A model generated the notes under the pieces. The model had not been told where the DNA came from and searched no databases. It saw nothing but the letters and a program-made list of their open reading frames with translations. Of a stretch of DNA of 64,000 bases, positions 1 through 64,000 are shown in pieces. The stretch is from Eukaryota sp. GEM-RC1. Lineage: Eukaryota. Made by a program: the position numbers and the translations under genes. The first letter of the stretch is position 1, and the number at the start of each line of letters is the position of its first letter. The DNA is taken from the NCBI GenBank assembly GCA_040285855.1, contig JAUFOQ010000016.1, positions 2,790,001 to 2,854,000 of the forward strand, written 5' to 3'.

Positions 1-1302
1 AGGCCAGTACTTGGTTTTCGAGTTCGAGCAGATGTTGGGATATATCGATGCTCTTACCTCGGGCTCTGGAATACCGGCACCACTCTAGAGCGAAATTCAG
101 GCAAGAAAACTGGTCGGTTTTCTGCAAGTAAGGCAGTTTGAGCTTGGATTCTCGGCGGGTTTCGTTTTCGAGTTCAGCGAACTTTGCGTTTTCAGGGGTA
201 GCTACGCCAGTGGCTGCATCCATGAAGGAACTGGGGAATCAGCTCCGAACTCAAACTTGGTATTGGTAAAAGCAGTAGGTACTGTTATACCAGGGAGTTT
301 GCTCGTATCACTGGGCAAAGTGAAGATTGAGCCACCTTTGGGTTTGGTGGAGTTGGATATTACCTTAGGGGTCGCCATAGGTGAATCTAAAGCCTTAGGT
401 TGAGGGGTACTCAACTGCTTCATGACCGTTAACATCTCCATTCTGAGATCATTGTTCTCTTTCAGGAGTTGTTCCACGAGGGGATTGGAATTCCCTGTGT
501 CTTGAATTGGGATAGGAAGGGAATCGCTGCTGGGTGAAATGTCGTCTTTTGGGGGGGGTCTTGTCTGGAGATGATACATGGAGGGACTGAGAGACAAGTC
601 ATCCTCTGAAGCTGACTTATTCTGTTCAGCCTGTTCTTTCCCAAGACGTATGAGTTCGGCGTTGATGTCACCATATCTTTCAATCAACAGCTTCGTGTGG
701 AGTTCACGATTTTCATAGAGTTCTTTAGGGTTTAAAGCTATCCCTGTTCGATTGAAGTTCTTGTCGTTTACATAACTCTTCTTGTTGGGATCAGGGGTTC
801 TGGTATCATCTGGGTCAGATGTTTTTATCCCATTTGGAAGATACGTTACTTTGAGCTTGCTCTTCTTAGAAGAAGTCTTCTTCGAAGGGACACTCTTAGT
901 TTTACGAACAGGAGGGACACTCTTGGGTTTACGAACAGGAGGGACACTCTTGTCGTTGAGTTTGGGAGATTTACGAACAGGAGGGACACTCTTGTCGTTG
1001 AGTCTCGAAGATTTACGAGCAAGAGGGACGCTCTTGTCGTCAGGACTGAGAAGGACATTCTCATCCTGTTTATCCTCGGAGAGAGGAAGGGTTGATGGTT
1101 TACTTTCTTTTCAGAAGGGGTACCTCCTTCCCAAGAGAAGTCTTCAGCATATTGATGCTGGGATGGGATCCTGGATCTGAGGTGAGTTCCACGTCGGCGT
1201 TTTCAGCCAATACGTATTGATGCTGTATGGAGTTAGTGGACATACAATGAATGAAATTAAGTTGGTTTATAATCTATGATTCTCATACTATGATAATCTA
1301 CA
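1..1302 (-). mobile_element. Gypsy unit 0 (partial: 5' spacer and N-terminal gag region)
   Basis: Matches the 5' 1.3 kb of the other units; ATG at 1243. Confidence 0.93.
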
Positions 1303-4300
1303 CTACTTCTTCTCCTTCTTCGAACCAGTTCTTCTTCGAGTTCTCTTGGCTATGGGAGTCTTGTTAGGATTAGCTTTTGAGGATGATCTCTTTCTCTGGT
1401 CTATGCAAGGATTATTATTATTTTTCTTAAACGCCATAAATGCCTTAGTGTTTTTAATACTTGAAGTAGCAACTGCAGTGATATCTCCTCCATACCATAA
1501 TACAGAACACATTGGACCTTCAGGTGAGTCGAATTGATCTAACACTTCAGTGATGACATGTTCTTCCTTATCACCAGCTGCAACTTGTTGGTGGATGCCA
1601 TGATCTGATGGAAGGTCAGAATGGTAGAGTTTGCATTGATGTACACTAGCTTGGGATTCAATGCCAGATACAAGGTTCTTGATTTTCAAGGATGATGATG
1701 AAAGGAGCTCGATGACCAGGAATGGGCCAGAGTGTTTGCCATGATGCTTTGTAGCAGTCTTAGAGGATCTGAGGATCAGATCGCCAATTTCAAATGGATT
1801 TGATTTATTGGACTTAGGGGGTCTCTTTGACGATTGATTGCTACTTGCTGATTCTTGCCTTTCCCGGATTCTCTCGTTTTTCTTTGAAGGTCTTCGATAA
1901 AAGGGATACTTAAATTGGAAGCTTCTAGGGCTCTGAGTATGATACTAGGATCTGCCTTAGGCCCAAAAGAGGACCCAAACATTAGTTCATAAGGGATGTG
2001 TTCAGTGTAACGATTCTTTGTTGCGTTTAGCTGGAGTTGTATGAAGGGAAGGTATTCGGTCCAGTTGTCGAATGTTCCAAAGTCGATTAGGAAACGTTGA
2101 AGATTTCTTAAGACATCGCGATGACGTCTCTCGACTAACCCGTTAGATTGAGAAAAGTGGGGGATGGATGTTGTGTTATCAATTGCCAGCAGTTGACAGA
2201 CTGCGTTGAATGTTGCGTTAGCAAATTCAGGACCGTTGTCGCTGTGGATGGAATAGGGGATACCGAATATACCACATACGTTGAACACGAGTGCATATGC
2301 AACTTCTTTAGCGTTCAGTTCATTGATTGGGGCTAATATAGTGAATCTTGTGAAAGAATCTACAAATACTAGGATGTAACGGTTACCTTCAGCGTCAGGG
2401 GATAATGGACCAATAGTGTCTACATTAACTTTGGCGAATGGTTTATCGGCCCAAAGTGATCCTGAGTGAGGGATTTGATCCCTTTGACAGGGGATGTCTT
2501 TTGGCATGAGGGACAGCTCTTGATATGATTGACTAGATCGTCTTTCATGTTAGGCCACCAGTAGTCGCTGTCGTTAAGGTTTTTAACTGATGTTGCTATA
2601 CTGGGATGACCAGATTGTACTAATCCATGGATGTTGAGCAAGGCGGATTTCCTGAGGGACAAGGGGATCAGGATTTTTTGTCGTTGGTTAGATATAACTG
2701 TACTCTATCGTTGAATGTTGTGTTGTTGAAGAGGGGTTCGTTTGACTCAATCGCTTTGAATTGTTCGGAACGGATTCTGCTCAACCAATTGCTGAAGATT
2801 GGGAGATCTTTTCGTGCAACTTCACGGAGACTGTTAATTGAGGGGAGATCGGTGTGATCAATTCTTGTAACGGCTACTGGATCATCAGTAGGTTGTGCAG
2901 CGGATTGCTGGATGGGAGATTGGTGAGGACATAACCGTGAGAGCATGTCTGCCCAGTGGTTGTCAACTCCAGATGTGTGTACGATGTCGAATTGGTATTC
3001 TGAAAGTACGAAGAGCCATCTTTTAATCATTCTGTTCTTATCGGGACACGAAATGAGGTATGCTAGGTTCTTGTGATCTGTGAAGATTGTAAGGTGCCTA
3101 GTCTTGAGGAAGTTAGCCAAGCTCGACTCAGTCAAGATGATGAGGATGGCGTAAAGCTCTTTCTGGATGGTCGCCCATTGAGCTGAGAATCGGACAGTAT
3201 ACGGCTGAAGAAACTAATAGGTTGAACCTTTCGTTTTATCAATGGTGTACCTGGTGGACTTGGAGAGATTTCGTTCCAGATGACACCTCCAACAGCAAGG
3301 TCAGAAGCGTCTGCGCTAATGAGGATGTTACTATTGGGGCCAGGAAGGTCGAGTGGTATTTGATGGACTATCAAATTTTTGATTGAATCAAAAGCTCGTT
3401 GGTGTTTGTGTTCCCATTTTACGCCTTTAGGTTTTCCTTTGGTCAGGGCGATAATTGGGGCTAACAATTGGGAGATTCCTGGTAACCAGTCTCTGATGTA
3501 GTTGATTGTACATACGAGGCTTCTTACATCTTTTACTGTCTTGGGGTTTGGAATTTCAAGGACAGCTTTGATTCTGACATCATCGATTAATCTGGTTTTG
3601 TTGTGGAAGATACTGCCTAATATCTTGATTGGGTGTTTGTGGGTTACAAACTTGCACTTGTGGATGCCGAGGGTTACTCTAGCGGATTGTGCTTTATTGA
3701 AAACTGCTCGAAGTCTAGTTATAAATTCATCGAACACTGAAGCTATAACTATGATATCATCTAGATAGATGAAGACTCCATCCATTGCGAAGATCTCTGT
3801 CATCAGGTTTTGGAAAATTGCTGGTACATTTTTCAGGCCGAATGGAGCTCTGGTGAACTTAATTGTTCTGCCAGGGATTGTTAAAGCAGTTTTGTCCATA
3901 TCTTTTGGAGCAACTTTGAGTTGCCAAAAGGCCTTGGGGAGATCGAGAGTTGCAATGAAGTTTGCTGCTGGTAAGAATGTGATCACGTCAGCGATGTTGG
4001 GCAGGTCGGATGCTATCGGGACTGTTGAATCGTTAACATCTCCTGTTCCGCTGTAATCTCCAGTCAGACGTGGTTTCCTATGATCAGGGTACGTGACGAG
4101 TACTACAGGGCTTGAGAACTTAGATTGTGGGGATGACACGGCGAAACCTTGTTCGATAAGTTCGTCAAAGATGCCATTGGCGATCTTTAGCTTCTCAGGA
4201 TTGAAGTAGCGTGGTTTCCTTTTGACGACAGTTGACTCGTCGTGGAAGGGTATTTCCATTGGGGGACAATCTATTCCATCGGGATGAGGAGTCGACTGGA

Positions 4301-7297
4301 ATATGATCCTGAATTCTTCTAAGAGGGATGTGAGCTCTTCCTCTAGAAGTTGATTGTCTAATTCGATTGTGCAACCGGATTCAACTGGGTTGAATGATGT
4401 GGAATGATCGGTGTGTCTGGACCTCACTGGTGAGTGTGTGCTTATTAGGTGATCGAATTCCGATTCATCTTTCAAGATGGTGTTATGTTCTTTTCTAGTC
4501 TAATGACTAGGCTGACCTCTGTCAACAGCCCTAATTTGTTTAATAAATCGATTCCGATGAGCATTGTTTTATTACCGGTAACAATAGGGAAGGAGTGATC
4601 TATATAAACTAGGTTAGCTGCGCTATTGAGCTGGAACGCAAGAACACCTTTGGCTGTGCCTAAGGACGATGTACGGGTGCCATTTGCAGTGATGTAGGGG
4701 ATTGTTTCCTGTGAGGTGTTCATCTTGCAGAGATCGACTAAGTCTTGAGTGATGACGGAGACTTGTGCGCCTGAATCTATGGTTCCGGATATTGAAACAT
4801 CGTTAACAGACATGTTCAGGGCCATGAATTTGTCTTGGTTGTTGCGAGTTATACTCATAATCCTGGGTGTATCGTTGAGGATTTCGCTGATAGGATTGTT
4901 GAGTGTGTGTGAGGTGTAAGAGCTTGGTGTCGAGGTTGTCGACAAAAATTCAAATAATTATCATTTTTATTACGCTTTAAATCTACATTACCACTACCGG
5001 ATCTGCGTTTTCTTTCTTCAAACTTACCAGCGTTTAAAGAGGATACTCTGCAGTTGGGATCGGGGCACATTTCGACTGTATGGCCAGGCTCTTTGCAGTA
5101 CTTACATACTGATTCAGATCCTGTGTCTCTGTGCTTGGGCTTTTGGCGATTCTTACCGGGACCTCTGGGACCTTTGAATTGTCCACGTTTATGAGATTTT
5201 TTTCGGGGTTCCTATTTCTAACGTCTGAGTCACTGTCAGAGTCGAAGGAGGGACGGAAGTTCTTCAACTTGTTGTATCGAGGGACACTCGAGTTATGGAG
5301 ATAGGGGGCACCTGACTCAGTGATTGGGGGGAGTGGATGGACGAATAGTGTCCAGGAATCTAGCATCTGAGATATATTGGGGTCTGACATTCTGACGCTG
5401 GATGTTCTGGCTGCACCAGTTCAAGTACCGGTCTTTCAGGTCCTTGAACACCTCGACTGTGCTGAGTTGAGCAAAGGAGGCTTTATCTTTGAAGAAGATC
5501 TTCGTGTCTGATCGGATGATTGGAATACCGATGTTGTGGGCAAAGTATTTTAGAATGTCCCGGGCTTCGAAACAGTACAACTGAGTGGTGTTCAGTTCAA
5601 TCATGGTGGACCTGTTTGCCACGATTGTGAAGTGGCGAAGGAAGTCATCCCAACGCTCTTTGTTGGAGCTCCATGACTTGTCCCAGTCCATGCGGCATTC
5701 GACAAGGGCGTTGTCTGCAATCTGGGGGATTCAAATTGGGAGCTGAGGATTATTCGTTCCCAGATTGCCCAGTTGCATAAGAAGTTGGCGATGGTGCCAT
5801 CAGATTTCCACGAGCTCAGGATGTGAGGGTCGACATGGAGTTGAATTCCTCTAATGTCGACGTTTAGCAGAAGGTCTCTGGCTAAATCGAGGCCATGACG
5901 GGGTTCGCCATAAGTGGTCTTGTTGATGGATAGTACATCCTCGAAAGGAGTGAACAGTTCATCTGCTGTGGTGGGTTCGGCAAGTTGTCTCCAGGCCAGT
6001 ACTTGGTTTTCGAGTTCGAGCAGATGTTGGGATATATCGATGCTCTTACCTCGGGCTCTGGAATACCGGCACCACTCTAGAGCGAAATTCAGGCAAGAAA
6101 ACTGGTCGGTTTTCTGCAAGTAAGGCGGTTTGAGCTTGGATTCTCGGCGGGTTTCGTTTTCGAGTTCAGCGAACTTTGCGTTTTCAGGGGTAGCTACGCC
6201 AGTGGCTGCATCCATGAAGGAACTGGGGAATCAGCTCCGAACTCAAACTTGGTATTGGTAAAAGCAGTAGGTACTGTTATACCAGGGAGTTTGCTCGTAT
6301 CACTGGGCAAAGTGAAGATTGAGCCACCTTTGGGTTTGGTGGAGTTGGATATTACCTTAGGGGTCGCCATAGGTGAATCTAAAGCCTTAGGTTGAGGGGT
6401 ACTCAACTGCTTCATGACCGTTAACATCTCCATTCTGAGATCATTGTTCTCTTTCAGGAGTTGTTCCACGAGGGGATTGGAATTCCCTGTGTCTTGAATT
6501 GGGATAGGAAGGGAATCGCTGCTGGGTGAAATGTCGTCTTTTGGGGGGGTCTTGTCTGGAGATGATACATGGAGGGGGACTGAGAGACAAGTCATCCTCT
6601 GAAGCTGACTTATTCTGTTCAGCCTGTTCTTTCCCAAGACGTATGAGTTCGGCGTTGATGTCACCATATCTTTCAATCAACAGCTTCGTGTGGAGTTCAC
6701 GATTTTCATAGAGTTCTTTAGGGTTTAAAGCTATCCCTGTTCGATTGAAGTTCTTGTCGTTTACATAACTCTTCTTGTTGGGATCAGGGGTTCTGGTATC
6801 ATCTGGGTCAGATGTTTTTATCCCATTTGGAAGATACGTTACTTTGAGCTTGCTCTTCTTAGAAGAAGTCTTCTTCGAAGGGACACTCTTAGTTTTACGA
6901 ACAGGAGGGACACTCTTGGGTTTACGAACAGGAGGGACACTCTTGTCGTTGAGTTTGGGAGATTTACGAACAGGAGGGACACTCTTGTCGTTGAGTCTCG
7001 AAGATTTACGAGCAAGAGGGACGCTCTTGTCGTCAGGACTGAGAAGGACATTCTCATCCTGTTTATCCTCGGAGAGAGGAAGGGTTGATGGTTTACTTTC
7101 TTTTTCAGAAGGGGGTACCTCCTTCCCAAGAGAAGTCTTCAGCATATTGATGCTGGGATGGGATCCTGGATCTGAGGTGAGTTCCACGTCGGCGTTTTCA
7201 GCCAATACGTATTGATGCTGTATGGAGTTAGTGGACATACAATGAATGAAATTAAGTTGGTTTATAATCTATGATTCTCATACTATGATAATCTACA
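1303..7297 (-). mobile_element. Gypsy unit 1 (5995 bp), gag-pol broken by several indels
   Basis: ORF pieces carry protease IDSGA (4472-4945), RT YLDD and RNase H ADASD (3132-4475), integrase VDTIGP/SDNGPEF/GLVER (1776-2507) and a chromo-like tail (1303-1689). Confidence 0.95.
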
Positions 7298-10200
7298 CTA
7301 CTTCTTCTCCTTCTTCGAACCAGTTCTTCTTCGAGTTCTCTTGGCTATGGGAGTCTTGTTAGGATTAGCTTTTGAGGATGATCTCTTTCTCTGGTCTATG
7401 CAATGATTATTATTATTTTTCTTAAACGCCATAAATGCCTTAGTGTTTTTAATACTTGAAGTAGCAACTGCAGTGATATCTCCTCCATACCATAATACAG
7501 AACACATTGGACCTTCAGGTGAGTCGAATTGATCTAACACTTCAGTGATGACATGTTCTTCCTTATCACCAGCTGCAACTTGTTGGTGGATGCCATGATC
7601 TGATGGAAGGTCAGAATGGTAGAGTTTGCATTGATGTACACTAGCTTGGGATTCAATGCCAGATACAAGGTTCTTGATTTTCAAGGATGATGATGAAAGG
7701 AGCTCGATGACCAGGAATGGGCCAGAGTGTTTGCCATGATGCTTTGTAGCAGTCTTAGAGGATCTGAGGATCAGATCGCCAATTTCAAATGGATTTGATT
7801 TATTGGACTTAGGGGGTCTCTTTGACGATTGATTGCTACTTGCTGATTCTTGCCTTTCCCGGATTCTCTCGTTTTTCTTTGAAGGTCTTCGATAAAAGGG
7901 ATACTTAAATTGGAAGCTTCTAGGGCTCTGAGTATGATACTAGGATCTGCCTTAGGCCCAAAAGAGGACCCAAACATTAGTTCATAAGGGATGTGTTCAG
8001 TGTAACGATTCTTTGTTGCGTTTAGCTGGAGTTGTATGAAGGGAAGGTATTCGGTCCAGTTGTCGAATGTTCCAAAGTCGATTAGGAAACGTTGAAGATT
8101 TCTTAAGACATCGCGATGACGTCTCTCGACTAACCCGTTAGATTGAGAAAAGTGGGGGATGGATGTTGTGTTATCAATTGCCAGCAGTTGACAGACTGCG
8201 TTGAATGTTGCGTTAGCAAATTCAGGACCGTTGTCGCTGTGGATGGAATAGGGGATACCGAATATACCACATACGTTGAACACGAGTGCATATGCAACTT
8301 CTTTAGCGTTCAGTTCATTGATTGGGGCTAATATAGTGAATCTTGTGAAAGAATCTACAAATACTAGGATGTAACGGTTACCTTCAGCGTCAGGGGATAA
8401 TGGACCAATAGTGTCTACATTAACTTTGGCGAATGGTTTATCGGCCCAAAGTGATCCTGAGTGAGGGATTTGATCCCTTTTGACAGGGGATGTCTTTTGG
8501 CATGAGGGACAGCTCTTGATATGATTGACTAGATCGTCTTTCATGTTAGGCCACCAGTAGTCGCTGTCGTTAAGGTTTTTAACTGATGTTGCTATACTGG
8601 GATGACCAGATTGTACTAATCCATGGATGTTGAGCAAGGCGGATTTCCTGAGGGACAAGGGGATCAGGATTTTTTTGTCGTTGGTTAGATATAACTGTAC
8701 TCTATCGTTGAATGTTGTGTTGTTGAAGAGGGGTTCGTTTGACTCAATCGCTTTGAATTGTTCGGAACGGATTCTGCTCAACCAATTGCTGAAAATTGGG
8801 AGATCTTTTCGTGCAACTTCACGGAGACTGTTAATTGAGGGGAGATCGGTGTGATCAATTCTTGTAACGGCTACTGGATCATCAGTAGGTTGTGCAGCGG
8901 ATTGCTGGATGGGAGATTGGTGAGGACATAACCGTGAGAGCATGTCTGCCCAGTGGTTGTCAACTCCAGATGTGTGTACGATGTCGAATTGGTATTCTGA
9001 AAGTACGAAGAGCCATCTTTTAATCATTCTGTTCTTATCGGGACACGAAATGAGGTATGCTAGGTTCTTGTGATCTGTGAAGATTGTAAGGTGCCTAGTC
9101 TTGAGGAAGTTAGCCAAGCTCGACTCAGTCAAGATGATGAGGATGGCGTAAAGCTCTTTCTGGATGGTCGCCCATTGAGCTGAGAATCGGACAGTATACG
9201 GCTGAAGAAACTAATAGGTTGAACCTTTCGTTTTATCAATGGTGTACCTGGTGGACTTGGAGAGATTTCGTTCCAGATGACACCTCCAACAGCAAGGTCA
9301 GAAGCGTCTGCGCTAATGAGGATGTTACTATTGGGGCCAGGAAGGTCGAGTGGTATTTGATGGACTATCAAATTTTGATTGAATCAAAAGCTCGTTGGTG
9401 TTTGTGTTCCCATTTTACGCCTTTAGGTTTTCCTTTGGTCAGGGCGATAATTGGGGCTAACAATTGGGAGATTCCTGGTAACCAGTCTCTGATGTAGTTG
9501 ATTGTACATACGAGGCTTCTTACATCTTTTACTGTCTTGGGGTTTGGAATTTCAAGGACAGCTTTGATTCTGACATCATCGATTAATCTGGTTTTGTTGT
9601 GGAAGATACTGCCTAATATCTTGATTGGGTGTTTGTGGGTTACAAACTTGCACTTGTGGATGCCGAGGCTTACTCTAGCGGATTGTGCTTTATTGAAAAC
9701 TGCTCGAAGTCTAGTTATAAATTCATCGAACACTGAAGCTATAACTATGATATCATCTAGATAGATGAAGACTCCATCCATTGCGAAGATCTCTGTCATC
9801 AGGTTTTGGAAAATTGCTGGTACATTTTTCAGGCCGAATGGAGCTCTGGTGAACTTAATTGTTCTGCCAGGGATTGTTAAAGCAGTTTTGTCCATATCTT
9901 TTGGAGCAACTTTGAGTTGCCAAAAGGCCTTGGGGAGATCGAGAGTTGCAATGAAGTTTGATGCTGGTAAGAATGTGATCACGTCAGCGATGTTGGGCAG
10001 GTCGGATGCTATCGGGACTGTTGAATCGTTAACACCTCCTGTTCCGCTGTAATCTCCAGTCAGACGTGGTTTCCTATGATCAGGGTACGTGACGAGTACT
10101 ACAGGGCTTGAGAACTTAGATTGTGGGGATGACACGGCGAAACCTTGTTCGATAAGTTCGTCAAAGATGCCATTGGCGATCTTTAGCTTCTCAGGATTGA

Positions 10201-13200
10201 AGTAGCGTGGTTTCCTTTTGACGACAGTTGACTCGTCGTGGAAGGGTATTTCCATTGGGGGACAATCTATTCCATCGGGATGAGGAGTCGACTGGAATAT
10301 GATCCTGAATTCTTCTAAGAGGGATGTGAGCTCTTCCTCTAGAAGTTGATTGTCTAATTCGATTGTGCAACCGGATTCAACTGGGTTGAATGATGTGGAA
10401 TGATCGGTGTGTCTGGACCTCACTGGTGAGTGTGTGCTCATTAGGTGATCGAATTCCGATTCATCTTTCAAGATGGTGTTATGTTCTTTTCTAGTCTAAT
10501 GACTAGGCTGTCCTCTGTCAACAGCCCTAATTTGTTTAATAATTCGATTCCGATGAGCATTGTTTTATTACCGGTAACAATAGGGAAGGAGTGATCTATA
10601 TAAACTAGGTTAGCTGCGCTATTGAGCTGGAACGCAAGAACACCTTTGGCTGTGCCTAAGGACGATGTACGGGTGCCATTTGCAGTGATGTAGGGGATTG
10701 TTTCCTGTGAGGTGTTCATCTTGCAGAGATCGACTAAGTCTTGAGTGATGACGGAGACTTGTGCGCCTGAATCTATGGTTCCGGATATTGAAACATCGTT
10801 AACAGACATGTTCAGGGCAATGAATTTGTCTTGGTTGTTGCGAGTTATACTCATAATCCTGGGTGTATCGTTGACGATTTCGCTGATAGGATTGTTGAGT
10901 GTGTGTGGAGTGTAAGAGCTTGGTGTCGAGGTTGTCGACAAAAATTCAAATAATTATCATTTTTATTACGCTTTAAATCTACATTACCACTACCGGATCT
11001 GCGTTTTCTTTCTTCAAACTTACCAGCGTTTAAAGAGGATACTCTGCAGTTGGGATCGGGGCACATTTCGACTGTATGGCCAGGCTCTTTGCAGTACTTA
11101 CATACTGATTCAGATCCTGTGTCTCTGTGCTTGGGCTTTTGGCGATTCTTACCGGGACCTCTGGGACCTTTGAATTGTCCACGTTTATGAGATTTTTTTC
11201 GGGGTTCCTATTTCTAACGTCTGAGTCACTGTCAGAGTCGAAGGAGGGACGGAAGTTCTTCAACTTGTTGTATCGAGGGACACTCGAGTTATGGAGATAG
11301 GGGGCACCTGACTCAGTGATTGGGGGAGTGGATGGACGAATAGTGTCCAGGAATCTAGCATCTGAGATATATTGGGGTCTGACATTCTGACGCTGGATGT
11401 TCTGGCTGCACCAGTTCAAGTACCGGTCTTTCAGGTCCTTGAACACCTCGACTGTGCTGAGTTGAGCAAAGGAGGCTTTATCTTTGAAGAAGATCTTCGT
11501 GTCCGATCGGATGATTGGAATACCGATGTTGTGGGCAAAGTATTTTAGAATGTCCCGGGCTTCGAAACAGTACAACTGAGTGGTGTTCAGTTCAATCATG
11601 GTGGACCTGTTTGCCACGATTGTGAAGCGGCGAAGGAAGTCATCCCAACGCTCTTTGTTGGAGCTCCATGACTTGTCCCAGTCCATGCGGCATTCGGCAA
11701 GGGCGTTGTCTGCAATCTGGGGGATTCAAATTGGGAGCTGAGGATTATTCGTTCCCAGATTGCCCAGTTGCATAAGAAGTTGGCGATGGTGCCATCAGAT
11801 TTCCACGAGCTCAGGATGTGAGGGTCGACATGGAGTTGAATTCCTCTAATGTCGACGTTTAGCAGAAGGTCTCTGGCTAAATCGAGGCCATGACGGGGTT
11901 CGCCATAAGTGGTCTTGTTGATGGATAGTACATCCTCGAAAGGAGTGAACAGTTCATCTGCTGTGGTGGGTTCGGCAAGTTGTCTCCAGGCCAGTACTTG
12001 GTTTTCGAGTTCGAGCAGATGTTGGGATATATCAATGCTCTTACCTCGGGCTCTGGAATACCGGCGCCACTCTAGAGCGAAATTCAGGCAAGAAAACTGG
12101 TCGGTTTTCTGCAAGTAAGGCGGTTTGAGCTTGGATTCTCGGCGGGTTTCGTTTTCGAGTTCAGCGAACTTTGCGTTTTCAGGGGTAGCTACGCCAGTGG
12201 CTGCATCCATGAAGGAACTGGGGAATCAGCTCCGAACTCAAACTTGGTATTGGTAAAAGCAGTAGGTACTGTTATACCAGGGAGTTTGCTCGTATCACTG
12301 GGCAAAGTGAAGATTGAGCCACCTTTGGGTTTGGTGGAGTTGGATATTACCTTAGGGGTCGCCATAGGTGAATCTAAAGCCTTAGGTTGAGGGGTACTCA
12401 ACTGCTTCATGACCGTTAACATCTCCATTCTGAGATCATTGTTCTCTTTCAGGAGTTGTTCCACGAGGGGATTGGAATTCCCTGTGTCTTGAATTGGGAT
12501 AGGAAGGGAATCGCTGCTGGGTGAAATGTCGTCTTTTGGGGGGGGGTCTTGTCTGGAGATGAAACATGGAGGGACTGAGAGACAAGTCATCCTCTGAAGC
12601 TGACTTATTCTGTTCAGCCTGTTCTTTCCCAAGACGGATGAGTTCGGCGTTGATGTCACCATATCTTTCAATCAACAGCTTCGTGTGGAGTTCACGATTT
12701 TCATAGAGTTCTTTAGGGTTTAAAGCTATCCCTGTTCGATTGAAGTTCTTGTCGTTTACATAACTCTTCTTGTTGGGATCAGGGGTTCTGGTATCATCTG
12801 GGTCAGATGTTTTTATCCCATTTGGAAGATACGTTACTTTGAGCTTGCTCTTCTTAGAAGAAGTCTTCTTCGAAGGGACACTCTTAGTTTTACGAACAGG
12901 AGGGACACTCTTGGGTTTACGAACAGGAGGGACACTCTTGTCGTTGAGTTTGGGAGATTTACGAACAGGAGGGACACTCTTGTCGTTGAGTCTCGAAGAT
13001 TTACGAGCAAGAGGGACGCTCTTGTCGTCAGGACTGAGAAGGACATTCTCATCCTGTTTATCCTCGGAGAGAGGAAGGGTTGATGGTTTACTTTCTTTTT
13101 CAGAAGGGGGTACCTCCTTCCCAAGAGAAGTCTTCAGCATATTGATGCTGGGATGGGATCCTGGATCTGAGGTGAGTTCCACGTCGGCGTTTTCAGCCAA

Positions 13201-13292
13201 TACGTATTGATGCTGTATGGAGTTAGTGGACATACAATGAATGAAATTAAGTTGGTTTATAATCTATGATTCTCATACTATGATAATCTACA
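7298..13292 (-). mobile_element. Gypsy unit 2 (5995 bp)
   Basis: Same domain ORFs as unit 1: 10468-10941 PR, 9368-10471 RT, 7771-9132 RH/IN. Confidence 0.95.
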
Positions 13293-16200
13293 CTACTTCT
13301 TCTCCTTCTTCGAACCAGTTCTTCTTCGAGTTCTCTTGGCTATGGGAGTCTTGTTAGGATTAGCTTTTGAGGATGATCTCTTTCTCTGGTCTATGTAAGG
13401 ATTATTATTATTTTTCTTAAACGCCATAAATGCCTTAGTGTTTTTAATACTTGAAGTAGCAACTGCAGTGATATCTCCTCCATACCATAATACAGAACAC
13501 ATTGGACCTTCAGGTGAGTCGAATTGATCTAACACTTCAGTGATGACATGTTCTTCCTTATCACCAGCTGCAACTTGTTGGTGGATGCCATGATCTGATG
13601 GAAGGTCAGAATGGTAGAGTTTGCATTGATGTACACTAGCTTGGGATTCAATGCCAGATACAAGGTTCTTGATTTTCAAGGATGATGATGAAAGGAGCTC
13701 GATGACCAGGAATGGGCCAGAGTGTTTGCCATGATGCTTTGTAGCAGTCTTAGAGGATCTGAGGATCAGATCGCCAATTTCAAATGGATTTGATTTATTG
13801 GACTTAGGGGGTCTCTTTGACGATTGATTGCTACTTGCTGATTCTTGCCTTTCCCGGATTCTCTCGTTTTTCTTTGAAGGTCTTCGATAAAGGGATACTT
13901 AAATTGGAAGCTTCTAGGGCTCTGAGTATGATACTAGGATCTGCCTTAGGCCCAAAAGAGAACCCAAACATTAGTTCATAAGGGATGTGTTCAGTGTAAC
14001 GATTCTTTGTTGCGTTTAGCTGGAGTTGTATGAAGGGAAGGTATTCGGTCCAGTTGTCGAATGTTCCAAAGTCGATTAGGAAACGTTGAAGATTTCTTAA
14101 GACATCGCGATGACGTCTCTCGACTAACCCGTTAGATTGAGAAAAGTGGGGGATGGATGTTGTGTTATCAATTGCCAGCAGTTGACAGACTGCGTTGAAT
14201 GTTGCGTTAGCAAATTCAGGACCGTTGTCGCTGTGGATGGAATAGGGGATACCGAATATACCACATACGTTGAACACGAGTGCATATGCAACTTCTTTAG
14301 CGTTCAGTTCATTGATTGGGGCTAATATAGTGAATCTTGTGAAAGAATCTACAAATACTAGGATGTAACGGTTACCTTCAGCGTCAGGGGATAATGGACC
14401 AATAGTGTCTACATTAACTTTGGCGAATGGTTTATCGGCCCAAAGTGATCCTGAGTGAGGGATTTGATCCCTTTTGACAAGGGATGTCTTTTGGCATGAG
14501 GGACAGCTCTTGATATGATTGACTAGATCGTCTTTCATGTTAGGCCACCAGTAGTCGCTGTCGTTAAGGTTTTTAACTGATGTTGCTATACTGGGATGAC
14601 CAGATTGTACTAATCCATGGATGTTGAGCAAGGCGGATTTCCTGAGGGACAAGGGGATCAGGATTTTTTTGTCGTTGGTTAGATATAACTGTACTCTATC
14701 GTTGAATGTTGTGTTGTTGAAGAGGGGTTCGTTTGACTCAATCGCTTTGAATTGTTCGGAACGGATTCTGCTCAACCAATTGCTGAAGATTGGGAGATCT
14801 TTTCGTGCAACTTCACGGAGACTGTTAATTGAGGGGGAGATCGGTGTGATCAATTCTTGTAACGGCTACTGGATCATCAGTAGGTTGTGCAGCGGATTGC
14901 TGGATGGGAGATTGGTGAGGACATAACCGTGAGAGCATGTCTGCCCAGTGGTTGTCAACTCCAGATGTGTGTACGATGTCGAATTGGTATTCTGAAAGTA
15001 CGAAGAGCCATCTTTTAATCATTCTGTTCTTATCGGGACACGAAATGAGGTATGCTAGGTTCTTGTGATCTGTGAAGATTGTAAGGTGCCTAGTCTTGAG
15101 GAAGTTAGCCAAGCTCGACTCAGTCAAGATGATGAGGATGGCGTAAAGCTCTTTCTGGATGGTCGCCCATTGAGCTGAGAATCGGACAGTATACGGCTGA
15201 AGAAACTAATAGGTTGAACCTTTCGTTTTATCAATGGTGTACCTGGTGGACTTGGAGAGATTTCGTTCCAGATGACACCTCCAACAGCAAGGTCAGAAGC
15301 GTCTGCGCTAATGAGGATGTTACTATTGGGGCCAGGAAGGTCGAGTGGTATTTGATGGACTATCAAATTTTTGATTGAATCAAAAGCTCGTTGGTGTTTG
15401 TGTTCCCATTTTACGCCTTTAGGTTTTCCTTTGGTCAGGGCGATAATTGGGGCTAACAATTGGGAGATTCCTGGTAACCAGTCTCTGATGTAGTTGATTG
15501 TACATACGAGGCTTCTTACATCTTTTACTGTCTTGGGGTTTGGAATTTCAAGGACAGCTTTGATTCTGACATCATCGATTAATCTGGTTTTGTTGTGGAA
15601 GATACTGCCTAATATCTTGATTGGGTGTTTGTGGGTTACAAACTTGCACTTGTGGATGCCGAGGGTTACTCTAGCGGATTGTGCTTTATTGAAAACTGCT
15701 CGAAGTCTAGTTATAAATTCATCGAACACTGAAGCTATAACTATGATATCATCTAGATAGATGAAGACTCCATCCATTGCGAAGATCTCTGTCATCAGGT
15801 TTTGGAAAATTGCTGGTACATTTTTCAGGCCGAATGGAGCTCTGGTGAACTTAATTGTTCTGCCAGGGATTGTTAAAGCAGTTTTGTCCATATCTTTTGG
15901 AGCAACTTTGAGTTGCCAAAAGGCCTTGGGGAGATCGAGAGTTGCAATGAAGTTTGATGCTGGTAAGAATGTGATCACGTCAGCGATGTTGGGCAGGTCG
16001 GATGCTATCGGGACTGTTGAATCGTTAACACCTCCTGTTCCGCTGTAATCTCCAGTCAGACGTGGTTTCCTATGATCAGGGTACGTGACGAGTACTACAG
16101 GGCTTGAGAACTTAGATTGTGGGGATGACACGGCGAAACCTTGTTCGATAAGTTCGTCAAAGATGCCATTGGCGATCTTTAGCTTCTCAGGATTGAAGTA

Positions 16201-19200
16201 GCGTGGTTTCCTTTTGACGACAGTTGACTCGTCGTGGAAGGGTATTTCCATTGGGGGACAATCTATTCCATCGGGATGAGGAGTCGACTGGAATATGATC
16301 CTGAATTCTTCTAAGAGGGATGTGAGCTCTTCCTCTAGAAGTTGATTGTCTAATTCGATTGTGCAACCGGATTCAACTGGGTTGAATGATGTGGAATGAT
16401 CGGTGTGTCTGGACCTCACTGGTGAGTGTGTGCTCATTAGGTGATCGAATTCCGATTCATCTTTCAAGATGGTGTTATGTTCTTTTCTAGTCTAATGACT
16501 AGGCTGTCCTCTGTCAACAGCCCTAATTTGTTTAATAATTCGATTCCGATGAGCATTGTTTTATTACCGGTAACAATAGGGAAGGAGTGATCTATATAAA
16601 CTAGGTTAGCTGCGCTATTGAGCTGGAACGCAAGAACACCTTTGGCTGTGCCTAAGGACGATGTACGGGTGCCATTTGCAGTGATGTAGGGGATTGTTTC
16701 CTGTGAGGTGTTCATCTTGCAGAGATCGACTAAGTCTTGAGTGATGACGGAGACTTGTGCGCCTGAATCTATGGTTCCGGATATTGAAACATCGTTAACA
16801 GACATGTTCAGGGCAATGAATTTGTCTTGGTTGTTGCGAGTTATACTCATAATCCTGGGTGTATCGTTGACGATTTCGCTGATAGGATTGTTGAGTGTGT
16901 GTGGAGTGTAAGAGCTTGGTGTCGAGGTTGTCGACAAAAAATTCAAATAATTATCATTTTTATTACGCTTTAAATCTACATTACCACTACCGGATCTGCG
17001 TTTTCTTTCTTCAAACTTACCAGCGTTTAAAGAGGATACTCTGCAGTTGGGATCGGGGCACATTTCGACTGTATGGCCAGGCTCTTTGCAGTACTTACAT
17101 ACTGATTCAGATCCTGTGTCTCTGTGCTTGGGCTTTTGGCGATTCTTACCGGGACCTCTGGGACCTTTGAATTGTCCACGTTTATGAGATTTTTTTCGGG
17201 GTTCCTATTTCTAACGTCTGAGTCACTGTCAGAGTCGAAGGAGGGACGGAAGTTCTTCAACTTGTTGTATCGAGGGACACTCGAGTTATGGAGATAGGGG
17301 GCACCTGACTCAGTGATTGGGGGAGTGGATGGACGAATAGTGTCCAGGAATCTAGCATCTGAGATATATTGGGGTCTGACATTCTGACGCTGGATGTTCT
17401 GGCTGCACCAGTTCAAGTACCGGTCTTTCAGGTCCTTGAACACCTCGACTGTGCTGAGTTGAGCAAAGGAGGCTTTATCTTTGAAGAAGATCTTCGTGTC
17501 CGATCGGATGATTGGAATACCGATGTTGTGGGCAAAGTATTTTAGAATGTCCCGGGCTTCGAAACAGTACAACTGAGTGGTGTTCAGTTCAATCATGGTG
17601 GACCTGTTTGCCACGATTGTGAAGCGGCGAAGGAAGTCATCCCAACGCTCTTTGTTGGAGCTCCATGACTTGTCCCAGTCCATGCGGCATTCGGCAAGGG
17701 CGTTGTCTGCAATCTGGGGGATTCAAATTGGGAGCTGAGGATTATTCGTTCCCAGATTGCCCAGTTGCATAAGAAGTTGGCGATGGTGCCATCAGATTTC
17801 CACGAGCTCAGGATGTGAGGGTCGACATGGAGTTGAATTCCTCTAATGTCGACGTTTAGCAGAAGGTCTCTGGCTAAATCGAGGCCATGACGGGGTTCGC
17901 CATAAGTGGTCTTGTTGATGGATAGTACATCCTCGAAAGGAGTGAACAGTTCATCTGCTGTGGTGGGTTCGGCAAGTTGTCTCCAGGCCAGTACTTGGTT
18001 TTCGAGTTCGAGCAGATGTTGGGATATATCAATGCTCTTACCTCGGGCTCTGGAATACCGGCGCCACTCTAGAGCGAAATTCAGGCAAGAAAACTGGTCG
18101 GTTTTCTGCAAGTAAGGCGGTTTGAGCTTGGATTCTCGGCGGGTTTCGTTTTCGAGTTCAGCGAACTTTGCGTTTTCAGGGGTAGCTACGCCAGTGGCTG
18201 CATCCATGAAGGAACTGGGGGAATCAGCTCCGAACTCAAACTTGGTATTGGTAAAAGCAGTAGGTACTGTTATACCAGGGAGTTTGCTCGTATCACTGGG
18301 CAAAGTGAAGATTGAGCCACCTTTGGGTTTGGTGGAGTTGGATATTACCTTAGGGGTCGCCATAGGTGAATCTAAAGCCTTAGGTTGAGGGGTACTCAAC
18401 TGCTTCATGACCGTTAACATCTCCATTCTGAGATCATTGTTCTCTTTCAGGAGTTGTTCCACGAGGGGATTGGAATTCCCTGTGTCTTGAATTGGGATAG
18501 GAAGGGAATCGCTGCTGGGTGAAATGTCGTCTTTTGGGGGGGGTCTTGTCTGGAGATGAAACATGGAGGGGGACTGAGAGACAAGTCATCCTCTGAAGCT
18601 GACTTATTCTGTTCAGCCTGTTCTTTCCCAAGACGGATGAGTTCGGCGTTGATGTCACCATATCTTTCAATCAACAGCTTCGTGTGGAGTTCACGATTTT
18701 CATAGAGTTCTTTAGGGTTTAAAGCTATCCCTGTTCGATTGAAGTTCTTGTCGTTTACATAACTCTTCTTGTTGGGATCAGGGGTTCTGGTATCATCTGG
18801 GTCAGATGTTTTTATCCCATTTGGAAGATACGTTACTTTGAGCTTGCTCTTCTTAGAAGAAGTCTTCTTCGAAGGGACACTCTTAGTTTTACGAACAGGA
18901 GGGACACTCTTGGGTTTACGAACAGGAGGGACACTCTTGTCGTTGAGTTTGGGAGATTTACGAACAGGAGGGACACTCTTGTCGTTGAGTCTCGAAGATT
19001 TACGAGCAAGAGGGACGCTCTTGTCGTCAGGACTGAGAAGGACATTCTCATCCTGTTTATCCTCGGAGAGAGGAAGGGTTGATGGTTTACTTTCTTTTTC
19101 AGAAGGGGGTACCTCCTTCCCAAGAGAAGTCTTCAGCATATTGATGCTGGGATGGGATCCTGGATCTGAGGTGAGTTCCACGTCGGCGTTTTCAGCCAAT

Positions 19201-19291
19201 ACGTATTGATGCTGTATGGAGTTAGTGGACATACAATGAATGAAATTAAGTTGGTTTATAATCTATGATTCTCATACTATGATAATCTACA
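13293..19291 (-). mobile_element. Gypsy unit 3 (5999 bp)
   Basis: Same domain ORFs: 16464-17063 PR, 15124-16467 RT, 13831-14853 IN. Confidence 0.95.
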
Positions 19292-19293
19292 CT
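19233..19293 (-). promoter_or_regulatory. 59-bp inter-unit spacer / minimal LTR-like segment (AG-TGTAGATT...TATAAA...TTCATTCATTGT-ATG)
   Basis: Identical at all four junctions, at the array end (25233-25293) and at 63242-63302. It starts with (AG)TG and contains TATAAA 22 nt before the ATG. The 3' limit of the LTR cannot be defined in this window. Confidence 0.7.
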
Positions 19294-22200
19294 ACTTCTT
19301 CTCCTTCTTCGAACCAGTTCTTCTTCGAGTTCTCTTGGCTATGGGAGTCTTGTTAGGATTAGCTTTTGAGGATGATCTCTTTCTCTGGTCTATGTAAGGA
19401 TTATTATTATTTTTCTTAAACGCCATAAATGCCTTAGTGTTTTTAATACTTGAAGTAGCAACTGCAGTGATATCTCCTCCATACCATAATACAGAACACA
19501 TTGGACCTTCAGGTGAGTCGAATTGATCTAACACTTCAGTGATGACATGTTCTTCCTTATCACCAGCTGCAACTTGTTGGTGGATGCCATGATCTGATGG
19601 AAGGTCAGAATGGTAGAGTTTGCATTGATGTACACTAGCTTGGGATTCAATGCCAGATACAAGGTTCTTGATTTTCAAGGATGATGATGAAAGGAGCTCG
19701 ATGACCAGGAATGGGCCAGAGTGTTTGCCATGATGCTTTGTAGCAGTCTTAGAGGATCTGAGGATCAGATCGCCAATTTCAAATGGATTTGATTTATTGG
19801 ACTTAGGGGGTCTCTTTGACGATTGATTGCTACTTGCTGATTCTTGCCTTTCCCGGATTCTCTCGTTTTTTCTTTGAAGGTCTTCGATAAAAGGGATACT
19901 TAAATTGGAAGCTTCTAGGGCTCTGAGTATGATACTAGGATCTGCCTTAGGCCCAAAAGAGAACCCAAACATTAGTTCATAAGGGATGTGTTCAGTGTAA
20001 CGATTCTTTGTTGCGTTTAGCTGGAGTTGTATGAAGGGAAGGTATTCGGTCCAGTTGTCGAATGTTCCAAAGTCGATTAGGAAACGTTGAAGATTTCTTA
20101 AGACATCGCGATGACGTCTCTCGACTAACCCGTTAGATTGAGAAAAGTGGGGGATGGATGTTGTGTTATCAATTGCCAGCAGTTGACAGACTGCGTTGAA
20201 TGTTGCGTTAGCAAATTCAGGACCGTTGTCGCTGTGGATGGAATAGGGGATACCGAATATACCACATACGTTGAACACGAGTGCATATGCAACTTCTTTA
20301 GCGTTCAGTTCATTGATTGGGGCTAATATAGTGAATCTTGTGAAAGAATCTACAAATACTAGGATGTAACGGTTACCTTCAGCGTCAGGGGATAATGGAC
20401 CAATAGTGTCTACATTAACTTTGGCGAATGGTTTATCGGCCCAAAGTGATCCTGAGTGAGGGATTTGATCCCTTTTGACAAGGGATGTCTTTTGGCATGA
20501 GGGACAGCTCTTGATATGATTGACTAGATCGTCTTTCATGTTAGGCCACCAGTAGTCGCTGTCGTTAAGGTTTTTAACTGATGTTGCTATACTGGGATGA
20601 CCAGATTGTACTAATCCATGGATGTTGAGCAAGGCGGATTTCCTGAGGGACAAGGGGATCAGGATTTTTTTGTCGTTGGTTAGATATAACTGTACTCTAT
20701 CGTTGAATGTTGTGTTGTTGAAGAGGGGTTCGTTTGACTCAATCGCTTTGAATTGTTCGGAACGGATTCTGCTCAACCAATTGCTGAAGATTGGGAGATC
20801 TTTTCGTGCAACTTCACGGAGACTGTTAATTGAGGGGAGATCGGTGTGATCAATTCTTGTAACGGCTACTGGATCATCAGTAGGTTGTGCAGCGGATTGC
20901 TGGATGGGAGATTGGTGAGGACATAACCGTGAGAGCATGTCTGCCCAGTGGTTGTCAACTCCAGATGTGTGTACGATGTCGAATTGGTATTCTGAAAGTA
21001 CGAAGAGCCATCTTTTAATCATTCTGTTCTTATCGGGACACGAAATGAGGTATGCTAGGTTCTTGTGATCTGTGAAGATTGTAAGGTGCCTAGTCTTGAG
21101 GAAGTTAGCCAAGCTCGACTCAGTCAAGATGATGAGGATGGCGTAAAGCTCTTTCTGGATGGTCGCCCATTGAGCTGAGAATCGGACAGTATACGGCTGA
21201 AGAAACTAATAAGTTGAACCTTTCGTTTTATCAATGGTGTACCTGGTGGACTTGGAGAGATTTCGTTCCAGATGACACCTCCAACAGCAAGGTCAGAAGC
21301 GTCTGCGCTAATGAGGATGTTACTATTGGGGCCAGGAAGGTCGAGTGGTATTTGATGGACTATCAAATTTTTGATTGAATCAAAAGCTCGTTGGTGTTTG
21401 TGTTCCCATTTTACGCCTTTAGGTTTTCCTTTGGTCAGGGCGATAATTGGGGCTAACAATTGGGAGATTCCTGGTAACCAGTCTCTGATGTAGTTGATTG
21501 TACATACGAGGCTTCTTACATCTTTTACTGTCTTGGGGTTTGGAATTTCAAGGACAGCTTTGATTCTGACATCATCGATTAATCTGGTTTTGTTGTGGAA
21601 GATACTGCCTAATATCTTGATTGGGTGTTTGTGGGTTACAAACTTGCACTTGTGGATGCCGAGGGTTACTCTAGCGGATTGTGCTTTATTGAAAACTGCT
21701 CGAAGTCTAGTTATAAATTCATCGAACACTGAAGCTATAACTATGATATCATCTAGATAGATGAAGACTCCATCCATTGCGAAGATCTCTGTCATCAGGT
21801 TTTGGAAAATTGCTGGTACATTTTTCAGGCCGAATGGAGCTCTGGTGAACTTAATTGTTCTGCCAGGGATTGTTAAAGCAGTTTTGTCCATATCTTTTGG
21901 AGCAACTTTGAGTTGCCAAAAGGCCTTGGGGAGATCGAGAGTTGCAATGAAGTTTGATGCTGGTAAGAATGTGATCACGTCAGCGATGTTGGGCAGGTCG
22001 GATGCTATCGGGACTGTTGAATCGTTAACACCTCCTGTTCCGCTGTAATCTCCAGTCAGACGTGGTTTCCTATGATCAGGGTACGTGACGAGTACTACAG
22101 GGCTTGAGAACTTAGATTGTGGGGATGACACGGCGAAACCTTGTTCGATAAGTTCGTCAAAGATGCCATTGGCGATCTTTAGCTTCTCAGGATTGAAGTA

Positions 22201-25200
22201 GCGTGGTTTCCTTTTGACGACAGTTGACTCGTCGTGGAAGGGTATTTCCATTGGGGGACAATCTATTCCATCGGGATGAGGAGTCGACTGGAATATGATC
22301 CTGAATTCTTCTAAGAGGGATGTGAGCTCTTCCTCTAGAAGTTGATTGTCTAATTCGATTGTGCAACCGGATTCAACTGGGTTGAATGATGTGGAATGAT
22401 CGGTGTGTCTGGACCTCACTGGTGAGTGTGTGCTCATTAGGTGATCGAATTCCGATTCATCTTTCAAGATGGTGTTATGTTCTTTTCTAGTCTAATGACT
22501 AGGCTGTCCTCTGTCAACAGCCCTAATTTGTTTAATAATTCGATTCCGATGAGCATTGTTTTATTACCGGTAACAATAGGGAAGGAGTGATCTATATAAA
22601 CTAGGTTAGCTGCGCTATTGAGCTGGAACGCAAGAACACCTTTGGCTGTGCCTAAGGACGATGTACGGGTGCCATTTGCAGTGATGTAGGGGATTGTTTC
22701 CTGTGAGGTGTTCATCTTGCAGAGATCGACTAAGTCTTGAGTGATGACGGAGACTTGTGCGCCTGAATCTATGGTTCCGGATATTGAAACATCGTTAACA
22801 GACATGTTCAGGGCAATGAATTTGTCTTGGTTGTTGCGAGTTATACTCATAATCCTGGGTGTATCGTTGACGATTTCGCTGATAGGATTGTTGAGTGTGT
22901 GTGGAGTGTAAGAGCTTGGTGTCGAGGTTGTCGACAAAAAATTCAAATAATTATCATTTTTATTACGCTTTAAATCTACATTACCACTACCGGATCTGCG
23001 TTTTCTTTCTTCAAACTTACCAGCGTTTAAAGAGGATACTCTGCAGTTGGGATCGGGGCACATTTCGACTGTATGGCCAGGCTCTTTGCAGTACTTACAT
23101 ACTGATTCAGATCCTGTGTCTCTGTGCTTGGGCTTTTGGCGATTCTTACCGGGACCTCTGGGACCTTTGAATTGTCCACGTTTATGAGATTTTTTCGGGG
23201 TTCCTATTTCTAACGTCTGAGTCACTGTCAGAGTCGAAGGAGGGACGGAAGTTCTTCAACTTGTTGTATCGAGGGACACTCGAGTTATGGAGATAGGGGG
23301 CACCTGACTCAGTGATTGGGGGAGTGGATGGACGAATAGTGTCCAGGAATCTAGCATCTGAGATATATTGGGGTCTGACATTCTGACGCTGGATGTTCTG
23401 GCTGCACCAGTTCAAGTACCGGTCTTTCAGGTCCTTGAACACCTCGACTGTGCTGAGTTGAGCAAAGGAGGCTTTATCTTTGAAGAAGATCTTCGTGTCC
23501 GATCGGATGATTGGAATACCGATGTTGTGGGCAAAGTATTTTAGAATGTCCCGGGCTTCGAAACAGTACAACTGAGTGGTGTTCAGTTCAATCATGGTGG
23601 ACCTGTTTGCCACGATTGTGAAGCGGCGAAGGAAGTCATCCCAACGCTCTTTGTTGGAGCTCCATGACTTGTCCCAGTCCATGCGGCATTCGGCAAGGGC
23701 GTTGTCTGCAATCTGGGGGGATTCAAATTGGGAGCTGAGGATTATTCGTTCCCAGATTGCCCAGTTGCATAAGAAGTTGGCGATGGTGCCATCAGATTTC
23801 CACGAGCTCAGGATGTGAGGGTCGACATGGAGTTGAATTCCTCTAATGTCGACGTTTAGCAGAAGGTCTCTGGCTAAATCGAGGCCATGACGGGGTTCGC
23901 CATAAGTGGTCTTGTTGATGGATAGTACATCCTCGAAAGGAGTGAACAGTTCATCTGCTGTGGTGGGTTCGGCAAGTTGTCTCCAGGCCAGTACTTGGTT
24001 TTCGAGTTCGAGCAGATGTTGGGATATATCAATGCTCTTACCTCGGGCTCTGGAATACCGGCGCCACTCTAGAGCGAAATTCAGGCAAGAAAACTGGTCG
24101 GTTTTCTGCAAGTAAGGCGGTTTGAGCTTGGATTCTCGGCGGGTTTCGTTTTCGAGTTCAGCGAACTTTGCGTTTTCAGGGGTAGCTACGCCAGTGGCTG
24201 CATCCATGAAGGAACTGGGGGAATCAGCTCCGAACTCAAACTTGGTATTGGTAAAAGCAGTAGGTACTGTTATACCAGGGAGTTTGCTCGTATCACTGGG
24301 CAAAGTGAAGATTGAGCCACCTTTGGGTTCGGTGGAGTTGGATATTACCTTAGGGGTCGCCATAGGTGAATCTAAAGCCTTAGGTTGAGGGGTACTCAAC
24401 TGCTTCATGACCGTTAACATCTCCATTCTGAGATCATTGTTCTCTTTCAGGAGTTGTTCCACGAGGGGATTGGAATTCCCTGTGTCTTGAATTGGGATAG
24501 GAAGGGAATCGCTGCTGGGTGAAATGTCGTCTTTTGGGGGGGGTCTTGTCTGGAGATGAAACATGGAGGGGGACTGAGAGACAAGTCATCCTCTGAAGCT
24601 GACTTATTCTGTTCAGCCTGTTCTTTCCCAAGACGGATGAGTTCGGCGTTGATGTCACCATATCTTTCAATCAACAGCTTCGTGTGGAGTTCACGATTTT
24701 CATAGAGTTCTTTAGGGTTTAAAGCTATCCCTGTTCGATTGAAGTTCTTGTCGTTTACATAACTCTTCTTGTTGGGATCAGGGGTTCTGGTATCATCTGG
24801 GTCAGATGTTTTTATCCCATTTGGAAGATACGTTACTTTGAGCTTGCTCTTCTTAGAAGAAGTCTTCTTCGAAGGGACACTCTTAGTTTTACGAACAGGA
24901 GGGACACTCTTGGGTTTACGAACAGGAGGGACACTCTTGTCGTTGAGTTTGGGAGATTTACGAACAGGAGGGACACTCTTGTCGTTGAGTCTCGAAGATT
25001 TACGAGCAAGAGGGACGCTCTTGTCGTTAGGACTGAGAAGGACATTCTCATCCTGTTTATCCTCGGAGAGAGGAAGGGTTGATGGTTTACTTTCTTTTTC
25101 AGAAGGGGGTACCTCCTTCCCAAGAGAAGTCTTCAGCATATTGATGCTGGGATGGGATCCTGGATCTGAGGTGAGTTCCACGTCGGCGTTTTCAGCCAAT

Positions 25201-25232
25201 ACGTATTGATGCTGTATGGAGTTAGTGGACAT
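19292..25232 (-). CDS. Reconstructed single Gag-Pol polyprotein (~1,980 aa) of unit 4, interrupted by a few indels mostly at homopolymers
   Basis: Pieces: 24447-25232 (Lys/Pro/Ser-rich N-terminus), 23182-24564 (gag core), 22464-23225 (CKYCKEPGHTVEMC zinc knuckle + IDSGA protease), 21124-22467 (RT, YLDD; RNase H ADASD), 19292-21127 (RNase H end, HHCC, DDE integrase, GPF motif, chromo-like domain, basic tail). The breaks are at different sites in different copies, and the 63.9-kb copy reads through the first break. Confidence 0.85.
19295..19310 (-). promoter_or_regulatory. Polypurine tract (GAAGAAGGAGAAGAAG) immediately before the pol stop / LTR-like start; same at 1306-1321 and the other junctions
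   Basis: 16-nt all-purine run followed by TAG-TGTAG; this is the position expected for a plus-strand priming PPT. Confidence 0.75.
24875..25025 (-). repeat. Coding tandem repeats (KSVPPVRK-like) in the gag N-terminal extension
   Basis: ttacgaacaggagggacactctt occurs three times, plus degenerate copies, in every unit. Confidence 0.85.
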
Positions 25233-25292
25233 ACAATGAATGAAATTAAGTTGGTTTATAATCTATGATTCTCATACTATGATAATCTACAC

Positions 25293-26011
25293 TGTACCTT
25301 TTCACTTAGACTAATTTCATGCCTTCAGATGTTGATGAAATCGATTATACAGCTCTCAGCTCATCTGTATGGATGCTCAAACTTTTGAATTATTGGAAGA
25401 ACATCTCTAGGGGTGGTGTTTGAGTACTGGATTTGCACTGTATTGATGCACCCACAAATGATATTGTTCTTGAACAATCAGAGTTTGAAAGTCATATCTT
25501 ATCCGTAGTCGAGCAGTAGTGCAATGAGAACAATAAACTTTATTTGAAACAGTAATGGTTGTGTTTTACAATCGTAAAAGTTCAAACACAGTCAATCTAT
25601 CAGAAAAGTGGGGAGTCGATTCCATCCTAGAATCAGGAGGAGGGAATGAATGATACGAAAGACATTGTTTGAAGTTTCTAACATGTACAACGTTGTGCTC
25701 AACAGGAAGATCAACCTCACTTGATCACCATCAAGTGAGACATACGTTTCCCAGGCAGTTCACTTCAGATAGTCGAAAATCCAAGAATGGAATTGCAAAT
25801 GATTCTGATAATGGAAGATCAGGATCCGGAAGACTTAAGTGTGGTAACTGCTAGCAAGAATGACACGGTGTAAAGTGTTTGAGCTTATGAGGAAAGTGTG
25901 GAAACGAAGATCACAAGCTCAAATCTTGTTCAGAAGCGTAGACTAGATAGAAATCATTGTTGAAGATGTATGTTTGTGTAAGAGATTGGGTATTGAAAGT
26001 CAAAAGGTACA
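25293..26011. mobile_element. ~719-bp TG...CA element bounded by 15-bp imperfect terminal inverted repeats (non-autonomous DNA transposon or unrelated solo LTR)
   Basis: Left end TGTACCTTTTCACTT (25293); right end AAGTCAAAAGGTACA (ends 26011); one mismatch. No clean flanking TSD. Confidence 0.5.
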
Positions 26012-26134
26012 CTGTCGTTTTCAATTAATTTGCACTATCACACACACTTTTGCTATAATCTTGACAGAATTGACTAAAATCTTGACAACTTCTTTTCACT
26101 TCCCCTCAAATATCTCTCAGTATAATTCATAATT

Positions 26135-26449
26135 ATGAGCTTAAATCAAAACATCGTCTTAAATGAGGAGGACCCTGCAATCAATCCAACAACACCAGTT
26201 CCAAATAATTTGATGTCCTTTGAATCCTATGAAGATGCTGTTAACTCTCTGCAAAAGTGGGCCGGTGATAAAGGTTTCTCTCTCCGTACCGATGGTGGTA
26301 ATGAAGGCCGTGGACGTGTTTATCTTTTATGCTCCTGTGCTTCTGTCCATAGACCTGGTCGTGTTAATGAGAACAATGACATTGTTCGACGTCGCTCAAA
26401 GACAAGAGTTACGCAATGTGCTTTCAAGCTGTACCTTAAACTCATATGA
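26135..26449 (+). pseudogene. Mutator/FAR1-type DNA-binding domain, N-terminal fragment of a MULE-like transposase
   Basis: FESYEDAVNSLQKWAGDKGFSL...VYLLCSC...KTRVTQCAFKL pattern; cut at ~26445 by a non-LTR insertion. Confidence 0.6.
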
Positions 26450-27150
26450 AATTGTAAAAACAAACAAATAATACTAGGATTAAATCCAAACGACTTCATC
26501 ACCACCCGGTAAAAGATTTCGTTTTTCAACATTAACCTTCACACCAAACTTGTACAATTTCTCAATTACTAGTAATCGAGAGAAATAGAAATGCATATTC
26601 CGATACATGGAAAACACTATCCGGTTTTTCCGATCAGCCGTTCTAAACTTACGCTTCTTTTGTTTACACAGTTCTTCGAAATTCTGGAAAAATTGATCAA
26701 CATCAGGACTAAAAGATTCAAAAAGAGAAACAGCCAAAGGTGGAAACACAAATTTGGAATATGAGTTTCGATTTAATTCTTCAACTTGAGAGTCATTGTT
26801 AGAGTGTTTGAGCTTTTCAGCAGCTGTTAACGGATTAAAAGCAGAATCTAATATCCTACTAACACAAGATTGGTTCCATTCATGATTGACTCGATGTAAG
26901 CCGCGGAATATGGAGATCCCCTCGTTTTTGGTCAGTAAATAGATTTTCTGAAAGATGATTCAAAACTTTACAGTGCAAACCATGTGCTTTAAACATGGAA
27001 TAACCAGAATCACGTACACCATCATGAATTACTGCACGTAGATGAATACAAGAACGACAATTAATTAAATGGCGAAAAATTACCATTAGACCTACAGAGC
27101 AAGTTGAATAGTTTAATAGATTTGCAGGCCAAATAGCCAAACGAAACTCT
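26445..27150 (-). mobile_element. 3' fragment of CRE/R2-like non-LTR retrotransposon (zinc knuckle + restriction-like endonuclease), degenerate
   Basis: Close nucleotide copy of ~56870-57592 (AIWPANLLNYSTCS...RGDLH...KNRIVFS...GGDEVVWI) in the opposite orientation. Confidence 0.85.
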
Positions 27151-27169
27151 AATAATCAAAATCCACAAA

Positions 27170-27730
27170 GTCCAGATTACCGATCTAGAATTTCTCACCT
27201 ACCATATCCTCATAGTGTCTGCCAAGAGATAATAAAGCGTTAGATATAGAAGTCACCATACCTTTAAAGATAGCAAACACAATTCGATTTTTCCAAAATC
27301 TAAGATCAAAAGTCCTGGATGTTTTTTCTTTTATATTTCTTCACAAAGATTTCAAGTAGTGATGTTGCCGATTCACCTAAAGAACCGTACAGCGAAAATA
27401 CAAAAGGGTACAACAAGTAATTCGAGTGTGAAACCGAATTCAGTACAATTTCAATTTAGCACAATATTTTTCCATTAATAAATTTTCACCCAATCAACAG
27501 GGGGTTTTTAGCATTAGATTTAGCAAGCTTCTTGTTGGAATCATTACAAACGTCGATGGACATAACATCAGCAATAATGAAAGAACCATCGAGATCAGGA
27601 AATATGACATCACTACGGCTATTTCCGTACGAATTGTCAACATCCGTATCTTCAAACAAACCAGCCAGAACTGGTTCCAAAAAGGAAACTAATGCATAAG
27701 ATTTACACATACAGTGTAATTGATTTCTGT
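27170..27730 (-). mobile_element. Degenerate 3' fragment of a related non-LTR (REL-type) family
   Basis: EPVL...RSDVIF...IADVMSIDVC...FWKNRIVFAIFKG motifs parallel those of the 56703-57557 ORF. Confidence 0.6.
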
Positions 27731-28115
27731 TCTATAAAGTGAAAAAACTACAAAAAGGTTTGTTTCGTCGTTTGTTGTGCATGAATGAGTACGTACTCCA
27801 AACTCTTTCACACAATCTTACAGAGCATACTTGTTATTGTTGTGGATGCATTGACAATTTTTGTTCTTTATAAATCTTTTTTCTTGATCTTCATTGCCTT
27901 TCGGTATCAATAATTTTTGACCCAAACTGGTAATCTGTTTTTCGAACTATACTAACCATAGAATAATGAACGTTAAATCAACGTGCCAATGAACTATACT
28001 AAGGCTGACAGTCACAACAGTGTTTATTAGTGTGGTCCACAGTAAATTCAGATACTATAAATTAGTGTACAATGTAGTGCATCAAAAATTAATTTACTGA
28101 GCTATAAAAAACAAT

Positions 28116-28565
<450 letters not shown>

Positions 28566-29800
28566 ATGGGTAACTATTGTATAGGGGTGTACAAGGAAAA
28601 CCACGAAAGTATTCGAAAGGACCTAGATGCTATGACTGAAAACTCTTTACTCAAATTTACTTTGGATTTTTGTACCTGCAGAAGTGGTACTCCATTCCTG
28701 GGAGTTACTGTACATTACATCGATAAGAATATTGGGCTCAAAACTAAGATCCTTGATTGTGGGTTATTTACACATCCACATACTGCCGTCAATGTTGCTG
28801 AGTTGTTTAACAACGTTCTAGAACATTTCAAATTTGAGAACAAAGTTTGTTCTGTAACTTACAATGCCTCAAACATTCGTTTAACAAATTATTTGAGGAA
28901 TTATTGGGTACACCTGGTATTGTTTATCATAGAAGATGTTTGGCGTTCACATTGTTCTCAACCAATTATCTAGAAGTACTCCCAATTTTCTTGAAGATCA
29001 GGATTGTTTTTCGTCAAAAAAATTAGAGAATTTTGTGTCAGATCACACAGAAGCTCAGACTTGAGGGAACGTATTTCTGATAGATGCAAGTTGGAAGGAC
29101 TTGAAACCACCTCCATGATTTTTGATGTTTCAACAAGATGGAATTCGTCCTTCATGATGCTAGAAAGGTACAGCCAATTGATAGACATTGTAGATCATAT
29201 GATTTTCAATGACAACAAGTTGATGCATTTGAAACTCACCATTTCTGAAAGAGAAGATGTTCATCAGCTTTTGATCTTGTTATCTGATTTCTATGAGTTA
29301 ACTGAAACTTGTTCTTCGAGGTCTACTGGTACTGTGTCCGTAGGTTTACCTTTGTTCAATTTAATATAGGAAAAGCATAAAGTAATTTGCGATCGTGTAG
29401 AAGAACGTGAATCTGGATTTATTTCCGCCGTAGCAAGTGTTGGAAAAGTTTACGGAGTATATCAGTGGATGTCAAAGTGACAGAAGTGAGTTCGATCTTG
29501 CAGGATATGTCGGTCTTGTGTTGGATCCTAGATTCATAAACAATCAAAACTTCCTACCAAGTTGTTACATTGAGAGTGAAGAGATGCTGAAGGGTTCAAT
29601 GAGGGAGTTTGTTGAGTCCAAAGTCGGAAGTCTTGCAGTAAGTACAAAAGAATCGTAGAACAACCCTCAAGGAAAATGTCTAATGAAAGAGATTGCAAGG
29701 AAAAAAGTATGTGCTCGTAACGACGAACAATCAACTGACTTAGATGAACTTGATATCTATCTCAGCGATGGACTTATTGAAATGGACCAAGATCCTTTGA
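28566..29800 (+). pseudogene. hAT (Ac-like) transposase pseudogene
   Basis: FTLD...FLGVTVHYID, DVSTRWNSSFMMLERY, VLDPRF and ELDIYL...DPLMW motifs spread over several frames. Confidence 0.85.
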
Positions 29801-30750
29801 TGTGGTCACTACTCCGGCACAACGATCGAAGGCATACTTTACCGAACTCGATACTGAAACAGCTGAGGTTCAAAACTTTCTCAGCAAATCACCAGTAAGA
29901 GATCGAGATGATGTTGAAGTATGGAAATATAGATGTGGTGTTTTTCGTACTAGAAAGCCGAACAGCGGCTGGTCGAATCTCTCATCTCATGTTGTATCAG
30001 AACATGTTAATTGGAGAACGGAAACATGACAATTGCTTAGGGAAGCGGACTCAAATTAAGATATCTCAAGGATCCTCATTCCATGCAAAACGAAGCGTTA
30101 CCATTCTTGGTAGGACTGAGTTGTTAGTGAAGGCTTTTCAGTGGTTGACTCTGAAGTGACTGGTTGCTACACCAATCTCCAACCTATCTGTTTCAACACG
30201 TTTGTCGACCTCTTTGCCTGCCTTAAAGAACATGTGTATCATCAGTTGGAATCTCTACTTGGGTCATGCTTTGCGCTCATTATCGATGCTTGGAAAAGTC
30301 CGTCCACAAATGTTCATTATCTCGGAATCTTTGCCATGAATCGTTCTCTCTCATCTCCTGTCTTTCTATCACCGTTGCCTTTTGAGGCTGAAGCTGGCTC
30401 CACTGTCTTCGATAGAAGGTTTGGAACTGATGCAGTGATAAATTTGCTTGAACATTCTCTTGCAATGTTCAACAAATCCTGGCAATGGTTGCTTGTTTCG
30501 TAGCAGACAATTGTCTGACAATGAAAGCCGTAGCCACCAGAATGTCGTGTGGATTTGTAGGCTGCTCTTCTCATCGGTTTCAGTTAGGAGTACGGCAGTT
30601 CACTTCTCATTTAGACAATGTCTTCAGAAATATGAACACTACTATGAAACTGCTTTCTGAACCAAAAAGGGCGACTGTTTTGAACGGTTTCACGAAATTA
30701 AAGCTCAAAAAGCGGAATGTCGCTAGGTGGCACTCGACTGAAGCAATGGT
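29800..30750 (+). pseudogene. Second hAT transposase pseudogene (BED-like finger, catalytic region), truncated by a Gypsy fragment
   Basis: WKYRCG...SGWSNLSSHV, FALIIDAW, DNC, GCSSHRFQL, NVARWHST. Confidence 0.8.
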
Positions 30751-32390
30751 CTTTGTGCACTAAAATGGTACATACAAGATGGGTCGGGGCAGAACTGAAG
30801 CATGAGAGAGCGAGCAATTCTGGAGGGAGGGGCGGGACCTTGTACGGCTTCATTACCTTCATCTTCAGATTCGGTAGCGGATTCAAACTCTTCTTCCACT
30901 TAGGCAACAGCAGGGCGGGACAATGCTTCGGAAGCTTGAAGAGCAGCAACATAAGCTTGGAGGTCTTCCAAGAACTTACATGACTCGATACGGGAGGTTC
31001 CGTTCAAGAGCGGTGCTGATAGTGAGTTGGTAGAATGGGGATTGCCCACAGTGATTACTGTTGGTCTTTGTGCACTATAGGAATACATACTTGGTAGAGG
31101 AGAACCTTTATAAGGAGAAGAACCTCTATAGATGTAAGGGGGAAGATAAAAACCTAATATGAAATTACACAAAACTACAACTACAACACTGCCTTTTCTT
31201 CTTATTGGGTAATTCATATTAAAAATAAACTAGTAAGATGTACGATTTCTTGTTTTTATACGATGCTGATTGCGAGCTACAACAGGGGCGGACTTATGAT
31301 GTTGGGCTTTCCAAGCAGCGTCTAGTTTAGAGTTAGCACGAGCAGTTGCGGGACCTCTAGCCTGAGGAGGTTCATCAATGTACTTCCTGCGGTAAGCATA
31401 GTAGGCGGCGGTATTCTCTACTGAGCGACCTTCCCAGGTAGTGGTACCATCTAGCCAGCGGACTAGGTACTTGGGGTCTTGCGGGGATGTCAAGTCGTGA
31501 TCGATGAGTTTATCAATGACAACTTCTTCTGAGTCAGTGGCAGCGTAGGCTTGAAGCACGTTCTCGGAATGGTTGGTATGGCATTTCTTAACGTGGTACA
31601 GAGAGCATCTTACCGTGATTCCTGTGATTAGATTGCGGACGAGGCAATTCGAGGGATGATAAGAAACATCCTCGACTAGGTAGGGGCCAAACTCTCTGTG
31701 AATCATCAATCCCAAGGTCTACGGGGAGACAGAGGGAGATGTGATCCACGAATTCTGGAGCAGGTAAAGAAGAATCTACTGCGTTGCGTTGACTTGACGT
31801 TGGTTAGAGGAGCGGGACGATTAATGGTGGGTTCTCTAGAATTTCTGTGATGGACAGGCTGGCTTCGTGGCTGGTCTCTTGGAACACTTCGTGAGGGATT
31901 TTCACGAGCAGGGGGGTCTAGGGGAGCGATTTTGTTGGGCAGGGTATTGAGGGGTGGATAAGGGGCGGTGAAATCGACTCGCACGGCAGCCGGGGTCTGG
32001 ACAGTCGGCCCTGACATGTCCAGGTTCCTTGCAGTAAGCGCAAGTGAGATGAGAAGAAGGAGAGGGAGAGGGTCTAGAAGAGCGAGGTTGGGTTCTGGGT
32101 GGGCGGTTTGAAGTTCGATTGGGAGCTGGCTGTTGAGGACGAGGTTCATCAAGAGAATAGGAGAGTTGCATAGCTGCGAAAAGTTGACGAGTGAGACTTA
32201 AGATTTCGTCAAGAGAAGTAATTCTCCCATTTTTAAACGAGGAGAAAACACGGGACGAGACAGAGGAGGGAGTGATATTTTTGATGAAAGAGGACAAGAA
32301 GTGATCTACTTTATAGATCAGGTGAGAGATTTGTTTCTTGAGGTCTTGAAACCTCAAGACGTAACCGGCTAAGCGCATGGAAGACTCTTT
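30747..32390 (-). mobile_element. Internally deleted second Ty3/Gypsy chromodomain family: gag/CCHC joined to GPY+chromodomain, then spacer and start of the next gag
   Basis: CAYCKEPGHVRADCPDPGC (31902-32378); GPYLVE...IDKLIDH...KYLVRWLDGTTTWE (31230-31715); purine tract AAGAAGAAAAGGC-AG-TG at ~31190; new gag-like ATG at 31088 (APLLNGTSRIESCKFLEDLQAY, cf. PPYLQKTDQFSCLNFALEWRRY in family 1). Confidence 0.8.
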
Positions 32391-33074
32391 AATAACTCAA
32401 CTATAACTCAAACGGTTTCCGTTTGAACACCGTGATGGTGTCTTCTAAAAGCAAGAAAGTTGTCTGAGAGGGTTATTCCTCCTTGTCAACACTGAATATG
32501 TCCTTTGGAGATACATGCCTCTTGGTGTGAGAAACTTCAGAAGTTTATCACTTCAGTTTCTCCTTATAACAAGTAAGAAAGTGGAAGCTGTGATGTTGGA
32601 ATCGTGTCTTGTTACTTAAACACTTCTTTTGCAGACTCTGATGGTGTTTTAACACATCTTCTCTTCAAGTTTCACTATATTGAGTTCTGGTATTTGTGTT
32701 TATCTTAATGTTTTTGTTCCATAAATATGATTTAGTTTTAAAAATAGTTTCACTTACCGATCCGAAGTTCACCAACATAGAAGATTCGAATCTATCTCCT
32801 CATCTCTGTGTCCAAACGACTCATTGTTCTTCCCTAAGATGGATCCAGTGTCTGAAAGGTTGAAGTGTTCGATGGATGACAAACGATCTGTTTCTCCCAC
32901 TATGCCTGCCTCCATTATTCTCATCATCTTTTCTCAATCTCCTTACCAAGTTGTAATACCACTAATACGAATAAAAGGTTCACACTTTAGTACAGTTTAT
33001 CAACGATAAAGCCCATACTTTCGTAAATTGTAGTAGACGCAAGATCTATTTCCCTTAATATACTGTAGTGATTG

Positions 33075-33109
33075 CCGCAGGGGTGTCACTATATCGAGGG
33101 TTGACTGTA
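33075..33109. mobile_element. Probable Tc1/pogo-type terminal repeat (...TATCGAGGGTTGACTG-TA)
   Basis: The reverse complement TA-CAGTCAACCCTCGATAT resembles pogo/Tigger termini; the partner end was not found. Confidence 0.4.
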
Positions 33110-33459
33110 AATCCGGTTTTTTAAACCAAGGTAAATACTATTAATCATTGATTACTCAATATTGAATTGCCAATTCAGTTATTGCCAATCAATTAATTGC
33201 AATATTAATTGGTTGGCTAGACCCCATCAATTAATTGCCAATTAATTGACCAAACATCCAGTTGTTGGTCTAATTAGTTGGTTCTGAAGATGGTGGAGAC
33301 AACCATTGAAATCATACAAGTCATCAATCTAGTTTTACAGATATATACGCGAACGACATCCTTTTTTCCACTTATCATAGAGTGTGTCCACAATAGCCAA
33401 ATGATACAAATGAAATCTTTTCAACATAACTTACATCACTTTTCAACACCACTGACATC

Positions 33460-35058
33460 ACTTACTTGCAATAACATGACTCTACCAACAGAACGGAAAA
33501 CTCTTTGTTTGGCTTTCTTTTCTGTTATCGACACCACTAATTCGATGTCACCTGAATCAACTTCTCGAAGAGATCTTTGGAAATGCCGCTGTGAAGCAAA
33601 TGTCACGCAGAAGAAGGGAAGTGGTTGGACCAACTTATTTAATCAGCTAATGACGAAGTACTCTAATCTGGAGGATGAGTATAACCTTATACTCTCTAAC
33701 ACTCAAACAAACCTTACTGACTACTACGTAATGACAAATACCAAGTTCTCTACAACTGGCTTGAGTGGGTTATTCAAACTAATCTTCCTTTCTCTTTTGT
33801 TGAAATGCCTCAATCGCGTCAGTTTTCAAAACTCAAACCTGTGCGCGCCAACACACTGTTAAAGTACTCACGTTTGCTCAAGCAACCAGTATCAGAGAAA
33901 ATCACCAGACTGTTGAAAAACAAATTTGGGTTAATTATCGATGATTGGATGGAAGACCACTCAAAACTACATTATTTAGGTGTCTTTGCCAGTATTGTCG
34001 ATCAACGCTCTCCTATTCTTCTGTCACTTACTCCTTTTAAACTGGATGAATCTGTTGACATTCAAGACCTTTCGAATACTTTTTTTTGGCAGTGGCCAAG
34101 TTGTTGCCCTATTGGAACAGGTTTTGAAACAATACAAACAAGTTGTTCAAAACATTTTGTTTATTTTCGGATAATTGTCCAACAAACAAGAAGTTGTGCA
34201 GAACACTCAAAGTTCCTCTTGTTGGATGTGCAGCACATCGTTTTCAACTGGAGATGAGGGATCATTCTATTATTGTGGGCTCGATCTTGAAAAAACTTGG
34301 TCTTTATTTCCAAAACTTCGCCAAACAAAGTATGCTCTTATGTTGAATCATGATGGAGGCTCCACACCAAAAAGAGCTAATGCAACTACATTGTAGATGG
34401 ATGTCGAATCATTCCATGGTTAAATCATATTTTAGTCTGAAAAGTTCAATTTTGAAGATGGACAATGAAGTGACAAGTTTACTTCCGTCAGCCATGGACG
34501 AAGTTAACTTGAACAAGTTCTTCGAAGAAGCAGAGTACTTCAGAGAAATTTCGGTCTCTCTGCAAGAATCAAGCTTAAATATCGCTGAAGCAAGAGATTT
34601 ATTTGACTTACTTCATGAAGACTATGAAGACCAAAATGAAATATACTTATCTATGTTTTTGTTTAAAAGGCCAAAAAGTTAAAACTATCGTCCTACAAGA
34701 CCTGTTTTACACTTCTTACCACATTCTGAACACTGTTCTTGAAATAACTTCTGAAACTCTTCTTTAGTGACCACTGAAATTTTGGCAGAAAAATAGAGAG
34801 ATTCATTGTGATGACATCATCACGGTGGACATCTAACAGGGTTTGTTTTATTGTGAATCGAAACACATTGAGTCACCGTTGTGTATACCTGGAAGAATTG
34901 CCAAAAGCGTCAAATGAGAAGAATTTAATAAAGAATATTTATAAAACAAATTTGTGTGAAGTGAAGTCTACAAGTGACTCGAGTTGGAGTGAAGTCGAGT
35001 TGGAGTTCTGTAATTTCTACGAGTGGAGTGAAATCGAGTTGGAGTTCGCCCATCCCTA
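33460..35058 (+). mobile_element. Third hAT remnant: transposase pseudogene (~33460-34700), then subterminal GAGTTGGAGT repeats and a hAT-type terminus CATCCCTA (35051-35058)
   Basis: WKCRC...GSGWTNL, GLIIDDW, SDNCPTNK and VGCAAHRFQLE motifs; the terminus reads TAGGGATG on the minus strand, as at Ac-type ends. It is uncertain whether the terminus belongs to this transposase. Confidence 0.7.
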
Positions 35059-37357
35059 GTAATAGCAGTCACATCAGACTTGGGAAGTGGATCAAGTTCA
35101 ATTGAATCAAAAATCGCCATTATACGAGCTTCAACTTCAAACTTTTGCTCTACTGTTGCACATACAAAACTTGGAATTTCTGAAGAAATCTTACGAATTA
35201 CGTGTGCAATGATTAAAGAAACTTGAGGTCTAGTAACACGCAGAACAATGGCCAAAACATCTAAACATTCAATTAATGTATCACGAAGTTGAGCCAATCC
35301 ATGTTCAACGTCATACATTCTAGCATACTGGTCTCCAACACCATTAGTAACACAAGCACGAGCTAAAACCATGTACAAAAAGACACTTGATCCAAGCAAC
35401 CAAGACCTTAAATTTGAATAGCGGAATAAACCCTTCAAACAAGGTTCTAAATTCCCTTTAGTAAATACATCGTAATGAACAGGTTGTAGTCCAGGTTGCC
35501 ATTGAGGATTGGAGGAAAAATGTTTGAAAGGAACTTCAGATGAACAATCCATTGGTGACCAATTGACATTAGAGCATTTTGGACACCTATGTTGATCTGG
35601 GCCTGTCCAGACATTGGGATTATTACCATGTTCACGAACTCCTGAAGTTCCAGAATTTCCAACGATTTGGGTATGACCACAAGTTAAACAGTAATAGAGA
35701 TGCAGTCCACTCTTATTCAGATGAATTTTTGAAAAACAATTATTTGGAAAATTGAAAGAAATAAAAGCAGCTTCAATAGAGGAAGTAGTAAATGCCTGAC
35801 AAGAATCAGAATTTAAAACTTCACCAAGTGGAAGTAGGTAAGAAATAGAGTTTTCAAACAGATCATGAAGTTGTTTAAAATTAGAGTCAGGTATATTCTT
35901 ATTCTTAGAAATTAAAATAGCAGAAACCTTATGCCCAGTGATTTCAGAAAGGTCAATAGCTCCGCTTTGAAGTCTTTGGACTTCTTCCATGATTGCACGG
36001 TTACTCTTATAGTCAGTATCACCTGCTAGACCATTAAAATCGTTATCACTTATAACCAATGGAGCAAGTAAAGGAAGTCCTTTTGAAACGTGACAGGATT
36101 TTTCAAATTTACTTTCTAAATCATGAACTTTCACCTTCAAACTATTGTTTTCACTCTTCAAAAAAGAAATGGTGTCTTTAAGAGAATTCTCTTCATCACG
36201 GAACTGTGTGGTTAAGTCCATAATAGTTTGATCACTCGAGTGGATAAGATCATCATTTTCTTTTTTTAAGTCACTAACTAGACTTTTCAATGAATCTACT
36301 TCTTCTGATAACTGCTGATTTCGAGCTATAAGAGTTCCGTCGTTAATCAAAGATGATTCATCATCACAATCAGAAACATTCACACTTTTAATAATCTCAA
36401 TGATTTCACTGATTGTTGGTCGTAACATGGGATCAGAATTCAAACATCTTGAAATTAAATCCTTTAAACAATCAGGTACTGAAAAATCAAAAGGCAATGG
36501 TTTGTCTCGAAATTTCGCACCAAAAATCTGCTTCGTTGAATACCCTTCAAAAGCTTCTTTTCCAGACAAAATTTCATACATAACTAATCCAAGAGAATAA
36601 ACGTCACTAAGAGGATCAGAGGTTGATTCAAATTGTTCAGGTGCAGCGTATTTGAAAGTCACAGCATTAGCACTCGTTACTCTAGTAGTAGCTGAAACAG
36701 TTTGGGAAGTACCAAAATCAGCAACTTTAACATGACCATCCACTAAGAGAATATTACCTGGTTTCCAAGTCACCATGAACAACAGACTTCAGGTGGAGAA
36801 ACTTGACACCCTGGCAAAGCTCTTTAACGTATCTAAGTGTTACTGGTGACAGAGAACTTGGGAAGGGGGAGGGAAGAAGAAGCTCTTTCCATCACGATAC
36901 CAATGGATTCATTGAAGAAGGAGATGCCATAGACACGTATAATAGAAGGATGATTCAAGTTGTAGAGCAGATTCATTTCCTTTTGGAGTTGGAGTTTTCC
37001 TTTTTCCGTGAGTTCAACCATCTTTACAGCGACAGGGAGATCGGACCATTCAGCAGCGTAGACGACAGCAAAACCTCCCTTTGCGATCTTGGCTCCCAGA
37101 AGTATGTGATCGGAGGGAATTTGAGGGCAAAGATCGCCATTTCGAGAGGCTTGGACGAGATCCTGTAAAGCAAAATTGGTTTTCTTCTCGGTGAGACATT
37201 TGGTACGACAGATGGGACAGTTGTTAAAAGAAGCAGAACATTCAGTACAAGCAGTGTGTCCTTCACCACAGATCAATAGAGGGAGACGAGAAGATAGATT
37301 AAATGATTGATAACAGACAAAGCAGTCCATACAGAGTGTGAAGGAATTGGTTTTCAT
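34968..37357 (-). CDS. Gene A: RING finger + TKL-like protein kinase + coiled coil + RNF213-like RZ-finger module; two indels (~36765, ~36868); 3' end truncated by a hAT terminus
   Basis: CFVC...CGEGHTACTEC...CPIC RING; GGFAVV, VAVK, HGDLK (frameshifted), DFG and YAAPE kinase motifs. The C-terminal module is shared with genes B-D. The conserved ATG (MDCF) is at 37330. Confidence 0.8.
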
Positions 37358-37389
37358 TTTTCAAAACCATGAACTTGCTGAGTATGTAC

Positions 37390-38255
37390 ACCCCCAAACT
37401 GGGTCACTATTAGGAGGGGGTCACTATTTGGATCCTTTTGGCTTTGTTCATAAATGACCTATAAAACAACTTTATATTACATTATAACTCTAGTCAAAGA
37501 CTGCAACAACATCATTATCTATCTCCAAGTTCAATGAATTGTTGAGTTGAAGAAGGTCATCGATGTCGTCATCAGACGATTTTGGGTTAGGCACATAGTT
37601 GTGGATACCTAAATTCGAGGTATTTCGGTAGGTATTAGGTATTTTCATGTCTCGTATTGGAGATACCAAAGGTGCCCTTCTAATGCTACATTTAAATAGT
37701 ATTAATTTTCGCAAATGGATGAATTGTTCAATAACCTTCTGTTCATGCTCTTCAGAGGTAAGTTTACGTCCGCCACCGGAAATTCTAAAGCCTTTTGGGT
37801 CGGAGTTTCGGATGTTTACTTCTTGCTGCCTCCATTGGCGAAGCTGCTTTCTGTCCAATGCATACTTTTTTGGCTGTTGATGATACAGTAACTCCAGGTT
37901 GATTAAGCTCGGAAAGAATTGTGAGCTTTTGAGCATTTGTAATTTTGAGTCGTTTTGAGCTAGGAGATTGTTCAAGAGATGATCGGCGGAGCATATGAAG
38001 ATTTCAACAACAAGATAGAAGAGTGCTCAATGTGCGTTAAGTGTAAGAGAAGAGGATATATGAGAAAGATGGTTCAATAGGTGTTCAACCACACACTATT
38101 AAATCTAAATCTAATCGTATATTGTTTTATTTACATAAGACTGTATTTATCACCCAGTTGTGTAATCTTGATCAAAACTGGGACACTAAATTATAGCCCC
38201 ACCCCTAAAGTGGGGCACTATTAGGAGGTGGGTCACTAATTGGTGCCTGACAGTA
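37390..38255 (-). mobile_element. Internally deleted pogo/Tigger-like element (HTH DNA-binding domain remnant)
   Basis: KLTIL...TAKKYALDRKQLRQWR...GGGRKL...EQKVIEQF across ORFs 37785-37994 and 37490-37975; GG(T/G)CACTATTAGGAGG repeats at ~37401 and ~38212; end ...CTGACAG-TA. Confidence 0.65.
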
Positions 38256-38424
38256 GTTGTACATAACTTATCAATAAACTCTATATCGTATACTCTATAT
38301 CAGAACTTAAGAATTCCATATCAGAAGGGATTATACCCTCATTGACTACGGTAGCTTATGACTCTCACCAACGTGAAGTTAACCTCTAATTGAGCACTGA
38401 TCGATTATATTGATGAAATATAAC

Positions 38425-38487
38425 ACAACATTTGGTGTTACAACAATTGGTGTTACAACATTTGTAGATACAACATTTGTAGATACA
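38425..38487. repeat. Minisatellite, 4 x 15 bp (ACAACATTTG(G/T)(T/A)G(T/A)T)
   Basis: Read directly from the sequence. Confidence 0.8.
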
Positions 38488-39474
38488 TTGAATCGTTTCA
38501 TAAAAAACATGAAGTAGATACTGAGACGTGGCGATCAGCTTCTTCACTGCAATCGATCGCGAAGCATTTCCAACAGATACAGAACCCCTCACCATTCTCG
38601 AAAACAGACTATATATTTCTTCACTCATCCACTACTCTAGATTCCCTTTGTTTCCGTATATTAGTTTTCTTTTGTTGATACAATGTTGCGATAGTGCATC
38701 AGCATTGGGAGTCATATGTCCAGACAAGAAGTTAACAACTATACATGGTATACAATCTACTAACATAGGTCGGTTTACGAAGAGATGTGACCTGACTGAA
38801 TGTTGTTGAGTACATGTTGAACCTTTGGAACAACAATATAGTTATAGGAGATACTTGTTAGTTACAATGTATAGAAGTTCAAGCAACGTATGAGTCTTTG
38901 CATGAATGTCGCTTTCTTGATAATGAACTACGACAAGTGAACTCTGAAAATGATGGTTGTGGCATGCAGAATTTGATCCGAAATTTTTATTGTTTGTACT
39001 GAAATTCACAGATGTCGACACCATCACTGCTTTGTTTCTTTGCATAAGGAATGAGGCGTGCTTGTTTCGTTTTGTTGGGGAGGGTGGGTGGTAATTGCTT
39101 GAGGGAGCTATTTCGTACACAAATCCTTCGTATGTCACTGGTTTTTTTCTAATTTTAGTGTAGGTTCATTCAGATCCACGATTATATGGAGATGATCCTC
39201 AGTGGAGTCTCGAGGAACCTTTCATATCAGATCTTTGTAGAAATAGCTTTTTTTATATGTACATGTAGGATGGATAGAAACATCCGCTTTTTGAGTTACC
39301 ATGAACTTAACAGCAAATACAGCAAATACGTTACACCGCAATCGAATACTGACTTGTCATGTGATGCAAGCGTTTGAATTAGGAATGTCAATTAGTTTAG
39401 TTTAGTTCAGTTCACACTTTTTTTGAACTATTTGACATTCTGAATTTGAATGTTCTCCATTATATGTCACAAGC

Positions 39475-39649
39475 CAGTGATGTACATAAAAATAGCGTAC
39501 CGTACACTATTTGCCGTACACTACCGTACAATACGGTACGGCAGTGTACTCGGTATCCGTAAAATACGGAAACTGTGAAAATACGGAAATAATTTACGGC
39601 AAACTTACAATGGTACCGTATTTACGGCTACTATTTTTGTACATCACTG
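39475..39649. mobile_element. hAT-type MITE (175 bp)
   Basis: 12-bp TIR CAGTGATGTACA/TGTACATCACTG; 8-bp TSD TCACAAGC/ACACAAGC (7/8); many internal CCGTA/TACGG motifs. Confidence 0.9.
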
Positions 39650-40902
39650 ACACAAGCACACTGAAATTGTATATTGCCACAATAATACAACGTGTATTGT
39701 GCCTCGATTGAGACAATAATATGAGAAGAAAAACAGTTTTTGGTATAAAGTTTGTTGAACTCGTTACTACTGCTGATTTGCAACCATACTTGTGGAACAC
39801 ACTACTTTTGTCAGTGTGATTACATTCACAACCAGTATTTGTGGTCAAAAGAACCGAATATTTTGAAAAATAAAGCACATTGTACAATGAACTTATACTT
39901 ATAGACTTTACTAATGTTGTGGTTCTTATAACAATAGTTCCTTTTATTGTAAACACAAACTATTTCACAGTTTTGAGGCCATATCAATGTGTTACAACAT
40001 ATTTGCTTTGGATCGTTGGTCATGTCTTAACCCACTCGTTGGCACTGAAAGTCACATAATGACGGGTTCCTTTAGTTTGAAGATGTTGATTCCACAACAG
40101 AAAAGATTTAACAACGGAATATCTTGATGGGGACAGCCAAATCAAAAATTTCAGAAGCAGCAAGTTTTGTGCACTGAATCAGCAAGAAGCTGTTCAAAAC
40201 CTACAAAACTTGTAAAGGCATCAGTCACCACTTCGGTAAATTAGAATTGTTGTGCTAATTGACTTTTAACTTTCTTAAATATGAAGCAGGGTCCAAAACA
40301 TGTCACAGTAGCGCTACAGCGGCTGGTGGAACAGGTCATGGAACACATATTTAAGTGATGATATTGTCAAAAAAAAAACAAATGTGGCCTTCTAAAATCA
40401 ACATTTTGATCACAAGTAGTGTGATCACAGAAAACAGGCCAGTGTGATCACATGTATTTGTGATTCACAAGTATGTTTGCAACGACAAATGAAAGACGTA
40501 TTTAAACTTCTTTTCAGAAATTACGTCTTTACAAATAATGACCTTTTATTGACCCAAGGTGACTGTGATGCAGCGGATGTCATCTAGTTTCATCTCACAG
40601 CGCTTCTCACACGAAAAATTATTACAGTCCAAAAACCAATACCGCTTAAATTCATCCCTTCAATTTGAAATCATCTATTCGATTTTGTCAGTATTGGGAT
40701 TAATTCTTTCTCATTCAGCTGATTATTCTATTGTGATTTTGTATCAGTTTGATGCAGTGACGACGAGGTATAGTAGACTTAAACTCTCCAACCGAAACAT
40801 ACGAGTGATTTAACGACTATTGAAAATTTGACAGTAATTAAAACTCAGCAAAGTTTTCAGCAACTTTCAATTTTTTTCATATTTTTAAATATCAACAGTA
40901 TT

Positions 40903-42915
40903 TTATAATGGTAACGAAATATCATCAATTTCGTTAACAATTGGTGACGACGCAACCAAAGATGACAACGCAGCAACATCACTACCCAATTCATCTATTG
41001 AAACTTCCTCAATTCTAGAGCTCAAAGTAATAGCAGTCACATTAGACTTGGGAAGTGCATCAAGTTCAATCGAATCAAGAATGGTCATGATACGAGCTTC
41101 AACTGCAAACTTTTCCTCTATTGATGTACATACAAAATTTGGAATTTCATTAGAAATCTTACGAATTACGTGTGCAATGATTAAAGAAACTTGAGGTCTA
41201 GTAACACGCAGAATGTTGGCCAAAACATCTAAACATTCAATTAATGTATCACGAAGTTGAGCCAATCCATGTTCAACGTCATACATTCTAGCATACAGGT
41301 CTCCAATACCATTAGTAACACAAGCACGAGCTAAGACCATGTACAAAAAGACACTTGATCCATGTAACCAAGATCTTAGATTTGAATAGCGGAATAAACC
41401 CTTCATACAAGGTTCTAGAGTTCCATTAGTAAATACATCGTAACGACCAGGTTGTAGTCCAGGTTGCCATTGAGGATTGGAGCAGAAGTGTTTGAAAGGA
41501 ACTTCAGATGAACAATCCATTGGTGACCAATTGACAGCAGAGCATTTTGGACACCTATGTTGATCTGGTCCAGTCCAAACATTAGGCCCACTACCATGCC
41601 TACGGACTCCTGACCGCCCACAATCACCAATGATTTGGGAATGGCCACAAGATAAACAGTAATGGATATGTAGGCCAATGTTTTGTAAATGAATTCTTGA
41701 AAAACAACTATTTGAGAAATTGAAGGGAATAAAAGCAGCTTCAATAGAGGAAGTAGTAAATAACTGACAGGAATCAGAATTTAAAACTTCACCAAGTGGA
41801 AGTAGGTAAGAAGAAGAGTTTTCAAACAGATCATGAAGTTGTTTAAAATTAGAGTCAGGTATATTCTTATTCTTAGAAATTAAAATAGCAGAAACCTTAT
41901 GCCCAGTGATTTCAGATATGTCAATAGCTCCGCTTTGAAGTCTTTGGACTTCTTCAATGATTGCAGGATTACTCTTATAATCAGTATCACCTGCTAGACC
42001 ATTAAAATCGTCATCAGTTATAATCAATGGAGTAGGAATAAGGTCCTTTTGATTAAGGCTGACATTTGAATTGCTAGTCTTGTTAATTGAATCACTAAAA
42101 GATGACAATTCAGAGCTGTTATTCTTCAGTTCATCATCTTTCTGAAGTAAAGAATCAAAATCCAAAATTTTGAACTTATCAACAAGAAACTCTAGTAATG
42201 GCTGTTCTAGTTTTCTAATTCCACGTAAAGGATCGAGAAGTAAGTTCTCCCAATCTTTTAGGGAAAAAACAGTCAAATTGAAGTGATTCAAAATATTTGA
42301 AAACTGATATAATTCAAAATTAAAATTACAGACGGAGACCACTAATGACCTGACTAACCAGGATTGCAATTGATGGTCATCACAAAACTTAGTCAGCAAT
42401 TGAATAGAATCAGTTTTCAAATTAACACCGACATCAATTTGAATATCTTTTGATATCTTCAAATATGAACCAGCAATCTCCAAAGCCCTTAAATCATGAT
42501 TTTCATCTGCTCGTAACAGAAAAAGGAGCAACCAGGTCCAATTAACCAAGTTTTGAGTCATTACCAGTTCAATTTGGGTGATCAATGGATCTGCTTGAAA
42601 GTAATGGGCTAGGTAAAACAGATCGTAAACATTGGATTCAAAGACATCAACTTTGACACCATAAAGAGCGCTAATAAATGCAATAAAAGATGAATCACTT
42701 ACTGCTAGATGAGAAAAATCTAAGGGATTATTGTCTCTGTCAGCACACTCCACGTACCCAAGATCAAAGCAAGTCTTGGAGCTGGAAGCAAGCACGTTTC
42801 TACACACGTGGAGGGTATGGTCACCAAAGACAAGAGTTTGATCAGAGAGGGATGAGTTGTTGAATAGGGAGGAGAGAATGTCAGAGGAGGTTATGGAAAG
42901 AAACGGTTGTGACAT
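40903..42915 (-). CDS. Gene B: BTB/POZ domain + helical region + RNF213-like RZ-finger module (670 aa, intact)
   Basis: N-terminal SDQTLV...LHVCRNVLASSSK...FISALYG...LFYLAHYFQ BTB pattern; C-terminal CLSCGHSQIIGDCGR...CPKC and a downstream helical block shared with A, C and D. Confidence 0.85.
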   Translation of the reverse strand: MSQPFLSITSSDILSSLFNNSSLSDQTLVFGDHTLHVCRNVLASSSKTCFDLGYVECADRDNNPLDFSHLAVSDSSFIAFISALYGVKVDVFESNVYDLFYLAHYFQADPLITQIELVMTQNLVNWTWLLLFLLRADENHDLRALEIAGSYLKISKDIQIDVGVNLKTDSIQLLTKFCDDHQLQSWLVRSLVVSVCNFNFELYQFSNILNHFNLTVFSLKDWENLLLDPLRGIRKLEQPLLEFLVDKFKILDFDSLLQKDDELKNNSSELSSFSDSINKTSNSNVSLNQKDLIPTPLIITDDDFNGLAGDTDYKSNPAIIEEVQRLQSGAIDISEITGHKVSAILISKNKNIPDSNFKQLHDLFENSSSYLLPLGEVLNSDSCQLFTTSSIEAAFIPFNFSNSCFSRIHLQNIGLHIHYCLSCGHSQIIGDCGRSGVRRHGSGPNVWTGPDQHRCPKCSAVNWSPMDCSSEVPFKHFCSNPQWQPGLQPGRYDVFTNGTLEPCMKGLFRYSNLRSWLHGSSVFLYMVLARACVTNGIGDLYARMYDVEHGLAQLRDTLIECLDVLANILRVTRPQVSLIIAHVIRKISNEIPNFVCTSIEEKFAVEARIMTILDSIELDALPKSNVTAITLSSRIEEVSIDELGSDVAALSSLVASSPIVNEIDDISLPL

Positions 42916-43501
42916 TGTGAAGAAAGATTGTTCTTGAATTAATTGACTTTTGAAGACACTTCATAGTATTTCTTTTCTCCAAACAAATGTTAAAGAAAAT
43001 GTGTGCATAAACCTTGGAGTAAAAAGTCAAGATCTGGTGGATGCGAATAGCAAACTGTCAAATATGTGTAGAATTCTGTCCGATTTCAAAAACAGACATC
43101 GTTTTAACCAACATTCTCAACATAGGTTAACGAAGGAATTATTGGAGAGAAGCTCATGTGGATTTAGCCATCATGGCACAATAATTCAATTTCCTGTCTT
43201 TCCACTACAAACATAAATATTATTGTTGATCATCCGTATTTATTGACAACAACACTATAGTGTACAAGTTTTGTATATAAGTTGTGGATTTCGGCTTGTA
43301 CTGGACCAAGTTTGCCGTGGTTGAGTAGTAGTTTGCAGTTTCCAGTTAATGGAAACTGTCCAATCTCTGCTAGTACACTCTAACACTTCTAACATGTCGT
43401 ATAGCCAATATTAATTGAACATTAATTCACCTGATCAAATTAAAGCATGGATTTAAATCTGTTCTGTATTAAATTTGGTTGTACTGGTCTACTAAGAAAG
43501 A

Positions 43502-46500
43502 CTACGTCGATAATTTCTTTAAGCCGTGAAACATCTCAGACACTTTCAATTGACACTCCTCCAAGAATTTCAAATCGTCATTGTAATAACAAAGGTCACA
43601 GTCCTGGGAATCCATTGGATGAATTCCAACTCTCAAAACAAACTTCTTTAATAAACTAATATGAGTCATGATATCTGGAATTCCTTTTAGTTTGAGTAAT
43701 GACTTTACAGTTTTAGCTAAAAGTTTGGACTTGAACTGAGACTGAACCAATTCTTCCAGAATGTGATACGGGAAATTTTGCTCAACCAACTTTAATATTG
43801 TTAAAATCTGCCCAATCGGTTCATTTTCAAAAGAAGTCCAATATTTTGACAGAAATCGTCAAGTTTTCTCTGCTTCAGGAATGCCTTTAAGCTCATAGAC
43901 CTGTCATTTGGAGGTTCTGTAGCGATAGTTCTAGTGACAATAATAATTTCATTATACAGAGGTAGGTAATCATCATCAATAACGGAAGGTGGAAAAACAA
44001 CATTACCATCGACAGTAAAACCTTCTTCTAAAAGAATATCCTCCAAGTCATATAGATCTTTGGTTTTGGAAAGTAGAAACTCTGGAGATTCTATTGGTTC
44101 AATTTTGTGCTTAATCAATCCAGAAAGAATGTAACCGTCATAAACGTGATCTACAATACGTAAACGGCAAGTGAAAGGATCAAGGGTGATACCACGACCT
44201 TCACACTTTATCTGAACAAAGGAATCAGAATTGATTGAAAAGAGATCAATCGATCCCAATGAATAATTCCCAACAAGAGCATTATGAGTGTTAACAAATT
44301 CTTCTTCAATTAGAGTTCGAATAGGCATAGCATCACCAGAATCGTCAAGAGTGAATAATCCAAGGCAAGAAGAATCAGAAAGCTCTTCATCAAGAAGATA
44401 TGATTGACACCCAACAGTGATTTCTTCTCTACCCAATAATCGTCGCAAATCAGTCACAATTAAACTATAGCTGTCAATTGCTTCTGAAAACAGTCTTTTA
44501 CTAGGCCGATTAGTCATAATTGATGTAATCGGAGTAATGATTGCCTTGTCTTTAAGGATTGAAGCAGTCTCTTCACGAACAAATTTAACAAGTTTTAAAA
44601 ATTCTGGAAGGTGTTCGCCGACGATCATGAAACTGTTTGATTTTGAAATATCAATAATATTTAAAAATGGTGACGACTTATCAGCAATTTCGTTAACAAT
44701 TGGTGACGACGCAACCAAAGATGACAACGCAGCAACATCGCTGCTAAATTCCTCTACTGAAACTCCCTCAATTCTAGAGCTCAAAGTAAGAGCAGTCACA
44801 TCAGACTTGGGAAGTGGATCAAGTTCAATTGAATCAAGAATGGTCATGATACGAGCTTCAGCTTCAAACTTTTCCTCTATTGTTGTACATACAAAATTTG
44901 GAATTTCATTAGAAATTTTTCGAATTACGTGTGCAATGATCAAAGAAACTTGAGGTCTAGTAACACGCAGAATGTTGGCCAAAACATCTAAACATTCAAT
45001 TAATGTATCACGAAGTTGAGCCAATCCATGTTCAACGTCATACATTCTAGCATACTGGTCTCCAATACCAATAGTAACACAAGCACGAGCTAAGACCATG
45101 TATAAAAAGATACTTGATCCAAGTAACCAAGATCTTAGATTTGAATAGCGGAATAAACCCTTCAGACAAGGTTCTAAAGTGCCATTAGTAAATACATCGT
45201 AACGACCAGGTTGTAGTCCAGGTTGCCATTGAGGATTGGAGCAGAAGTGTTTGAAAGGAACTTCAGGTGAAGAATCCATTGGTGCCCAATTGACAGCAGA
45301 ACATTTTGGACAATTATGTTTATCTCCCCCTGTCCAAACATCGGGACGATTGCCATGTTCATTAACTCCTGAACCTCCACAATTTTCAACGATTTGAGTA
45401 AACCCACAAGTTAAACAGTAGTGGCTATGAAACCCATACCTATTTAAATCAATTCTTGAAAAACAATTATTTGGGAAATTAAAGGGAATATAAACAGCTT
45501 CAATAGAGGGAAGTAGAAAACGTCCTACAAGAATCAGAATTTAAAACTTCACCAAGTGGAAGTAGGTAAGAAATAGAGTTTTCAAACAGATCATGAAGTT
45601 GTTTAAAAATAGAGTCAGGTATATTCCTATTCTTAGAAATTAAAATAGCAGAAACCTTATGCCCAGTGATTTCAGACAGGTCAATAGTTCCAGCTTGAAG
45701 TCTTTGGACTTCTTCAATGATTGCAGGATTACTTTTATAGTCAGTATCACCTGCTAAACCACTAAAATCGTCATCATTCAAGTTCAATGGGGCAAGTAAC
45801 TCCTGTTTTTGACTGGTAGTTCCATCTGAATCCTTGATTAAACAAGAAAGAGCTTCCATTGCTTCACCCTCAGTTCCACGTGATAAAAGTAAACGAATAA
45901 GGAAAGTCTTTGTTCCAATCAAATGTGATTTTGTCTTTTCTGATTGGTCAAGTGAGAAGTTCAAAACTTCGATAGGAAGTGGTTGGTTTTTGTCAATAAG
46001 ATCTGTAACCAAGATAGAAAATAACTTACTATAAAGAGTAATTAGAGTGAGTTGTGAGGCTTTACGTAACTTAGCCAGTACTTCAGACAGAGTTGGTAAC
46101 GGGAAACCAAGTTTAGGCACACATGAAGCAAATGACTGAGACAAGGAAGCCAAAAACCATGGAAAAGATTCAGAATCACGGTACCTTAAGAAAAGAGATT
46201 CAAGACAAGTGGGGGTTGATTCAATAAATGATGATAAGTTTGGGTGGTTCGGATTCATTTTCAATTTTTCAAACAATTTTTCAAATATTAAAGGAGTCAC
46301 GTCACCAATAACAGAAGGATCACTAACAAGCTCAAAAAGATTAGACTGTAACAACAACTCAGGATTAAAATGATCACAAAGAGCTCCAATGACACGTAAG
46401 CGATTAGGTGTTGGATCTGACAAGAAGAATTTAATAGTGTCTAAAACATCTTGTTCACTAGTAATTATATTCTCAGAAGCAAGTTCGTCAGGACAATCAT

Positions 46501-48271
46501 GAACATATGCTAACTTTAACCAAGAAGTACATATTCTGCCTAAAGAACTATCTTCAATCTCTAAAGAAAGATGAGATAACACAGCTTCTTTAGCTTCAGG
46601 TTGCAGAGAATTAATGAGCTGGAAACCCAGAGCTGTCGTTGATTGATCCTCATGGATTGGTTGGTTGAGTGATTGGAGATGAGCAATAACACGTGATTGG
46701 TGGTAAAGTTGTTTGTTTGTTAAGAAAATGTAAAGCTCAGAAAAGAGATCAACGATTGAGGGACAAGCAGAAGCATTTTGAACGAAAGAATCAACAAAGA
46801 ATACCGATATCTCGAAATATTCAAATATTGGTCGAACAATTGAGGTGATATCATTTTCTTCAACTTTGCAGGTATAATTATAAAGCATAACATCGTGATC
46901 TGACATATCTTCAATCAACTCCAAAAAGAGATCAAGCTCAGAATTGTTATCACGATGATATTCAATTAAAGCACAAATAAAGTAAAGGAAAGGCAGTTCC
47001 ACGAAAGTTAAGATTCCAAATGAAGTTCTTGTAGAATTGCATTGTGGTAACTTAGACGAAGATAAAATCCAAGAAACGTATTCAAGGTAAGATTTAATCG
47101 ACATAAAACCGGTATCAAAAGGAATCATCAGATTCCAATCAATTAACACGGAGAAAACTTCTTTCAAATGTGAAAACACGTGATCGTTAACGATGGTGAA
47201 AGAACTAAACTTTGTAAGTTTTCTTTCTAAATCACGAACTGTCTCAATCAAACAATTGTTGTGGTTGATCAAAAGGGTACTACTATCATTATCCCCAATC
47301 AAAAATGTTTGATCATCACAATCAGAAACATTCACACCTTTAATAATCTCAGTAATTTCATTGATTGTTGGTCGTAACATGGGATCAGAATGCAAACATT
47401 TTGAAATTAAATCCTTTAAACAATCAGGTACTGAAGAATCAAAAGGTAATGAATCGTTGATATCAGGACTCTGACTCGCCACTTGGCCTTCAAAAGCTTC
47501 TTGTCCAGACAAAATTTGATACATAATTAACCCAAGTGAATAAATGTCACGTTGAGGTCCATATTGTGTATTTAATTCATCTGAAACACCAGTTTTAGAA
47601 AACACGGCAGGTTTTCCAGTTTTCAAAGAAGTTGTAGAAACAGTTTTGGAGGTACCAAAATCAGCAACTTTAACGTGACCATCCACTAGAAGAATATTGC
47701 ATGGTTTCAAGTCACCATGAACAACAGACTTCAGGTGGAGAAACTTGACACCCTGGCAAAGCTCTTTAGCGTATCTAAGTGTTACTGATGACAGAGAACT
47801 TGGGAAGGGGAGGGAAGAAGAAGCTCTTTCCATCACGATACCAATAGAATCATTGAAGAAGGAGATGCCATAGACACGTATAACAGAAGGATGATTCAGG
47901 TTGTAGAGCAGATTCATTTCTTTTTGGAGTTCGAGTTTCCCTTTATCTGTAAGGGCAACCATCTTGACAGCGACAGGGAGATCGGACCATTCGGCTGCAA
48001 AGACGACAGCAAAATCATCTTCTGCAATTTTAGCTCCGAGAAGTATGTGATCGGGAGAAATTTGAGGGCAAAGATCGCCTTTATTGGAAGCAATGACCAG
48101 ATCGAGTATACAAGAGTTAGGCTTCTTCTCCTTGAGACATTCGATACGACAGAAGGGGCAGACGTCTAGAGAAGCACAGCATTCAGTACAAGCAGAGTGT
48201 CCTTCGCCACAAACCAACAGAGGAAGACGAGAAGATAGATTAAATGGCTTGCAGCAGCCAAAGCAGTTCAT
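43502..48271 (-). CDS. Gene C: RING + degenerate kinase + long helical region + RZ-like finger + RNF213-like C-terminal domain (~1,590 aa); frameshifts at ~45509 and ~43853
   Basis: ORFs 45500-48310, 43801-45279 and 43502-43789 join by single-base corrections. The hidden segment translates SIEAVYIPFNFPNNCFSRIDLNRYGFHSHYCLTCGFTQIVENCGGSG...CPKC. Confidence 0.8.
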
Positions 48272-49049
48272 CCAAAGTGATAGAGTTTTGTTTTGGAAAT
48301 CAAAATTCAATTTCTATTTGTCAAAACTAACATTCAAAAGTTATTATTCACGAACAGCTTTTCTCTAGTTAAGAGTGTCACAATTCATTGTAAAATGTGT
48401 CTAATGATGATTTCTTAGTCTGTCTGGAACTCGATACAAGTATTTCTGAAATATATGAGATTGTAAATATAAATTCAATTTTGGCCAAGCTTTTTGGTGG
48501 TAACTACTAGTGCTTGTCGGACTTGGATAGTGCGCTTGATAATTTCCTGTACGTGCTTTGTTAAGTGCATTCTAGTATCGGTATCCAAATTGAGGTAACA
48601 CAACGAAATGAACTGACTCTACACGATATGTCAATATTTGACTGTATTGATGGAACTCCCTGTTATTATATACTAGTATATATATATCTACAGAATTTTG
48701 TTTTCGAGTTTTGTAATCGATATCCTTCAAGTACTTCTCTTTGTCAAATTACTTACAGTTTATATCTCATTCATCTCCGTTGCGATATTGGAGGTTTTTC
48801 TCCCGAGTGATGCTCACTTTGTTTTCCTACTGATATCACAGTATTTCCATGTCGAAACATTTTGTCTTTAAAATTTGCTTTAAAGATATTCGTAAATCAT
48901 TTATTAAATTATTGTGAGTGTAAATTTTACTGTTCGGTTAAGGAAAAAAACCCAGTTTCCCTAATTTGTTAATTGATTTTTAATGAGGGTGCTGATGTGG
49001 CATTAATTAATCAAATTTCACAAAGGTATGGTCTACTATTAAACGATCA

Positions 49050-49750
49050 TCAATGGACCACTACAATGCGACTTCGTTGCTGTTTATGACCATACAATTT
49101 GCCAAACGATCTTTTATGTAGTTGTGGTAAACAATTAGCCTGTTCTCATTTGTTAAGTTGTAATCGCTACATAACTTATCAGACATGTATGCATGAATGA
49201 TACTGTAACAGACCAAATACATGCTCTGTGTAAGTTCTACAAAATTGAATAATTTGTTGAACCACTTCTTAACTCTTTAGATTTAAATTATTGTGATATT
49301 GTAATGTCGAAAAACAGAATCAATTTTTTGGTGAACAGAGAGCAGATTTTGTTGTCCCTTCTTCTTCAGACAAATTGTTTATTGTTGATGTGGTGTCAGT
49401 GGATGTTTGGAAGAAGACATCTTTAAAGAATGCTTACTCTAAAACCTCCCTGAACAAGCCAAACTTGATAAGTACAGAAAATCATTAATGGCTCTAAAAC
49501 TTGTAAAACGTGTTAAGTATGAATTATACCCTTTTGGTGTATCCAGCTACGGATATTTAGGAAAAAGTGATCTGAGCTTTTAAATCAATTTCGAAAATCG
49601 TAAAAAGAAGGATGAATACACGCTTTGATCATATGTTATGGATGAATCGTATCGTTTTTAGTGTTTTAAAACAATTTTCCTAGTCATCTCCAAAGCTTTA
49701 CTAGCTCTGAATATCGGTTGTAAGATTTGGTGATGACAAATGTTGTTTTA
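49050..49750 (+). mobile_element. Highly degenerate non-LTR (REL-type) 3' fragment
   Basis: Broken MRLRC, CSCG, HLLSC, RADF, IVDVVSVDV and WMNRIVF motifs. Confidence 0.6.
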
Positions 49751-49872
49751 TTGATAACAATTTTGGTTATATCACTTTTATAAATTACGTCATAAACAAC
49801 TTCTCGATTATTTATACAATGTATAAACATGTACATATGATATGATCTTTGGATAAAGTTTGATAAATTAAC

Positions 49873-50499
49873 CAGGGGTTGAAAAATATATGTTTATTGT
49901 CCACCAAAAATATTTATTGACACTCTGTGAGGTCGAACAACATGGTATTGTTATTGTGAACAATATATATGTATTTATGGACAATAGATTGCAATATTGG
50001 AAAATACAAACAACAGTTTTTTCTACGAGTTGTAAATCCTGCGAAGTGTTTTCTGATTTCACAAAGCATGATTGAAGCGCAAAAACAGTTGTTTTTGTAA
50101 GGTATATGGATCCAAAGCAGGTCCATGACAACATAAAGTGGGGTTTGTGCCACTGATGAGCCTCTCTCCACTTCCCTACTGGGTGGGTGATGGAGAAAAG
50201 GTCATTGTCTACTGAATTGATGGTGCTTGAAACAATAAGTTGACACTTGAAGCCGAATGGAGAAGTCAATACATAGACTTGTTTAGATTCCTCCCTCTTC
50301 AAGGAACGTCTATACTATTACACAATGTATTTTCCCACAAATATTCTATAAAACACTGCTGAATCGATTAATTTTCACTGACATTACCCAACAATATATT
50401 GCACAATATTTATTGATATTGTGTACTTGCCAACAATACCATATTGTTATTGTACTTATTGCAATATATTGCAATATCAATACATTTTTCCAATCCCTG
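49873..50499. mobile_element. Non-autonomous hAT element (627 bp)
   Basis: Ends CAGGGGTTGAAAAAT / ATTTTTCCAATCCCTG; perfect 8-bp TSD AAATTAAC on both sides (49865-49872, 50500-50507). Confidence 0.9.
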
Positions 50500-50852
50500 A
50501 AATTAACTGATGTGCTTTTGCTTATGTTTCGTATTTAATATCATTAAATTGTTTAAACATTTTCATTTCAACATCAGGATATTTAAATCCAATTAGTAAC
50601 ATTTTGTTTCTATTTAAAAAGATATATAATTGTAAGAGGAAGTTTTAAGACGTATCTTATACTTGAGATCATCCCCACTTCGAGTTTATGAAAACATTGA
50701 GTTTACTTATCCGCCATTATTAACTGTGTTACAAATGAAATTAGACGGAATGTGATAGTGTTCTAATCACTAATTATTTCAATTCATAGTCAAAAGATTT
50801 GTGTGTCCACATGTGCGTTGCAATTGAACAAGCACATAATCATTTGTTGAGT

Positions 50853-53800
50853 CTACAAAGTCAATCTCTCCAATCCCCAAAAAGTATCAGAGGCTTTCAA
50901 TTGAGATTCCTCCAAGAATTCAAAATCTTCACTGAAACAACAAACTTCATAGTCTTGCGAATCCATGGGATGAATTCCAACTCTCAAAACAAACTTCTTT
51001 AATAAACTAATAAATTCTCTAATGCGAGACTTTCGTTTAAGTTTAAGTAAAGATTGTACCTTACTAACAGAAAGTTTGGTTTTAAACTGATCCTGAACCA
51101 ATTCTTCAAGAAGCTGGAATGGGAAATGTAGTTCTACCGAATTTAATACTGTTAAAATCTGCCCAATAGGTTCATTTTCAAAAGAAGTCCAATATTTTGA
51201 CAGAAATCGTCAAGTTTTCTCTGCTTCAGGAATGCCTTTAAGCTCATAGATCTGTCATTTGGAAGCTCTGTAGCGATAGTTCTAGTGACAATAATAATTT
51301 CATTATAAAGAGGTAGGTAATCATCATCAATAATGGAAGGTGGACTGACAACATTATCATCAACAGTAAAACCTTCTTTAAATAGAAGGTCTTCTAAGTC
51401 ATATAAGTCCTTGGTTTTAGAAAGGAGGAACTCAGGAGATTCTATTGGTTCAATTCTGTGCTTAATCAATCCAGAAAGAATGTAACCGTCATAAACGTGA
51501 TCTACAACACGTAAACGGCAAGTGAAAGGATCAAAGGTGATACCACGACTGTCACACTTGATTTGAACAAAGGAATCAGAGTTGATTGAAAAGAGATCAA
51601 TCGATCCCAATGAATAAGTTCCAACAAGAGTATTATGAGTATTGACAAATTCCTCTTCAATTAGAGTTCGAATAGGCATAGCATCATCAGAATCGTCAAG
51701 AGTGAATAATCCAAGACAAGAAGAATCAGAAAGTTCTGTTGGTACAGGTAACATTTGACACCCTACAGTTAATTCTTCTTTATCCATTTGTTCCTGCAAA
51801 TTCGTCACAATTAAGTTATAACTATTACAAGCATCGTCAAAAGTTTACTACTGTGACGATCAGTCAAGATTGATTTGGATTCACAAACAATAGCTTTGTG
51901 TTTGAACATCGAAACAGTCTTTCCACGAACAAATTTCACCAGTTTTAAAAATTTAGGGAGATGTTCGGCAACACTCATAAAACTGTTTGATTTTGAAATA
52001 TCAACATTATTTAAAAATGGTGACGACTTATCAGGAATTTCGTAAACAATTGGTGACGATGCAACCAAAGAAGACAACGCAGCAACATCACAACCCAATT
52101 CCTCTATTGAAACTCCTTTAATTCCAGAGCTCAAAGTAAACGCAGTCAAATCAGACTTGGGAAGTGGATCAAGTTCAATTGAATCAAGAATACCCATGAT
52201 ACGAGCTTCGGTTTGTCGCTTTTGCTCAATTGTTGTACATACAAAATTTGGAAATTTATGAGAAATTTTTCGAATTACGTGTGCAATGATTAAAGAAACT
52301 TGAGGTCTAGTAACACGCAGAACAATGGCCAAAACATCTAAACATTCAACTAATGTATCACGAAGTTGAGCCAATCCATGTTCAACGTCATACATTCTAG
52401 CATACTGGTCTGCAATACTATTAGTAACACAAGCACGAGCTAAGACCATGTACAAAAAGATACTTGATCCAAGTAACCAAGATCTTCGATTTGAATAGCG
52501 GAACAAACCCTTCATACAAGGTTCTAAATGTATAATAACAAATACATCGTAACAACCAGGTTGTAGTCCAGGTTGCCATTGAGGATTGGATGAAAAGTGT
52601 TTGAAAGGAACTTCGCATGAAGAATTACATGTTGACCAATTGACAGCAGAACATTTTGGACACTTATGTTCACTTGACCCTAACCAAACATCAGAACCTC
52701 TACCAAAGGCGTGAACTCCTGAACTTCCACAATTACTAACAACAGCAGAATAACCACAAGTTAAACAGTAATAGATGTGTAGGAAACTCTTATTCATATT
52801 TAAATCAATTCTTGAAAAACAACTATTTGGAAAATTGAAAGGAATATAAGCAGCTTCAATAGACGCAGTGGTAAATGCCTGACAAGAATCAGAATTTAAA
52901 ATTTCTCCAACTGGCAGTAAACAGGCAAGGGAATTATCAAAAACATTGAAAATGTGTTTAAAATTTGATTCTGGTATATTCATATTCTTAGAAATTAAAA
53001 TAGCAGAAACCTTATGCCCAGTGATTTTAGATAGGTCAATAGCTCCGCTTTGAAGTCTTTGGACTTCTTCAATGATTGCAGGATTATTCTTATAGTCAGT
53101 ATCATTTGCTAAACCATTAAAATCGTCATCATTCAAGTTCAATGGGGCAAGTAACTCCTGTTTTTGACTGGTAGTTCCATCTGAATCCTTGATTAAACAA
53201 GAAAGAGCTTCCATTGCTTCACCCTCAGTTCCACGTGATAAAAGTAAACGAATAAGGAAAGTCTTTACTCCAATCAAATGTGATTTTGTTCGTACTGATT
53301 GGTCAAGTGAGAATATCAACACTTCGATAGGAATTGGTTGGTTTTGGTCAATAAGATCTGCAACCAAAATAGAAAATAACTTACTATAAAGAGTAATTAG
53401 AGTTAGTTGTGAGGCTTTACCTAACTTAGCCAGTACTTCAGACAGAGTTGGTAATTGTAATCCAAGTTTAGGTAGAGATGAAACAAAAGACTGTGACAAA
53501 GAAGCCAAAAACCATGGAAAAGATTCAGAATAAATATAAATTAAGAAAATCAGATCAAGAATTGGTGATGTTGCTTCAATGAATGGTAATAACTGTGTAT
53601 GGGCAGAATCAGATTTCAATTTTTCAAACAATTTTTGAAAAATTAATGGAGCAACATCACCAATAACAGAAGGATCACTAACAAGCTCAAAAAGATTAGA
53701 CTGTAACAACAACTCAGGATCAAAATGATCACATAGAGCTCCAATGACACGTAAGCGATGAGGTGTTGGATCTTTCAAGAAGAATTTAATAGTGTCTAAA

Positions 53801-55268
53801 ACACCTTGCTTACTAGTAATTAAATTCTCAGAAGCAAGTTCTTCAGGACAATAAAGAATATATGCTAACTTTAACCAAGAAGTACATATTCTACCTAAAG
53901 AACTATCCTCAATCTCTAAAGAAAGATGAGATAACACAGCTTCTTTGGCTTGAGGTGTAGGAGAAAGAGAATTAATGAGCTGGAAACCCAGAGCTGTCGT
54001 TGATTGAAGGTCAAAGACTGGAGTATTTGATGGTACACTCAAAGACTTTACAGTAGATTGTATACAGGACTTATAGTTTGTAAGTTGATTCTCGGCATCG
54101 TGGACTTTCTCCTTTAAAACATTGTTTTGATGTGTCAAAAGAGAGATAGTTTCATTAAGAGAATTCTCTTTGTTGGTAAACTGTGAGTTTAAATTCACAA
54201 TATTTTGATCATTCGATTGTAAAAGATCAACATTTTCTTTTTTTAAGTCAGTAACTTGACTTTTCAGTGAGGATATTTCATCTGATAATTGCAGATTTGG
54301 AGCTACAACAGCTTCATTATCATCACAATCAGAAACATTCACATTTTTAATAATCTCAGTAATTTCACTGATTGTTGGTCGTATCATGGGATCAGAATTC
54401 AAACATTTTGAAATTAAATCCTTTAAACAATCAGGTACTGAAGAATCAAAATGTAATGGTTTGTCTCGAAATTTAGCACCAATAATTTGATTAACCGAAT
54501 ACCCTTCAAAAGCTTCTTTTCCAGACAAAATTTCATACATAACTAATCCAAGTGAATAAATGTCACTAAAAGGACCAGGAGAATCATCAAATTGTTCAGA
54601 AGCAGCGTATTTCGGAGTTACGGCATGTGTCTTTGTTACCATGGTAGTGGTAGTAGAAACAGTTTTGGAGGTACCAAAATCAGCAACTTTAACGTGACCA
54701 TCCACTAGAAGTATATTACCTGGTTTCAAGTCACCATGTACAACAGACTTCAGGTGGAGAAACTTCACACCCTGGCAAAGCTCTTTAGCGTATCTAAGTG
54801 TTACTGGAGAAAGAGAACTTGGGAAGGGGGAGGGAAGAAGAAGCTCTTTCCATCACGATACCAATGGAATCATTGAAGAAGGAGATGCCATAGACACGTA
54901 TAATAGAGGGATGATTCAGGTTGTAGAGCAGATTCATTTCTTTTTGGAGTTGGAGTTTTCCTACATCTGTAAGTTCAACCATCTTTACAGCGACAGGGAG
55001 ATCGGACCATTCAGCAGCGTAGACGACAGCAAAACCACCTTCAGCTATTTTAGTTCCGAGAAGTATGTGATCGGAGGGAATTTGAGGACAAAGATCGCCA
55101 TTACGAGAAGATCGGATGAGATCTTGTAGAGCAAAATTAGGTTTTGTTACGCTGAGAGATTGACTACGGCAGACAGGACAGATGTCCAATGCAGCTGAGC
55201 ATTGAGCACATGCGGTGTGTCCTTCACTACAAATCAATAATGGAGTCATAACAAACAACACAATCCAT
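50853..55268 (-). CDS. Gene D: RING + TKL-like kinase + coiled coil + helical region + RZ-like finger + RNF213-like C-terminal domain; possible pseudogene
   Basis: ORFs 54794-55279, 51811-54768, 51152-51808 and 50853-51101 are collinear with gene C. There is a ~23-nt frameshifting deletion in the RING (~55243) plus homopolymer indels. Confidence 0.78.
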
Positions 55269-55469
55269 TGATAGATCAAGAATAGGAATGAGTTACTAAT
55301 GATTGAAGTACTATAGTATAAAGCGAAGAAAGGATCATTTTTACTAACGACATGTGGTCCTCATCCATCAACACACAGCATCTATTAGTACTACGTCTAC
55401 ACGTAATAGTAGACTTGATAGTCTTATTGAGAATAACTCTGTCCTCGATGTTTCTATAAGTGAACCAAT

Positions 55470-57592
55470 TTCAATTGCAGTGGGTGAAACAATTTCTCGT
55501 ATTTTTTCAACTTTGTGCTTTAGGAGAGTCAGAGATTCCTCTGTTGAATTCTTTAGACCGTTTCAATTTGCAGTTGGAGTTCCTGATGGTACTACGTGTG
55601 CTGCTTTAACCTCTGATTTTCTTTTTCATTCAAATGAGGAAAATGCCATTTTGAACATTGATTTTAAAAATGCATTTAATTGTGTTTTAAGATCAACTAT
55701 ATCTGACGAACTTTCTAAATTTTTTCCTCAGTTGATTCCCTATTTTAATATTTTTTTATGGTAAAGCGTCGAATTTAATTTATGACAAGTTTGATATTAA
55801 ATCAACTAGAGGGGTTAAGCAAGGTGATCCTTTGGGTCCTTTTTTGTTTTGTCTCGCTCTGCAAAAATTATTTAAAATCTTACAATTAGAATTTCCAACT
55901 GTTAAAATTTGTGCTTATGCTGATGATTCTTCGCTGATCGCTCCAGTTGACGTTCTCAAAAAGTGTTTTTCACGTTTCATCGAACTTTCTTTGAGTATTG
56001 GTTTAACAATCAATTTTGATAAGTGTTTTCTTGTTGTTAAGTCTTCGAATGTTTCTAATCTTGGTTTTTGTAATATTCCTATCATCGATTATTCTACTCA
56101 ATGTTTTCGTTTCCTTGGCACGTTTTTGGGAAATTATGAGAAAATTCATTCAGAATTGGAGAGTTCATTAACTACAATTGAAGAAAAACTAAATCAAATA
56201 TTATCTTTAGATGTGAGCAAACATGTTTCCTTTGCTATGCTTCAGGTCTGTTTTTCCGGGAAAATTAATCATTTTTTACGTTCATTAGACTATTCCCTTA
56301 CTGAAACATTTGCCAAGAAATTTAATTCTATTAGAACAAATTTTCTCTCTAACTTGGCTGAAATTGATGAGTCTAAGATTCCATTTCATGCTTTTTATTC
56401 TTCTGAATTCGCAGGAGTAGGTTTCACCCATGCAAAAATCATTAGAAAATCTGCTCTTTTAGGAGGTGTTAAGAATTTTATGTTTGAATTTTTGAAACGG
56501 TTTCCCTTGGATGGAATCAATCTGTTGAATTCCAGTAATTGCCGTTGGATTCAATCTGTTAAAGATTTGTTATCATCTTTGTCTCCTGAAATGTGGGAAT
56601 CTTTGTTCCCTGCTCATTTGAAGGAGACTCCTTTAAAAATATTTCATCTCTACCATCTGCTGTATGTAAGCTGCAAAATAAATTGACAAGGAGTTTGAAC
56701 TCTTGGACTTTAATAATCGTATTAGCTTGGCTAAAACTAATAGTCCCGAGTTCGCTGCTTTTTTAATCGATCTTTGTAATAGTGGACCTTCTGGATTTAT
56801 TTCTCAAATTCCAAAGGTGTATGGATTACATCTATCTGATGAAGCTTGGATGATCAATATGCGTCTTCGTTTGGCTATTTGGCCTGCAAATTTATTAAAC
56901 TATTCAACGTGCTCTTGTGGAGCTAATGGTGTTTTTCGTCATTTAATTAATTGTCGTTATTTTATTCATCTCCGTGCAGTAATTCATGATGGTGTACGTG
57001 ATTCTTGTTATTCCATGTTTAAAGCACATGGTTTTCACTCTAAAGTTGAACCAGTTTTGAATCATCTTTCAGAAAATGAATTTACTGATCAAAAACGAGG
57101 GGATCTACATACTCCGTGGCTTAAATCGAGTCAAGCATTAATGGATTTTACTACAGTAGATGTATGTAACAAATCTTGTGTTAGTAGGATATTAGATTCT
57201 TCTTTTAATCCATTAACAGCAGCTGAAAAGCTCAAACACACCAAGTATGACTCTCAAGTAGAAGAATTAAATAGAAACTCATATTCCAAATTTGTGTTTC
57301 AACCTTTTGCTGTTTCTCTTTTTGGATCTATTAGTCCTGCTGGTGATCAATTTTTCAAGGATTTCGAAGAATTGTGTAAAGAAAAGAAGCGTAAGTTTAG
57401 AATGGCTGAATGGAAAAACCGTATAGTGTTTTCCATATATCGGAATATGCCTTTCTATTTCTCTAGATTAATTGAGAAATTGTACAAGTTTGGTGTGAAG
57501 GTTCATGTAGATAAACGTAATCTTTTACCGGGTGGTGATGAAGTCGTTTGGATTTAATCTTAGTATTATTTGTTTGTTTTTACAATTTCATA
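55470..57592 (+). mobile_element. 5'-truncated CRE/R2-group non-LTR retrotransposon (RT + zinc knuckle + restriction-like endonuclease)
   Basis: IAVGE, QFAVG, DFKNAFN, GVKQGDPLGPFLF, YADD and FLG RT motifs; CSCG...HLINC, RGDL..DFT and AEKLKHTKY endonuclease motifs; frameshifts at ~55755 and ~56640. Confidence 0.9.
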
Positions 57593-58051
57593 GTTTGTAG
57601 AAAGGTTACCTTATTGGGTGCCGAATAAACATCTCTCTTTAGTGAACCAACACTTTTTTCGATTCTTCTACTAAGGAAGTTTTTAAATTTGCTTGAAAAT
57701 TTGTGTTCAGAATTTGATAAGAAGTTTAACATCGCGTACTGGATGAGTAAAATTGATGTTTCGATTTTTTAGTCTTTTTTAGATTTGTTGATTCCATTTT
57801 GGCCAAGTTGTTTGGTGGTACACTATTTTTGGGAATTGGGTAATTCGTTTGATACTCTGTTTTTTATAATCTTTATTTATTTGTTGTTTTCTTGTTGTGT
57901 GTTTTTCTTCGCAGATAAATCCGTTTTTATTACCAGGTCCACTAAAGTCACTTGAGTAGAGTGTACCTACATCTAATCATCAATATCCACAAAGTCCAAA
58001 ATTTGTCTTTGGAGATACAAATGATCTTGTGATCTACTTTCAACATAGTGT

Positions 58052-58400
58052 ATGTTTGAAGGTAATTTCTGGACTGATGCTCATCTCATTGGTTTCGTCA
58101 AACCCGGTCAGGGAATTAAATCTGATGGAATCCGTCCAATTGCTTTTGGACAATCAATCTCCCGTTTCTTTGCTTCAATTGTTTTTAATCGAGTGGTTGA
58201 TACATCAGGTCGCTTTTTATCTCCATTCCAATCTGGAATTAAGATATCATCTTTGTTGTTTAATTCTCATGATGATAACTTAACTTCTATTGTCCATTCT
58301 ACAATGCATTTGATTCCGTTAGTCGTAAGTACGTTTTTGCTTTGACTGAAAAAGAGTATTCTGAGTTATCATCCTACTTTTTTTCATTTTATTAAAAATC
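58052..58400 (+). pseudogene. Short RT fragment of a related non-LTR family
   Basis: LIGFVKPG...DGIRPIAFGQSISR...LSPFQSGI...NAFDSV. Confidence 0.65.
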
Positions 58401-59044
58401 AAGTGATTACATTTGTGATGTTACTACAATTTTGAGCACATAAATCTCATGTTATAACATCAAGAATTATTTGACTGGAATTAATAAAGAGAAGATGTAA
58501 GTCAACTCGATCCGAATTATTAATTGAATCAAGACTGAATCACCGAATACTGTTCTAAATGACAAAATCCATGAGATTCAATCATTCAAATGTAACATCT
58601 GTGACAATATTATGAAGGAACGAAATTGAATGAATTTGGGGCTATTATTTACATATCTAAACCTTGGACAGCGATGATTACTACATAAACATTCAGAGAT
58701 GTCGTGCAAATCAGCACAAAACTACGTGTACGTTTTTCAAAAACTAATTCTGAAAATTTATAAAGGCAAGTATTCCACATCAAACCAGTCATTGTCCTTT
58801 TACAACTTAGAACAAATGTAACTGTTGTACTTAGGAGAGGTTTTGTAATGCGCAAACATAATACGATTAAACCTAAAGAACCAAAAAAAGCCGTACATTA
58901 GAACGAACAAAAGGTCAGAATCAAACGTATTGCTAACCTACACTGTTAATTAACTAAATTGTATGTATAAATTATACACATTGAATACAATTTTGTTTAT
59001 TAGTAAAGAATATATGATAGCAAGTCATAATCAATCAAGTCTAT

Positions 59045-62000
59045 TTAGGTTTCATCCTTTTCAGACAACTTACCAAAGTCCATCATGAGAGGGATTAAAC
59101 ATGAAGGTTCTGGGTGAACATTATACAAAAGCTTATCACCGTCACCTTTTTGATATGGATTGATAGCAGCTACTAAGCGGACTTTTGGATGTAAAGTTAG
59201 AGTTCCAAGCTTTCTGTTGGTAATTAAACCAGACACGAGTCCTAAGAAATCAGAAGCATTACATTCATCTAAAAATAGAATCGGAAAGAGAGGACTTTCA
59301 GGAGGAAGTAGTATGGCAAGATTGTTGACCCTTTTAATAGTATCTTCTACTTCGCGAAGTTCTGTACCAGCATTTACAGTAACGTTAACAAACAATTCTT
59401 CCCATATATTAGGATTTTCAACACATTCATTCCAAAATAAAATAAAACTTAAACATTCAAGTAAATGAGTTTTTCCAACACCACTAGCACCTCGAAGAAT
59501 GGTAGGCAAATTAGCAGAAAACCTAAGAGCAATTAAGGTTTGTTTAAGGTAAGCATCACCAGTAAGGGCGTAGCTTCCGAAACGTTCTTTCCATAATTTA
59601 GGTGGCACAGAGCTGTCAAAAGTAAACGAACGAATTATTGAAATTTTTCCTTCATCAGTGGCTGGTATTTCGACTGAATCCCTGGAAGAAGTGTTCATAT
59701 CGATATAGGTTTTGAGAGCATTTGGAACGGTACTTCCTCTTGGAACTGTAATTGAAGGAGAATCACGAGTTAACATGAACATAACATGATTCATATCATT
59801 CCAATTAACCACAACTTCATCTCTATCAGGAGCACTGATCGTGGGTACTGACATGAGAACGGTCTGACGGGCAAAGCCAAATATTAGATCAATACCACCA
59901 CGGCGAATGTCATCAGTTTGACTGTCACTGTACCCATTTAGAGTCATAATCTCAGGAGAAAAGGCGACAGCTTGACCAAAATAGTACAATTGTGATCCCA
60001 GTAAAGAAACAATATCTGTAAGTAGTCTAAATGACCATTGACTTTGATGAGGAGGAGGTAGATCTGCAAAAGTATTAGTAAAAAGAGGTTCTAACGAAGC
60101 AGAAGAATTGAGAAGAGTGGAAAGAAAACGAGAAATTGTAGCGACGTGTGCTTTCATTTCTTCAGAAGTGAATTTAACATGGCGAAAATCAAAAGTAAGT
60201 TCATGGACAAGATCATCTTTGTTTGGATATAAAGAATCAATAAGAGAATTATACCAATTAAATGGAGTTAAACTGGCTCTGGAATATGAAGCAAACTCAA
60301 TATACATCTTTTCCTCAAGTCTAAAAATAGAACCATTGTGCCGAAGACCTGAGAGAAAGGACAATGAAAACAAAATGTAACCAGTATTGTAGAAGTCTTG
60401 GGAAGTCAAATTGGATGACGTTGTCCAGTGTTCTCGAGTGAACGTTCTTTTTAAAACATCCAAAGGCTCTCGAATGTCTAAATGAATATTAGGATTTGTC
60501 CAATCAATCTTATCATCACGAAGATATTTTTCAATAAACTCAGAAATATTAACTTTTCCCGAAACATTAAATGTTTTTGTATGAGTTTCAATCAAACCTT
60601 CAGGAACGCATTCTCTTAAACACCTTGTAGTTTTACCTTGACCAGGTACTGCTGACGTGTAAATTGCACCTACAGAACAGCTTTCTAATACTGAAGACAA
60701 GTCAACTTCCGAAGGAAGGGTACCAAGTGCACAGTGGATATTGTCAAGGAAATCAGTACCAGACCCAACGACAGAAATTTTAAAATTGTCCTCATTCTTA
60801 TCCTTCATATAAGTGAAGAACTTCTCTCGAACGGAAAATCTCAATTGATCAAAACCAATAATTAATCGTTCAGATACTAGTGAGTCAGACATAACAGCAA
60901 CTAAAGAACTGAAAGAAGTTTCCCAATTACAAATTAAAACATTTCGAATGTTCAATTCAATCTCTCTATGAACTGCTATTTTCAAAGCATCAGTGAAAAG
61001 ATTTGATAGAGAATCTGATTGAAAGTACGAGACTGATCGGTCTTTAATTTCAACAACAGGAGCTGCAGAATTGAATATTTCCTCGAGTTTAACATTGACA
61101 GTATAACTGGCATCAATTCCAGATTGAGCTGAATTATTTGCAAAATATTTTGGGATTTCAAAATATCTTACTATATCAGCCACGTGACGATTCAAAAGAA
61201 AGTTTGAAATTTCTTTCGGATGCATGCCTCTAAACCAGCCATTTTGAGCTTGTTCCAAGAGAGACATCCAAGTATCACGTAATTCTCGTAAAGTCTCGAC
61301 TTGTTGTTGAATACCAGAGTTATGTTCTTCAATCATAACAATAAGTTCAGGCTCATTAGATTTGATGGGAAAACCACAATCAACTAATTGTCTCAAAATA
61401 AAAAGTGTTTCATCAACTAGTTGAGATATATTTAAAAATTGATCTCTTTTTTCATCATCAACTCCAGACTTTCGATCAACTTGTTCCTCGTTATTATCAA
61501 TAGATTCTACTTTAAGACGAAGTCCTTCAGCTCTAGCTCTATGAAACTCTTCTTCTGGGATATCAATTGTACTATCTTCTCCAGTAGGAAGCTGCAGTCT
61601 GACAGTAATGGTCTCAAGATTGAAACGTAAAATACCTTCTTGGAAATTACACTTAGAAATGATATTAATCAATGCAGATTGATCACCATCACTGACCAAC
61701 AACTCGTCAATCGCCTTGATTGCACTCTTTAATTGATTGATTGACTTAACATCTGCAGCAACACGTTGAGGAGAGTTACAATTTTGTTCATCCATTCATG
61801 AAGATTTCTTAATAACTGACGCATGTTAACATTTCCATCATCAAACATTGGCTTTAATACAGAATTCCATAGAGATTTGGGATCATCCAACATACTGATG
61901 AAAAACTGAGCGACAGAGCTATTAACAGTATAAGAGGCGGCAAAGTTACCATAGAGCTTAGAGGAAAGTTCTTCCGGTGTTAAAGTAGAGTGTTTGTTCA

Positions 62001-62803
62001 GAATTGAAAGTAAGTCATCCGCATTGTTAAGAAGTTGGAAGATTTGTAAATACAGTGGCGGTGACGTACGATTGCAATGACTGCAATCAACCATTGAGCT
62101 CAACTTCTTGGAGTAAGATCCAAAGTCAGATAATAGAGAGTCTGGAGAGAGTTCTGGAACAGAAGTAATTCTTCTATCAACAATGAACGTTGAAACTAAG
62201 ATTGAACTAAATAATCCAGACGAATTCTTGAAACAGGCAATGATTGGATCCCACACGTGACGATTGACCCATGATTTGATATTAAACAGAACATCTTTCT
62301 GAAGTTTTCCAGAGGGATCAAGGAGGGAAAGAATTTCCATTTCATTAGACATTTCTTCTTCTTTAAAACTACTATAAATAGACTCCAAATGAGAAGCCTT
62401 GACATCAGGTTCAAGCAGTTGGGCAATGAACTGTACAATTTGTTGAGAAATTGTAGTAGCAGCTGCTACAGGATCAATTCCAGAAGGAACATCACCATCT
62501 TGATCGTTTCCAAAAGAATCTTTGACGTCTTTGTCATCACTAAGCAGAGCGGCAGGATGCTCAATCAGGAAATCGGAACATGAATTAACATAGCCGGTGT
62601 AGAAATGATGGAATAAAGCCGTAGAAGAAATCTTTGCAACCAAAAATTTCACGGGGGGAATTATTATCGATCTGTAAGTCTTTCAACAAAGCGGAAGCTA
62701 TCTGTGTTCTGAGGGGAGAAATTGGAAACGATATCATCATCAAGAGAAGAACAAGAGATTGAAATTCATTCCGCAATTCTGACAAGTTTGATACGCTCAA
62801 CAC
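59045..62803 (-). CDS. RNF213/mysterin-like AAA+ ATPase fragment (stalk + first two AAA modules), frameshifted and apparently truncated at both ends
   Basis: YTSAVPGQGKT and IHLDI (first module); ILRGASGVGKT, ILFLDECN, VAAINPY and LLYNVHPEP..LIPLMMDFGKLS (second module). These match my recollection of RNF213 motifs (GETGCGKT, FFDEAN, AACNPY, LVYRVHALP..LIPLVWDFGQL). ORFs 62585-62803, 61729-62652 and 59045-61795 overlap by frameshifts. Confidence 0.8.
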
Positions 62804-63241
62804 CGGCTACACCATTTAAGGTGTATGTAACATGTAATGATTAGGTGTTTAATTACATGAGAGTGTTATATTCATCTGAATCACAAACCTCTACGGTTCG
62901 TATGGGTCCGGTTAACACACACACACATTTCTGCACATCAGCAGAAACTATCTGTATTTGAACAACATTACTAACAGTGTTTTCTGAGAATTGACTTTGT
63001 ATAATGAGATTGTAAGCTGGCATAACAAATTTCTCTTGTAATTGACTGTACATCATAACTAGGTATCACAATCAACTTTAATACAATGCAAGTAATAAAA
63101 TCACTTTATTCTACGTGAATTGGGAACTTGCTTTTGATGGGGTCCTTCCAATGTCCTTAAAAGGATTTCAGTGTTGAGTAAAAGGCTGTACACATGTGGA
63201 TGACACATTCAGTATTACACTACATCATGCTGAATGTTCCT

Positions 63242-64000
63242 AGTGTAGATTATCATAGTATGAGAATCATAGATTATAAACCAACTTAATTTCATTCATT
63301 GTATGTCCACTAACTCCATACAGCATCAATACGTATTGGCTGAAAACGCCGACGTGGAACTCACCTCAGATCCAGGATCTCTTCCCAGCATCAATATGCT
63401 GAAGACTTCTCTTGGGAAGGAGGTATCCCCTTCTGAAAAAGAAAGTAAACCTTCAATCCTTCCTCTCTCCGAGGATAAACAGGATGAGAATGTCCTTCTC
63501 AGTCCTGACGACAAGAGCATCCCTCTTGTTCGTAAATCTTCAAACTCAACGACAAGAGTGTCCCTCCTGTTCGTAAACCCAAGAGTGTCCCTCCTGTTCG
63601 TAAAACTAAGAGTGTCCCTTCGAAGAAGACTTCTTCTAAGAAGAATAAGCTCAAAGTAACGTATCTTCCAAATGGGATAAAAACATCTGACCCAGATGAT
63701 ATCAGAACCCCTGATCCCAACAAGAAGAGTTACGTAAACGACAAAAACTTCAATCGAACAGGGATAGCTTTAAACCCTAAAGAACTCCGTGAAAATCGTG
63801 AACTCCACACGAAGCTGTTGATTGAAAGATATGGTGACATCAACGCCGAACTCATCCGTCTTGGGAAAGAACAGGCTGAACAGAATAAGTCAGCTTCAGA
63901 GGATGACTTGTCTCTCAGTCCCCTCCATGTTTCATCTCCAGACAAGACTCCCCCAAAAGACGACATTTCACCCAGCAGCGATTCCCTGCCTATCCCAATT
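63242..64000 (+). mobile_element. Dispersed copy of the array Gypsy family (5' end; runs off the window)
   Basis: Starts AG-TGTAGATTATCATAG with the same 59-bp spacer; ATG at 63303 (MSTNSIQHQY...). It has several substitutions and lacks one gag repeat unit. Confidence 0.95.

What the first reader, a model, noticed from the sequence alone, without database searches (positions are those of the whole stretch)
34968..62803. Cluster of shuffled RNF213-like RZ-finger E3 modules fused to RING-kinase or BTB domains, beside an RNF213-like AAA+ gene
Seen: four co-oriented genes share a ~330-aa C-terminal module. It contains CxxCG(H/F/Y)x4(G/E/S)(D/N)(C/S)G...CPKC followed by a helical block (LRDTLIECLDVLANILRVTRPQVSLIIAHVI...TIEEKFEAEARI), and in C and D a further ~400 aa (LPEFL...FVNTHNALV). 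The N-termini differ: RING+kinase in A, C and D; BTB in B. An RNF213-like AAA+ gene lies in the same orientation at 59-62.8 kb. Established: animal RNF213 is an AAA+/E3 ligase whose RZ finger (C-x2-G-H-x4-GECG...CxxC) ubiquitylates pathogen surfaces, including LPS, independently of its RING. Gene B's GHSQIIGDCGR has the same spacing. Inference: the RZ/C-terminal catalytic module has been detached from the AAA ring and re-wired to kinase or BTB (cullin-3 adaptor) inputs, making a candidate modular cell-autonomous defence family in a microbial eukaryote. I know of no described RING-kinase-RZ or BTB-RZ architecture.
Basis: partly seen in the sequence, partly recalled or inferred. Interest (0 to 1): 0.86.

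Follow-up and report, generated by a model that had tools for sequence, protein, structure and literature searches.

The report
RNF213 ligase tails on new heads
A single-celled eukaryote has repeatedly copied the tail of its relative of the human anti-pathogen enzyme RNF213 and fused it to kinase or BTB heads, which would likely give ubiquitin ligases freed from the ATP-sensing ring, though expression and activity are untested and some copies are damaged.

Summary
Genes A-D carry the C-terminal E3 region of this organism's own RNF213-like AAA+ gene (75-82% identical to GEMRC1_003134), joined in frame to RING-kinase (A, C, D) or BTB (B) at four different junctions. A Skoliomonas-only profile matches RNF213 from the RZ finger through the CTD (hhalign probability 97.6%, 567 columns). 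The finger fails Pfam PF20173 and is a variant: CxxC...CxxC, the catalytic-position Cys is kept in B, C and D but is Ser in A, and the canonical His is missing, with a conserved His in an insert instead. A and B lack the CTD that mammalian RNF213 needs to bind its E2; C and D keep it. Gene E is only a fragment that ends after one AAA domain. Most frame breaks sit in short base runs of an indel-prone assembly; the frames show purifying selection, and the finger is the most divergent part of the module. No expression data were listed. Verdict: new variant of a known kind; ligase activity and a defence role are inferred.

The parts
35058..37330 (-). Gene A: RING - kinase - coiled coil - RZ-like finger (catalytic position Ser) - helical core; no CTD; two frame breaks (~36870, ~36766); cut at 35058 by unrelated sequence
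35574..35693 (-). RZ-like finger of A (CxxC-x8-S ... HG ... CxxC)
40903..42915 (-). Gene B (670 aa, one open frame): BTB - linker - RZ-like finger (Cys kept) - helical core; stop before the CTD, followed by ~80 nt of decayed CTD-like DNA. BTB 78% identical to the BTB at the head of RNF213-like P0010
41542..41661 (-). RZ-like finger of B (CxxC-x8-C ... HG ... CxxC)
43502..48271 (-). Gene C (~1590 aa if the two breaks at ~45511 and ~43826 are assembly errors): RING - degenerate kinase - long E3 region - RZ-like finger (Cys kept) - core - CTD
45301..45420 (-). RZ-like finger of C
50853..55268 (-). Gene D: RING with ~23-nt deletion near its start - kinase - coiled coil - E3 region - RZ-like finger (Cys kept) - core - CTD; further breaks at ~54830, ~51842, ~51176
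52651..52770 (-). RZ-like finger of D (most divergent of the four)
59045..62740 (-). Gene E: fragment of an RNF213-like gene (stalk to first Walker A/B AAA domain), 85% identical to P0026/P0010; no later AAA domains or E3 part; 5' end approximate

Best explanation
These genes are copies of the E3 tail of the organism's own RNF213-like gene, joined in frame to RING-kinase or BTB heads, and the copies that keep both the finger's cysteine and the CTD (C, D) likely work as ubiquitin ligases that no longer need the AAA ring. Shown: origin, junctions, domain content, purifying selection, extra divergence in the finger. Inferred from mammalian RNF213: an E2~ubiquitin docks on the CTD, passes ubiquitin to the finger's Cys (the C of D/N/E-C-G), and the His of the conserved HG insert would stand in for the missing general base. 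Inferred: the kinase, RING or BTB head replaces the ATP-sensing ring and stalk as the element that switches on or places the ligase, and the divergent finger loop would tune which targets are tagged. B (Cys but no CTD) would need an E2 brought in by a partner, for example a cullin-RING complex bound through its BTB; A (Ser, no CTD) is likely a non-catalytic or dying copy. A role against engulfed bacteria or other intruders is an analogy with animal RNF213 and is untested. The family appears to turn over by birth and death in a transposon-rich region.
For: Module is 75-82% identical to the C-terminal part of P0026, a 2919-aa protein with AAA ring and E3 tail in one gene model on a contig of the same length. 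The HMMER search of 1.84 billion representatives gave 10 hits, all from the three Skoliomonas-clade genomes; 3 of the 10 are 3078-3970-aa AAA+ proteins with the module at the C-terminus. Skoliomonas-only profile against 4 RNF213 proteins: probability 97.6%, P 3.4e-12, 567 columns from the pre-RZ helix to the CTD; against their C-termini score 96.6 versus 38 column shuffles (max 20.4) and 24.6 reversed. The catalytic-position Cys-Gly and the HG insert are kept in the full-length proteins of all three species at ~25% overall identity. Four distinct head-tail junctions, each inside an open frame; kinase fusions recur in 3 more records. dN/dS 0.20-0.54 in 7 of 8 pairwise segment comparisons outside the shared module; open frames unlikely under neutrality (P 0 to 0.02 in 5 of 5 segments, 400 runs each). 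All 14 indels among four tandem 6-kb repeat copies lie in base runs, so the assembly is indel-prone here. Finger region has 86 of 216 variable columns versus 136 of 789 elsewhere. Foldseek ranks human RNF213 first (TM by query 0.40, 256 columns) for a model folded without RNF213 rows, though E is only 0.45.
Against: No expression or activity data. Pfam PF20173 is not reached (best 6.4 bits against a cut-off of 27) and HMMER profiles without RNF213 rows do not find RNF213 in the PDB or score it well (8 bits). Canonical general-base His and its hairpin are absent. Mammalian RNF213 needs ATP binding to its AAA core and needs the CTD (PMC12075652, passages), so an AAA-less module could be inactive and A and B should be. 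The CTD Trp that binds E2 could not be placed with confidence. Real lesions exist: A's Ser and truncation, B's early stop, D's RING deletion, the deleted finger loop in P0004, C's kinase (dN/dS 0.92 against D), and fragment E. dN/dS in the finger is 0.27-1.16, not clearly above 1, and in the shared helical block 0.36-0.78. Purifying selection could partly be inherited from full-length donors.
Confidence: 0.55

Rival explanations
1. The cluster is debris: RNF213 pieces duplicated and joined to members of other expanded families by recombination in a transposon-rich region, now silent or decaying, with no selected new function.
For: LTR, non-LTR and transposase-like remains all around; E is a fragment; A is cut; D's RING has a 23-nt deletion; P0004's finger has lost the Cys; near-identical copies of D (99.8%) and of C's finger (P0019) show recent segmental copying.
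Against: All four junction types are in open frames; B is one 670-aa frame whose DNA matches C at 90% up to the stop and decays within ~80 nt after it; dN/dS 0.20-0.34 in RING and kinase of A versus D or C, which are not RNF213 parts.
Confidence: 0.25
2. The fusions are made but are not ligases: they would act as scaffolds, decoys or dominant regulators of the full-length RNF213-like proteins, or as bait for microbial inhibitors of the E3 module, with the kinase or BTB as the output.
For: Loss of Cys (A, P0004) and of the CTD (A, B) while the helical block stays nearly invariant; RNF213 activity depends on the AAA core and CTD (PMC12075652); divergence is concentrated in the exposed finger.
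Against: C and D keep finger Cys, both CxxC pairs and a CTD under purifying selection (dN/dS 0.30-0.40); the isolated ZNFX1 RZ fragment is an active ligase (10.1101/2025.10.14.682297, passages).
Confidence: 0.15
3. The fusions are assembly chimeras.
For: The assembly has indel errors in repeated DNA; no reads could be laid.
Against: Each tail differs from P0026 by 18-25% and from the others by 10-15% of bases, junctions differ and recur in separate records; the genome was built from long reads (10.1101/2023.05.03.539051, section 5).
Confidence: 0.04

Closest known systems
RNF213 / mysterin (human, mouse; also Naegleria gruberi NAEGRDRAFT_80150)
   Same: Homologous RZ-position zinc finger, helical E3 core and CTD in the same order; Cys at the nucleophile position; Naegleria also has CxCGY in place of C-x3-H. 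Gene E and P0026 carry the RNF213-type AAA domain.
   Different: A-D have no AAA ring or stalk; heads are RING-kinase or BTB; finger is CxxC...CxxC with a 14-residue insert bearing HG and without the GGxxH hairpin; A and B lack the CTD; several copies per genome.
ZNFX1
   Same: RZ finger used outside an AAA ring, with a RING-like E2-binding domain in the same chain (10.1101/2025.10.14.682297 and 10.1101/2025.09.05.674436, passages); a loose parallel to RING + finger in A, C, D.
   Different: No helicase, NFX1 fingers or Miz domain here; the module derives from RNF213 and brings its helical core and CTD, which ZNFX1 lacks.
Full-length RNF213-like proteins of the Skoliomonas clade (GEMRC1_003134, P9112_010863, RCL1_002976)
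   Same: Direct source of the module; same variant finger.
   Different: They keep the AAA ring; the other two species gave one full-length hit each and no fusion among the 10 representatives.
BTB adaptors of cullin-3 ligases; RING-kinase proteins such as plant KEG (both recalled, not tested)
   Same: BTB or RING + kinase at the N-terminus, followed by another module.
   Different: The C-terminal module is itself a predicted ligase part rather than a kelch, MATH or ankyrin substrate-binding domain.

Membership tests
RNF213 (full-length) | Dynein-like ring of six AAA domains in the same chain as the E3 module | tested here: not met
   A-D match only residues >=1709 of P0026; E ends at residue 789 after one Walker A/B domain
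RNF213 (full-length) | E3 region homologous to RNF213 from RZ to C-terminus | tested here: met
   hhalign 97.6%, P 3.4e-12, 567 columns, profile without RNF213 rows; 75-82% identity to P0026
RNF213 (full-length) | CTD (E2-docking domain) present | tested here: inconclusive
   Present in C and D if frame breaks are errors; absent in A and B; the E2-binding Trp/Glu of PMC12075652 could not be placed
RZ finger (Pfam PF20173) | Score above the curated cut-off of 27 bits | tested here: not met
   Best 6.4 bits (D); none listed for A, B, C, P0006, P0021, P0023, P0026; Naegleria control 58.5 bits
RZ finger | Zinc ligands C-x3-H ... CxxC (C4505, H4509, C4525, C4528; PMC11549300) | tested here: not met
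   Pattern is CxxC ... CxxC; the His is kept in A, B, P0026 but is Phe/Tyr/Ala in C, D, P0006, P0021, P0023. Four ligands remain, so a metal site is likely
RZ finger | Nucleophile Cys seven residues after the His position (C4516) | tested here: met
   Cys in B, C, D, P0006, P0009, P0019, P0021, P0023, P0026; Ser in A; deleted in P0004: 9 of 11 Skoliomonas-clade fingers listed
RZ finger | General-base His nine residues after the last Cys (H4537) | tested here: not met
   Absent at that place in A-D; the hairpin is a gap in the alignment. A His-Gly in the insert is present in A, B, C, P0006, P0019, P0021, P0023, P0026 and shifted in D; its role is inferred
RZ finger | Same fold as the RNF213 RZ/E3 core | tested here: inconclusive
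   Model pLDDT 65, finger 39-66; Foldseek rank 1 human RNF213, TM 0.40, E 0.45; VIA left out 4 of 157 chains for size or absence
RZ finger | Cys-dependent transthiolation from E2~ubiquitin | not testable with these tools
   needs biochemistry
ZNFX1 | SF1 helicase, NFX1 fingers, Miz domain | tested here: not met
   No such Pfam hits in A-D
Active protein kinase | Gly loop, VAxK, HxD-LK-xN, DFG, APE | tested here: inconclusive
   All present in A (across frame breaks); D has ASE for APE; C has lost Gly loop and APE
Cullin-3 BTB adaptor | BTB domain that binds cullin-3 | not tested
   BTB domain met (Pfam E 2e-10); cullin binding not examined

The most novel reading that the evidence does not exclude
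A protist has turned RNF213 into a modular defence kit: the thioester ligase tail is swapped onto kinase, RING and BTB sensors in place of the ATP-driven ring, the finger is rewired to four cysteines with a relocated catalytic histidine, and the finger loop is the variable target-recognition element kept diverse while its flanks are homogenised.
Probability: 0.3. Interest if true: 0.85.

Novelty: new variant of a known kind. Interest (0 to 1): 0.62.

Why it matters
In the papers read, RZ-type ligase activity is tied to two giant nucleotide-regulated proteins, RNF213 and ZNFX1, and how the AAA ring switches on the RNF213 E3 module is stated as unresolved (PMC12075652). Natural AAA-less versions of 670 to ~1590 aa would show whether the module is active on its own and what else can control it. 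The variant finger would test which residues RZ chemistry needs, and it shows that Pfam misses RZ fingers in a whole protist clade. If a defence role held, it would extend RNF213-type cell-autonomous immunity to a bacteria-eating metamonad as a diversifying family.

Tried and rejected
No whole genome was held, so no genome-wide count. Sequencing-run search: none was listed, so no reads were laid; this says nothing on expression. Single-sequence phmmer of the module, C or P0006 against the PDB: no RNF213 hit; profiles A2 and A4 likewise. One search hits RNF213 at E 1e-24 but its alignment contained RNF213 rows, so it was used only to map residues. First fold (pLDDT 35) gave meaningless Foldseek rows. 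VIA second look gave no Z above 5 and left out 4 chains; the wide VIA search was not obtained. ESM Atlas: no usable hit in two searches. Word-indexed search for 1174-3350-aa proteins with the module found none, although P0026 and P0022 are of that length and carry it, so that search is insensitive. Metagenome scan: 109 pattern matches, 0 confirmed. A global-alignment null timed out. Long-range CTD remnants after A or B did not beat shuffled controls (score 184-196 versus null max 208). No second end of a transposon was found for the sequence that cuts A. Trees of the module do not resolve the order of copies. Positive selection on the finger: considered, not shown. Earlier-findings look-ups returned nothing. 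No complex prediction was run.
Full report
Source and setting. The window is eukaryotic. Named paralogues lie on a contig of the same length as the window's own proteins (3,558,747 bases) and are labelled Eukaryota sp. GEM-RC1, so the organism is inferred to be Skoliomonas sp. GEM-RC, a free-living bacterivorous metamonad whose genome was built from nanopore reads with Illumina correction (10.1101/2023.05.03.539051, passages and section 5). That TZLM1-RC is S. litria is recalled. No whole genome was held. The region is full of mobile DNA: a tandem array of a ~6-kb LTR-type element at 1-25 kb, a reverse-transcriptase fragment at 55.7-57.6 kb and transposase-like remains.

The observation. Four minus-strand genes share a module at 85-90% DNA identity. 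A, C and D begin with RING + kinase, B with BTB. Only B is a single open frame. The AAA ORF matches RNF213 structures (E 4e-10) but stops after its first Walker A/B domain, and nothing else of an AAA ring is in the window.

Origin of the module. Single-sequence searches, Pfam and the ESM Atlas did not name it. A search with the AAA region returned 7 proteins: two from GEM-RC, one from Naegleria, three animal RNF213s and one unnamed. A HMMER profile of the module over 1.84 billion representatives returned 10 hits, all from the three Skoliomonas-clade genomes. A-D are 75-82% identical to its tail (61-74% in the last CTD pieces) and E is 85% identical to its AAA part. A profile from window copies and GEM-RC paralogues already matched the C-termini of four RNF213s (score 41.5; 60 shuffles, mean 18.5, max 24.5). 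With the other two species added and no RNF213 rows, hhalign gave 97.6%, P 3.4e-12, 567 columns from the pre-finger helix to the CTD against the full-length alignment, and 96.6 against the C-termini versus a maximum of 20.4 in 38 shuffles. HMMER with the same rows scored only about 8 bits, so the link needs profile-profile comparison. A model of B's module folded without RNF213 rows (pLDDT 65) ranked human RNF213 first in the PDB, with TM 0.40 but E 0.45; the VIA check was uninformative.

Architecture. Relative to P0026 the tails begin at about residue 1717 (C), 1886 (D, P0008, P0009), and 2173-2181 (A, P0004 with one upstream sequence; B with another): four junction types, each inside an open frame. 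B's BTB is 78% identical to the BTB that heads P0010, a BTB-stalk-AAA RNF213-like model, and the match ends where B's tail begins. B may thus be an internal deletion of a BTB-RNF213 gene or a separate capture of a related BTB (P0007, 92%); I cannot tell which. C and D run to the end of the CTD; A is cut at 35058 and B stops at 40903. Outside the window, 11 further GEM-RC records carry part of this tail (P0004, P0006, P0008, P0009, P0017, P0018, P0019, P0022, P0024, P0025, P0026), 3 of them behind a kinase. This is a rough count: the searches return representatives, and P0006 and P0017 could be pieces of one gene. The other two species gave one full-length hit each.

The finger. RNF213's RZ uses C4505, H4509, C4525, C4528 for zinc, C4516 as nucleophile and H4537 as base (PMC11549300, passages); mouse mutants confirm this and show that the CTD is the E2 dock and that ATP binding to the AAA core activates the ligase (PMC12075652, passages). 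Here the pattern is CxxC-x8-C-G ... HG ... CxxC. The nucleophile-position Cys is in 9 of 11 listed fingers, including both other species; A has Ser and P0004 a deletion. The GGxxH hairpin is missing and an insert with a conserved His-Gly sits between the Cys and the second CxxC; that this His is the base is inference. Pfam PF20173 is not met. No RING pattern was found in the full-length Skoliomonas-clade proteins, so the RING in A, C and D came with the kinase head.

Alive or dead. Four tandem copies of the 6-kb element differ by 28 substituted columns and 14 indels in 6,004 columns, every indel in a base run. The single-base breaks in A, C and D also lie in short runs, and the frame after the last break of C and D matches the uninterrupted protein of the other species, so most breaks are likely assembly errors; this could not be checked on reads (none listed). 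D's ~23-nt RING deletion is not of that kind. dN/dS is 0.20-0.54 in 7 of 8 comparisons outside the shared module and 0.92 for the C versus D kinase C-lobe; inside the module it is 0.36-0.78 for the helical block and 0.27-1.16 for the finger. Under neutral change at the observed synonymous distances, both copies kept open frames in 0-2% of 400 runs for 5 of 5 segments. The finger region has 86 of 216 variable columns against 136 of 789 in the rest of the module (Fisher P 2e-11; region chosen after seeing the alignment), and both dS (0.28-0.77) and dN are raised there relative to the helical block (dS 0.07-0.18). That fits homogenised flanks around retained or swapped finger variants; it does not show positive selection.

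Mechanism. I commit to C and D as likely AAA-independent thioester ligases controlled or placed by their heads (0.55 with the rest of the best explanation). The isolated ZNFX1 RZ fragment is active and ZNFX1 pairs a RING-like domain with its RZ (10.1101/2025.10.14.682297 and 10.1101/2025.09.05.674436, passages), which makes activity outside an AAA ring plausible. Against it, RNF213 itself needs ring and CTD. B would need an E2 from a partner; A is likely inactive as an RZ ligase. Rivals are decaying debris (0.25), non-catalytic regulators or decoys (0.15) and chimeric assembly (0.04). A defence role rests on analogy only.

Novelty. Nine literature searches (listings only, apart from the five papers read in passages above) showed no title or abstract start describing kinase- or BTB-fused RZ modules or RNF213 in metamonads. 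The library lacks most subscription papers, I did not read the paper that defined the RZ finger, bioRxiv supplements were not seen, and InterPro architectures were not checked; I recall many database entries named RZ-type domain proteins, so undescribed AAA-less forms elsewhere are possible. A-D are not members of RNF213 proper (no AAA ring) and fail the Pfam RZ test, but they derive from RNF213 and likely work like its E3 module. Rating: new variant of a known kind, interest 0.62.

Noticed in passing
window 1-25260 (- strand) and 63270-64000 (+ strand): At least four head-to-tail copies of a ~6.0-kb LTR-type retroelement (protease, reverse transcriptase, RNase H, integrase), nearly identical; the start of another copy lies at the far end of the window on the other strand.
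   Followed up: partly
P0010 (GEMRC1_001644): A BTB domain fused to the N-terminus of an RNF213-like stalk and AAA ring; BTB-RNF213 is itself an unusual architecture.
   Followed up: partly
P0021 (P9112_010863), P0023 (RCL1_002976), P0022, P0026: Unannotated full-length RNF213-like proteins whose RZ-position finger is missed by Pfam; at least four AAA-bearing paralogue models in GEM-RC (P0010, P0011, P0022, P0026).
   Followed up: partly
window 55350-57600 (+) and 26445-27145 (-): Reverse-transcriptase (non-LTR-like) element between D and E, with an 87% identical partial copy.
   Followed up: no
window 28500-34700: Fragments that look by eye like DNA transposase, plus a zinc-knuckle gag-like ORF at 31902-32396; the sequence cutting gene A at 35058 looks like a transposon end but no partner end was found.
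   Followed up: partly
P0009 and P0019: A 99.8% copy of gene D and a copy with C's finger sequence lie elsewhere on the same-length contig, pointing to recent segmental duplication.
   Followed up: partly
window 28128-28247: Perfect (ATC)40 microsatellite.
   Followed up: no
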